Under the pieces are notes generated by a model. It made no database searches. It had not been told where the DNA came from and saw only the letters and a list, made by a program, of their open reading frames with translations. A program made the position numbers and the translations under genes. Below are positions 1-64,000 of a DNA stretch of 64,000 bases, in pieces. The stretch lies in assembly GCF_030684315.1 (NCBI RefSeq), contig NC_081357.1:22615204-22679203 (forward strand), in the 5' to 3' direction. This DNA comes from Stegostoma tigrinum. Its lineage: Eukaryota. Position 1 is the first letter of the stretch, and every line of letters starts with the position of its first letter.

Positions 1-32
1 ACAGCAGCAGCAAGCATAGCAACCAGAGCACC

Positions 33-252
33 ATAGATACAGGAGCGCTATAGTTACAGAGGCGCCATAGTTACAGGAGCACCCAAATTACAGGAGCGTT
101 ATAGTTACAGGAGCGCCATAGTTACAGAAGCACAATAGTACAGAGGCTCCATAGTTACAGGAGCGCTATAGCTACAGGAGCGCCACAGTTACAGAGGCGC
201 CATAGTTACAGGAGTATTATAGTTACAGGAGCACCATAGTTACAGGAGCATT
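33..252. repeat. 17-bp minisatellite, ~13 copies of ATAGTTACAGGAGCGCC
   Basis: Tandem units read directly (atagttacaggagcgcc / atagttacagaggcgcc / atagttacaggagcatt). Confidence 0.9.
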
Positions 253-272
253 ATACAATAGTAACAGTAACA

Positions 273-685
273 GGGAGACAGTGATGCAGTGGTAATGGTT
301 TAGTGGTAATCCAGCAAAGACTGTTAATTCAAGCTAATAATTCAGAGGCCCAGGCTAAGCTTCAGTGACATGGTTTCAAATCCCACCACAGCTGCTAATA
401 TAATTTCAATCCACTGAAATCTGGAATTGAAAACTGGTCCCATTACTGGTGACCAGGAACCAATTACCAAATGTTGCAAAAAATTAATCTGGTCCAGTTT
501 AGGGAAGGAAATCTACCAACCCTCCCTGGTCTGGCTCATATGTGACTCCAGATCCACAGCAACATAATTGATTCTTAACTGGCCTCTGAAACAGCCCCCA
601 TAGGCCATTCAGTTGGAGAGAAATCAGAGACAGACAACGGATACTGGCCTTATCAATGGCTCTCATAGCCCTATTAAAAAATAAA
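273..685 (+). mobile_element. tRNA-derived SINE, family B
   Basis: A-box-like gtgatgcagtggtaatg and B-box ggtttcaaatcccacc. The body tttagggaaggaaatct...ctggtctggc...gtgactccaga recurs at ~5005, 9508, 10635, 18113 and 36025. Confidence 0.8.
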
Positions 686-1399
686 GGGAAAAGACAGTGC
701 AACAGGAGCCCTCTAGTATTGATAGTGCAGTAAGAAAAGAACTGTATAGTAATAGTAACAATATTTCATTTCTTTTTATATAAAACTTTTTCAGAACTTC
801 CCCTTTATGCAATATTTTATGAGTTATGGGAAGGTATAGAGGGCTAGCTTTCACTGGATTAGGGAAGTAAAACAAATCTCAGTTTTACAAAGCATTTGTC
901 ACTGAATGCAGTTTGCAAAAGCAAGGTCTCTGGTTCTCAAATAGGTCTGGTATTTCTAAATCTGTTGGCACATTCTTGGAATCTCAGACATGAGCATTTC
1001 CAGTTGATTTCAAACAACCAAATGGTTCATATTTTGGACTGAAGGCACAGTTTTCGCTAAACTTGATTTGAAGGGTTTTTCATAACGTCACACTGATTAT
1101 TTCCATTGTGTTTGTACCCCTTGCTGCTTTGATCCTATGCCTCTTAGTTTGATGTTTGGCTGTTGCTGTCTGCAGTCCATCTTTTTGTTTTATTTCAGCT
1201 TCACTGGTAAATAGACAGTCTAGCCCAAGTCAGACCAGTGCAGCTTGGATTCCTAATTGTCTGATATTGTTTCATGAGTAAACCAGCTTTGATTACTTTC
1301 ACTTGTCGAAGTTCAGTTTCACTATGTGCCTAAATATACGCAGCAATGTTCTCCTCCAGAACTGAGGGAATGACAGCTGTTAGGGAAGGCACATTCGGC

Positions 1400-2040
1400 T
1401 GGGGACCCTTTATCCTTGAGGGTAACATGGAGGTCTTTACGATTATGAAGGGTTTTGGGAGAAAATATTTTTCTACTGGTGGTGGAATCTAAAAGGAGGG
1501 AACACAAGTAAAATGAGGAACTGAGGAGAGAGTGGTTACAATGTACAACATTTTGCCACTTGAAGTGACTAGGATTGATATAGAATCCCTAAAATGTGGA
1601 AGCAGGCCATTTGGCTCATCGACTCACACTGACCCTCCGAAAAGCATCCCACCCAGATTCATCCCCAACCCCCTACCCTATCCCTGAAACCCTGCATTTC
1701 CCATGGCTGATCCACCTGGCCTGCATATCCCTGAATGCTAGAGGCAATTTAGCATGGCCAATCCACCTAACCTGCACATCTTTGGACCGTGGGAGGGAAC
1801 CAGAGCACCCACAGAAAGCCCACGCAGACATGGGGAGAATGTGCAGACTCCACACAGAGAGTCACCTGAGGGTGGAATCGAACTCAGGTCCTAACACTGT
1901 GAGGCAGCAGTGCTAACCACTGAGCCACCGTGAGAGCAAATTAGTCATATAGAAGGGAGAAATGATTAGAAGGATATGTTGATTGGGTTAACTTGGAGAA
2001 GCATGTTGGTTTGTGTAGAATATAAATGCTCTGGAAACTC
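1400..2040 (+). mobile_element. Old CR1 LINE 3' fragment split by the HE1 SINE
   Basis: gaggtctttacgattatgaagggtttt and agagagtggttacaatg are typical of the CR1 ORF2 end. The sequence resumes after 1932 (agaaggatatg...). Confidence 0.55.
1580..1932 (-). mobile_element. HE1-type V-SINE
   Basis: Reverse strand reads cacggtggctcagtggttagcactgctgcctcacag...gagttcgattcc (tRNA head), then the V-domain gtgtggagtctgcacattctccccatgtctgcgtggg and a CR1-like tail. Confidence 0.9.
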
Positions 2041-2398
2041 TCTTTTTGTCATTTCCATTAACATTCATCTATATAACTCGATGAAGTAGATGTCCAAAAA
2101 ATTTCAATCTGTCATGCCCATTTTTTGCCTCAATGCCCAGCCCTCACCACCCACAGCTTCCATGTGCTCAGACTGGCCCACGGTCATCTCAGCTGCCCAG
2201 TGAACCCAGGCTGCTGCTAACAGTCATCTCCAGCTCCCAGGACCCTGATTGCTCTGGATTCACAGCCTCCTCACTCCCTAATTCTACCAATGCCAACATT
2301 CGCAATTCTTTTCCTCCCACTGTTTATATATTCAAAATAAGACACATGAACAATGTTTAGAGGCCTTCAATCACCCCCTTCCTCATATAACCCCCCCC

Positions 2399-2399
<1 letters not shown>

Positions 2400-2457
<58 letters not shown>

Positions 2458-2693
2458 GCACGTGCGCAAACACACACAGGCACACTCTTGCATATGCACA
2501 CATATACACGCACACATATGCACACACTTACATATACACACAAACATTCATGTACACACACACATATATGCACACACACAAACAAGCACATGCACACAGG
2601 CACACACTTGATCGCGTACACACACACACTCACAGACACAAACATGCACACACACGCAAGCATACACACACACTGTGCACATACATGCACAAG

Positions 2694-2728
<35 letters not shown>

Positions 2729-2980
2729 TGAATACACATGCACACAGACACACACATACACATGTAATTACATGCACATACATTCACACATACACATGTG
2801 TGCACACACACACCACACACACATGTACACACACATGTGCATGCACACATATATGCACACATATGCATGGACACATTCACATGTACACACACACATAAAC
2901 ACATACATACACACACACACATACACACACACACACACACACACGCACACGCGCACACACATTTGCGCGCACACACGTGT
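2400..2980. repeat. (CA)n microsatellite decaying into a CA/CATA/CACG-rich low-complexity tract
   Basis: Pure (CA)n at ~2401-2455, then interrupted purine-pyrimidine alternation. Confidence 0.95.
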
Positions 2981-3711
2981 TCCCAATTATGCATGTGTAC
3001 ACATGGTGTCATCGGCAGAGGATATTCAGATGCCTTTGATATCCTTTCATTGGTGGTCTCACTACAGTTAAAAGGAGAGTCAATCAGTCTGCCTATTCTA
3101 ACACATTTAAAAATGCCCCTAATGTAGCACTTCCCCAGGCATTGTGCAGTGAAGAATCTATGCGAATGGAAACCAGCAAAAACATCTTGAGATTGGTGAA
3201 ATTGAGTAATGATGGGACCTGATTGCTCACTCTAAATTGATTTCTTCATCTGAGTTCTGTTTTTTTTTGCCTGTTTGTCTCCATGTCAGTGTGCATTTTA
3301 CTGTGCTCCATCACCAGCACACTCGCTGGCCTGCAAGCAGCTTATAAATGATGACATTTGAAACAAACTCAAAAGGAGAATACTAGGGAATACAAAGATA
3401 ATGCTTTGTTTTATTATGCCATTTTCTCATCATCGCTGTGCACTTTTGGAAAATTGCAGGTACACTAAAAAAATCAGAACACATTTGCTCCTTGCCATTA
3501 CCATTGGAACACTGTTTCAAAAGTATCTCAGGATATGAAACAGGAAACAAGAAGCAAATCAGTAAATAAGAAACATAGAAAATTAATCCTAGCTCAGGCT
3601 GAAGAGCCAGCATGTCCCCTGTTTTATTTTGATGTATATTGATAACATGGAGGAAAAAACAAGTGAGATCCAATTTTGGATGAAAAACTGTTGAGTTCTA
3701 TTAATCAATTT

Positions 3712-3792
3712 ATTTATCTCTCTCTCTCTCTCTCTATCTATCTAACTATCTCTCTCTATCTACCTATCTCTCTATCTAGCTTTCTATCTACT
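3712..3792. repeat. (TC)n/(TCTA)n compound microsatellite
   Basis: tatctctctctctctctctctatctatctaactatctctctctatctacctatctctctatcta. Confidence 0.85.
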
Positions 3793-3794
3793 GA

Positions 3795-4095
3795 TTTTCG
3801 TCATGTGTCCCTAAGTACAGTGAAAGGTTCTGTTTTGCATTTTGTACAGACTGATCATACCAAACAAAGTACATTAAGGTTGTAGAACAGAGTGAAGAAT
3901 ACAATGTTACAGCTGCAGAGAAGGTGCACAGAGAACGAGATCAACATTTAAATTTAAAATTTGAGAGTTTCTTTCAGAAGCCTAGTAGCAACAAGGAAGA
4001 AGCTGTTCTTGAATCTGTTGGTATGTATGTTTAAGTTTTTGTTTGACCAATGGAAAAGATTGGAAGAGATTATAACTGGGTTGGGAGGGGTCTTT
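3795..4095 (-). mobile_element. Rex1/Babar-like LINE 3' end
   Basis: Reverse complement matches 6140-6565 (ttcaagaacagcttctt; cactgtacttagggacacatgac). Confidence 0.7.
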
Positions 4096-4537
4096 CTTTG
4101 CGATGATACATTGATGCATGCTCCAGTGGCTGGTCTCTGAAGCTGGGCCTCCCAGGCAAGATTTTCATGATGGTGGTGAGCTGACTGCCCCTGTCATGTC
4201 TCCAGAAATGGCTTACTGTTAACACCATATATTAATTTGTTTGGGTGACGTGCCTGACAGATATCAGTCCTGTCCTGAGGCCAAGTGATGGTGAAAGAAG
4301 GAGAGGGAGCAGTGTCCCTGAGAGAAGCAATGCTGTTTCCTCACCATCTCCATAGAAACAAGCTCAGAAGGTGCAGTCCGTTATGGCAGTAGATGTGAAC
4401 AGCCCCAGGAAGAGCTCTACGAAGTAGAAATAGTTTTCCAGGAAAGGTCCTTACACAGATGTTAATGCTCTTATTCTCATGTTCTATCCAGAAAAGTGGC
4501 TGTGCTACTAGATGGACTCGGAACAGTAGATGAGGAA

Positions 4538-4749
4538 GAGATAACAAGGTGTAGAGCAGGATGATCACAGCAGGCCAAGCAGCATCATAGGAGCAGGAAA
4601 GCTGACATTTCAGGCCTAGACCCTTCTTCAGTCAAGGCCCAAAATGTCAGCTCTCCTGCTCTTATGATGCTGCTTGGCCTGCTGTGTTCATCCAGCTCCA
4701 CACCCTGTTATCTCAGATTCTCCAGCATCTGCAGTTCCTACTGTCTATG
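4538..4749 (+). mobile_element. Fold-back Penelope pseudo-LTR mini-element (family A)
   Basis: Inverted arms gagataacaagg... and ...ctgttatctc (4538-4714) plus a 35-nt tail. Flanked by gatgaggaa at 4529-4537 and 4750-4758. Confidence 0.85.
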
Positions 4750-5000
4750 GATGAGGAATAATTCAATCAGAGAGTAGTGAGCCTGTGGAATTCTCTGCCA
4801 CAAGAAACTATTGGGGCCAGTTCATTAGCTAGATTCAAGAGGAAGTTGGATGTGATCCTTGGGGCTAAAGGGAACAAGGGATGTGGGGAGAGGATGGGAA
4901 TAGGATATTGAAATTGCATGAGCAGCCATGATATATTGAATGGTGGTACAGGCTCAAAGGGCCATGTGGCCTATTCCTGCATTTATTTTCTATATTTCTA
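4750..5000 (+). mobile_element. CR1 LINE 3' end
   Basis: cagagagtagtgagcctgtggaattctctgccaca...ggcctattcctgc...tttctat, the usual CR1 ORF2 end and 3' UTR. Confidence 0.8.
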
Positions 5001-5004
5001 TAAC

Positions 5005-5470
5005 GGGGATGCCTGGGCCAATAGTCTGAAGATAGGTGTTCAAATCCCACAATGGCAGTTAAACTTAAACTTACTTAAAAGAGTAAAATGTGGAACTCAA
5101 AGACGGAACTAGAAATAATAACCACAAATTTAGCAGGTTGTTGCTAAAAACGGAACAGAAGCAAAAAAAACCCAGTCATTAATGTTCTTGAGAGAAGGAA
5201 ATCTATTGTTCTGGAACAAAAACAAAGTCGCTGGAAAATTTCAGCAGGTCTGTGAAGGAAAAAACAGAGTTAACATTTTGGGTCCGGTGACCCTTCCTCA
5301 TAACAGGACCCGAAACGTTAACTCTGTTTTTTCCTTCATAGATGCTGCCAGACCTGCTGAGCTTTTCCAGCAACTTCTGTTTTTGTTCCTAATTTACAGC
5401 ACCCGCAGTTCTTTGCGTTTTTAATCTATTGATCTGACGCAGTCTCCCCTACCTGTGACTCCAGGCCCAT
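5005..5470 (+). mobile_element. SINE family B interrupted by a fold-back mini-element
   Basis: ggtgttcaaatcccac head and agaaggaaatct, resuming after 5422 with cctacctgtgactccag. Confidence 0.65.
5214..5422 (+). mobile_element. Fold-back Penelope pseudo-LTR mini-element (family B)
   Basis: Inverted arms ggaacaaaaacaaagtcgctggaaaa... and ...ttttccagcaacttctgtttttgttcc plus a 33-nt tail. TSD aatctattg(t/a)tctg at 5200-5213 and 5423-5436. Confidence 0.85.
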
Positions 5471-6139
5471 TCCAAACTGCTGTGAATTTTCCTGCAGAAT
5501 GCACGAGCCAAACATCTGCAATTAACTGTGAAGCACTGGGTGTGCTACCATCCATATGTTCAAATTGTGTTGGTTCTTTAGGGGCTTATGTGGTTGCATG
5601 TGTGTGAGGATAGCCGCCTTGTGTTCTAATGAGAAGAGTCCTGTAATCTTTTTATTACATGTCTGCAACTGATGACATGCTACAGCATAGACCCGGCCTG
5701 ACTATTGAGGCTGTGAGGAGAAACATTAGCTCCAGGTCCATTTCCAATAGGTTCCTTCTCTACTCTCTCACGAGACATCATCAGACTGGTGCTATTGCAC
5801 TCAAATAAGTACTAACTCTCCAGACACATATACAGTAGTTCGACAGCAGGGTGGCAACGTCACTTTCTCAAGGGTGAGAAATGTTAGTCTTCCCACTGAA
5901 ACCCACATTGTGTAAATAAACGAACACAGAAATCCTTCAAAATCCATTCAAGGTGAAAGGGAAGAAAAAAAATCAACGTATATTTTCTGATAATCACAAG
6001 CATCTACTCACAGTTAGAAGTTAGAGCTACAGTTATCCAGTTGGGTGATGTACCTAACCCTAACTCCAGAACTCCTATAGAACACAATCCAATCTAGATG
6101 CTTCACAGTTCGTAGGGAATCTAATCTAATCTAAATGCA

Positions 6140-6565
6140 CTTCCCAAGACTGCAAGAAACTGCAGAGAGTTGTGAACACAGCCCAGTCCATCACACAAAC
6201 CAGCCTTACATCCATTGACTCCATCTATACTTCCTGCTGCCTTGGGAAAGCATCCAGCAAAATCTAAGACCCCTTTGACGCCCGTTATACTCTATTTCAC
6301 CCTACACCATCAGGCAGAAGATACAGAAGTTTGAACACATGCACAAACATATTCAAGAACAGCTTCTTTCCCTCTGTTTTCAGGCTTCTGAACAGACCTT
6401 TCAAATGCTAATTCTGATCTCTCTCCCCCTGCTCCTTCTTTACAGCCGTAAGACTGTATTCTGCTACCCTGATGAACTTTGTGTGGTGCGGTCTGCCTGT
6501 ATAGCACGCAAAACAAGGCTTTTCATTGTATCTTGGTACATGTGACAACAATAAATCCATCAATC
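6140..6565 (+). mobile_element. Rex1/Babar-like LINE 3' end
   Basis: Translates QDCKKLQRVVNTAQSITQT...PSGRRYRSLNTCTNIFKNSFFPSVFRLLN, a typical Rex1 ORF C-terminus, and ends aataaatc(aatc). Confidence 0.8.
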
Positions 6566-6604
6566 ATCCTCCCAGGCTCCATGCCCCTATCCCCTTTCCT
6601 CAAC

Positions 6605-6745
6605 ACAATGCTGCCAAAGGATCACTGGACTTGAAACCTTAGCTCTGTTTTTCTCTCTACAGATGCTGCCATACTTGTCAGGCTTCTCTAGAATTTTCTG
6701 CCCTTCCTGCAGATTTCCAGCATCAGCAGTTCTTTGTTTTGTGTT
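6605..6745 (+). mobile_element. Solo degenerate Penelope pseudo-LTR (family B)
   Basis: ggatcactggacttgaaac...agatgctgcca...atttccagcatcagcagttcttt aligns with 5290-5422. Confidence 0.65.
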
Positions 6746-7689
6746 TTTTTTTGTTTTACGCATTGCTTTCACCTTGTTGCTTGTGACAGATCCTGTTCCA
6801 TCGGTACTGAGCACCCTTTCACAGCTCACCTTCCCTTTAATGTGTAAGTTGGTGACTAGTGAGAGAGGCACTGCTGGTACTGTTCAGATACTCATGTTTC
6901 TAACGGGGGGGGAGGGGGGAGAGGGGATTTTATTGATTACAAGGGGGGGGGGGGTCTTAGCCGATTCTTCCCTCCAGAGTTAAAGTGGTGAGGAGACTGC
7001 AGCGTTAAATGCCATGACCTGAGCTCGGGTCAACTAACTGGGATGGCGTTTGGGACATGGCAAGTTGACAGTAAGGCCCAGGCGTTTGTTGTGCCTCACT
7101 GAGCCACTGAAGGCTCCGTCATATCTATCTGACTTGCTGATCAGGGAAAAAACATTTTAAGAGTTTTGTTAAAGTATTCGCCCTCTTTAATTTTCCCAGC
7201 AAGTTCCCTCACTTTCCAGAACATGTTGATTCCTGTGAGGACGTAGTTACGTAACATGCAGACCGTTGTTTGAAAGCCGTTTGTCGGGTGATGCATCGTT
7301 CATACGTGAACTGGACAGTGTGAAAGCTATTTAATTGTTAGGCTGTGCTGCAACTGAATGTCAACAATGTCTACAGACACACGCAGTGTTTATATCAGTG
7401 ATTACTGATTAAAAGCAGGAACCCTGGATCTCCTCTCCTTTCTCTAAAGCCACACACATTGCTGAAAATCCAAAGATCTCAGCACATCTTATGGCAAGTG
7501 CTGAACAGAAGTGCAACATGTAGTGTCCCTACCCGATGAGCCAGGAGGCCTCCCTCTTTTAGTGCTGTGCTGTATTTAACGGCTTAGAATAGAGCAAGGA
7601 GTGTCTTCAGTGTGTATGGCTCAGCTTAACACTGAACAGTTTATTCAACACTCAATCATTGGGGAATCCTTTTTATAAATGGCTTTGAA

Positions 7690-8178
7690 AGACAGTGGCC
7701 ACGGGCTTCACTGTAACATCACAGAGAGCACAAAGTCACTTCTGTACTTCTCTGTTTAGTTCTACGATATCTGTGACTTGTGACTGTAACCACCAGACAG
7801 TGCTGAGAGTTGGCCCAAGACTAAAAGCAGAACTGTGCTTACTTTTTGTGTTTCCTCCTCTCCCACGTTATTCATATCTTGTCTCTTTGCGCATATGTCC
7901 ATAAGTGTACAGGAACTTTAAAAGGGGTAGAGTATAAGTTATAGAGTTATAAGTTACCAGTTTGTTTCTTCCTCATCAATGATTGAAGCTGTTTGATTAC
8001 AATAAATGATGAGGTTCTTGTTAATGATATGAACCAAGTTTGAATATTCTTCTAATTTGATTTTGATAGTTAAGTAAAATTGGGAAATTCAGTCCCCTAA
8101 TCAAATTTTCATATCTGTGACAGATCTGAGAAGAGTGGGGCTCTATTTCCGGAGCCCTATCCCAAGGAATCATGACAG
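7690..8178 (+). mobile_element. LTR-like fragment (Gypsy type)
   Basis: Resembles 48300-48620, has AATAAA, and ends ...ggaatcatgaca. Confidence 0.35.
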
Positions 8179-8451
8179 TAGGAATTCTGTGATAAATGAG
8201 CCACCTCCTGATTTCTCAAAGCCTCAAACAACAAGGTACAAGTCAGGTGTGTGATGGGATATTTTCTGTGTACCTTGATTAGTGCAGCTCCAACATCATT
8301 AAGGAAGCTCGACATCATCCAGGGTAAAGCAGCCCAATAAATCAGCAAATACCTAACATTTTCAACACTCACTTCTTTCACTATGGACACTCAGCAACTC
8401 TACTATCTACCATGGACAAGATGACAGACAATAACGCACCAACCAACTCAG

Positions 8452-8545
8452 GGGTTCTTATGGCACAGTGCTAGTGCCCTTTTCAGTGAGCCAGCAGATC
8501 TGCATTCAAGTCCCCCACTACTCCCAGGAGTAAGTTACATAAGGG
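8452..8545 (+). mobile_element. Short tRNA-derived SINE, family C
   Basis: gggttcttatggcacagtgctagtg...tgagccag...ttcaagtccc. Related copies at 18460-18570 and 7520-7552. Confidence 0.55.
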
Positions 8546-8589
8546 AGAGCCTTCCTGTACAGGGTGATCAAAGGGCAGCTGTCCAAGGA

Positions 8590-9155
8590 GCCAGGGAGAC
8601 CACACTGGGAGTATTGAGAACAGTTTTCATCCCCTCATTTAAGAAGAAAAATCATTTCATTGAAAGCAGTTCAGAGATATTTACTGGGATGATCCCTGGC
8701 ATGGAGAGATTGTCTTTTGAGCAAAGGCTAAAAACGTTGAAATGCTACTTGCTGGAGTTTCAAAGAATGAGAGTTGATCTTGTTGAAACTAGTTGGATTC
8801 TTAAGGGGCTTGATAAGGTAAAAGCCGAGAGGATATTTCCTCCTATGAGAGAGTCTAGCACGAGAGGGGGTAGTCTCAGAATTAATGGGTGCTAATTTAA
8901 GACTGATATGGGAATGAATTTCTTCTCTCAAAGGGTTGTGGGTCTTTGGAACTCCTTGCCACAGAGAGCTGTATGGATAAATTCCCTGTGTATATTTAAG
9001 GCTGAGATAGATAGATTCTTGATCAATCGGGGAATCAAGCGTTTATGGAGAAATGGCAGGAAAGTCGACGTAGGGAATGTTGAATCCTATTGGATGGCAG
9101 AGCAGGCTTGAGGGGCTGAATGGCCTACTCCTTTACCTATTTCTTATGGTTTTAA
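8590..9155 (+). mobile_element. CR1 LINE 3' fragment
   Basis: ORF track FTGMIPGMERLSFEQRLKTL and FFSQRVVGLWNSLPQRAV. Tail gggctgaatggcctactcc...ttcttatgg. Confidence 0.9.
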
Positions 9156-9507
9156 AGTCCCTTCCACGGCACTTTCCAATCTGCAACCACTGACATCTGT
9201 AAGGACAAGAGAAGCAGATACATGGGAAGACCACCAATAGTAAGTGCCCTTCCAAGCCACTCAACATCCAGACAAGCTCACTGGTACATTCAATGTCACT
9301 GGGCTAAAGTTCTGTAACTCCCTGCCTAGCACCATTTTAGGTGTGTCTACATCGTGTGGGCTGCAGGAGTTTTAGAATGCAGCTCACCCTTACCTTCTGC
9401 AGGGCCATTAAGATTGAGGAATGCAAGCTGTTTGGCCAGCCATGCAGGTAGGGCTTGACATCACCTCAACCATGAAATGAGAACTTCCCCTGTGTGCTTT
9501 TGTGGGA

Positions 9508-9835
9508 ATGGTGACAACAGAATGGAACTGTCACTGGGTTAGTAATACAGAGGACCAAACTGATGCTCCGAGGGTTTTTGTTCAAATCTGTTAAATAAAA
9601 TGAACCAAGTGTGGAATTGAAGGCTAGTTTTGATAATGCTGATTATTAACTTACCTTTGATTGCTGTTTTAGAAAAGATTCTGTATCACAATGTCCTTTA
9701 GGGAAGGAAGTCTGCCCCCTCACCTGGTCTGAACTACATATATCTCCAAATCCACAGTAACTGCCCTATGAAATAGCCAGATGAGGGGATGAGCAGCAAA
9801 TGCTTCCCTTACTACCTGGAAGAATAAATATAAAA
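9508..9835 (+). mobile_element. SINE family B
   Basis: gttcaaatc, tgtcctttagggaaggaagtctgcc...cctggtctg. Confidence 0.7.
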
Positions 9836-10194
9836 TATAGAGGCATGAGTTAACTGCTTTCCTGTTAACAGGTTAAAGTTATTTTAATTTTCATTCAAAG
9901 TGTGAGTATTTGAGTAGATTTACTAAATTCATTAAGATACTGCAAAAAGGGATAGTCGGAGTTGTGCATATGCAGGGAAATTCTCTGGATTCCACTGATT
10001 CTCTGGAGTGGTTTTCAATGGAAACTTTGGGGTATCGGCATTAAGTACTTTGTGCCATTTTTACCCAGGATCTGTTGGCTGAGTTTTGTTGCAAGCCATT
10101 AACGTAACCCACAGTAAAGATTCCAGTGTGAACATGTCGTAGTTCAGTTTGTGGCTGGGCTGTTTAGTGTCTGCCATCTGTAAGATGTGCTACA

Positions 10195-10622
10195 GAAATT
10201 CACCAAACGCTCCTTATACAGCACCTGCCAAGCCCATGATCACTTCCACATAGAAGGGCACATGGGAACACCAGCACCTGCAAGTTTCCCTCCAACCACT
10301 CACCATCCTGGCAGAGAAATATATTGCCATTCCTTCTCTGTTGCTGGGTCAAAATTGTGGAACTCCATTCCGGAAAGTTTGAGGAAGGGTCACCGACTCG
10401 AAACGCTAACTCTGTGTTTTCCTTCATAGGTGCTGCCAGATCTGCTGAGCTTTATCAGCAACTTTGTTTTTCTTCCTTGCTTTTCATCCCTGAAGTTGGT
10501 AGGTATACCTACAGCACTTGGATAGCTATGGCTCAAGAAGGCACCTCGAAGGAGTAACTAGGGATGAACATTAAATATTAGCACAACCAGTAAAGTCCAC
10601 GTCCCATGAGTGAATAAAAACA
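10195..10622 (+). mobile_element. LINE family 2 3' end with a pseudo-LTR insert at ~10372-10480
   Basis: catgggaacaccagcacctgcaagtttccctcc...gctgggtcaaaa...tcccatgagtgaataaaaa. The insert reads tgaggaagggtcaccgactcgaaacg. Confidence 0.75.
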
Positions 10623-10634
10623 AAGCTCCCTAAC

Positions 10635-10928
10635 CAGAAACTCAGCTCATGTTCTGGGGGCGCCTGGGTTTGAATCCTGCCATGGTGGATGGTGGAATTT
10701 GAATTTATTTGAAAAACAAAATCCTGGAGTTAAGGGCCCAATGATGGCCATGAAACTAGTGTTGACTCTTAGGCAAACCCATCTGGTTCTTTGGGAAGGA
10801 AAACTGCCAAGCTTACCTGGTCTGGCCCACATGAGAATCTAGGCTCTTAACTACCCTTTGGGCAATTAGGGCTGGGCAATAAATGCTGGCCTAACCAGAG
10901 ACCCTGGCATCCTGTCAACGAATTAAAC
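10635..10928 (+). mobile_element. SINE family B
   Basis: gggtttgaatcctgccatgg, gggaaggaaaactgcc, tail gggcaattagggctgggcaataaatgctggcc. Confidence 0.8.
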
Positions 10929-10985
10929 TTAAGGCTACACTCTGGTGTGACCCTAATGGAGCGTAACGCTCCTAATAGAGTGATG

Positions 10986-11446
10986 TTGGGAGGAAGTTTA
11001 CAGCCATCTTGTGGGTTTGAAGATGTGATGGGGGGGTGTGGGTGGGGAAGGAAGAACGCGTAAAATGCAGCGCATGGCTTTCCTGCTCTCTGGCTCCCCA
11101 CTTTGACTGATTTTCCATTTTATTTTGGGGGGGGGGGGTGCTGGTGTTGGTCATTGAAGGAGTCAGAAACCACTCACCTCACTGCAGCCTGCCAATAGAC
11201 CTCATTAATACTGTTAGCAGTACTCGCCATCATTAGCTCCAGTGGCCACTGCTGGAACCTGGCATTGCTAAAACAACAGAGCTATTGACCAATCTGATTG
11301 CCTGGCAGCTCAGCTCTCTCTAGTGGTGGAAACCATCACCTTAGCCAATTAATGCCCTTCTGAATATTAAATGGCTGCAGGGCAGTCGATATGGGGTGTT
11401 CAGATGATGTGGTGGGAAATCTTGCCTTGTAAAAAATCCTCCCCAA
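10986..11446. mobile_element. MITE-like non-autonomous DNA transposon (possibly PIF/Harbinger type)
   Basis: Imperfect terminal inverted repeats ttgggaggaagtttaca (10986) and tgtaaaaaatcctccccaa (11428-11446), no ORF. Confidence 0.45.
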
Positions 11447-11449
11447 TGA

Positions 11450-12505
11450 CTGTTCAACATAAACTGAAGAGGCCTATCTTCTCTCGAAAACAGTTTGTGT
11501 AAAAGATCTCACTGCACTCTGGTGAAGTGGAGCTTACCTTCGACTCCCAGCCAATCTCCCTCAAAGAGCACTAAGACAGATAATCTGGTCATTATCACAT
11601 TGCTGTTCTTGGAGTCAATAAACTTGGAGTGGGAAAGCACAGCAAGTCAGATAGCACCTGACAAGTGGGAATGTCAATATTTCGGGCCAAAACCCTTCAA
11701 CAGGACTGGGGAGGGGGAAGGGAACCCAGAAATAAATGGGGGCAGGGCTGGGCTTGGGGGAGGACAGGTGAGATGGAAGTAGGTGCATGCAGGTAGGGGG
11801 TTATGGTGGTTGGTTAGTGGGAAGGGTAGGGAGGATAAGTGAGTCAGGAATTGGACAGGTTGGGTGAGGAGTGATTTTGAAACTGGTGAAGTCAATATTC
11901 AGGCCATTACAATGTAAGCTCCCAAGGCGAAATACGAAGTGTTGTTCCTCCAGTTTACATTTGACCTCATTCTGACAGTGGAGGAGGCCAAGGATGGGCA
12001 TGTCACCAGGGGTGTGGGAGGGGGAATTCAAGTGGATGGCAAATGGAAGGTCAAGTTAGTTGGTGCATGCAGAGTGCAGATGCTGTGCAAACCAATCCCT
12101 GGATCTGTGTTTGGTCTCCCCAGTACAGAGGAGGCCACTTCGGGAGCAATGGATTCGGTAGATGAGGTTGGATGAAAGTGCAGGTGAATCTCTGTTGGAT
12201 TTGGAAGGTTTGTCTGGGGCCTTGGGTGGAGGTGAGAGGGGATGTGTAGGGTCAGGTGTAGCAGCTCCTGCGGTTGCAGGGAAGGGTACTGGGTGCGGTG
12301 GGGAAGTTGGTGGGGTGTGTAGAGTGGACAAGGGAGTCACGGAGTGAAAGGTCTCTGCCCCCAAGTTGATGCTTTCGGAGCTTACTTTACATGTATTAGT
12401 TTTAATTAATGTAATGTTACATTCATTACATTGCAACAGTTGTTGTACTTCAGAGTAAGGCTTCATTGACCATACGGTGCTTGGAGATGTCCTGAGAGAT
12501 GAAGT
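11450..12505 (+). mobile_element. Deu-domain SINE (SacSINE1/AmnSINE1-like) split by a Penelope insertion
   Basis: tgtaaaagatctcac...acagataatctggtcattatcacattgctgtt (11450-11610). Resumes ~12420 with ttacattgcaacagt...tacttcaga...cttcattg...gatgtcctgag. Confidence 0.6.
11612..12360 (-). mobile_element. Penelope-like element 3' remnant (GIY-YIG endonuclease + pseudo-LTR)
   Basis: ORF track SNLIYRIHCSRSGLLCTGETKHR...FAQHL and LGLLHCQNEVKCKLEEQHFVFRLGSLHCNGLNIDFTSF, homologous to 28921-29738. Confidence 0.85.
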
Positions 12506-13240
12506 CGTAGCAAATGGAGTGAAGTCAGAGTATCAGCCATGATGGCATTCAATTATGGAGCAGGCTTGAGGGGCCGACTAGTTTACTCTTGTTCCTATTT
12601 CTTACATTCCACACTGCACAATTATAAGCTGATTATTCTTAAATGTTTCTCTGTATGGTTTTGCATATTGAGCAAACTTTGATTTTTGAGCCTGGAAACG
12701 TGATGTTTGTGAGGGACCTCTTAACACTTTTAATATGCCACTGGTCTGTCTGCAAGGTCAAAACAGCCATTCACCCAGTAAAGACACCAGATAGGAGAAT
12801 GTCATATAAAGCCATTAAGTGCTCCAAATCTCATATTACACACAGCAGTCTCAAGGCTTTGATTGCTGATGGTTACGTTTGTTGTGCTAATCAATCATAC
12901 ATTAGATGTTTCCAGTTTGGACTATAGGCGCTGGTTCGTGTTTCAACAGGTGGCTGTCTTCAGTTGCACTTTGTCCGAGTACGATCCCATCAGGCTCAGC
13001 GCTTCCAATACGCACATTAAAAAATGTCCATATTGCAGTCCACATGTTGCATCAAGCCCCAACGGGAAACATCAAGAGGGTAACCGCGGAGAAAATTCTG
13101 CAGTCTCCAAGAAATACAGCTCAAAGCTCAAACTAACTTCTGCGATGCAATAAGCCTTCAATTTGAAATTAAAGAGAAACTGTTCATAGGTGATCTGACT
13201 TGATGGGCTGAAGGGCCTCTTCTCTACTTTTTTAAAAAAA

Positions 13241-13538
13241 TTAGAATACCTACAGTGTGGAAACAGGCCCTTTGGCCCAGCAAGTCCACACTGCCCCTTG
13301 AAGCATCCCACCCAGACCCATCCCCCTATAACCCACACACCCCTGAACACTACGGGCAATTTAGCATGGCCAGTCCACTTAGCCTGCACATCTTTGGGCT
13401 GTGGGAAGAAACCAGAGCACCTGCAGACATGGGAGAATGTGCAAACTCCATACAGATAGTTACCCAAGGCTGGAATCGAACCCGGGTCCCTGGCACTGTG
13501 AGGCTGCAGGGCTAATCACTGAGCCATCATGCCGCCCC
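13241..13538 (-). mobile_element. HE1-type V-SINE
   Basis: Reverse strand ggggcggcatgatggctcagtgattagc...gggacccgggttcgattcc, V-domain and gggccaaagggcctgtttccacactgta tail. Confidence 0.9.
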
Positions 13539-14589
13539 TACTGTATGATTCTGTGATTTGTGAAACCTCTTTGTGTCAAATTGAACCTTAAAATTGGTTG
13601 AATTCCAGCATCTGGGATATTTTATTGCCATTCCGGATGCCATATCAATACACGATGTAGGACAACGTTCTGCTCTTCATTGAAACCTCAGAAACTGCAA
13701 ATGTGAGCAACCAGCAGTCTCAAAGCTTGGATTGCTAATTTTCTGGCTACCATGACATTCAGAGAGCAAGACATCTGACATTTCCCAGCCTCACACTCGC
13801 TCATTAAGCTTCTGACTCACTTGGTTGAATGCTGAGCCATATCAGTGAGGCAGCTCGAAAATTCTCTGGCCAAAAATGAGATCAGTCATGAACAGATCAA
13901 TGGCCTTTCTCCAGATAACAGTTTCCATTATTCAAGAGTCATCAAACTACGCTTTATACCTTGAGCTTTATCATGGAGCAGAGTTAGGTGACAGGCCCTA
14001 AATAGATCAAACCCCACTCTGTTGGTGTTATTCTGAGCCACACCAACATGTCTCAACTGAGCCCTCGAGGTCCGAGTGACATTCATATGTATCATCAATT
14101 AAAACCTACATGCTGCTTCCAAGTCATCAAAGCCATCACTAAGGTCTATGAGTTGTCAATAAATCACTCATTAGTGTTTCCATTTGTGCATTCAGCAAGA
14201 AATTGTGATGAATTGGATGCTGCTTACTTCACAACATGCTGCAAATCATTGGTTAAAACTGGTGCTCGAACTGAGTTCACTAATTATTTGCATCCCTAGG
14301 ATACTTATTGTGGTAAGTTTTTATAATAACTGGATGATTTTATTTAGGAATGATAAAACAGGAAGCTTAGTTACTAGGGTAACCTGTTTGTTGCTCACAA
14401 TATTAAAGTAGGGCAGCGGTCTCCAACTCTTTTAGGCTTAAGATCACTCCTTGAAATGAAATGCAACCCATGCTACACCCCAGGTAAATTTTACAATAAA
14501 CAGCTTATTTCTAATGTAATATAAATTTAAAGGCAAATACATATCATTGTCGTTTTGTCATCTACTCACCAAGTCTCATTGTGACACTT

Positions 14590-15085
14590 GGCTGTACATC
14601 ATCTACCTGTGTCTTGAAGCCTAGGTTATAGTTCGAGATGGTTAGCATATGAAGAGAGACTGGATCAGTTAGGACGACGTTCTGTCCAAGTTAGAAGAAT
14701 GAGGGCAGAATATTTTAAAAAACCAAGAAAATTCTAACAGAACTAGACAGGGTAAATGGAGGAAGAAAATGATGGAGGGGTCCAGAATGAGGCATCATAG
14801 TTTAAAGATAGACGATTTAGAGCCGAGAGGAGGAAAATTGTCTTCACGCAGAGAATGGTGAGCCTGCAGAATTTTCTGCCACAGGAAGGTGGTGAGGCCA
14901 AAACATTCGAATGTTTTCAAGAAGGAAATGAATGAAGTTTTATAGAGCTAAAGAGGTCAAAGGACATGGGGAGAAAGCAGGAACAGGACACTGAGTTGGA
15001 TGATCTGCCATGATTATATTGAATTAGACAGCAGGCACAAAGGGCCGAATGGCCTACTTCTCCTCCCATTTTCTATGTTTCCATG
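14590..15085 (+). mobile_element. CR1 LINE 3' fragment
   Basis: tatgaagagagactggatcagttagga...ttagaagaatgaggg...gggccgaatggcctact...ttctatgtttc. Confidence 0.85.
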
Positions 15086-15089
15086 TGTA

Positions 15090-15820
15090 CAGCTCATGAA
15101 ATGAATATCCTTGCCAGAACAGAAGTGTCTTAGCTGGGCCACGCTGTAGAACAAGGCCAAATAGCAGCTCGAGAGGTTAAAAAAGGGCTATTTTGGAAAT
15201 TCCATGCCTAAAACAAAACACCAAATTTTGTGATGTGTTGGCCTGGGTGGATTTTACTGGATACTTGTTCTAATCAATAACAATGTCAGGGGTCCTTTGA
15301 TGAATCTGTTAAGGGAAGGTAGAAAATGTTATTGTCACAAAAAAAGGCAGTGTATTTGACAACTTGAAAGCTGTGCTGACAACTGCACTAGTTTTCACAG
15401 CATCAAGTTGTGAGAAGTCATTCAAACTGGCTGTTGGTGCCAATGATTTCAGTGTGGGTACTACAAGAAACGGAAATGTCTTGTCAACTATTTTTCAAAG
15501 AAACTATAAGCATGTAAGCCGAAATGTTCAGTGGCAGAGGAAGAGATACTGAGTCTTTTGTTGTTTTCACAACAGTTTAAAACTCATAGCACCAACAATG
15601 CAAAAGGAATTGTCATTTATCACAGCCACAGTTTTTTCTTTCTAGAGGAATTTCACAACAAGATATTACAACTTGTATTTTGCTGGAGTTTAATTCTCCT
15701 GCCATACAACTTAAAACTCCTTTATGCTCCTAGAAAATACAATGATACACCTGATGCTTTAACAAGAGCACACATGAAGAAGCCAAAGTTCAGTGATTCA
15801 AATTGTTTTATATAAAATAT
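15090..15820 (+). pseudogene. Decayed Ty3/Gypsy pol (RT C-terminus + RNase H)
   Basis: Translates ARTEVS*LGHAVEQGQI, MPKTKHQIL*CVGLGGFYW, FKLAVGANDFSVG (DAS motif degenerate), AEEEILSLLL, WSLILLPYN and NDTPDALTR (ADALSR motif). Confidence 0.8.
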
Positions 15821-15948
15821 GCTTGACATAGAACTCATTGTATGTTTAATGTTAATCAGTTATTATTGTTAATACAACGTAGAAAATATTTTTAATTGGA
15901 GATTAAAATGCCTCTCAAGGATGTATTACATTCTTCTCTGGGGAGAAG

Positions 15949-16815
15949 TGTGATGAAAGATGTATGAATTATTTATATATGATTAGGTGTCACATGTAGA
16001 CTTTGGTTTTCAAACTAGTGGCATGTGGTATTGGTTACTTGCGTGAAAAATACACAAAAACAGTGTCAGAGAAGCCTTCTAGAATAATGAGCTAGTCTGA
16101 AATGTGGCAGAAAGCATGTGAGTGCAAAAACCCCTGGAAGTGGGAATGGAACATTGTTTGCTTTTACTGGGGAATTTCTGAAAGGGAGTATAAATACTAA
16201 AAGCACTCACTTGCTTTTCATTCAAAATAAATAAGCATTGCTTTTAACTCAGAAAAAAAAAGAGATTGAAAGGTTTTACTGCAGTTTTGGTGGGGACCTG
16301 AACTGGAGTCAACTATAGTTTCACTCCTAGAGTAAAGGACATTTCAGTTACCTCAGTAAAATGGCTTAATTTGAACAATGTTCCAACCATGAGTGTATGC
16401 TAATAAATTAGCAGATTAGTGAAAGAATGAGAAACCTTCAGTTTTGTCATATTTGTATCCAAGGCTAACACTGTTCACAGAACAGAATGAAAGAGAAGAA
16501 GTTGAGTCAAACCTAAAGCTTTGATATCGAAAGATAATTTCTGAGGATTTAGAATACTGTAATCTCATTGAGTTGGGGAATAGTTGAGATTTTGCTTTGG
16601 TTTGTGCTTTAACTTCTTTCAAAGAGTTCTACATTTAGGTAGCTTGGTTTATTTATATTCTCTTTGTGCAATAGACTTCTGTTTTGTTGGAGAAAATCTG
16701 TAACCTTATGTATCTATGCTTTAATGAATGATCACCAGGTCAACTAAACAAAATCCTATGTGATCTGTGGAGCTATTTCTGGGATCTGATTTATCAATGA
16801 GGCTGGGGATATTCA
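15949..16815 (+). mobile_element. 3' LTR of the Gypsy element
   Basis: Polypurine tract ggggagaag (15940-15948) immediately followed by TGTGATG. The 3' part resembles the LTR end at 43300-43447; the right boundary is approximate. Confidence 0.6.
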
Positions 16816-17049
16816 TGGAAGCTTGTCTATTGTAGATCACTTCTGCTGTTTGGTGTGCACCTAGTCCTGTGTTGACTCAGAGGCCAGCTACTTCAGATGA
16901 GGCATTGAGGCTTATGATTCACTGAGAAGCTTGTCATCAACTCTGAACCAGCTGATCTCAGTTCGATCCAGCAAGGATTCTTGTCGGTAGGGGCAAAGAG
17001 TTAGTTATCATTGAACATGTCCTCTCCTACACTTGGGGAGCAGAGAGTT

Positions 17050-17372
17050 AAATCTCAGCTTTCCAATTTGCATACAGCATTCTCTCACAAACAGCAAAGT
17101 GATCATAACCAGATTATCCATTTTTGTGATGTTGAATGGGAGATAAATATGGTCTAGCACACCAGAGATAACTTGCCTGGTTACCTCCAACATGGCCCAA
17201 TGTGATTTCAGACATCCACCTGAGGCTCAGGGATGGCTTTGGTTTAACATCTCATTGGAACAACATTAGCTCCTTCAGTCCTGCTCTGACAAGTCAGCCT
17301 TGAATCTCAAGCTCAAGTCCTACAATGGACTTGAATAGCTAACCCTTTAACTCAGAGGCAAGCATGCTACTA
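17050..17372 (-). mobile_element. Deu-domain SINE (SacSINE1-like)
   Basis: Reverse strand tagtagcatgcttgcctctgagt...ttcaagtcc head, cctcaggtggatgtc and ataatctggttatgatcactttgctgtttgtg. Confidence 0.65.
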
Positions 17373-18112
17373 ATATTCTATTAACCTTTCTAAATGAACT
17401 ATGTTACTTTTCTGCCATGTTTCTGGTACGTTAAGCCCCTTACTCTGATTGCCAGTGTTATTATCTCATGGGAGAAAACAGCACCTATAGTTTGAAAGTC
17501 TATTCTAACTAAATCAGTTTGTCCCACTCTGTGTAAACCTGCTGAAATTTAAAGTTGATTGACATTGGTGAATAGATTAATGCAAATTATTGTTGGAGGT
17601 AAGCCATTTTTTCATACTTCAATGTGGCATTACAAAACCCTTTCTTCATCATACATGCTCATCTTGCCATTTTGCAATATGCCTATTCATTCACAGTTTA
17701 TTTAACTCCATTATCTCCACTTATTAATGATATTCACATTGATCCATCCTTCTGCATTAGAGTTTTATTACTTTCCTGCTTGCCAATATTTCTATTCTTG
17801 CTTAGTATTTCTGAACAGAAATGCAGGGTTACAAGGATGGGATGGGACTGGGAGGGTCGGTGTGGATTCGATGGCTCAATGTCCTCCATTGCACAGCAGG
17901 GATTCTCTGCTTCTATTTGCCATATTCTGTAATGCTACACATAGAAATTAATGTCACATTGCTTGTCATCTTGACATGATTCAGGAAAGAATGCTATCAT
18001 GACAAAAATGTAACAATTTAGAAAAATACTGATTTTTCAATGATTGTTGATTGACTTAACGGTATCTAAATAGGTACAGAAGCGAGGTGGCAGTCTACAA
18101 TTAGAAAGAGGA

Positions 18113-18448
18113 ATTGGTGGCATAGTGCTACTGTCACTGAACTAGCAATTCTGAATTCCAGGCCAATGTCTGAAGACACCATGGCAAATTGTAAAAATTT
18201 AAATTTAATAAAGATTTAGCTCAATGGTAACAGTGTAACCAATGTCAATTGATATTTTTAAAAAAAAACCTTGTTTACTAATGTCCTATAGAGAAGGAAA
18301 TCCGCAGTCCTTACCTGGTCTGGCCTACATGACTCCAAATCCGCAAATACGTGATTGATTCTCAATTGTCTGCTAGGCAATTAAGGATGGGTAAGCCTGG
18401 AAAATTAGGATGAGCTAATGATGCCTATATCTTTTGAACAAAATTTTT
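18113..18448 (+). mobile_element. SINE family B
   Basis: tggtggcatagtgcta...ctaatgtcc...gaaggaaatccgcagtccttacctggtctggcctacat. Confidence 0.75.
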
Positions 18449-18459
18449 AAAAGTAGTTT

Positions 18460-18572
18460 AAGGGTTCTGGTTGCAGTGACCTTATCTCTGAACCAGGATG
18501 CTTGGGTTCAAATCCCACCTGCTCTAGAGGTGAGTCATAACATTCCTGAACAGGGTTGATTAGAAAATATAA
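18460..18572 (+). mobile_element. SINE family C
   Basis: ctctgaaccagg...gggttcaaatcccacctgctctagagg...gttgattagaaaatat. Confidence 0.65.
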
Positions 18573-18764
18573 AACAAAAAGCAAAGAACAATGTGTGGGT
18601 AATTGATGACTAATAAACTGTCAGAAGGAAGGAGTAAGTAAACCAATTAAATTATCTTCTGAAAATGTTTTAATTAGGTTTTATGAACTTGTGGCTAACC
18701 AAAGATATGATCAAGCAAGCTAGTCTCTAGATAAATGTGTGTACAATATCCAAACTGATATTTG

Positions 18765-19078
18765 AGTACAGAGACATTGTTGCACTCTCAGAGGTACTCT
18801 CTTTCAGTTAAGACATTAAGTTGAGGGCTAGTTTGCTCTCTAAGGTAGTTGTAAAAGATCCCACAGTGCTATTTAGAAGAACTAGGGGAGATCTAACCAA
18901 TACGCTGCTCCTCAATCAGGTTAGGTCCTTATCATATTTGTTGGACCTTGCTGTGAACTGATTGTCTATTATGTTTCCACATTACAATACTTTAAAAGTG
19001 CCGCTTCTGCTGTAAAGCATTTTGGGATGTTCTGTAATCATGAAAAATGTTAAACAAATGCAAGTCCCTTCCTTTTTC
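18765..19078 (+). mobile_element. Deu-domain SINE (SacSINE1-like)
   Basis: gtaaaagatcccacagtgctatttagaagaa...ttgctgtg...ctgtaaagcattttgggatgttctg...aaatgcaagtc (L2-type tail). Confidence 0.7.
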
Positions 19079-21414
19079 TAATTGTGACTTAGGGTGATTG
19101 TATAAAGTAAGTGATACTGAATTATCTGCTTTGAAACATCAATCCCCATTCCATTCCCATTTACCTTAAAACCAGGGATTGGAGAGATGTACAGCAGGAG
19201 GGTACTTTGATTTTGTCTGTTTTATTCAGTCACTTGAGACCAAAATGACCTATTAGTCTTGAAAAACCTTCAAATAGTGGATGTTTTCAGCTACATGCCA
19301 GGTGCAGCAGATAAGCAATGTATTTTTTCAGGTTGAAGTAATGGAGAGGTGTGTATAACGGAGACCTCTTTAGAAACTCAATGGCATTTTAAAACATTTT
19401 TTTGAGGAACAAGACCTGACGGAGGAATTCAAATTTTAAAAAAAAACAGGCATTCCAAGTAAAGAAACACTCCTTTCCTGCAAAATAGCCATTTACTTGT
19501 TCCTTGTACAATTTATTATATTGCATTCATAGGAAGTACAACCCTGATGTGATGATGTTCTGTGACAGTGTATAAATGCGCAGACTCTACCCAAGTAGCT
19601 GATTGGGGCCTAGAATGGAGTCCACCCTTGGTCTCTGAAGTGAGTCACCCTTATTCAGCCATACCTCCTGTGTTGAAATCTAAACTGAAGTTCTTCCCAC
19701 ATTTCATATTTGTCTCAATTGAACAGATAGCAGTGTATTCTTGACACAGCTTCATGGAGAGCAGCTGATGTTTAACAACTAGCAAAACAGCATTTTCAGG
19801 AATCTGTGGTGATCCAAAAGTCAACATTTAGCAATTTTCAGCTTCAGCTGAACAAATAGTGCACAAAGGACCAAACACCATACAACAACATTAGTAAAAA
19901 CTTGCAGAGCTCAGTTCATTAAGAACATTGCCAGTAGCTTAATAACTGGCTCAGCACCATTAAGGCACTTTGATTGCTTCTTGAGTTGTATGCCTGTTAT
20001 GATTTATTCTGCATTTGAGGGATTTCCCATTCAGTCAAATACAAGTTTGAGCATGCAAGTTATACTGGAATTATTCGGACAATACTTCAAACTGTGCAGT
20101 CACCGCCTTTCTGAAACCAAATATTTTCATAGTTTATATTCTATTTAGAACTTGGCCCTGAGCCAACCTAATAATTTACTCTTGGTAAGATAGACAGAAG
20201 CTTATGCAGTCTTATTTTATGCCATAGACTGGTGAGTGGCTTCAAAAAGCTGGACATTAGCACAACAGGCTTCTTGTTTACTGGGTGTTAACATCAATTG
20301 GGTGCTGTATGAATTACTTAGCAGGAACAGTGCTGAAAATGTCCATATTTATCAAGGTCATCCATCATAGAACATAAATTATATGTTGCTACATTTAGCA
20401 AATGGCAGATATTATATTGATGGCTCTTTAATTTGATGACAATAGTTTGTCATCTTTCCTCAAAATTGCTGTCATGTTCACTATTTTACAATTTAATTCA
20501 ATCTCTCCCATCTCTCTGGAGATTGCTAAGGTGAACCGCAATATAGGTCTACCATAATCAGCTGGCTCCAGTTAGATTTGGTATAAATTCTAATGCTATG
20601 TTCTCTCCACTGTTTTGCATCAATTCTTCTAGTCTGTCATCAGAATTTCCCCCCATTACCACAAAAGTCATTTTTATCTATTGCATTTTTATTTGATCGA
20701 TTCTGGCAGTTAGTACATAACTTAGCTTTCAGATTTTTCATGCATCATTTTGCCTCTGAACTCAGATGATTTAGAAAATGTCAAAATGATTTCAACTTCT
20801 TCGGTTCAAAGCAAGACTGCAGTAGTCTCTCTGTTATTCCATGCATTTGTCATAGGCAACGTAGATATGATTATGAATTTCAGCAAAGATGCTTTGAAAT
20901 GCTTTTCGCCCTCCTGTGGTGTTGCTCATATGTGCAAGTAAGGAGTTGGACTCCTTGTGGATGGGTGTGGGGGAGGTGCGATGGTAGCAGATGGTGACTC
21001 CAGGTTCCAGCAGATTGAACATTTTTTTTAAAATCTGTGGTTGTAAGGGATGGTTAGTACACACATATTCATACAGATCTGAAAGGCCACAAATCTGTCA
21101 CAGAATAAGGTAATGCATCTTTCTCTGTTAGACCAGGTGCTGAACCATGGCCATACCCTTCCTTGCATTAGGACCATAAGGGCATCAGTAGGTCATTCTG
21201 CCCTTTAAGCATGCTCTACCGTTCTATCGTGAGGCTGTCTTTAAATTAGTAAGAACGAGGGAGGGACATATTAAGAAGTGAAGTGAGCTAAGTTTTGAAG
21301 GGAAAGGGAAAGGAGGATATGAGGCAACACATAAATGTCCATAGCATAATGGTCAGGCTTACAGGGGTGTAAAAGGAAGGTGAAAGTCCAAATGAGGAAA
21401 ATTACTGTTAGGAA

Positions 21415-23200
21415 TAAGTGAGCCTGTCTCAAATAATACACACAATCTCTGTAATTAAACAGGGGAGCTGGAGGCCATAATATATTTCATCAACCCAGTC
21501 ATAATGAGGATTACTGAGATATGACTATATAAATGTCAAGACTGGCAATTAAAGGTTGCAAGGGTAAAAAATAGGAAATTTAGGAAAGATGAAAATGTCA
21601 AACAGGGTGGTAGAGTGGTTGCACTCATCAGAAGTAACACAATGAGAGTGGAGTAGAGTAACACAGCCTTCGATGCAGCTAAAATAGAATCCACATGGGC
21701 AGAGATAGAGGATAAAAAGATCAGCCACATTTGTAGGATTAAATGGCAGACCACCTAAGAGTGAAAAAGACTGGAGGAAGAAATAGACAGACAAGTCAGA
21801 GAAATGAGTATGAATATAGAATAATAATCATAGAGATTTCAATGTCACCGATATTATTTGGCTACATAAAGGGATCAAATTCCTGGAATATGAATGGGAC
21901 TCCTTCCTAACCCATTGTGTCAAATGTCTGACAAGCAATGATTTGTTACAGGAATGTTACAATGCAATTCAAAGAAGTAAAGTAGCAGTTGAAGCAAACA
22001 TCTGAGAAATAGTAACCACAATATCATATGATTTTCCGAATCTTAAAGCATAAGTATGATGAAGACGAGGGGATTAATTTGAGAAAAGCTGACATTTGGG
22101 GCCTGAGAAAAGAATAATAGGGACAGCAATAATGGCAATCAATGTTGTGACCAGCAATGAGAAACATTTAGCAGAATTTAAGAAAAAAATCAAGCTAAAC
22201 ACTGACAAAAAACTGTGGATAAATAAAGACATAAGGGAAATAGCGACAGTAAGGATAAAACCTTACCTTGATTATCTAGATAGCAAAAGGGAGCATAAAT
22301 TGAAGAATATAAAGGGATTTAGAGGGAAGTCCAAAAACAGAATTGGGAAGGCAAAATTGAACTATAAGATAATCAAGATATGCAAGTTATATAATATACA
22401 AGAATATAAATAAAAAATACATAATTTCAGCGTGGATATAGGGTCATTGTGGGATGTAGAGGATAAATTTATCCAAGGATGACTGAAAAATCAAATAACT
22501 ATAAAGAGTGTTTTAAACTAAACAGATGTAGGTGGATTCTGGGGAGGGGATACGCAGATTTAAAAATCAAAAGGATTTGGTGGCATTGGAAGGTAATGCG
22601 ACCCAGAGTGGGCCAGAGTGAACAAACATTAAAAGAAGCAGCAAATAAGGTCAAAAGGGCAAATTACAGGAGACAAAACAGAAAGTACTGAAGAAACTTG
22701 GGTGAGTATCTCACTGCCCCAAAGCCAGTCAACTATCTTCAAGGCACAAGTCAGGAGTGTGATGCAATACTCCCCACTTGCCTGGATGGGTGCAGTCCCA
22801 ACCACACTCAAGGAGCTGGCACCATCCAGGTCAAAGCAGCCCACTTGATTTGTACTCTACCTACTAAGGGCGCTACATTTTGCTTGAAAAATAATCTTAT
22901 GAATGGAATAGAGGAGCAAAGGAATCTTTGGATACAAATACACAAATCAATAAAAGCAGAGACACATGTCATTACAATCATTAAAGAAAACACCAGAACA
23001 AGCACTTGGGCTTATTCCCAGAGGATTTAAATTGAAAAGTCAGGAATTTATGCAAAACTTGCGATCAACTGATGAACTTTGGTGAGATCACACTTGGAGT
23101 GTTCTGAATGTTCTGATTTCTGTATTATGAAGAGGCTACCGGGGCATGGAGAAGTCAGCAAAAGCATTAAGAAGGATACCACCAATGTATAGGTTGCATT
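21415..23200 (+). mobile_element. Ancient, heavily decayed CR1 LINE (APE to RT pieces) with a LINE family 2 fragment at ~22697-22860
   Basis: gattactgagatatgact (ITETWL), caagactggcaattaaaggttgcaaggg (DWQLNIQG), ggtggtagagtggttgcactc (GGGVAL) and cacacttggagtgttctg. Confidence 0.7.
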
Positions 23201-23204
23201 GGTT

Positions 23205-23360
23205 AAATCCTATCAGAAACCTCGAATTCCTTCCCTACAACACATGGCCTGCGACAGTTCACAAAGACAGCTGACCACCACCTTCTCAAAGGCAACTAAA
23301 TACGGGTAATAAATGCTAGCCCAGCCAACAGCCACATCCCACAAGTGAATAAAAGAATAA
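23205..23360 (+). mobile_element. LINE family 2 3' tail
   Basis: cagctgaccaccaccttctcaaaggcaact...aataaatgctagcccagcca...cacatcccacaagtgaataaaa. Confidence 0.7.
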
Positions 23361-25599
23361 TTAGCTGAGAGTCGCATTTTGCCAAGTTCCATGGAAGATT
23401 TCTCTGCAAGGCATAATCTCATTCAATTGGCCCAGACTTGCTTCATTAGCCCTGTACCCTAATGGTGCCTTCTAATCCGATGCTAACCCAGCTCTCCCAC
23501 TCAGCATTTCTGGAGGTGCTCACCACTGCCAGGATATCCTGGGATTTAAAAAAAGCTACTGCTCACCCAGTAAAGCGCTGGAATTCCAGAGCTGGCTTCA
23601 TTGTTGCAGATATTCGACTTGTCTGTGCAGAAAATGGAAAATCGATTCTCCGTCTTGCAGATGGGGACCCCAGTGGACGGGATGTGGGGAGATGGGATAT
23701 CTTCCTTCCCCAGGACCGGGAGAGGAGGCATGACTGCAGACTATGAAGATGAATGAACATCCCCGCTTAGAGAGATTCAGGTGTTTAACACGGTGTATTC
23801 ACGAGCACCTGGGACAGGGTCAGGGACTGCACGCAATGGGCTCCTGCTTTTGGTTCATTCACAGCATATACTGCATGCAGCTTCACTGTCTGGGAGTCTG
23901 GGTAATGAGGTTAACCTTTGAAGGACCCCACATCTCTGGAAAATGAAGCTGCCTCCCTCTGTCCCTCTCATAATGAAGCACTTACCCTGCCCACTGCAGC
24001 CCCTTCCATCCCTATTGCTGGTTATTGTCAGCACAACGGAAGGCAGCTGCAGTCCCTCCTCAAACACTGAGTTTCAGGCTCAGAATCTCACCTCGATCAG
24101 CCTCCAAAACCTTAACCTTCCTTTCTAAAGCTGCCATCCCCGTTAATCTCAATAGCTTTGCAATTCCCCACTCAGACCTGCATATCTAAATCTGACCGCC
24201 CCCACCCATGCCCAGACACAGATACACTGAGTAAGGCCACTGTCCACCATGGAAGCAGTGTGCAGCTTACAGTTGATGCTCCCCATTTCTACAATACCCC
24301 TTTGCCCTCCAATGCTCTGTCACCAGCCCCATATCTTATAGATTTTGTTGCCCCCCCACCTTTAGTATTGTAATCACCTCTGCATCCCAATAACTCCAGT
24401 CCTCATATTGCACATTTGAGGGCCCCCATCCCCATCCAGCAATATTGTCTCCTGACAACCCTCCCATTAGCCTTTAGTGGGCTGACCATGCACCCCCTCC
24501 CAACACACTGAGCCGATAAGCCTGAATGATGAGTGACCCAGACCCCTGACTGATATCTGTCCAGCTCCTTCTTTGTGTTCCCATGATTCCCCAAAGCCAT
24601 AAGGCTGACTCTGGCACACTCCCTAAAAGGAAGAGATACAGTCACTATGACCCAGACTGCACAAGCCTCTCAACCGACCTTGGAATCTGCCCTTAACTTA
24701 CTTTGCCTGGCTGAAGGGCGTCTCCCTCAAACTGACTGGGGACCACTCCGCTTAGACTTTGAGATGCGTCTGGGTGATGAACATGAGTGTGTTTACCATG
24801 TATGTAAAATTGGTCTAGCATGGTACCATACAGCAACCTATCCAGCTCCTTGGTTGATGAGCAGTTCAAGCTGCTTGGCCCTGTGCCTGTGCCAAACTGC
24901 AGGCAGTGAGATTTTAAGGTCTGGTTGGGCAGCCAATACATACAAAGGCAAGACAAGATAACTCAGGAATGCTACAGGTGTCCAAGTAGGTGCAGAGTGA
25001 GTGAGGGTTGAAGAGAGCACTCGAGCATTCCTGAGATGCACCCTGGTCCAGTCTGTGAGCTGGATCCATTTCCTTATGTACAAGGTGTGTGGGCAGCAGT
25101 GGTCCATTACAAGTTGTGTCAATGTGCTCTCAAATGCAGCACTGAAGCGCTGAACCGCACTGTAAATGAATCAGAGATGTGCCACGATGATGGGGTGAGG
25201 ATGGCACATGCCAAATGCCAAGCTCCATGGATGTGGAGTGTGTGCTATCACTGCCCATGGAGTGTACCCTGGGACATTGGTGTCTGGTGTCCAGGATGGA
25301 GATCTGGAGGGACAAGCAGCCAGCTGTGGTCACCCGATACCCGCTATGGTTTCATGTCAGGGATCATCACCATTTAGTTTCTGTTCTACAGCCGGGAGAA
25401 TGTCCGTCTACAAATAAATGAAGAGAGATTAAGTAGTGATGATGGTGATAGTAAGTAACAATCACCATTGATAGTCCTTTTGCTGCTCAACAGTTATAAT
25501 CTGGTCTCAGTGCCTGGGGCTTGAGTGAAAAGTGTGCCTTCTGGTCTCAGCACCAAATTTATCGCCATGTCCAACGGTGTTTTGGTCCAGGGAAGATTA

Positions 25600-26000
25600 C
25601 ACACTGAAGGATAATGGATGACATTAAGATTATGAAGGGTTTCGATGGAGTGGGCCCAGTGAAAGCATTTCCACTTGTGAAAAAAAAGCAGAACAATATG
25701 TTAGCCGCCAAGCTATCAATCATGGAATTCGAAAAAAATACTTCCTAACCAAGAGAGTTCTGAGAATATGGAACTTGGCAACAGCGAGAGTTGTTGAGAC
25801 AATTTGATAGATCTAAGAGGAGACTAGATATGTTGGAAGGAGAAAGAGTTTACTGATAGTGGTAGGTAAGGAAAGATGGGTAAAGGCTTGATTGTTGTGA
25901 AAATGCCAACATTTTCATAACTGTGGGTCGGTTACATAGACTTTTAGAGCTGAATGACTTGTTTCTGTTCTGGCTAGCCTCTGAAATTCTATGCACATAA
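25600..26000 (+). mobile_element. Old CR1 3' fragment
   Basis: aagattatgaagggtttcgat...ttcctaaccaagagagtt...tggaac...gctgaatgacttgtttctgt. Confidence 0.6.
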
Positions 26001-26176
26001 CTGGTCTGTACCACAAATCATGGAATACATGGCACCCCTTTTATGTTAAGGATACAATGTCATTGTGGTGACATTAGTATTTGGTCATGTGTGAACTGAG
26101 TGATAGCAAATTAGCAGAGGCAATTTCCCACGCAGATCTGAATAAGGCTGCTAATGGAAACAGTGGACTGTTCATT

Positions 26177-26364
26177 AAAAGGTAAAGTCATCATAACCTT
26201 ACTGGATATAGGGCTGCTCTCTCATTAGAGAGACACAACGAGTGGTGGTTTAACCTAAGGGTCACCATGCCTCAGATGAAGGGAGTCCTTCATTGTAACC
26301 TCAGAGAGTGCAACAACTGAACCTGCATTGTTGAGGATCCTCTATATTACATCCAGTCAACTAG
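26177..26364 (-). mobile_element. tRNA-derived SINE, family D
   Basis: aaaaggtaaagtc...gctgctctctcattagagagac...ggtttaacctaagggtcacc. Copies at 30941-31146 and 44321-44506. Confidence 0.65.
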
Positions 26365-27865
26365 GACGTTCAATGACAGGGACACTGGGTTTTTTTTCCA
26401 GGTTGGGATTCAAATTCTCAAACTGCCATGGTTAATCTGAATCAATGGGCTTTAGATTTTAATTCAGTGCCTCTCTATCTGCATAACATAAACCAAGTTC
26501 AATCCCTCATTCTGCGCTATTTCGACAAACCTACCACTTTGTGTCTCGAATACATGTGAGATGTGTAGCTACATAAACGAGGTCAGGCTTTCCAGCACTA
26601 GGGCTGAAGCAGGAGATCCCAAAGGAAGAGCTCATCACCGCAATCCCGTTCAAAGGGCCCACCTTTAATGGCTGCCAACTGGAAGAGTGCACAGAGCAGT
26701 TCCTTTTCTCAGATAGTGCTTGGAAGTATTTCTGCAAGAAGCACATCAAAGGAGGGCTGCCCTGTTTTCAGGTCTCAGGGTACCCTCGCAGATGGCAGGT
26801 GCTATCAGTTCTGTGTTTAACATTCGAGGCATCAGAGAAAGAAGTGAGAATAACCTGAGAATGTCCATCACGGTGCTGTTGATGTAACTGTAACATGACG
26901 ATGAGTTAATCAATCTCCACATGTTCCTTGTCACACTGCTGAGCTTGACCATAGCTTCATTCAAAATCCTTTGAACTAGATACATCCTGAAAGCCACAAG
27001 TGGCTCTATACTACAGCAGGAAGATTTTTGTTAAAGCCAAACTATTGCGCATTGTGACTTGCAGGGCTGAGTCCACATTGTTACAACATGCAGTTTAAAG
27101 AGAGAATGGGGCCATACAGCAGTGAAGCAAAGGGATACGTGCACAGCGTAGACGTTAAGATATCTTGTAAGTGATGCTGGACATGGGTGGTAACTGCAAG
27201 AAATAAAATATCTTTTGAAAATATTTGCATAATTCAAGATGGAAGATCATTGGGTCTTGACAATGTGTACCTTAAGTGAGCAGAGAGAACACAGCAAAGG
27301 TCCTAATCACTACTTTTAAATCTGTTTTAATATACAAATATGCTGGAGGAAAATGTTCAATGTTAGATCCTTGATCAGAAATGGAAAAATATAACAATAG
27401 AATCATGGAATGGCCACAGCAGAGAAAGAGGACAATCTGTCTCTTGTGTCAATTCACTGCATGAACAATACAGTTAGTCCCACTTCCCTGCTGGGCAGCA
27501 TGTACCAACACCTACAGTCACCAACCCTCCAACAGACCTCATACAAAAGCAGAATAGCATAGATCCCAAAATACTGGAATTGCTCAGCAGGGCAGACAGC
27601 ACCGGTGCGGGAAAGCTGAGCTAACTTTTCAGTCTGTCTGACCTTTCGACAGAAACTGGAGAAAGTTGACGATGCAACAAGTTTTAAGCAAGCACAGCAT
27701 CAAGGAAAATGGGAAGGGAGAAAAACAGTAAGGTGCTCATTAGAATTACGACAATAATAGGCTTTAACTGGTGCATTTTATCCTAGTTTTTTTTAATGAA
27801 GAAAGGTGGAGCCAGGGTTGTGAGCGGTCTGCCCCAAGCCAATAAAGTAAACAGCTTGTGAGGCA

Positions 27866-27986
27866 GTGATAATGGGAACTGCAGATGCTGGAGAATCCAA
27901 GATAACAAAGTGTGGAGCTGGATGAACACAGCAGGCCAAGCAGCATCTCAGGAGAACAAAAGCTGACGTTTCGGGCCTAGACCCTT
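27866..27986 (-). mobile_element. Solo Penelope pseudo-LTR (family A), truncated inside the hammerhead core
   Basis: Near-identical reverse complement of 29911-30028. Confidence 0.85.
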
Positions 27987-28049
27987 GCTTTCAAAGTGGA
28001 ACAATAGATGCAGCATGAAGGGGTGTAGTCAAGCTCCCATAGAATCAGG

Positions 28050-28660
28050 ATTCAAGAGGGTTTAAGAACAGGAACAGAGATGTGTTGCAATTATACAAAG
28101 CCTTGGTGAGACCACACCTGGAATGTTATGTGCAGTTTCGGCATCCTTATCTAAGAAAGGATGGTCTGGCTACAGAGGGAGAGCAGCAAAAGCTTACCAG
28201 CTGGATTCTTGGGATGGCATGACTGATGTATAAAGAGAGACTGGATCAGTTAGGATAATAGCCACTGGAGTTTAGAAGAATGAGGCAGATTTCTCATAGA
28301 AATCTATAAAATTCTAACAGGACAAATACAGGCATGATGTTTCCAATGACTGGAGAGCCCAGAACTAGGGGTCACAGTCTTAGGATACTGAGTGGACCAT
28401 TGAGCACTGAGATGAGAAAAAGTTTCTTCACCTAAAGAACGGTGAACTTGTAGCATTCTTTGTCTTAGAAAGCAGTTGAGACCAAAACACAGAATGTTTT
28501 CAAGGAGTTAGATATAGTTCCTCGGGCTAAAGAGATCAAAGGATATGGAAAGAAAGTGGGAACAGGATGTTGAGTTGGATGATTAACCTTGATCACATTG
28601 AATGATGAAGCAGGCTAAAAGGGCTGAATGGCCTACCCCGCTCCTACTTTCTATGGTTAG
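28050..28660 (+). mobile_element. CR1 LINE 3' fragment
   Basis: tacaaagccttggtgagaccacacctggaa (YKALVRPHLE) through gggctgaatggcctacc...ttctatgg. Confidence 0.9.
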
Positions 28661-28920
28661 TCCTCACACAACCCAGTCAGTTAAAGTCTTCCAGTCTGAA
28701 AATGCCCTGTGTGGGGACATTGAGAGCCTGGAGAAAGTGAGAACAAATGGACGGGTATGGATGCGTTTAGAACACATAATGTAGACTCTCTGGAAGCAGG
28801 CTGCACCAGACGAGAGTGCATTGTTCTCTCAGGGAGATACACAGAGAGCAGATGGACATGAACATATAAAGAAAACAGATTAATCATTACCAGAAGTAAT
28901 AATAGAATCAGAACCCCGCA

Positions 28921-29738
28921 GTGGTTGAGAACGCCCTTGACCTTGGCTCCTGCATTTCCCGCAACACATCCCTCACACCCCTCCCCCACCATAACCGCGC
29001 TAAGAGAATCCCCCTCATCCTCACATACCACCCCACCAACCTCCTGATACAACGCATCATCCTCCGAGACTTCCACCATTTACAATCCGACCCCACCACC
29101 CAAGACATTTTTCCATCCCCACCCCTGTCTGCTTTCCGGAGAGACCACTCTCTCTGTGACTCCCTTGTCCACTCCACACTGCCCTCCAACCCCACCACAC
29201 CCGGCACCTTCCCCTGCAATCGCAGGAAGTGCTACACTTGCCCCCACACCTCCTCCCTCACCCCCATGCCACGCCCCAAGATGACTTTCCACATCAAGCA
29301 GATCTTCACCTGCACATCTGCCAATGTAGTATATTGTATCCATTGTACCCGGTGTGGCTTCCTCTACATTGGGGAAACCAAGCGGAGGCTTGGGGGCTGC
29401 TTTGCAGAACACCTCCGCTCGGTTCGCAACAAACAACTGCACCTCCCAGTCGCAAACCATTTTAACTCCCCCTCCCATTCTTAGACAACATGTCCATCAT
29501 GGGCCTCCTGCAGTGCCACAATGACGCCACCCGAAGGTTGCAGGAACAGCAACTCATATTCCGCTTGGGAATCCAGCAGCCCAATGGTATCAATGTGGAC
29601 TTCACAAGCTTCAAAATCTCCCCCTCCCCCACTACGTCCCAAAACCAGCCCAGCTCGTCCCCACCTCCCTCACCTGTCCTTCCTCTCACCTATCGCCTCC
29701 TCCCACCCCAAGCCGCACCTCCATTTCCTACCTACTAA
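28921..29738 (+). pseudogene. Penelope RT-linker + GIY-YIG endonuclease, one frameshift near 29480
   Basis: RIPLILTYHP...CNRRKCYTC...FTCTSANVVYCIHCTRCGFLYIGETKRRL...EHLRSV...PVANHFN, then MSIMGLL...RRLQEQQLIFRLGIQQPNGIN in another frame. Confidence 0.9.
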
Positions 29739-29900
29739 CCTCACCCCACCTCCTTGGCCTGTCCGTCCTCCCCGGACTGATCTATCCCCTCCCCACCTCC
29801 CCACCTATACTCACCTCTCCACCTATCTTCTCCTCTATCCATATTCGGTCTGCCTCCCCCTCTCTCCCTATTTATTCCAGAACCGTCTCCCCATCCCCCT

Positions 29901-29934
29901 TTTCTGATGAAGGGTCTGGGCCCGAAACGTCAGA
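29901..29934 (+). ncRNA. Minimal type I hammerhead ribozyme motif in the Penelope pseudo-LTR
   Basis: CTGATGA (29904-10), stem II gggtc/ggccc, GAAAC (29924-28), GTC cleavage triplet (29929-31). Helix III is the palindrome ACGT and helix I is very short. Confidence 0.7.
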
Positions 29935-30940
29935 TTTTGTACTCCTAAGATGCTGCTTGGCCTGCTGTGTTCATCCAGCTTCACACTTTATTATCTTGGA
30001 TTCTCCAGCATCTGCAGTCCCCATTATCTCAGAACCTGGTATATGTATGGTTCACATATATGGTATTATTTAGTATCTATATCTAATGACTAGTTTCTTT
30101 GAAGTCAAAGCATGAAAATAGTTCTTGACTTTGCCTTCTCCTCAACCAACACATAGTGAGGCAGCAGTCTGTGCATTGTATCAGATTACCACCAAGTCCA
30201 TAAGAACTTACATTCCCAAATCAGGAGCACAGAATCAGGGAAATTCCCAGCTCGGCAGTTCGGCAAGTACGAGCTGTCTAATAGCTGCCCAGCTGAACAG
30301 TGCAATTGGATAAAAGGGCTGCTCATGATTATATTGGCTGTCCCGAAGCAGCATGACAAGCATAAAGAGATGTCAGATGGCACAGCTATGGAGACGGTCG
30401 CATCCTGGTACCATGGGCTGCTAATGATATTCTCCATTAACTCAGGTTATTATTATACCCCAGGAGATGCCTCATTACATGTCTCATGGCCCTTCGCTCA
30501 GCTGCCTGACCTCTTGTCGCTCATCGATTGGCGTATGCCCACTGAACTGAGGCTTGACCAGATCCCCCACAGTTGCATAGTGACATTGCACAGCAGTCAG
30601 ACTCAGAGCAAACTGGTAAATGGCCAGGAGCACCATCATCTCAGAGTGACAGCAATGAAAGCCAGGCTCTACAGTATTTGCTTTAATTGACTGAGATATA
30701 GAAACACGGTTGGTGCATGTCGTGTCACCAATGTGTGAGGACGATACCAGACTGCTTGTTACACAATTTTATGGCCAGAATGTTACACCAGAAGAAAGTG
30801 CAAAATGAGTGGGAGTTTCAGGAGAATCATCTCCAGGTGAGGAGTTGCGAGGCAAAGATCTCCTATCCAGTCAGTCAGAAGCACAAATAAGCTGTAGCAA
30901 GAAATCTCAGCAGCAGATAGTGTCTCAGGTACACATAGAA

Positions 30941-31146
30941 ATAAATTAACTATATTCCCAGGGAGTACTCTCCCTACACAGAGAGAGAGAGAGAGAGAGA
31001 TTGCTGGTGGTGAGTTAACACTGGGGGTGCACATGCCTCAGACAGAGGGTGAGCTAGAGAAGGTAGAGCCTTTACTCAGTGCAGAAATTGAACCCATGCT
31101 GTTCACATCACACAGCATTACAATCCCAGCCAGCCAACTGAGTTAA
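30941..31146 (-). mobile_element. SINE family D with internal (GA)n
   Basis: aattgaacccatgctgtt...cagccaactgagttaa, matching 44321-44506. Confidence 0.65.
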
Positions 31147-31437
31147 AGACAATGCCCACAGTTAGCTATGGATTTCGAGGCAGGAAATGTACCCCAATCT
31201 GTTGCTTTTGGCGCAGTGATTTGTTAAGCACAAGCACTCGAACGTCAGGGTGTTGGTTAACATATGCACCCTGCAGCCTAAGGAGCACGATTTGGCACGA
31301 ACCTCTCACGTAGCACTGAGGACTACTCCTATAAGTGGACACGATACAGAAGTGAATACTCAAAGGGATACCACAACACGTTACAGAGATTTCCCCAAGG
31401 CTGGATCATACTTCAGCTAGCATCATTTCACCAACTC

Positions 31438-32715
31438 AGTGTCACCTCAGCCCCTCCTCCCACCACCCAGCGTCACCTCACCCCCCTCCTCACACTGCCC
31501 AGCATCACCTCACCCCTCCTCCCACTGCCCAGTGTCACCTCACCCCCTCCTCCCACGGCCCAGTGTCACCTCACCCCTTCCTCCCACGGCCCAGTGTCAC
31601 CTCACCCCCCTCCTCCCACTGCCCAGTGTCACCTCACCCCTTCCTCCCACTGCCCAGTGTCACCTCACCCCCTCCTCCCACTGCCCAGTGTCACCTCACC
31701 CCTTCCTCCCACTGCCCAGTGTCACCTCACCCCCTCCTCCCACGGCCCAGTGTCACCTCACCCCCCTCCTCCCACGGCCCAGTGTCACCTCACCCCCCTC
31801 CTCCCACTGCCCAGTGTCACCTCACCCCTTCCTCCCACGGCCCAGTGTCACCTCACCCCCCTCCTCCCACTGCCCAGCGTCACCTCACCCCCTCCTCCCA
31901 CGGCCCAGTGTCACCTCACCCCCCTCCTCCTACTGCCCAACGTCACCTCAGACCCTCCTCCTACTGCCCAGCGTCACCTCACCCCCCTCCTCACACTGCC
32001 CAGCGTCACCTCACCCCCCTCCTCACACTGCCCAGCATCACCTCACCCCTCCTCCCACTGCCCAGTGTCACCTCACCCCTCCTCCCACTGCCCAGTGTCA
32101 CCTCACCCCTCCTCCCACGGCCCAGTGTCACCTCACCCCCCTCCTCACACTGCCCAGCGTCACCTCACCCCCTCCTCCCACTGCCCAGTGTCACCTCACC
32201 CCTTCCTCCCACGGCCCAGTGTCACCTCACCCCCCTCCTCACACTGCCCAGTGTCACCTCACCCCTTCCTCCTACTGCCCAACGTCACCTCAGACCCTCC
32301 TCCTACTGCCCAGCGTCACCTCACACCCTCCTCCCACCACCCAGCGTCACCTCACACCCTCCTCCCACCGCCCAGCGTCAGCTCACACCCTCCTCCCCCC
32401 GCCCAGTGTCACCTCACCCCCTCCTCCCACTGCCCAGTGCCACCTCACCCACACCAGGCCTCCTCACCAGCCTCCACCGTGGCTCACCTCACCGGATTCC
32501 ACCCAGTACCACCTCACCCAACCCGGGTCACCTCACCAGCCCCCATCCTTTGTCACCTTGCCCACCCAGTGCCACCTTGCCCATGCCAGGCCACCTACTG
32601 CCCCCCACCCTGGGTCACGTCACCAGCCCCTACCCCGAGTCGCCTCACCAGTCCTGACCAGTGTCACCTCGCCCACCCTGGGTTACCTCGCCCACCCAAG
32701 GTTACTTCACCCCTC
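31438..32715. repeat. C-rich minisatellite, 30-32 bp unit CACTGCCCAGTGTCACCTCACCCC(C)TCCTCC, about 30+ copies, degenerating after ~32450
   Basis: Tandem units read directly. The unit has no stop codon, so all three + frames are open. Confidence 0.95.
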
Positions 32716-33039
32716 GGCTTTCAGGGAGATGTAGTGATGCCTGAGGTGGTACTAGCTCACATTCTGAACTCAAATAGCATCCCAATTAGAGGATGCAGTC
32801 TGCATGTGGATATAGCGCTGGAAGATCCTTTACAGTCGTTCATGGGACCCAGCCAGCATTTATTACCCAACCCTAACTGCCCTTTAATAGGAGTTGGTGA
32901 ACTGCTGTTTTACACTCCTCGCTGAAGACAACCATATCTGACTTTGGACTGGTATTGCTTTATCAATGCAGCTTCCTCCATGACCCAAGCACGTCCAATA
33001 TCACAGGGTGGACGCTGAAACAATGATGCCCTTCATGGG

Positions 33040-33340
33040 GCAACTGAGAATTAGGGGAACTGCTTCAAAATAAGGTGTCTCCCAATTAAGTGATAATAGG
33101 ACTGATGAAGTGTCTAGGCCCAAAACGTTAGCTTTCCTGCTCCTAAGATGCTGCTTGACCTGCTGTGTTCATCCAGCTCTACACCTTGATATCTCGGTGT
33201 CTCCCAATTAAGATGAAGATGAAGGCCAATTTCATTTCTGAGACATTCATTCATGTTTAGAATCCTTTACTCAAGATAGCAGTGGAGGCTTGGTCAATAA
33301 CTATATTAAATACATTCAACGCCAAGTTAGATTCTTGATC
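33040..33340 (+). mobile_element. CR1 3' fragment carrying a pseudo-LTR insert
   Basis: tgagaattaggggaac...aaaataagg...ttaagatgaagatgaagg...gcagtggaggct. Confidence 0.6.
33091..33195. mobile_element. 105-bp internally deleted pseudo-LTR mini-element (family A) with 17-bp TSD
   Basis: ggtgtctcccaattaag at 33074-33090 and 33196-33212 flanks tgataataggactgatgaagtgtctaggcccaaaacgtt...gatatctc. Confidence 0.85.
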
Positions 33341-33567
33341 TATGACACAGTTGTGTTTTTGAGCAGAAACAATTTCTTGAGATCTTGTTGTGCACCATTC
33401 TCATGTACCCCAGCCAGGAGCCAGTTCAACTCTCTTTTGCAGGAATGCAGGGAAACACTACATGAGCTGTCAACTTATGGTTGTAGTCTAATATTGGCTG
33501 AGGTAAGAAAAATTGCCCAACACAGAATCGAGTCCCGCCCTTGAGTCATCTCAGAAAATTGCTCCTT

Positions 33568-33692
33568 TGTCACCTGATGAAGCAGCAGTGCTCCGAAAGC
33601 TTGGGATTTCAAATAAACATGTCAGACTGTAACTTGGTGTCATGTGACTTCTGACTTTGCCCACCCCAGTCCAGCTATGTCACCTCCATATC
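33568..33692 (+). mobile_element. Penelope-type pseudo-LTR (family C) with hammerhead-like core
   Basis: cacCTGATGAagcagcagtgctccGAAAgctt...aaataaacatgtcagactgtaacttggtgtc. A reverse copy lies at 45765-45850. Confidence 0.65.
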
Positions 33693-34814
33693 AGAATTTA
33701 TATGGGCACTGATTAGAGGTAAAGACATACGTCATATTCATTATCACATTTATGCAGAATTGGTGTGTCAAATTAAAACAACAGAAATGGACCTCCCTTG
33801 TCTCCAAATGTGTAACCCCTGATTCATTGCATGAACAAAATGCCCTGTACCTAAAGATTGCCATCACAACAAATTCAGCAAGTCAGCTCTGGAATGGATG
33901 CCTGGCAAGCTATCAACATTCCCTAAGCAATTCTGCACAGCTGGAGGGACTCAAGCACAATATTCAACGGCCATTGAAATTATTTAAGCAAAGAGGATTC
34001 CATGCCAGTGTCAGGGCAGAGTCCAGGTCTGATAAGTGATGTTAAAATGGCACTCTCCTTGCACTGGCATAAGTTGGCCATGGAATTGCCAGGCAGAACT
34101 TTAAACCTTTAGGACTGTACAAGGGTTGATGTGGATGGTAACTGACTGAGAATCCTAACTGAATAACAGCCATATGGCTGCAAATCAAGAGACGGTTGGA
34201 CAAATACAAATACAATCTTGTTATATCCTTTTGAATGGCACGAGAAAATGCCATTTCACCTTTCATCCCCAGCATCTGAGCAGCGGCAATATAAACTATT
34301 CAGCAAGGAACATGTTCCATTCATAATGGATAAGAAACAGCTAAGGCAGGATAAATGAGCAAAGATATGAGATCCTGTCTCAGCCACTCTCAAACTTCCC
34401 CAGCTGCAATTTAAACACAAAGGAGTGTTAGAATAGTGTGCTCTGGAGAACATCTTCAATGATTATCAGTTTTTAAATGAGGCATTGCATCTTATACTTT
34501 GGAAACAACTTGAATTTAATGGCTACAGGTTGGGTTTCTGGGGGCTTGTGAAATCCTTAGCACCCAAAGGGAGGCTGGAGAGACTGGATTCAGCAGTTAA
34601 GCGTTTGTCTGGCACTGCTAGTAATCAAGGCAAGGACGAGCTGCATCTCTTACCAAGTTGTGGCCAGTACAGCTACAACACTGGCATTTACTTGGTCATG
34701 TAGAAAATTGACCAGCTCTGCCCTGTCCAAAAACCACTCCAGCCTGTTGGCACCTTATTATTCCACTTTCAACCATCGGGAAACCAGTGAACAGTGCTCT
34801 CAGGCAGCACTTAC

Positions 34815-35560
34815 TAGAAACATAGAAGACACAAGCAGGAGTGAGCTATTCAGCCCTTCTAACCTACTCTGCCATCCAATAGCATCATGGCTGATCATCC
34901 AATTTAGTACCCTGTTCCTCTTTTCTCCCCATATCCTTTGATCCCTTTAGCTCTAAAAACTATATCTAACTTCTCCTTGTAAGGGGTCAATGTTTTGGTC
35001 TCAATCGCTTTCTGTGGCAAAGAATTCCATACGCTCACCACTCTCTTAGCAAAGAACTTTCTCCTTATTTCAGTATTAAATGCATGTCCCAATCTCCTTA
35101 TTCTGTGCTCCTGAATCTGGATTCTCCAGTCTTCAGGAACATCCTCCCCGTATTTACCCAACCTTGTCCTGTTTGAAATATATTGGTTTCTTTGAAATCC
35201 TCCATCATTCTTGAAACTCTAAACTGGTAACATCTTAACCAATCCAGGCTCTTTTTATACATTAATCTTGCCATTCTCAGTCTGGTAAATCAATTTTGCA
35301 CTCCTTCCACAGCCAGAACACCCTTCCTCAGATAAAGAGACCGAATCTACACACAATAGTCCATATGTATTCTTATCAATGCCCTGTACAAATGAATCAA
35401 GTCAGATGCACTCCCGCACTCAAATCTTCTCTCTTTGAAGATCAACATTTGCCTTCTTCACATCCTGATGCACCATCATGTTTACTTTCAGCAATTGGGG
35501 TTCAAGAACACCCAGGTCTCATTGCATCTCCATTTTCCACAAGCTGTCACTATTCAGACA
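34815..35560 (-). mobile_element. CR1 LINE 3' fragment
   Basis: ORF track RRKFFAKRVVSVWNSLPQKAIE...KGIKGYG. Confidence 0.85.
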
Positions 35561-35699
35561 ATACTAACAGATGTTCTGCCTGAATTCCATCTGGATCAAA
35601 TGGTTCTAGGTCGTATTTCAGCTTTGAATCAAATATGGAAAGGGAGGGGCTGAATTTAAAAGTTAAAGAACTACTCATTACATGAAGGCAATATTTAAT

Positions 35700-36875
35700 C
35701 ACATTTAATAGCACTGAAGAGCTCTAGAAAAATTGAAGTCAATGGGTATCATGGTTGGAGTCATACCTGTCATGTAGAAAGATGGTTGTGTTTGTTGGAG
35801 ACCAGTCATCTCAGCTCCAGGGCATCTCTGCTGGAGTTCCTCTGAGTAATGTCCGAGGTCCAACCACCTTCAACTGCTTCATCAATGACCTTCCCTCCAT
35901 CTTAAGGTCAAAAGTGGGGATGTTCACTGATCATTACCCAGTGTTCAATTCCACTCCTAACTCAATGACCCAATGCAGCACAACCCGAACAACATTCAGG
36001 CTTGGGCTGGGAAGTGACAAATAAGGAGAGATGGTGATGTCATGGTAATATTATTAGCTTTGTCATCCAGAGGCCCAGGCTAATGCTGTGTGGACATGGG
36101 TTCAAACAGCACCACTGTAACTGGTACAATCCAAATTCAGTTAACAAATCTGCAACTGAAAGCTAGTCTCAGAGGTGGAGATCACAAAATGATCATCAAT
36201 TATTAAAAAGTCATGCAGTTCACTACTGTCCTTCCGGGAAGGAAATCTGCCACCCTTACTTGGTCTATATGTATCTCTACAGGTTAACGTGGTTGACTCT
36301 TAACTGTCCTATTATATGGCCGAGGAGGTCATTCAGTTCAGGGGCAATAAAAAATGGGCAACAAATTCTGACCCTACTAGCAGTGCCCACATAAAATGGA
36401 TAAGAAGAAAAAAATAAGCAAAATAATTCACACACCACACAAATGCCAAGGAATTAGTATCTTGAATAAAGGAAAATCAGACAACCTACCCTTGACATTC
36501 TATGTTGGTAACCTTACCATTGATGATCTTAAGACCATCTTTGACCAGAAACATGACTGGACCAGCTATTTCAATAGCTTGGCCACATGAACAAATTGGA
36601 AGCTACATATTTTGCTGTGAGTTATTCGCCTCCTGCATCCTCAAAGCCTGACCACAATCCAGAAGACGCTTGGGAAACATGATGGAATATTTCCCAGTTG
36701 CCTCGATGAGTGTGGCACCAACAACATTCAAAAGGCTTGACACCATCTAGGACGAAGCAGCCCTATCCCTTATTTTCAACAATCGCGCCATCTACCAGCA
36801 GTGTACTGTAGCTGCTGTATACATTATCTACAAGATGCACTGCAGCAACACAATGAAACTTCTTCGTAGCATCTC
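35700..36875 (+). mobile_element. LINE family 2 RT fragment with a SINE B inserted at 36025-36414
   Basis: ORF track ESYLSCRKMVVFVGDQSS...SAGVPLSNVRGPTTFNCFINDLPSILRSKVGMFTDH (RT motifs). Resumes after the SINE with ccacacaaatgcc. Confidence 0.8.
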
Positions 36876-37817
36876 TACTGTTTCACTCATGTTTGGAAGT
36901 GCAAGAGGATGCAGCTGTGGCCCCCATTTTAGTTGCAGAGTAAAAGCTTACTCATGAAACACTGGCAAATTTGTGCTGATTATATAACCAATCGACTGTT
37001 CTACTCTCAAGGACAATACTTAATCCAGCTTTCAGCTTCATCAGTTCTAAAGCCTTGCAGTATCATATTTCAAATCTTATTGAAGAACTCTGAGCTCCCC
37101 TCCCAACCTCTGGTGGAATCAATTTTTTTTAATACGCCCAACATAGCCCAATAAAGTGTTCACATCGAGGATTCTGTAACAGCAAAATCATTTTCCAAAG
37201 ACATTGAAGTAGTGAGTGCCCTTCATAAATAATTGCTCAATTTAATCTTATTAGAAATTCTCCCTCCACTGGCAGTATTCAAATCTAACTACTAAAATTA
37301 GCTAATTGCATTTGCTCCTCTTGAAGCAGGACAATAAATTAAAAAAGAAAGACTGGGCAGGAGGATAAGAATTAAGCCAATAAACTGAAATAACTTGTTT
37401 ACAAAATTGCAGCAAAGAAGCACTGATGGGTAGCTAAAGCCTGGCAGTGCTTTACACTGATGAATTTACTGGTGATATTTAATTGAATGTCCTTGCTGAT
37501 GACTTCAAGTTGACAGTAAATGATGTGCTTATCATATATTCTACCAAAAGAGCCTGAGAAACAAGACATTCATTTGGAAAGCACACCGCATGTGGCTGCA
37601 GGATGCACACTCACAGTCACAAGTGTAGTTCTATCATTCACCTTGATTCATGAGATTTTTATGAGGAGGGTAAGTTTCAGACTGTCAGGTCTTAAGATCT
37701 TATAGATGTGGTAATTCATTTTGTTTATCAACTATGTCACAGCCTTCCAGTTTCCAATGGCACTGAGCTAAGGCATCCTATCGGGACATCACTAATGATC
37801 AAACCAATATTGAAGTT

Positions 37818-40800
37818 TACAGAATCTTGACAGGGCTGAAAAAGGCCATTTGGCCCATCATGTCTGTGCCTACCCTCCAAAGAGCATCCTGCCCAAACCC
37901 AGCACCCTACTTATTCCCATAGCCCCCATTTTACCTGGCTAATCCGTCCAGCCTGCGTATCCCTGGATACAATGGGCAATTTAGCATGGCCAATCCACAT
38001 AACCTGTGTGTCTTTGGATTGTAATAAAGACCATAAGACATAGGAACAAAAACTAGGACATTCAGCCCATCGAGTCTGCTCCACTATTCAATCATGGCTG
38101 ATAAGTATCCAAAATCCATTCTCCCACTTTTTCCCCATAACCCTTGATCCCCTTGATAATCAAGAACCTGTCTATCTCAGTCTTAAATGTACTCAATGAC
38201 CTGGCCTCCACAGCCTTCTGTGGCAGTGAACTCCAGAGACTCACCACTCTCAAGCTTTAGAAGTTTCCCCTTATCTCCATTCTAAAAGGTCTTCCCTTTA
38301 CTCTAAGGCTGTGCCCTCGGGTCCTAGTCTCTCCTACCAATAGAAGCATCTTCCCAACATCTACTCTGTACAGGCCATTCAGTATTCTGTAAGTTTCAAT
38401 TAGATTTCCCTCTCATGCTTCTAAACTCCAATGAGTATAGTCCCAGAGTCTTCAAACATTCCTCAAGTGTTAAGCTTTCCATTCCTGGGATCATTCTCGT
38501 GAACCTCCTCTGAACCCGCTTCAGGGCCAGTGCATCTTTGCTGAGATATCGGGCCCAGAACTGCACACAATGTTCCAAATGAGGCCTGATTGGAGCTTTA
38601 TAAAGCCTCAGTAGTACATTCCTGCTTTTATATTCAAGTCCTCTCAAAATAAATGCCAACATTGCATTTGCCTTCCTGACTACTGACTCAACCTAGAACT
38701 AGAACTCCCAAGTCTCTTTGCACTTGAGACTTCTGAATTTCTCCCCATTTAGAAAAGATTTTATTCTTCTTACCAAAGTGCATGGCATCACACTTTCATA
38801 CTTTGTACTCTATCTGCCACTTTTTACCCATTCTCCTAACCAAATCCTTCTGCAGCCTCCCTGCATCCTCAATACTACCTGTCCTTCCACCTATCTTTGT
38901 ACCATCTGCAAACTTAGCCAGAATGCCCTCAGTTCCTTCATCTAGATCATTAATGTATAAAGTGAAAAGTTGTGGTCCCAACACTGACACTAGTGAAACA
39001 TTACTTGTCACCGGCTGCCGTCCTGAGAAAGACCCTTTTAACCCCACTCTCTGCTTTCTGCCAGACAGCCAATCTTCTATCCATGCTAACACCTTGCCTC
39101 TAACACCATGGGCCCCTATCTTACTCAGCAGCCTCCTGTGTCGCCCCTTGTCAAATGTCTTCTTGAAGTCCAGGTAGATAACATCCATTGGCTCTCCTTG
39201 ATCAAACATGATCATTACTTCCTCAAAGAATTCTAACAGATTTGTCCAGCATGACCGCTCCTTCATGAAGCCATGCTGAGTTTGCCCTATTTTATCATGC
39301 ACTTCCAAATATTCAGAAATCTCATCCTTCATAATGCACTCTAAAACCATATCCTTGAACAAGGTTAGGCTGAGGTAATTTTCAGTCTTTTGCCTTACTT
39401 CCTTTTTAAACTGGGGTGTCACATTAGCCATTTTCCAGTCCTCTGGGACCCTTCCCAACACTAATGATTTCCAGAAGGATCACCGCTAATATCTCCACTA
39501 TCTCTTCCGCTATTTCCTTAAGAACTCTGGAGTGTAGTCCATTGGGTCCAGGTTATTTATTCACCTGAAAGCCATACAGTTTTTCTAGCACCTTCTCCTT
39601 GATGATAGCCACCATACTCAGCCCTGCCCCCAACTGTCACAAATTTTTGGGATTTTACTTGTGTCTTCCACTGTGAAGACTACCACAAAGTAGCAATTCA
39701 GTTCCTCAGCAATTTTCTTGTTCCCCACTACTATCTCTCCAGCAATGTTTTCAAATGGTTCAATGTCCATTTTTGCTTCTCTTTTGCCCTTTATAAGTTT
39801 AAAGAAACTCTTACAACCCTCCTTTATATTACTGGTTAGCTTAGCCTCATATTTAATCTTCTCCCTCCTTATTTCTTTTTTTGTTGCCCTCTGTCAGCCT
39901 TTGTAAGCTTCCCAGTCCTCTGGCTTCCCACTGCCCTTCGCCACATTATATGCTTTTTCTTTTGCTTTCATGATATCCCTGACTTCCTTAGTCAGCCATG
40001 GTTGCCTCATCCTCCCTGTACCATGCTTCTTTTTCCTAGGGATGAATTTTTGCTGCGTCTCCTGAATTACTTCCAGAAACTCCTGCCATTGCTGTTCCAC
40101 TGTCTTTCCGGCTAGGCTCCTCTTCCAGTCAATTCTGCCCAGCTCCTCCCTCATACCTCTGTAGTCGCCTTAATTTGGCTGTGATATCATTACCTCTGTT
40201 TCTACCTTCTCCCTCTGAAATTGCAGGGTAAATTCAATCATGTTATGATCCCTGCCTCCTAAGGGCTCCTTCACCTTAATCTCCCTTATCAGGTCTACCT
40301 CATTGCACAACACTAAATCCAGTATTGCCTGTTCCCTATTGGGAACAAACTACTCCAAAAAGACATCTTGTATACATTCCACAAGTTTCTTTTCTTGCAA
40401 CTCACTACCCACCTGGTTTTCCCAGCCCAGCTGCATATTGAAATCCCCACGATCACTGTGAATTTGCCTTTCTTACACACCTTTGCTAATCTCCTTGTGT
40501 ATCTTGCGCCCCAGTTCCTGATTCTTTTTACCTCTGCAGTTCCTCAACTCGACACAAACCGATTCTACATCATCTAACCCGACTTGATTACCATTGATTT
40601 AATTTCATTTCTTACTAGTAAGGCAACTCCAATCCCACTGCCCACCTGCTCATCTTTTCAATAAGATGTATATCCTTGGATATTCAGGTCCCAATCCTGA
40701 TTCCCGTGCAGCCACGTCTCCATGATGCCCACCATGTCATATCTGCCAATTTCAATCTGTGCCACAAGCTCATTGACCTTCTTTCTTATACTGTGTGCAT

Positions 40801-41088
40801 TCAGATGTAACACCTTCAGTCCTGTATTAACCATCCCTCTTCTCATTGTCACTCATTTATCCAGTGTGCTTGAAGTTTGATTCCTAACCCTTTCCAAATA
40901 CTCTGTCCTATTTGTGTCTGTGAGACATAATGACCTCAGGAGGAAACCAGAGCAACCTGGAGTGAACCTGCAAAGACATAAAGGGCTATGTGCAAACTCC
41001 ATCCAGACAGTCACCTGGGGGTGCACTTAAACCCAGGTCCATGGTGCTGTGAGGCAGTAGTGCTGACTACTGAGCCAGTGAGCCACCC
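37818..41088 (-). mobile_element. HE1 SINE split in two (37818-38022 and 40938-41088) by a CR1 LINE
   Basis: ...gtctttggattgt | aggaggaaaccagagc... rejoins the HE1 consensus (compare 1780-1806). Confidence 0.85.
38027..40930 (-). mobile_element. CR1 LINE (HER1-like) ORF2, 5'-truncated and decayed
   Basis: APE LHLNAHSIRKKVNEL...GIMETWL; RT QHGFMKERSCWTNLLEFFEEV, DVIYLDFKKTFDK, VLGPQLFTLYINDLD...KFADGTK; tail (cttatggt). Confidence 0.95.
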
Positions 41089-41311
41089 AGGCATTTTTGG
41101 GTGGAGAAAATGAGGTGTGATAATCCTTATATCAGAAATGTCAGCTAATTGTGACAGAAGATGAGATACTAGCCAGGAAACCTGGAAGGAGATCATCCAG
41201 TGTTTCAGGGCAATGTCCATTGTGCAATGATCCCAGTTGATGGCAATACTCAACAGGCCAGATCCCACAATGTAACGTGGCTTAATAAATGATATTATAT
41301 ATTATATATTT

Positions 41312-41508
41312 AAGCAAAAATAATCAAAGAACTGCAAATGCTGGAAAATAGAAACAGAAACAGAACTAGCTAGAAAGACTGAGCAAGTCTGGCAGCATCT
41401 TTGGACAGAAAGCAGTGCGAAAATTTCAGATCCAGTGACCCTTCTTCAGAAGTATTCAGATGCTGCCAGACCTGCTGAGCTTTTCCAGAAATTTATGTTT
41501 TTGTTTTG
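41312..41508 (-). mobile_element. Fold-back pseudo-LTR mini-element (family B), reverse orientation
   Basis: Tail aagaactgcaaatgctgga on the left; arms gtctggcagcatct and agatgctgccagac; minus-strand CTGAAGAagggtcactggatctGAAA. Confidence 0.75.
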
Positions 41509-42449
41509 TATCTAATTATGCAGTCGCTAATAAGATGATCAGTCACTGGAACATATTCACATAAGGCTGCAGATTTTAAAATTTATTGAAAAGAAAATGT
41601 ATGTGCATGTATGTACATGGAGGATAATTCTTAACAGAAGCGTCAAAGCAAAATTTCAACCTGTTCCCCAACAGAATCAGTTGCAGAGTTTCAATCCCAG
41701 AGAAACATGACACCTTTCTCAATTTCTAAAATATTTCCTGAACTAGTTTCCCTAAGTTTCAGTTTCTAGGAATGTGGAAGCAATTTTACAATTCCTTTCG
41801 GACATGGATGGGCATGAACCTCTCACAGTTCTGACGGCCTAAATATTCAGTTCTAACAACATGAAGATTTCTATCCAAACTCTCCTGGCTTAGAATGTTC
41901 ATGGACTAGAAACCACTTTTTTTGAGGTAGCTGGCTGCTCTGAACAGATCAAAACAATTTGGTTCTCCTCATAGAATCAATAATTGTTCTCTTCTGAAAT
42001 TAACTCTGAGTTCTTCTGAATAGAAATATTATGAAGTTCAATCCAAACTAATTGCCTCAGCGCATCAAATACTCAATAAGTTAAACAGTTTATCTATTAA
42101 TCCATTTCAGATACTCTGGTACACAAGTGAATGTAGACTCATGCATTCTCAAAAATGATACATTTATGTTACTGTTAAAATGGCTTTCTGAAAACAAAGA
42201 TTCTTCACAGAACAAACCAAACCACATGTGTCTCTTTTTTATTCAAATCCGAATTCCAAAAATGATAATAATGTTATACAGGTTTATCACAAGCGCTAGA
42301 AAGGATTGGAAGGAGAGGGAAAACAGAATTAATATTTACTGACCACTAAAAGGAAGAACAATGTGGGAGACTCACAGAGCCAATTTATCTTGTGTCAAAT
42401 TCTGGCATCAAAATTGACAGCTTACAGGTGGCAAATACAATCACTCCAT

Positions 42450-43120
42450 AGAAGAACAAAGACGCAAGAACAATGCAGCACGGGTACAGGCCTTTCGGCC
42501 CTCCAAGCCTGCACTGACACATTTTGTCCTTCCATACTAAAACTGCCTTCACTTACAGGATCCATATCTCTCTACTCCCTTCCTGTTTGTGTGTTCGTCC
42601 AGGTACTTCCTGAATGCCGCTATTGTGTCTGCTTCAACCAGCTCCCCTGGCAGCGCATTCCAGGCACACCCCACTCTTTGTGTGAAAAACATGCCTCGTA
42701 CATTTCTTTTATTTCCCGCCCCCACTCTTAGCACCTTGAACGTGTGCCCCCAAATAATTGACACCTCCACCCTGGGAAAAAGTCTCACACTGTCCACTCT
42801 ATCCATGCCATTTACAATCTTATGAACTTCTGTGAGATCATCCCTCACCCCCCGCTGCATTCCAGAGAAAATAAACCCATTGTATCCAAACTTCCTTCAT
42901 AGCTAAATTCCCCCTTACTAGGCAACATCCTGGTAAACCTTTTCTGTACCCTCTCCAAAGCATCCATATCTTTCTGATAGTCACAGAATCTTAGTGTAAT
43001 ACAGCTGGCCTTTCAGCCCAAACTAGTTCATGTTGACCATGGTGCCCACTCAGCTAGCTCTAATTGCCTGCATTTGGTCCAAATCCATCTTACCCCTTTC
43101 CAACCATATGCTTACCCAAA
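42450..43120 (-). mobile_element. Two adjacent CR1 3' fragments
   Basis: ORF track DLTEVHKIVNGMDRVD...FFTQRVGCAWNALPGELVEA. A second tail starts at ~42980. Confidence 0.85.
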
Positions 43121-43139
43121 TGTTTTTTTTTAAATGATA

Positions 43140-43447
43140 GAGAAGGGAATTCCCTCTGGTTATTGATCATTAGGATGGGATGCTGTTGGAATGAATGGGA
43201 TTGTACTTTTACTGTGTTTCAAAATCGTTAAATGTGTCTAATACTTAAATAGTTAATCTAGTTATCTTCATTTATTTAGTGTAAAAATTCTGTATTATTG
43301 TTAAAACTAAATCTACAGGCAACGTTCTATACCTGTGTTTCAGTGAATGATTCCATCATTCAAACAACATTAAGAAATACAGTCTACCAAGCCAGGTTTT
43401 AGACTGGGATGTGACTTGCCCAGGAACAATATCAGCTGGAATCATAA
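43140..43447 (+). mobile_element. LTR 3' fragment
   Basis: Similar to 16680-16815 (aaatct...gaatga...ctgggat.tga) and ends ctggaatcataa. Confidence 0.4.
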
Positions 43448-43449
43448 TG

Positions 43450-44228
43450 ATAACTCACCCCGACTCCCCAAAGCCTGTCCATCATCTAGAAGGCACAAGT
43501 CAAGTGGGCAATGGATTACTCCCCACTTGCCTGTACGAGTGAAGCTCCAACAACGTTCGAGAAACTTGACGCCATCCAGGACAAGATAACAAAGTGTGGG
43601 GCTGGATGAACACAGCAGGCCAAGCAGCATCTCAGGAGCACAAAAGCTGATGTTTTGGGCCTAGACCCTTCATCAGAGAGCTCTCTAATGAAGGATCTTG
43701 GCCCGAAATGTCAGCTTTTGTGCTCCTGAGATGCTGCTTGGCCTGCTGTGTTCATCCAGCCCCACACTTTGTTATCTTAGATTCTCCAGCATCTGCAGTT
43801 CCCATTACCCCCACCATCCAGGACAAAGCAGCCCACTTGATTGGCATCACATCCACGACCATTCAGTCTCTCCACCATCAAGTGCAGTGCATACCATGTC
43901 GCACATGTACTGCAGAAGCTCACCAAGGTTCCTTTGGCAACACCTTTCAAACCCAAGTCCACTATTATCTAGAAGGTCAAGACCAGTAGATACATGGAAC
44001 ACCGTCACCTGCAACTTCCCCTCCAAGCCACTCACCATCCTGCCTTGGAAATATATCCTTCACTGTCGCTGGGTCAAAAATGTGGAACTCCCTCCCTCAT
44101 GGTAGCCAACTGCAGCAAAAGGACTGCTGTGGTTCAAGAGGGCAACTCACCACCACCTTCTCAAGGCCAACCAGGGAAAGGCCAATAAAAACTGGCCCAA
44201 CAAATGAAGTCTGTGTCCCATAAATGAG
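43450..44228 (+). mobile_element. LINE family 2 3' end hosting a palindromic insert
   Basis: aaggcacaagtcaag...ccatccaggacaaagcagcccacttgattgg...ctcaccaccaccttctcaagg...aataaa. Confidence 0.85.
43585..43811 (+). mobile_element. Palindromic Penelope pseudo-LTR mini-element (family A)
   Basis: 98-bp arms (43583-43680 / 43681-43778) with no spacer, plus a 33-nt tail. TSD ccatccaggacaa at 43572-43584 and 43814-43826. Confidence 0.9.
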
Positions 44229-44320
44229 CTTTTCTTCCAAACAGTTGTATAAATGAACAATTAGTTTCTCACTCAATTTAAGGCTTTTTTACATTTAGTG
44301 CTGCCTTAATAAACACACAT

Positions 44321-44506
44321 TAAAAGGTAAAGTTGCCATAGCGTTGATCTCTCATTCGTGAGAAAGATGACTGACTGTCCAAAGGTCACTAAACCTTAGG
44401 TGAGGGGCAAGGGGCTTCATGGTAATTCCAGCTGGTATGGGAATTGAACCCATGATGTTGGCATCTCTCTGCATTGCAAACCAACCATTCAGCCAACTGA
44501 GCTAAC
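44321..44506 (-). mobile_element. SINE family D
   Basis: Reverse strand gttagctcagttggctga...gggttcaattccc (A and B boxes). Confidence 0.7.
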
Positions 44507-44724
44507 GCGTGCCCAAAAAACATCCATCACCATTCGTCCACTTATGTTGACTTCTAAACTATGCATTAGTTGGAACGAAAGATTGAAAGGTCCTTAATTT
44601 GAAAAATTTACATGTGTTTCTCTCCTCAACAGATTCTGCCTAACTTGGTTAATGTCTCTACCATTCTTTATTTATATTTTGGATTTCCAATTTCAAATCA
44701 GAAATCCATATTTCAGATTTAAAG

Positions 44725-45918
44725 AACTAGCCATTTGGATACAGAACTGTCCAAAGGAAGGAGACACAGGGCGGTGGTGTAGGGTGGCTTTTCAGTCTAT
44801 AGGCCTGTGATCTGCAGTGTGTCCCAAGGATTGGTGCTGGGTCCACCGTTTTCCATCATTTATATAAATGATTTGGAGTGAACATAGGCGGTATGGTTAG
44901 TAAGTTTGCAGATGACACCAAAATTGGTAGCATTGTGGACAGCAAAGAAGGTTACCTCAGGGTACAACAGGATCTTGATGAGATAAGCCAGTGGGCTAAG
45001 AGTGGCAGATGGAAGTTTAATTTAAATAAAGATGAGCGCTGCATTTTGAAACGACAAACCAGAGCTAGACTTATACACTTAATGATAAGGTCGTGGGGAG
45101 TGTTGCTGAACACAGAGACCTTGGAGCACAGATTCATAATTCCTTGAAATTAGAGTCACAGGTCAACAGGGTACCGAAGAAGGGATCTGGTAAACTTGCT
45201 TTTATTTGTCAGGCTATTGAGTATAGGAGTTGGGAGGTCTGCGGCTATGCAGGACAATGGTTAGGCCACTATTTGAGTACAGCATTAAATTCTGGTCTCC
45301 CTGCTAGAGGAAAGATGTTATGAAACTTGAAAGCACTCAGAAAAGATTTACAAGGATGTGGCCAGGGTTGGAGGGTTTGAGCTATAGAGAGAGGCTGAAT
45401 AGACTGGGGATGTTTTCTCTGGATCGTCAGACGCTGAGGGGTGACCTTATAGAAGTTTATTAAATCATGGCGGGGGGGGCATAGATAAGTTGAATAGCCA
45501 AGATCATTTCCCCAGGATAGCAGAATCCAAAACTAGAAAGCACAGGTTTAAGGAGAGAGGGAAGAAATTTAAAAGGGACCTAAGGGGCAACTTTTTCACA
45601 CAGAGGGTGATGCGTGTATGGAATGAGCTGCCAGGGGAAGTAGTGGAGGCTGGTGCAATTACAACATCTGAAAGGCATCTGGATGGGTATTTGAATAGGA
45701 AGTGTTTAGAGGGATATGGGCCAAATGCTGGCAAATAGGACTAGATTAATTTCAGATATCTGGTCAAGGTCAGAAATCACACGACACCAGGTTATAGTCC
45801 AACAGGTTTATTTGAAAACACAAACTTTTGGAGGCTCACTTCTTTAGGTCATGGATATGTGATCAGCACGGATGAGTCGGACCAAAGGGCCTGTTTCCAT
45901 GCTGTACAGCTCTATGAG
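44725..45918 (+). mobile_element. CR1 LINE RT/3' half
   Basis: ORF track IGGMVSKFADDTKIG and RGNFFTQRVMRVWNELPGEVVEAG. Tail ggaccaaagggcctgtttcc; pseudo-LTR C inserted at 45765-45850. Confidence 0.9.
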
Positions 45919-46249
45919 TATCTGTGAACATTTATGTTTACCATCTGCTATGGTCATTTTTAAAGATGCTGCATTGAAAAATTCTTTTTATCGTGTATCT
46001 GAAGTGTTACATGCCCTAATTTGTCAATATTTCAGACTGATACTGCTCCCAGCAACCTTTTCATTTCAAAATAGAATTGCTAACTTTAATCAGGCTTACT
46101 TATTTAGTAGTCAGCTGGCTTGGTACTGTTGCGCTTTTAAAATTCTGGATTATTGGGAGACAGCATCAAAGACACAGTGAATGAGCATGAACAAGTATCC
46201 GTCTATCTAGCATAGTCAACATGGGCTGGAGAAGAGTACATCTTTTAGG

Positions 46250-46935
46250 AGCCATAGAGTTGTTTGGCACAGAAACAGATCCTTTGGTCCAACTCATCCG
46301 AGCTGACCAGACATCCCAAACTGACCTAGCCCCATTTGCCTGAATTTGGCCCATATCCATCTGAACCTTTCCGATTCACATACCCACCCAGATGCCTCTT
46401 AATTGTTGTAATTGTACCAGCCACCACCACTTCCTCTGGCAGTTCATTCCACACACACACCATCCTCTGCTTGAAAATGTTACCACTTCAGGTCCGTTTC
46501 AAACCCTTACAGTCTCAGTAACATCCTTGTAAATCTTTTTTCTTGCACCCTTTCTGGTTTAATAGCATCTTTCCTGCAGCTGGAGGACCAGAATCCTGGA
46601 AACTGCATCTGCAGTTCTTTCAGTTTTTACATTTTTTCATCTGCTGGAGAAGTCGTACAACAGGATAATATCTTAAAATTTGACGTATTCAGCAGTAAAG
46701 TCAGGAAAACCTTTTCACAGGATGGGCAGAGGAACTCAGGAATGTCTCCTGTTAAATTTTGTCGAAGCTGACATAATTAACATTTTCAAGAAAGCAGTGA
46801 ACAGATATTAGTTTGGTAAAGTTACCTCAATGCATGAAGGTGTATAAATTGAGTTCTGGTAAAAGTCAGGGATGATTTAATTGAATGCCAGAACACATTT
46901 GAGGGGCTGACTGGCTCCCATTTCTATGTTTCCAC
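46250..46935. mobile_element. Two CR1 3' fragments (- at 46250-46600, + at 46640-46935)
   Basis: cctttggtccaactc...cttcctctggcagttcattcc, and gaggggctga...tttctatgtttc. Confidence 0.7.
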
Positions 46936-47149
46936 ATCAGCACCTATAAAGATGACAACACATTGGACAACTGAGGAAGTGTAGCTTTCCCAAAGCAGTT
47001 GTTTTATGAATGAGAATTTCTACTGTAGCCTCACCTGTCTGCATTAGTGGACATGAACATTAAGAGACATAAACATCTGAATAAATGCAGAAGGGTTTTC
47101 CTAGTGTCCCCATTAACTCTCAACCAGCATCACCAAAATGAATTATCAA

Positions 47150-47735
47150 TAAGACCACAAGAAATAGGAAGAGGAGTAAACCATGTGGCCCCTTGAACCT
47201 GCTTCACTTTTCAATAGCATCATGGCTGATCCAACATTCTTCACATCCACTTTCCTGCTCTTCCACCATAACCTGTGTTTTCCCGACTAATTCAAAATCT
47301 ATTTATCTCAGCCTTAAATATACACAAAGAAATCTGCCCTCACAGCTCTCTGTGTCGAGTAGTTCCAAAGACTCTCAACCTTTAGAGAAGAAATTCCTCC
47401 TCATTTCATTCATAAGTTGGTGCCCCTTAACTCTGAAGCTATCCGTTCTGGTCTTAGGTTCTCCCATGAGAGAAAACGGCCTTTCAGAACTTATCATGTC
47501 CATCCCCTTGAGAATCCGATATGTTTCAAAGAGGTCACCTCTTATTCTTCTAAATGCCAGTAAATTGCCCCCAACCTGTTTCATTTTTGCTCATAACACA
47601 ATCCCACCATCCTGGGAATCATCTTGATGAACCTTCTCTGAGCTGCCTCCAATGAAATAATGTCTCTCCTTAAATGAAGGGACCAAAACTGTTCACAGTA
47701 CTCCAGATGTGGTCTCACCAGCACCTTGTACATGC
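47150..47735 (-). mobile_element. CR1 LINE 3' fragment
   Basis: ORF track RRIRGDLFETYRILKGMD...EMRRNFFS. Confidence 0.85.
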
Positions 47736-47739
47736 TTAT

Positions 47740-50335
47740 TTAATTGTTCTTGTTCTTTTTGAGGGATACCTTTCATGCAAATTTACATGCATCTTTTTAT
47801 TTTTGCATTTTTTGAAGTTGCAGACTGAAATGAGAAAGAATTGTTTGTAAAATCAGTGTTTTGCAAGAATTGCTGTACGTTTGAAAAGCAAACAACCTGA
47901 AACTTATGGCAAGCATTGTTAAGGGATTAATTGATTTATGGACTAGTAACAGTTATGAATGGCAGAGGCCTTTTTGCCTGCCAGGACCTGTGGGTTCGTT
48001 CTGAGACAATTAAATCGCTTGGGGATAGCAGCAGTGAGATATGGAGAGAAGTGACCAGATCTCCACCAGCTCAGAAGCTGTGTCTATTCTCTGCAGCCAA
48101 AATCCACTTCGAAATTGAAGAGCCTATCATTCCATTAGCTGATGTATATAATTGAGATATTTTGTGACTTTTAACCGATAAGTCAAAAAGCTTTGTATAA
48201 GTGAAACAGCCACCCTGTGCCTCTTACAAACTAGAGGAAGTCTTCAGAAAATGAAAGCTGAGATGAGACTTTCTGATCAGTAAGAAGCCACTCAACAGAT
48301 CTTGTAAAACAAGATGACTGAATGCTCCCCCAGTTTCCCTGCATCCATCAGAACTTTCCCTGTTTATGTCTGACTGTGCATGCATGCAAGGAGGAGTTTA
48401 TAAGGAGATTAGAGTTTTAATTTGTAGTGTTATAAGCTGACAGCTATAACCATATACCTGGAGTTAGAACCTAATTAATTAAGATAAATAATAATTCTTG
48501 TTCAGTACAGAAATCTGCTCATGCATTGTATTATCTTCAGTCTGAAAATCAGGTAAATTGTGCAACGTTTGTTTAGTTTTGGAAATCATTAACTTTTGTG
48601 ATGACTCCAGTTTGATTGACTTGTTGGTTAAACTGGACGTAGCATTGTCTGGCAGAGAAAAAAAGGTAGAGTAATTGAGGTACTAACACAGCATTTGGGT
48701 TTTACAAGGAATAGAAAGAGGCTGGATGCTTCTTGGAGTGAAATGTTCAAATCAGGCGGTATTCAGTAACAATTAAAGCGGCTTGAGCATGAGGAGAGAG
48801 TGAAGGGGTGGAAGAAAATGACAAGTAGAGAGCAGGCAAAGATAAAGAAAAGAAAATGAAATTGAGAAGTATGAACATGAGAAAACTAGAATTAGAAGTG
48901 CAAAGAGAAAGGGAAAATGGCACTGTTGGAACACATGGTGTTGTATACTGATTCAAGCCCTGGTGGGGAGAATCGAAGTCAGAATTTGAAGTCCAAAAAG
49001 GATATTTTAAGTTTTTATGGGCGCTAACAAAATTTGAGGGAAGGGCCGTGGAGGAATTCTTTGTGCCATTTAAGAAAATCACAAGGCAAATATATTGGAC
49101 AAAAGGGACCAGGCATTGCTCATGCTGAGTAAATTGACAGATAAAGTGCAGAAGATTTATGGCAGGGGTGGTTTCTTAGGATTTTGATGTTGTAAAGAAA
49201 GCAATATTGTCCGCTTACAAGTTAGTGCCGGAGGCATATTGGCGCGGGTTCTGGAATTTAAGGAAGCAGCCTGGGCAAACCTATATTAAACTTTAAAAAG
49301 GCTAAACAAGGTAACTTCAGCAGGTGGACTTAAGCATGAGAAGACCAAACCACTTGTGAAGTTATACAGAGGTTATACACTGGGAGACTTTTAAAAATTT
49401 ACTACCTTCCATCATGAAAACACATGGTGAGCAGCAAAGGTCCATATCTGCTAGATCGGCTGCAGTGATCGCTAACAATTATGAGTCAGTCCATAAACCT
49501 AAGCCTATTCTCTGTCACCCGCATAAATTCAAAAAGGATAGAATGGAGATGAAAGGTAGCCAGGGTAAAGAGTAGATAGCTGGGAATGACCAAGGTCTCC
49601 TCTATATATAAGTAAGAATGGAAATTATTGACAGTGAGAGTTGTAGGCTGAGGTGTTTTTTCTGTTCTGACAAGGTGGGACATGTGCCGGGGCGGCACGG
49701 TGGCTCAGTGGTTAGCACTGCAGCCTCACAGCACCAGGCACCCAGGTTCAATTCCAGCCTCAGGCAACTGCCTGTGCAGAGTTTACACATTCTCCCTGTG
49801 TCTGCGTGGGTTTTCTCCGGGTGCTCCAGTTTCCTCCAACAGTCCAAAGATGGGCAGGGTAGGTGCTTTGGCCATGCTAAATTGTCCCGTAGTGTTCAGG
49901 GGTGTGTGGGTTGTAGGGGAATGGGTCTGGGTGGGATGATTTAAGGGGCGGTGTGGACTTGATTTAAGGGGCGGTGTGGACTTGTTGGGCCAAAGGGCCT
50001 GTTTCTACACTGTAGGGAACCTAATCTAATCTATTCTATTCATTCAGAAAACTGGATGTTGAGAGGAAAACCCATGTAACTTTGTACAGCTTGGTCAATT
50101 AAGTCCAAAAAGGAAATTCACAAGTAAAAAGCCGCAGATATGTTTATAACTTTAGCTGAACAAAAAGACCGGAGGTAGATATTGCCGTGAGTGCAAAAGA
50201 AATACATAGGGCAATTGAATGGTTTTTAATCTAAAGGAATTTTGGATTAGTTAAGAGGAAGACCAAGTTATTGTAAGATCACAATATTGAGAATAGCACA
50301 TGAAGGTCCTATTGGCATGGATAAAACCAATTAAT
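47740..50335 (+). mobile_element. Decayed Gypsy (Gmr1-like) element: LTR-like region, gag and integrase-zinc-finger fragment
   Basis: Gag: KFEGRAVEEFFVPFKKITRQIYW, LLMLSKLTDKVQKIY, DFDVVKKAILSAYKLVPEAYWRGFWNLRKQPGQTY, zinc knuckle RCFFCSDKVGH. TILRIAHEGPIGMDKT at 50281. LTR boundaries are uncertain. Confidence 0.7.
49689..50040 (+). mobile_element. HE1-type V-SINE (full length)
   Basis: ggggcggcacggtggctcagtggttagcactgcagcctcacagc...ggttcaattcc, V-domain, gggccaaagggcctgtttctacactgta and (ctaat) tail. Confidence 0.95.
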
Positions 50336-50659
50336 AACTAAGTTATATTTAGGTATTAAAGCTATCCTCACAATCTGAAACAAGCACATTCACATGATAG
50401 AACAGACAATAAAGCTCTGCAGAAGTTTATGGTTTAAAAAAAACACTTCTGTAGTTCAGGGGTCCAATCTCATAGGATAAAATGAGATCACTTATTTTCA
50501 TTCCCTGAGTTTCTTGCAGGCAAGATTGAAATGCAAGCCACTGAAGAATCATGAAAAAATTTCAGACCAGGCTTCAGTTCAGACAGAAAGTCAGTTAGAC
50601 TTAGATCTTTGCATAGAAGTAACAGTTCAGCTTCCAAAGGTGTATGAGATAATCAGATA

Positions 50660-51198
50660 TTGTCAGACCATACTTGGACTGCTGTGCACACAGACTTGGT
50701 CACCTTATCTCAGGGAGGATATGATTACCACATAGAGACTACAATAAAAGTTCACGAGACTTGTTCCTGGGATGGCAGACCTCTTCGATGAAGAGAGATT
50801 TGGCCAACTGGGTCTACACTCTAGAGGCTTTCAAAGGATGAAAGGTGATCCGATTGAAAATTACAAAATACTAAAAGTGATTGATAGGGCAAATGAGAGG
50901 CTTCCTGAGTTGCAGAGTCTAGAATTAGGAGGGACAGTTTCAAAATTAGAGTGATGTCACCTAGGCCTAAGTGGTGGAAAACCTTTTTTATTCAGAGTTA
51001 TGAACCTTTTGGATTCCCTACCCACGAGGGCTGTAGAGACTCACTCTTTGTGTATATTTAAGGTATAGATTGATACATTTTGATTATCAGTAGTGTACAG
51101 TATAAGTGAGTAATAAGTATTTAAATACCTAGTCAGCTATGATTGTATTGGATGACTTATAAATGGGCTGAATGGTGTATTCCTGTTCCTATTTCTAG
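50660..51198 (+). mobile_element. CR1 LINE 3' fragment
   Basis: ORF track DEERFGQLGLHSRGFQRMKGDPIENYKILKVIDR, tail gggctgaatgg...tcctatttct. Confidence 0.8.
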
Positions 51199-52364
51199 AA
51201 CTTTCTCTGGAAATACTTCACTGTGAGAGAGGCCTCTTCAGCTGCTCCTGCTTTAAGGGCTCTCCACATGTTTTCGGGGAAGAGATCGCTGTTTATTGTA
51301 AGCTGTAGACTTGGTGTCCTCATGGTGATACACCCCGGTGGCCTAGTTAAATGGAAACTGACACCAGAAGAGTGTTGCTAAGCAACCTTCAGCATGTAGG
51401 CCCCATCTCTTCCAAAATCAGCTTTGTCCAAAATAAAAGCTTTAAATCTCATGCCTTACTTTTCCTGAAAGCTTTGCTTGCCCCTTTCCAAAGTTATTTG
51501 ACGTTTCAGTCATTTGCAGGCAAATTGTAAAGTGAACTATTTCCAAAAAGAAAAAATGGCCTTTCAAAATCCTGGTAGAACATAAAAACTAGGAGCAGAA
51601 GTTGGTCATTCAGCTCCATGAGCCTGCTCCACCAATTAATACGATCTTGGCTGATCTCATTTTGACCTGAACTTGACTTTCCTCCCCACTCTCCATAACC
51701 CTTCGACCCATCACTAATTAAAATCCGGCATGCCCAAGCAGCTCCATATTTCCAGTCCCTTAATTATTTATTTAAGCAGGAGAAAGTGAAAAGATTTCTC
51801 TCACAATGAAGTATTTCTGGGAATCCAAGAAAGTTCCAGCAATAGGAACAGGAATGAGCCATTCAGCCCAATGAATAGGCTATCCAAATATGATCATGGT
51901 TGATCAAACATTTCAATACTTTGTTATAAAGTATGCACAGCCAACAACGTGACCAGAGGTCCTGGTCAGTTAAAACAGACAGAGTGACAAGCAACTTAGA
52001 GACTGGAGCAGCGAGGAGAGATTTGGACCTGGCCAGTTAGCGCAGTGCAAGCAGGCAGGCTCTGAGCCCACATTTGGAGCGTGAAGCCTGGAATTAAAAG
52101 TGGTGTCCACACACAGCGGGTAGGACGTGACTGGTGTGAAGCAAACAGCCTACAGTGGCAGCATTGAGTCTGTCTTGATGGGACAGAAAATCCTACAGGT
52201 TGATGTGGAACAGCCTCTTTGTTTTAACACTGAGCCACAGACAAGCAAGTCTGCACGCTCCTAAGCTCAAATGGTTGGGGGCAACAATATGTCCCGTTTG
52301 CTCGGGTCTGTCAACTCTAATCATCCACCGGACGAGGACCTTGCTCCGTCAGGATCTTGTGCAA

Positions 52365-52620
52365 TAAAGTGAGTGGAGGTAGATTTAGGGGAGACATCAG
52401 AGGTAGGTTCTTTACTCAGAGAGTGGTCGGGGCGTGGAATGCATTGCCGGAGAGGGTAGTGGAGTCGTCCTCATTAGGGGCATTTAAGCAGCTATTAGAT
52501 AGGCATATGGATGATAGGATAAGGAAAGGGTGGAGGTTAGATAGACCTTAGGTTTAGGGTAAAAGTTTGGCACAACATCGTGGGCCGAAGGGCCTGTACT
52601 TTTCTGTGTTCTTTGTTCTA
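52365..52620 (+). mobile_element. CR1/HER1 3' end (well preserved)
   Basis: GGRFRGDIRGRFFTQRVVGAWNALPERVVE, tail gggccgaagggcctgtac...ttcta. Confidence 0.9.
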
Positions 52621-54178
52621 AAATGTTAACCTCAGTCCTTGGTTAAAAGAAATTTATTTAAAAGTGTTGAAATGGTTCAAAATCTTACAGCTTTTCTTTC
52701 CCCACAGCGTCTGGAAATACAGTTATGCAGTCCCAACAAAATGGCATCTGTTAAAAAAAAGGAAAATATCAATTCGAAATAAGAAAAAAGCCGAAGTTGA
52801 TAAATTTTTTATTAGGTAAGTAACGAGTGCATGTAAATAGAGATGGATCCAATCAGCAATGAACTTAGTGAATGGTGGAAGATGTTTAAGGGGCAGAATG
52901 GCCTTATCATGTCCCTAGATTTCCAAAGGAAACTGTTGACTTTTCAGACACTCATACAGAGATCTATTAAATCTTTCATTTATAAAAATCTGTGATATTA
53001 AAAGGGGTTACCGTATAAAATAGGATCTTGAATCTTACTGTATTAGAAATCAGAAGATGCATGTTGAAGGAGTTACTCTCCTGATGTATCATTCCTCCAC
53101 TGGGTACAGTCTCCTCACATACAGGACATCGCATTCCCTGCGACAATCCATTATGTCTCCTCAAATAAAACTTCCCTCACTTTGTCATTTTGAAAATAAG
53201 TATAAGAAGTTCAGAGAGACGATCAAGAGAGTTGCCATACTTTCCAATCACACTCGATTTTAGGACAAAGGATGGCTAGCTAGAATCTACAGTGGAAGTT
53301 CAAAGGAGGTCACTGAATCATTGGAATAGATTCTGTAGCGCATACAGTTCTGAAACCAGCCTTTGTGCCCATCTGCTTTATGCTATCTGTGAGTCTTCAA
53401 CATAAGAAATAAGAGCAGGAGTAAGATAATTGAACACAAGATCCTATTCTGCTCATTACTGGGATCAGGGCTGATCTGATGCTGCCTGAACTCCACTTTA
53501 GTGCTTTCATTATTCTTCATTTAACACTCCCCATATATCTTCTTATTCTTGTGCCTCCAGCTTATCATTCATTATATCCACACAGCTCATGTCAACCACA
53601 CACACCCACCCCCTGACAAGTTCCACAATCTAACCATTTACCACAAAAACAAGATCCTTCTAAATTTCTTATAGCATTTATGAATCATCTAATTGTTGCC
53701 TAGAGTTTCAAACTACATGACACGAGATATTTCCCCTGCATAAGCTTTTATAGCCTACAAAAAAAAAGCAAGAGGGTCAGCCTGTTCAAGTTTCCCTGAC
53801 AAATACAATCTCTTGGTAGTGCCGTCCCAAGTACAGAGCCCATAGAGATGATAGGGCCTTCTTTCTCTGGGATCAAAGATGCTGGGTGGGATTCCACACC
53901 CACCAAGAGATGTTCACCTTCCCTACTCAGCAGCACCATTGGGGGCTACTGCTGGTACTATACCCATTCAAGGCCTCTGATCAAGGAGGGACCCAGTCCA
54001 TAGGTGAGAGTGATGGAGTGGAAGAGTTTGGGGGTTGGGGGGAGGGGGCGGAGTGAGACGTGGGTTGGGGTTGAGAGGGAGGTTTGTGGAAGCGTGTCAC
54101 CAGCAAAGACAGAGATTGACCGTCAACAAACCTCCCTCCCCACTTTTCCCTGACACTGGGTTCCTCAATCAAGAACAG

Positions 54179-57100
54179 GACCATAAGACCATAAGACATA
54201 GGAGTGGAGGTAAGGCCATTCGGCCCATCGAATCCACTCTGCCATTTAAATCATGGCTGATGAGCATTTCAACACCACTTCCCTGCACTCTCCCCATAGC
54301 CCTTGATTCCTTCTGAGATCAAGAATTTGTCGATCTCTGCCTTGAAGGCATCCAACATCCCGGCCTCCACTGCACTCCGTGGCAATGAATTCCACAAGCC
54401 CACCACTCTCTGGCTGAAGAAATGTCGTCTCATTTCAGTTTTAAATTTACCCCCTCTAATTTTAAGGCTGTGCCCACAGGTCCTAGTCTCCCCGCTGAAC
54501 GCCTAGCGTTCACCCCTTCTAAACCATACATTATCTTGTAAGTTTCTATTAGATCTCCCCTCAACCTTCTAACCTCTAATGAGTACAATCCCAGGATCCT
54601 TAGCCGTTCATCATATGTTAAGCCTACCATTCCAGGGATCATCCATGTGAATCTCCGCTGGACACGCTCCAGGGCTAGTATGTCCTTCCTGAGGTGTGGG
54701 GCCCAAAATTGGACACAGTATTCTAAATGGGGCCTAACTAGAGCCTGATAAAGCATCAGAAGCACATCGCTGCTTTTATATTCCAACCCTCTTGAGATAA
54801 ACGACAACATTACATTCGCTTTCTTAATTACGGACTCTACCTGCAAGTTAACCTTTAGAGAATCCTGAGCCAACACTCCCAGATCCCTTTGTACATCTGC
54901 TTTGCGAATTTTCTCACTGTTTAGAAAATAGTCAATGCCTGTATTCTTTTTTCCAAAGTGCAAAACCTCACATTTACTCACATTGAATTTCATCAGCCAT
55001 TTCCTGGGCCACTCTCCTAAACTGTCTAAATCTTTCTGCAGATTCCCCACCTCCTCAGCACTCCCTGCCTGTCCACCTATCTTCGTATCATCAGCAAACT
55101 TCACCAGAATGCCCCCAGTCCCTTCATCCAGATCATTAATATATAAGGTGAACAGCTGCGGCCCCAACACTGAACCCTGCAGGACACCACTCGTCACTGG
55201 TTGCCATTCCGAAAAAGAGCCTTTTATCCCAATTCTCTGCCTTCTGTCAGACAGCCAATCCTCAATCCAAGCCAGTAGCTCCTCTTGAACACCATGGGCC
55301 CTCACCTTGCTCAGCAGGCTCCCGTGAGGCACCGTATCAAAGGCTTTTGGAAGTCTAGATAGATAACATCTACTGGGTTTCGCTGGTCTAACATACTTGT
55401 TACCTCTTCAAAGAATTCTAACAGCCTTGTCAGGCACGACCTCCCCTTACTAAATCCATGCTGACTTGTTTTAATCTGACCCTGCACTTCCAGGAATTTA
55501 GACATCTCATCCTTGACAATGGATTCTAGAATTTTACCAACTACCGAGGTTAGGCTAATGGGGCTATAATTTTCCATCTTTTATCTTGATCCTTTCTTAA
55601 ACAAGGGAGTTACAACAGCAATTTTCCAATCATCTGGGACTTCCCCTGACTCCAGTGACTTTTGAAAGATCACAACCAAAGCCTCCGCTATTTCCTCAGC
55701 CACCTCCCTCAGAGCTCAAGGATGTAGCCCATCAGGGCCAGGAGATTTATCAATTTTTAGACCCTTTAGTTTTTCTAGCACTTTCTCTTTTGTAATGCCT
55801 ACCATACTCAACTCTGACCCCGGCTCTTCCTAATTGTTGGGATACTACTCACGACTTCCACTGTGAAGACTGACACAAAGTACTTGTTAAGTTCTTCAGC
55901 TATTTCCTTATCTCCCATCACTAGCTTTCCAGCATCAATTTGGAGCAGCCCAATGTCTACTTTTGCCTCTTGTTTGTTTCTTATGTATTGAAAGAAGCTT
56001 TTACTATCATTTCTAATATTACTAGCTAGCCTCCCTTCATATTTGATCCTCTCCTTCCTTATTTCTCTCTTTGTTATCCTCTGTTTGTTTTTACAGCCTT
56101 CCCAATCTTCTGATTTCCCAGTGCTCTTGGCCACCTTGTAGGCTGTCTCTTTTTCTTTGATATATTTCCTGACTTCCTTTGTCAGCCATGGCTGTCTAAT
56201 CCCACCCCGGATAATCTTTCTTTTCTTTGGGATGAACCTCTGTACTGTGTCCTTAATTACACCCACAAACTCCTGCCATTGTTGCTCTACTGTCTTCCCC
56301 GCTAGGCTCTGCTTCCAGTCGATTTTCGTCAATTCCTCTCTCATGCCCCTGTAATTACCTTTATTTAACTGTAACACCATTACATCCAATTTTGCCTTCT
56401 CTCTTTCAAACTGCATACTGAACTCTGAACTCTATTATGATCGCTGCCTCCTAAGTGTTCCCTTACTTTAAGGTCTTTTATCAAGTCAGGCTCATTACAT
56501 GGCACTAAGTCCAGAATAGCCTGCTCCCTTGTGGGCTCCATCACAAGCTGTTCCAAAAAGCCAACCTGCAAACATTCCATGAATTGTCTTTCTTTGGATC
56601 CACCAGCAACATTATTTACCCAGTCCACCTGCATATTGAAGTCCCTCATGATCACTGTGACCTTGCCTTTCTGACATGCCCTATCTATTTCCCGGTGCAT
56701 CTTGCGCCCCTGGTCCTGATCACTGTTAGGAGGTCTGTACATAACTCCCATTATAGTTTTTTTGCCTTTGTGGTTCCTCAATTCCACCCACACAGACTCC
56801 ACATCTTCTGACCCTATGTCATTTAATGCTGTAGATTTAATTCCATTCTTAACAGACAAGGCAACCCACCCCCTCTGCCCACCTCCCTGTCTTTTCGATA
56901 TGTTGTGAATCCTTGGATGTTTAACTGCCAGTCCTGAACTCCCTGCAACCATATCTCTGTGATGCCTACCACATCATAATCATTCAAGAGGATTTGTGCT
57001 GTTAATTCATCTACTTTGTTGTGAATACTACGAGCATTTAGGTAAAGTGCCTTAATGCTAACTTTCTTATCATTATTAGAGAGGTTGGTAATCCCAAGAT

Positions 57101-57476
57101 GTCTTAAGCTATCCTTCCTTTTTGCTGTATTCCTAGTCTGCCTCGAGCCTAAATCCACCTGTACACATGCTATCCTGTTGCTTATCTTTCCATTTAACTC
57201 CATACTCCCTGTCTCTTTCACTTTCCCTTACCCCTGACTCAGAAGTTTAAAGTCCTACTGACCACCCTATTTATCCTTTTCACTAGAACACTGGTTCCAG
57301 ATCGGTTCAGGTGGAGACCGTCCCAATGGTACAGATCCCTCCGGTTCCAAACCTGATGCCAATGCCCCATGAAATGGAATCCCGCTTTCCCTCACCAATC
57401 CCTTAGCCACGTGTTTACTTCCCTAACTTTCTTTTCCCTGTGCCAATTGGCATGTGGCTCAGGCAGTAATCCGGAG
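54179..57476 (-). mobile_element. Near-full-length CR1 LINE: ORF1 esterase C-terminus + ORF2 (APE, RT) + 3' tail
   Basis: ORF1 end WLRDW*GKAGFHFMGHWHQVWNRRDLYHWDGLHLNRSG (~57250-57410); APE LYLNARSIHNKVDEL, GITEIWL, YRPPNS, RDFN, LDLV, SDHN; RT; tail (cttatggt)2. Confidence 0.95.
54430..55332 (-). pseudogene. CR1 reverse transcriptase, 300-aa open fragment
   Basis: SGVLQGSVLGPQLFTLYINDLDE...VKFADDTKIGG...FNVSKCEVLHFG...RDLGV...RPHLEYC. Upstream ORF2 is broken by frameshifts and stops. Confidence 0.92.
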
Positions 57477-57574
57477 GCAACAAACATGCCAGAGTTTGCC
57501 TGCTGTGGTCGCTCCAGGGTGAGTCCCTGTTTGTCACTGCATTAGAGCCAGCGGTGATGGGAAAGGGGATCTTA

Positions 57575-57772
57575 AATTGGCGTGGAATGCCCTGCCTGCA
57601 ACAGAGTGGACTCACCAAGTTTAAGGGCATTTAAATGGTCATTGGATAAACATATGGATGATAATGCAATAGTGTAGGTTAGTTGGGCTTCAGTTTGGTT
57701 TCACAGGTTGGCGCAACATCGAGGGCCGAAGGGCCTGTACTGCGCTGTAGTGTTCTATGTTCTATGTTCTAT
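57575..57772 (+). mobile_element. CR1/HER1 3' end
   Basis: gcgtggaatgccctgcc...gagggccgaagggcctgtactgcgctgta(gttctat)n. Confidence 0.88.
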
Positions 57773-58638
57773 TTTTGGACCTAAATGGTCAGAGTACACA
57801 CACGATGGCTACCCAGAGCTCTTGATTAAAACACCCTCAAATCCTAATCTTGCCAGATTAACTGTGATTTATCCAAAATCTGTGTAGATTTAATATTTCG
57901 CATCTTTGCGAGCTTAGCAAGATTATTGAGTCGCATTGTTGAAAAGCCCACACAAGTACAATGGGATTAATGACTTCCTATTATGCTGCAACGTTTTATG
58001 ATTTTTATTTTCTCATTACCAGAAGAAATTTGGCTTAATGTATATTTTTTTTTCAGCAGAATAACCCATTTAAAATTAAGCACCTTGCTGTATCCTATTA
58101 TTACTTTGGCTTACAAGCTCATTCCTGAACTATATTTTTCATGCTTTAACTGACTGAAGTGTCCCTTTCAGGCAGCAGGAAATTAAATTGTCATCTCATT
58201 CCCTGCACTTTCCTTTCTGAATGAGCACATATTGCTCCATTCGATTGCACAAAATTTGATGGGGAGCCCAAAGAATTAGTTCAAAAGGGAAGGCTTAGGG
58301 ACTTTACTACAAACATATACAGAATTTAATGTGCATTTTTATGTGAATTGTGCAGCATATTTACACTCCAGCAATCTGTGGGAGGCAGATAATTCCAAAA
58401 TAAATTTTGACCACATGGTCCAAACTGTTGGCCTGTGTCTGTAATGCCTGGTGCCAGGACACAGTTTGATCATTTAACACCCACTTTTTTCTACCAAAGA
58501 GTCCACAAAATAAATCATTCAAATCAACAACAACCATGCCCATCATCAATAATAATTTACATTTATATAGCATCTTTAAAGTAGTCAAACACCCCAAGTT
58601 ACCTCACAGGAACATTGTAAAACAAACTGTGACTCTCA

Positions 58639-59233
58639 TGTCAATACAGTGGCCCTAAGAGGTGTATTTTATCCTGGGTTGTTTTGAGGAGAGGTGATGA
58701 GCAGTCTACTAGAACCAGAGTAAACAGCTCGATACACCTTTGGTTTTTGTTAAAGCTAGAACAATCGAAGCAGCCTGAATAGATGTGGTCAAGCTCCCAC
58801 CGAACTGGGATTTTTAGTTTTTGCTTTCAGCAATTCCTATTGATGTCATGAAGAAGTGAATGCTATTTTTCCCTGTCTGAATTACAGCCAAAATCTGGGG
58901 GTTCTCTTCCTGCTATAGGAGTTGCATATGAGACAATCTGTGTTCTGAATTTACCATTTGTCAAGGGTGTGCTTATGGCATGTTACTATCTTGGAAGTTA
59001 ATTAGTAATAGTTACTGCATCAATTATTCTGTTAAGTTATTTCAATTCCTCCCTTCTTTTGTTGTATTTTAATTATAGTGGATGAATAAAGTGTGTTTTG
59101 CTTAAATTCTGTTATTTGACCAATTGAGTTGCAACTGGAATGCAATACCCTACATTTATCCTTAAAATAAGAAAATGTTAGCATCTAGACTATTTTCTGA
59201 ATATTTTGAGGGGGTTTGGTCTCGCCGATAACA
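58639..59233 (+). mobile_element. Solo-LTR-like element
   Basis: Begins TGTCA and ends ATAACA, with internal AATAAA at ~59085. No clean TSD. Confidence 0.5.
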
Positions 59234-59254
59234 CCCTGCTCGACATGAGGAGAT

Positions 59255-62038
59255 ATTTGTGTTTTTTTTCAATGCAATGAGTATAACAGGTAAGGCAGAT
59301 GGACTTACAGTCTGGATTAGTATATGGAACTATGATGCTGTGGCTATTACAGAAACTTGGCTGAGAGAAGGGCAGGTCTGGCATCTCAACATGCCAGGGT
59401 TTAGATGTCTCAGGCTTGAAAGAGAGGAAAGTAAGAGAGATGGGGGTGTTGTGTTACCGATTAAGGAGAATGTCACAGCTGCAGTGAGACAGAACATCTT
59501 GGGAGGGCTCATCCAGCAAGATCTAACGAGTAAAACTCAGGAATGAGAAAGGTGCAATCACTATGATAGGGTGATAGTATTACTCTTCCAATAGCCAGTG
59601 GGAGATAAAGAAAGCATAAGCCGATCATAGAAAGATGTAAAAACAACAACATTGTTGTACTGGTTGATTTTAACTTCTTCAGGGGCTAAGAGGAGGCAGA
59701 ATTTGTTAGGTGCATTCAGCAGGGCTTCTTGAAATAGATGTAGGCATTCCAGCTTGGGAAGGGTACGTACAAAACCTGGTATTGAGAAATAAGCCTGGCC
59801 AAGTGATTCAGTAGGCTAGCATTTTGGGAACAGCAATCATAATTTACTGAGCTTTAAGATAGTTATGGATGAGGATGAGATTGATCCTTGGATGAAAATA
59901 CGAAACTGAGGGAAGGATATTTACAACAATATGAGGCAGGAACTGGAAAAATTGATTCTGGGCTGGTACATCTTTTTAGGATATTTGGGAGCCTTCTAAA
60001 GGCCAGTTGATCAGAATTCAGGACCAGCATGTTCCTGTGAGGATGAAAGTTAAGGAAAACAAGATTCAGGAATCTTGGATGACAAGAGATATTGAAAGAT
60101 GGTCAAAAAGAAAAAGGAAGCTTATGTAAGGTTTAGGAAACTGAAATTTGGCAAGTAAATATAAAGGAAGCAGTAAAGAAATTAAATAAGGAATTAGCAG
60201 GGTTAAAAGGGGCCATAAAATGTCTGGGCAGATGACTTTAGGAGAATCCAAAGACATTTTATACATACATTAGGAGCAAGAGGGTATCTAGGGAAAGCAT
60301 ATGTCCACTCAAGGACACAGGGGGAATTTATGTATGGAGCCAGAGAAAATGAGTGAGGTCTTTCATGAGTACTTTGCATCAATATTTAACAAGAAGGACA
60401 TGGATGTTGGTAAGATTAAGGATAGGTATGTTGTTATTGTAGGGTTTGTCAATAGTAGAAAGGAGGAGGTGTTACATGCCTTGAAAAACAGTAAGGTAGA
60501 TAAGTCTCCAGGGCCGGATGGGGTCTAATCCAGGATATTGAGGAAGGCAAGGGAAGAGAGTGCTGGGGCCATGCTGGTGATGTTTGTATCCTCTTTGGCC
60601 ACTGAAGAGGTCCCAGAGAATGGAAAATAGCCAACATTGTTACTTTGTTTAAGCAAGGCAACAGGACAAATGTGGGAAATTATAGGCCAGTGGGCCTTGC
60701 ATCATTGGTAGGGAAATTATTGAAGAAAATTCTTAAGGACAGGACTTACTGACATTTGGAAAGTAACAGACGTATCAGGGATAGCCAGCACAGCTTTGTG
60801 AGGGGGGATTTGAGTTTTTCAGGAAAGTGCTGAAGATGGTTGGGTAGTGAATACTGTCTATGTCGGCATTACTAATGCATTTGGCAAGGTGCCCCATGGT
60901 GGGCTGGTCCAGAAGATTAAGTTACACTGAATCCAAGGTGGGTTAGTAAGTTAGATCCAAAATTGACTTGGTCATAGAAGACAGGGGATAGTTGCGGAGG
61001 GGTGTTTTTTTCTGATGAGATGTCTGTGACCGGTGGAGCTCCAGAAGAATCAATGCTGGGGCTTCTGTTGTTTGCAATACAGAAAAAATGATTCGGATGA
61101 AAATACAGGTGGTCTCACTAGTAAGACTGCGGACAACGTGAGAATTCATAGAATTATGGATGGTGAAGGAGGTTACCAAAACATACAGCAAGATATAGAT
61201 CAGTTGGAAAGATGGCTGGAGAAGTGGCAGATGGAGTTTAATACAGACAAATGTGTGGTGATGGATTTTGGGAGGTCAAATGCAAGAGGGAAGTATGCAG
61301 TAAATGGTAGGACCCTTAGGAGCATTTATATACAGCGGGATCTTGGGATGCAAGTCCATAGATCCTTGAAAGTGGCAATGCAAGTGCATAAGGTGGTAAA
61401 GAAGGCATTTAGCATGCTTGCCTTCATAGACAGGGCACCGAGTGTAAACGTTTGCAAATCATATTGCAGCTTTATGAAGCTTCAGTTCGGCCACATTTGA
61501 AGAACCGTATGCAGTTCTGGTCCCCACACTACATTAAGGATGTGGAGGCTTTGGAGATGGTGCAAAAGACATTTATCAGGATGTCACCTGGATTAGAGCG
61601 TGTGAACGTGTGAACTATAAGGAGAGGCCAGGCAAACTTGGGTTGTTTTCGCTCGAGCACTGGAGGCTGAAGGGCAAACTGATAGAAGTATACAAATTTA
61701 TGAGAGGCACGGATAGAGTGGAGAGTCAGATTCTTTTTCCCAAGGTAGAAATATCAAATACTAGCAGGCATAGGTTTGAGGTGAGAGGGGCAAAGTTTAA
61801 AGGAGAAGTGCAGCAAAGTTTTTTTTGCACAGAGGGTGATAGGTGCCTGCAATGCAACCTGAGTGGAACCTGTAGAAACTGAAACGTTTAAGTGGCATTT
61901 AGAAACAGTAGGGCATAGAGAGATATGGGCCCTGTGTAAGTAGGTGGGATTAGGTTAAAATGGCATCACGGTCAACACAGACATTATGGGTGGAAGGTCC
62001 TGCTTCTGTGCTGTACTATTCTATGTTCAATGTTCTAT
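59255..62038 (+). mobile_element. Decayed CR1 LINE ORF2 (APE to RT to tail)
   Basis: FFNAMSITGKADGL...AVAITETWL, KSPGPDG, WQMEFNTDKCVVMDFG...QRDLG, tail ttctatgttc. Confidence 0.92.
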
Positions 62039-63387
62039 CCAGTTAATTTAATGGATTCAGATTACGTTTTGGCATGACCAGAGAGTTACGACTAAAATCC
62101 TTTACACTATTCACATTTAGTCTTCAGTGATCCAGTTGAAATCACAACCCTCAGAATAAGTGGTCTCGATGAAGCAGACTGAGTCAGAGTAAACATCAGC
62201 GGTCCTCTGAGGATCATCTGTATTTTGCCATCATTTTAAAACTCTTTGAATTGTAAAGAAGTGATTTCAGCTCCACAGGAGTCAGCTGTGGACAATAAAT
62301 TGTCATGTTTAAAGTGAGCTATTCTCACCTCAGGAAATCTCGTTGGATTTTCCAATTGAAAGATTTGGAAGAAATTCCGCTGTAAGTTTTATTCTATTTT
62401 GTTTTTGGGCTGCTCAGTTTAAAATTGGCATTTTTCTCGTGGTCCAAGAGAGTTAAAGGGGGCACTCACCTTCCATTTCCCAGCTTCAACTTCCCTTAAG
62501 CCTTATGGTTTACACAGTGAGGGATTTCTTTATTATCACTGCCCTGAAACAAATGGTCTCCAAAAAGATTTAAAAATGGGGTATTTTCTCATTTGGTTAA
62601 CATAGAGGGTCCTTCCCTTTCAAGGCATAAATCCGCAGCCTCCATCACACTGTGACTTCTGTAGCAATGCAAAAGGTGATGAAGAAAGGGTAAATGGAGT
62701 TGAAATATTTCATCAACAAACGCTGGAAACCAAAAATTACTGAATTCTATTGGACCTGGCAGCTCCAGGCTCAAACAGAACAACCATTCTGAATCTGGAG
62801 ACGCAGATTGCCAAGCAACAGAATGCACATTAATTCGTTTCCAAAGTGATATCATTACAGTTGGCAGTGTGCCCCATGGCATATGCCATCAAAAAAGATG
62901 AGAACAGCAACAATATGGTAACACCATCACTTACAAATTCTGCTCTAAGTTGTAAACATCCTGCCTCAGGCATATCAATATTCATCACATTATACAACTA
63001 TTACCATAAAAGTCAAAACTTAATTATTTCTGCACTTAAACCACCATTCTGAGCCGCTTGGGTGAGATTTTCCCAATCTGACCCTCAGGGGTTCAGGCTA
63101 GAATTTACGTCTACTAACCAAGACCAGCATGACCTGATCCAGTTTTCCTCCGGGCGCAGGATAAATTCCAGATGAGAACGTTCTAGGCAAGAAGGGTAGC
63201 ACCACTTCAGAGAGAGCACCGTGGGTGCACCTTCACAGGGAGATCAAGAGCTGCACCAGGACAGGAAGTGCAGCTAACCAGAATAAAGTGTCTAAACAGC
63301 CTCTTCGACAGCATTGACCTGAACTATCAGTTAAGTAAATGTCACCAAATCCCAAGGCCTCAAGCTGGGCTCAGGTCAGTGCTGCGC

Positions 63388-63945
63388 CATAGAAACATCG
63401 AAAATATGAGCAGGAGTAGGCCATTCGGCCTTCCTCCACCATTCAATATGATCAGGGTAGATAATCCAACTCAGTACCCAATTCCCACTTCCTCCCCAAA
63501 CCCTTCTTTATTCCTTTAGCCTTAAGAATTACATCTATCTCCTTCTTGAAAGCATTCAATGTTTTAACCTTGACCGTTCTCTGTGGTGGATAATTCCACA
63601 GGCTGGCCACTCTGGGTGATGGAATTTCTCCCCATCTCAATCGCAGATAGCCTACCCCCATGTCCTTAGACTGTGACCCCTGGTTCTGTGCTCCCCGGTC
63701 ATCAGCAAAAACTCCTTCCTGCATTTCTACTGCTCAGTCCTACATAGAACACAGAACATAGAACATTACAGCACAGTACAGGCCCTTCGGCCCTCGATGT
63801 TGTGCCGACCTGTCATACCGATCTGAAGCCCATCTGACCTACACTATTCCATGTATGTCCATATGCTGTTAGAATTTTGTAGGTTTCTATGAGATTCCCT
63901 CCTTCATTCTTCTAAACCTAAGAGAATACAGTCCTAACTGACCCG
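63388..63945 (-). mobile_element. CR1 3' fragment with a nested younger HER1-type tail (63742-63865)
   Basis: aggagtaggccattcggcc...ttccaca; nested catagaacattacagcacagtacaggcccttcggccctcg. Confidence 0.85.
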
Positions 63946-64000
63946 GGAACAAAAACAAAGTTGCTGGAAAAGCTCAGCAGGTCTGGCAACATCTGTGGAG
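63945..64000 (+). mobile_element. Left arm of a family B pseudo-LTR mini-element (cut by the window end)
   Basis: ggaacaaaaacaaagttgctggaaaagctcagcaggtctggc matches 5213-5250. Confidence 0.8.

What the first reader, a model, noticed from the sequence alone, without database searches (positions are those of the whole stretch)
4538..43811. Family of non-coding, hammerhead-bearing fold-back mini-retroelements derived from Penelope pseudo-LTRs
Seen: separate short inserts at 4538-4749, 5214-5422, 33091-33195, 41312-41508 and 43585-43811, plus solo arms at 6605, 10372, 27866, 33568, 45765 and 63945. They consist only of sequence identical (family A) or structurally analogous (families B and C) to the terminus of the GIY-YIG element at 29901-30028. 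Four have their own TSDs (9, 14, 17 and 13 bp). Three + orientation copies share one layout: inverted arm + arm + a one-sided 33-35 nt tail. Established: Penelope-like elements have pseudo-LTRs, often inverted, with a short tail and minimal hammerhead motifs. Inference: these are either a retrozyme/SINE-like non-autonomous class mobilised in trans, or a stereotyped extreme-truncation product of self-primed fold-back reverse transcription. At least three sequence families occur within 64 kb.
Basis: partly seen in the sequence, partly recalled or inferred. Interest (0 to 1): 0.7.

Follow-up and report, generated by a model that had tools for sequence, protein, structure and literature searches.

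The report
Double-ended stubs of Penelope retrotransposons
These mirror-image inserts are real and very common, and they are the shortest products of ordinary Penelope-type jumping genes, likely built afresh at each insertion when both cut DNA strands copy the first ~100-130 bases of the element's RNA, so they are probably dead by-products that record how these elements insert, not a new mobile family.

Summary
The five inserts, six solo arms and four target-site duplications (TSDs) are real. 'Identical' is really 83-94%, and none of the five inserts keeps an intact hammerhead core. The arms are the pseudo-LTR (pLTR) of autonomous RT+GIY-YIG Penelope-like elements (PLEs). In 1.32 Mb sampled blind, family A gave 72 head-to-head pairs; 68 have one tailed (+126) and one tail-less (+92) arm, and 50 have 9-24-bp TSDs. 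Kilobase-long insertions share this layout. Junctions are nearly all different (51 kinds in 55 short pairs), and short and long copies carry the same sequence variants, so no separate short family was found. Either arm can be longer (28 vs 19), which argues against simple fold-back. Arm ends pile up about 4 nt before the hammerhead, 30 nt downstream of a TATA-like box, often with an extra G. Best reading (0.65): both target strands prime on one capped pLTR transcript and the two cDNAs join head to head. The layout is known; I found this mechanism in none of six literature searches. The scan noted the same feature before in other genomes (22 findings).

The parts
4538..4749 (+). Family A head-to-head insert: inverted tail-less arm 4538-4631 (0..+92) plus tailed arm 4631-4749 (+10..+126); 9-bp TSD at 4529-4537 and 4750-4758
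5214..5422 (+). Family B head-to-head insert: inverted arm to about 5307, tailed arm from about 5303; 14-bp TSD (1 mismatch) at 5200-5213 and 5423-5436
6621..6736 (+). Old family B arm with tail, 72% identity, no TSD found
10376..10477 (+). Family B tail-less arm starting at -4, no TSD found
27866..27986 (-). Family A tailed arm (+6..+126), no TSD found
28914..30030 (+). 5'-truncated copy of the family A PLE: GIY-YIG end of the ORF, pyrimidine-rich region, pLTR and tail
29869..29875 (+). TATA-like box (TATTTAT), at -34 in most long family A arms, 30 nt upstream of the preferred arm end; promoter function inferred
29904..29931 (+). Minimal type-I hammerhead core of the family A pLTR, with the extra base after A9 and a palindromic ACGT helix III; helix I only about 2 bp
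   Evidence: features as in PMC4209133
33091..33195 (+). Family A head-to-head insert: 11-nt inverted tail stub 33091-33101 plus tail-less arm 33102-33195 (0..+92); 17-bp TSD at 33074-33090 and 33196-33212
33568..33680 (+). Family C arm with intact minimal hammerhead core at 33574
41312..41508 (-). Family B head-to-head insert: tailed arm 41312-41451 on minus, short tail-less arm 41457-41508 on plus; no TSD found
43585..43813 (+). Family A head-to-head insert with both arms starting at -4; 13-bp TSD at 43572-43584 and 43814-43826
45761..45833 (-). Family C tail-less arm, 82% identical to the 33568 arm
63946..64000 (-). Family B tail-less arm end, cut by the window edge

Best explanation
The inserts are the short end of the normal insertion spectrum of autonomous Penelope-like retrotransposons, likely made anew at each insertion when both strands of a staggered cut prime reverse transcription on the element's RNA. 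SHOWN: each insertion has two fixed outer ends (+92 and +126), nearly always one of each, variable inner ends joined head to head, and a 9-24-bp TSD; kilobase-long ORF-bearing insertions have the same layout. INFERRED: the PLE protein (predicted to be a dimer) nicks both strands about 15 bp apart; one end primes at the +92 start site and the other at +126, usually on the same RNA or the same source; the two cDNAs are joined by end repair. INFERRED: the short class comes from capped transcripts starting at about -4, 30 nt after a TATA-like box, so the enzyme runs off the RNA 5' end after ~96 and ~130 nt or stops earlier; long copies would come from multimeric or circular RNA that has sequence upstream of -4. 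Short copies lack the TATA box and the leader downstream of the tail, so they are predicted to be dead on arrival and the hammerhead motifs to be passengers.
For: Blind 1.32-Mb sample (132 loci): 68 of 72 pairs have one tailed and one tail-less arm, 36 expected if random. TSD in 50 of 72 pairs vs 1% of 300 mismatched flank pairs; 40 of 58 short and 10 of 14 long. Lone arms of either end type carry TSDs (young: 11 of 26 tail-less, 7 of 25 tailed), so each end can prime alone. Same layout in long elements L100, L102, L105, L107, L114-L116. Tail-less arm longer in 28, tailed longer in 19, within 5 nt in 21 of 68. Long/short status is coupled: 55 both short, 12 both long, 1 mixed, p=2e-12. Arms of one insertion share 5 linked variants (66 of 89 identical, 7% mismatch vs 43% for random pairs). 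End rate 33 of 73 young arms at -8..+2, 0.041 per nt vs 0.002 just upstream; family B 33 of 105 arms. TATTTAT at -34 in family A long arms; TATAAA at -30 to -38 plus TCAGTT initiator-like sequence in family B long arms. All 7 of 7 true -4 ends in unselected DNA are preceded by G, and in 5 the other arm does not supply it; genome-wide G:A before -4 is 3792:1238. In vitro, the Anolis PLE extends both strands, starts at two sites that bound the tail, needs RNA downstream of the tail and is predicted to be a dimer (PMC11167929).
Against: No RNA evidence for a start site at -4. 0 of 15 copies that continue from the tail into the leader have their upstream pLTR ending at -8..+2 (7 end at +8..+105, 8 beyond -40), which a simple run-off on a unit-length mRNA would predict. 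The G before -4 is often ambiguous: among 30 selected loci at least 5 were point mutations in long arms and others were supplied by the inverted arm or the TSD. The only tested Penelope promoter (D. virilis) is internal and TATA-less (PMC2377424). In D. virilis an intron ends at the 5' edge of helix I (PMC4209133), a rival cause of the boundary; family B has an AG there, family A does not. Shared arm variants fit fold-back equally well, and only 2 of 89 pairs are clearly discordant, which gene conversion could also give. Several long pairs are nearly symmetrical (-635/-647, -467/-470), as fold-back would give. BLAST-defined ends are uncertain by a few nt.
Confidence: 0.65

Rival explanations
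1. Self-primed fold-back: one cDNA, or an antisense RNA as Arkhipova et al. 2013 proposed, folds back and is copied, giving the inverted arm; the endonuclease then resolves the hairpin to leave a tail on one side.
For: Arms of one insertion usually share variants (66 of 89); lengths are coupled and some long pairs are near-symmetrical; proposed in PMC3846280.
Against: Fold-back from the tailed cDNA cannot make the tail-less arm longer, yet it is in 28 of 68 pairs. At 33091 and L073 the tailed piece is only 11-25 nt and does not overlap the other arm. Both outer ends carry TSDs as lone arms. Two of 89 pairs differ at 4 of 5 linked sites. An antisense-template version is not excluded by the asymmetry alone.
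Confidence: 0.14
2. Double priming is right, but the pile-up at -4 is a reverse-transcriptase stop at the edge of the hammerhead or pyrimidine tract, or a splice boundary, not a transcription start.
For: The point coincides with the 5' edge of hammerhead helix I in A and B; the D. virilis intron ends there; 0 of 15 unit-spanning copies end at -4.
Against: TATA-like box at canonical distance in two divergent families; G before -4 in 7 of 7; no AG acceptor at this point in family A; 84,680 arms pass through the region unbroken.
Confidence: 0.13
3. A self-propagating non-autonomous family (SINE- or retrozyme-like): palindromic master copies are transcribed and mobilised in trans.
For: One exact junction (-4/-4) has 2349 arm matches genome-wide, at least ~1,175 loci. 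PLE-derived non-autonomous elements exist (bioRxiv 10.64898/2026.07.22.740005; PMC8557442).
Against: 51 distinct junctions in 55 short pairs. Short and long arms share the same six main haplotypes (84 and 63 arms), and the -4/-4 copies span several of them. The apparent diagnostic CTAATGA variant was search bias: 19 vs 2349 matches. Short copies lack the TATA box and leader. The RNA would be one ~95-bp hairpin that buries both hammerheads. A small subfamily hidden among ~140,000 copies is not excluded.
Confidence: 0.07
4. DNA-transposon MITE whose terminal inverted repeats resemble a pLTR.
For: Short, non-coding, inverted arms, high copy number.
Against: Variable 9-24-bp TSDs, one-sided tail, and direct continuity with RT+GIY-YIG ORFs.
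Confidence: 0.01

Closest known systems
Insertion unit of EN+ Penelope-like elements (D. virilis Penelope, A. vaga Pen2a_Av; PMC3846280, PMC8557442, passages read)
   Same: Inverted 5'-truncated copy next to a direct pLTR, a 30-40-bp tail at one end, variable 8-10-bp or longer TSD, TATA and initiator-like motifs in the A. vaga pLTR.
   Different: Here most pairs (55 of 68) hold no ORF at all, reach about 44 per Mb for family A alone, and show a sharp preferred end at -4. The papers read explain the inversion by self-priming and the tail by endonuclease resolution.
Poseidon_Ac (PAc) of Anolis in vitro (PMC11167929, parts 1-2 of 4 read)
   Same: Two internal reverse-transcription start sites bounding the tail, both target strands cut and extended, predicted dimer, hammerhead not needed for insertion.
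   Different: PAc is Poseidon clade with its ORF starting in the hammerhead; family A has a CX4CxxC linker (Neptune/Nematis type) and its long ORF starts after the tail. That paper does not discuss head-to-head insertions (one unrelated use of 'inverted').
Minimal PLE hammerheads (PMC4209133, parts 1-2 of 4 read)
   Same: Extra base between positions 9 and 10.1, palindromic helix III, short helix I; pairs on opposite strands ~100-700 bp apart attributed to truncated PLEs.
   Different: Those pairs were not analysed as insertions; here the cores in the five inserts are broken.
Non-LTR retrozymes (bioRxiv 10.64898/2026.07.22.740005, parts 1-2 of 5 read)
   Same: Non-coding, PLE pLTR-derived, hammerhead-bearing.
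   Different: Retrozymes are direct tandem repeats with an intact hammerhead in each unit; these inserts are single inverted pairs. True tandem arrays of family A exist elsewhere in this genome (L176, L069) but are a different class.
L1 twin priming (recalled, not read here)
   Same: Second target strand primes a second cDNA, giving an inversion inside one TSD.
   Different: L1's two cDNAs copy different parts of the RNA and the second site is variable; here both copy the same region from two fixed sites.

Membership tests
EN+ Penelope-like element insertion | Parent with a single ORF, RT followed by C-terminal GIY-YIG endonuclease with CCHH | tested here: met
   1089-aa ORF in L099; RVT_1 E=2.9e-5 (below Pfam cut-off), GIY-YIG E=0.13 on the window fragment, motif read directly. 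Family B by upstream tblastn hits only.
EN+ Penelope-like element insertion | pLTR formed by partial tandem, inverted 5'-truncated copy, 30-40-bp one-sided tail | tested here: met
EN+ Penelope-like element insertion | Variable-length TSD | tested here: met
   50 of 72 pairs, 9-24 bp, mode 14-16
EN+ Penelope-like element insertion | Minimal type-I hammerhead motif in the pLTR | tested here: met
   Pattern present in parent arms of A, B and C; cleavage activity not testable
Neptune clade | CX2-5CxxC linker upstream of GIY-YIG | tested here: met
   CNRRKCYTC at residue 912 onward; also found in Nematis (PMC8557442)
Neptune clade | Placement in an RT phylogeny with reference PLEs | not tested
   No reference PLE proteins were fetched
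Non-LTR retrozyme | Direct tandem units, each with an intact hammerhead | tested here: not met
   Inserts are inverted pairs with broken cores
Non-LTR retrozyme | Circular RNA intermediate | not testable with these tools
   Only contigs were offered; no run on record as RNA
SINE-like non-autonomous family | Master copies with shared breakpoints and diagnostic variants | tested here: not met
   51 junction types in 55 pairs; haplotypes shared with long copies; A variant 19 vs 2349
SINE-like non-autonomous family | Own internal promoter | not testable with these tools
   Short copies lack the upstream TATA-like box; an internal promoter cannot be excluded
MITE | Fixed short TSD and symmetrical terminal inverted repeats | tested here: not met

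The most novel reading that the evidence does not exclude
Penelope elements use an LTR-like strong-stop step inside a target-primed reaction: both subunits start near the 5' end of a capped, pLTR-initiated RNA, run to the cap, and must jump together to the 3' pLTR to make a long copy. The hundreds of thousands of short palindromes are then failed strand transfers, which would explain the cliff at -4, the cap-like G and the all-or-none coupling of arm lengths (67 of 68 pairs).
Probability: 0.2. Interest if true: 0.7.

Novelty: new member of a known kind. Interest (0 to 1): 0.38.

Why it matters
How PLEs integrate, and why they carry an inverted copy and a one-sided tail, is still open; only one full PLE protein has been made to work in vitro. 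This genome holds an estimated 140,000 short family A pairs (44 per Mb x 3.2 Gb) and long open frames up to 1131 aa. Their junction statistics favour two-ended priming over the published self-priming idea and point to a precise start site, both testable with existing assays. For annotation, these repeats should be filed as PLE fragments, not MITEs, SINEs or ribozyme genes. As an element class it is not new.

Tried and rejected
Rfam scan: no hammerhead family hit among 19 weak matches. CTAATGA in the tailed arm looked like a short-copy marker in most of the top 30 hits but is 19 vs 2349 genome-wide: search bias. No clear pile-up of arm ends at the predicted hammerhead cut (+28): 3, 0, 5 and 3 ends at +28 to +31 among 285 arms, not tested statistically. 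The cluster of family B ends at +51/+52 is probably an alignment artefact of a variable linker. The -1 peak among old family A arms is partly reference divergence, so end rates use only the 119 arms at >=90% identity. Expression: no RNA holder listed; contigs laid cannot show RNA ends or strand, and I take no expression claim from them. A genome-wide count of upstream-pLTR ends could not be made; only 20 loci were read. No long parent with promoter region was found for family C in 1.32 Mb. One search fetched an unrelated paper (PMC2425469) by a wrong DOI; not used. Literature searches listed no paper describing these shark-type short palindromes or two-ended priming for PLEs; subscription papers such as Arkhipova 2006, Dalle Nogare 2002 and Repbase entries are outside the library, and no supplements were read, so prior description there is possible.
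Full report
Observation. All named inserts and solo arms are present. TSDs of 9, 14 (one mismatch), 17 and 13 bp were recovered, none for 41312-41508; 7 of 150 random window positions score as well. I number positions from the C of CTGATGA at 29904 (= 0). Family A arms match 29895-30030 at 83-94%. The hammerhead core pattern is intact at 29904 and 33574 only, of 14 arms inspected. The 33091 insert begins with an 11-nt inverted piece of the tail end, so it is a head-to-head pair too. The window lies at G000:C4:22615204-22679203 in a 3.2-Gb genome; its repeats look cartilaginous-fish-like to me (recalled, not tested).

Parent element. A search with the window's GIY-YIG fragment gave 222,783 candidates, 150 scored. 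Of 20 loci fetched around long frames, L099 and L100 hold a full 3,666-nt unit with an ORF of about 1090 aa that starts after the tail. [quoted passage not shown] No tree was made. Seven of these long loci show the same layout as the short inserts: one arm ending near +92, the other at +126, head to head. For family B, 7 of 104 arms have a same-strand GIY-YIG-region hit upstream; for C, 1 of 16.

Blind sample. I fetched 132 ten-kb stretches at round-number positions (1.32 Mb; 8 further requests did not exist). Family A gave 294 arm ends: 72 head-to-head pairs and 150 others. Outer ends cluster at +89..+95 and +124..+126. Of 72 pairs, 68 have one tailed and one tail-less arm (36 expected), 3 have none and 1 has two. 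TSDs: 50 of 72 pairs against 1% of 300 mismatched flank pairs, 9-24 bp, alike for short (40 of 58) and long (10 of 14) pairs. Short pairs run at 44 per Mb, about 140,000 genome-wide by extrapolation. Family B gave 17 pairs, 13 with one tail; C gave 4.

Is there a separate short family? The 55 short one-tailed pairs show 51 different junction combinations. Five linked variants give the same six main haplotypes in 84 short and 63 long arms. The top 30 hits to 43585-43811 seemed to share CTAATGA in the tailed arm, but that variant has 19 matches against 2349 for the normal form. The commonest junction (-4/-4) occurs on several haplotypes among 17 distinct loci read. The full palindrome folds into one ~95-bp hairpin (-180.8 kcal/mol, z -23). 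I find no sign of master copies, though a small subfamily could be missed in a 0.04% sample.

Fold-back or double priming? The tail-less arm reaches further upstream in 28 of 68 pairs, the tailed arm in 19, and 21 are within 5 nt (28 vs 19 not significant). Fold-back from the tailed cDNA allows only the second and third cases, and a tail-less cDNA cannot supply the tail. Tiny tailed stubs beside full tail-less arms occur (33091; L073), although only 2 of 74 lone tail-less arms showed one. Lone arms of both types have TSDs. Arms of one insertion usually share variants (66 of 89 identical at 5 sites; 2 differ at 4 sites; this set includes search-selected loci) and are long or short together (67 of 68). 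This fits two priming events on one RNA or one source. The Anolis PLE protein cuts and extends both strands, starts at two sites that bound the tail, needs RNA beyond the tail and is predicted to be dimeric (PMC11167929, parts 1-2 of 4 and passages). Shared variants and near-symmetrical long pairs also fit fold-back, and the antisense self-priming idea of PMC3846280 (passages) is weakened but not excluded.

Why so short? Among 119 young arms (>=90% identity; 9 of all 294 arms dropped at locus edges), 33 of the 73 that reach +2 end within -8..+2, 0.041 per nt against 0.007-0.009 downstream and 0.002 or less upstream. Family B shows 33 of 105. Long family A arms carry TATTTAT at -34; long B arms carry TATAAA at -30 to -38 and TCAGTT around -4. 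That spacing is the usual TATA-to-start distance (own knowledge); a TATA plus initiator-like pair was noted in an A. vaga pLTR, whereas the D. virilis promoter is TATA-less (PMC2377424 passages). All 7 true -4 ends in unselected DNA follow a G, 5 not supplied by the other arm; G precedes 11 of 16 ends at -6..-2 and 9 of 44 elsewhere, p=0.001. Genome-wide G:A is 3792:1238, but 30 G loci read individually were mixed. A copied cap is therefore suggested, not shown. Against a simple run-off: of 20 tail-to-leader loci, 15 continue into the leader and none of these has its upstream pLTR ending at -8..+2. I infer that long copies use multimeric or circular RNA, as proposed in PMC4209133. 84,680 arms pass through -11 unbroken.

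Comparison and verdict. The layout is the typical PLE insertion unit (PMC3846280, PMC8557442), and close opposite-strand hammerhead pairs were already attributed to truncated PLEs (PMC4209133). Retrozymes are direct tandems (bioRxiv 10.64898/2026.07.22.740005, parts 1-2 of 5), a test these inserts fail. Six searches listed no paper on two-ended priming of PLEs or on these short palindromes; supplements and subscription papers were not seen. The scan's earlier notes (22 findings in at least 9 genomes, 8 shown) reach similar readings; I had recorded mine before seeing them and took only the identifier PMC2377424. Verdict: new members of a known kind, useful as a dense record of PLE integration; interest 0.38.

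Noticed in passing
L176:4982-6182, L069:6766-8434, L293; further arrays in the list: Direct tandem mini-arrays of family A (units of 301 nt, about 447 nt; spacings of 166-363 nt) holding TATA-like box, intact hammerhead core, tail and leader, themselves arranged head to head. These fit the non-LTR retrozyme definition far better than the inserts of the finding.
   Followed up: partly
L019:1270-1724; joints table 5: Tail-to-tail dimers in which a +92 end abuts a +127..+132 end; possibly new copies inserting at the end of an older pLTR.
   Followed up: partly
L280, L281, L284, L292, L296, L121, L138: A minor third outer end near +142 to +145 (5 of 20 tail-to-leader loci).
   Followed up: partly
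window 11680-12356, minus strand: Older, more divergent PLE fragment (72% to family A) with a decayed hammerhead and a TATTT-like box about 34 nt upstream.
   Followed up: partly
L185, L074, L127, L181: A fourth hammerhead-bearing repeat family with a long stem II; the copies seen keep their upstream sequence.
   Followed up: no
L250: A family A arm inserted into the hammerhead of a family B arm, duplicating 10 bp of it.
   Followed up: no
window 38409-40225 and 54430-57227: Two related fragments with RT- and endonuclease-like frames, probably CR1/L2-type LINEs (from the translations; not searched).
   Followed up: no
window 31357-32466: 31-32-bp C-rich minisatellite of about 35 units giving long spurious open frames.
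   Followed up: no
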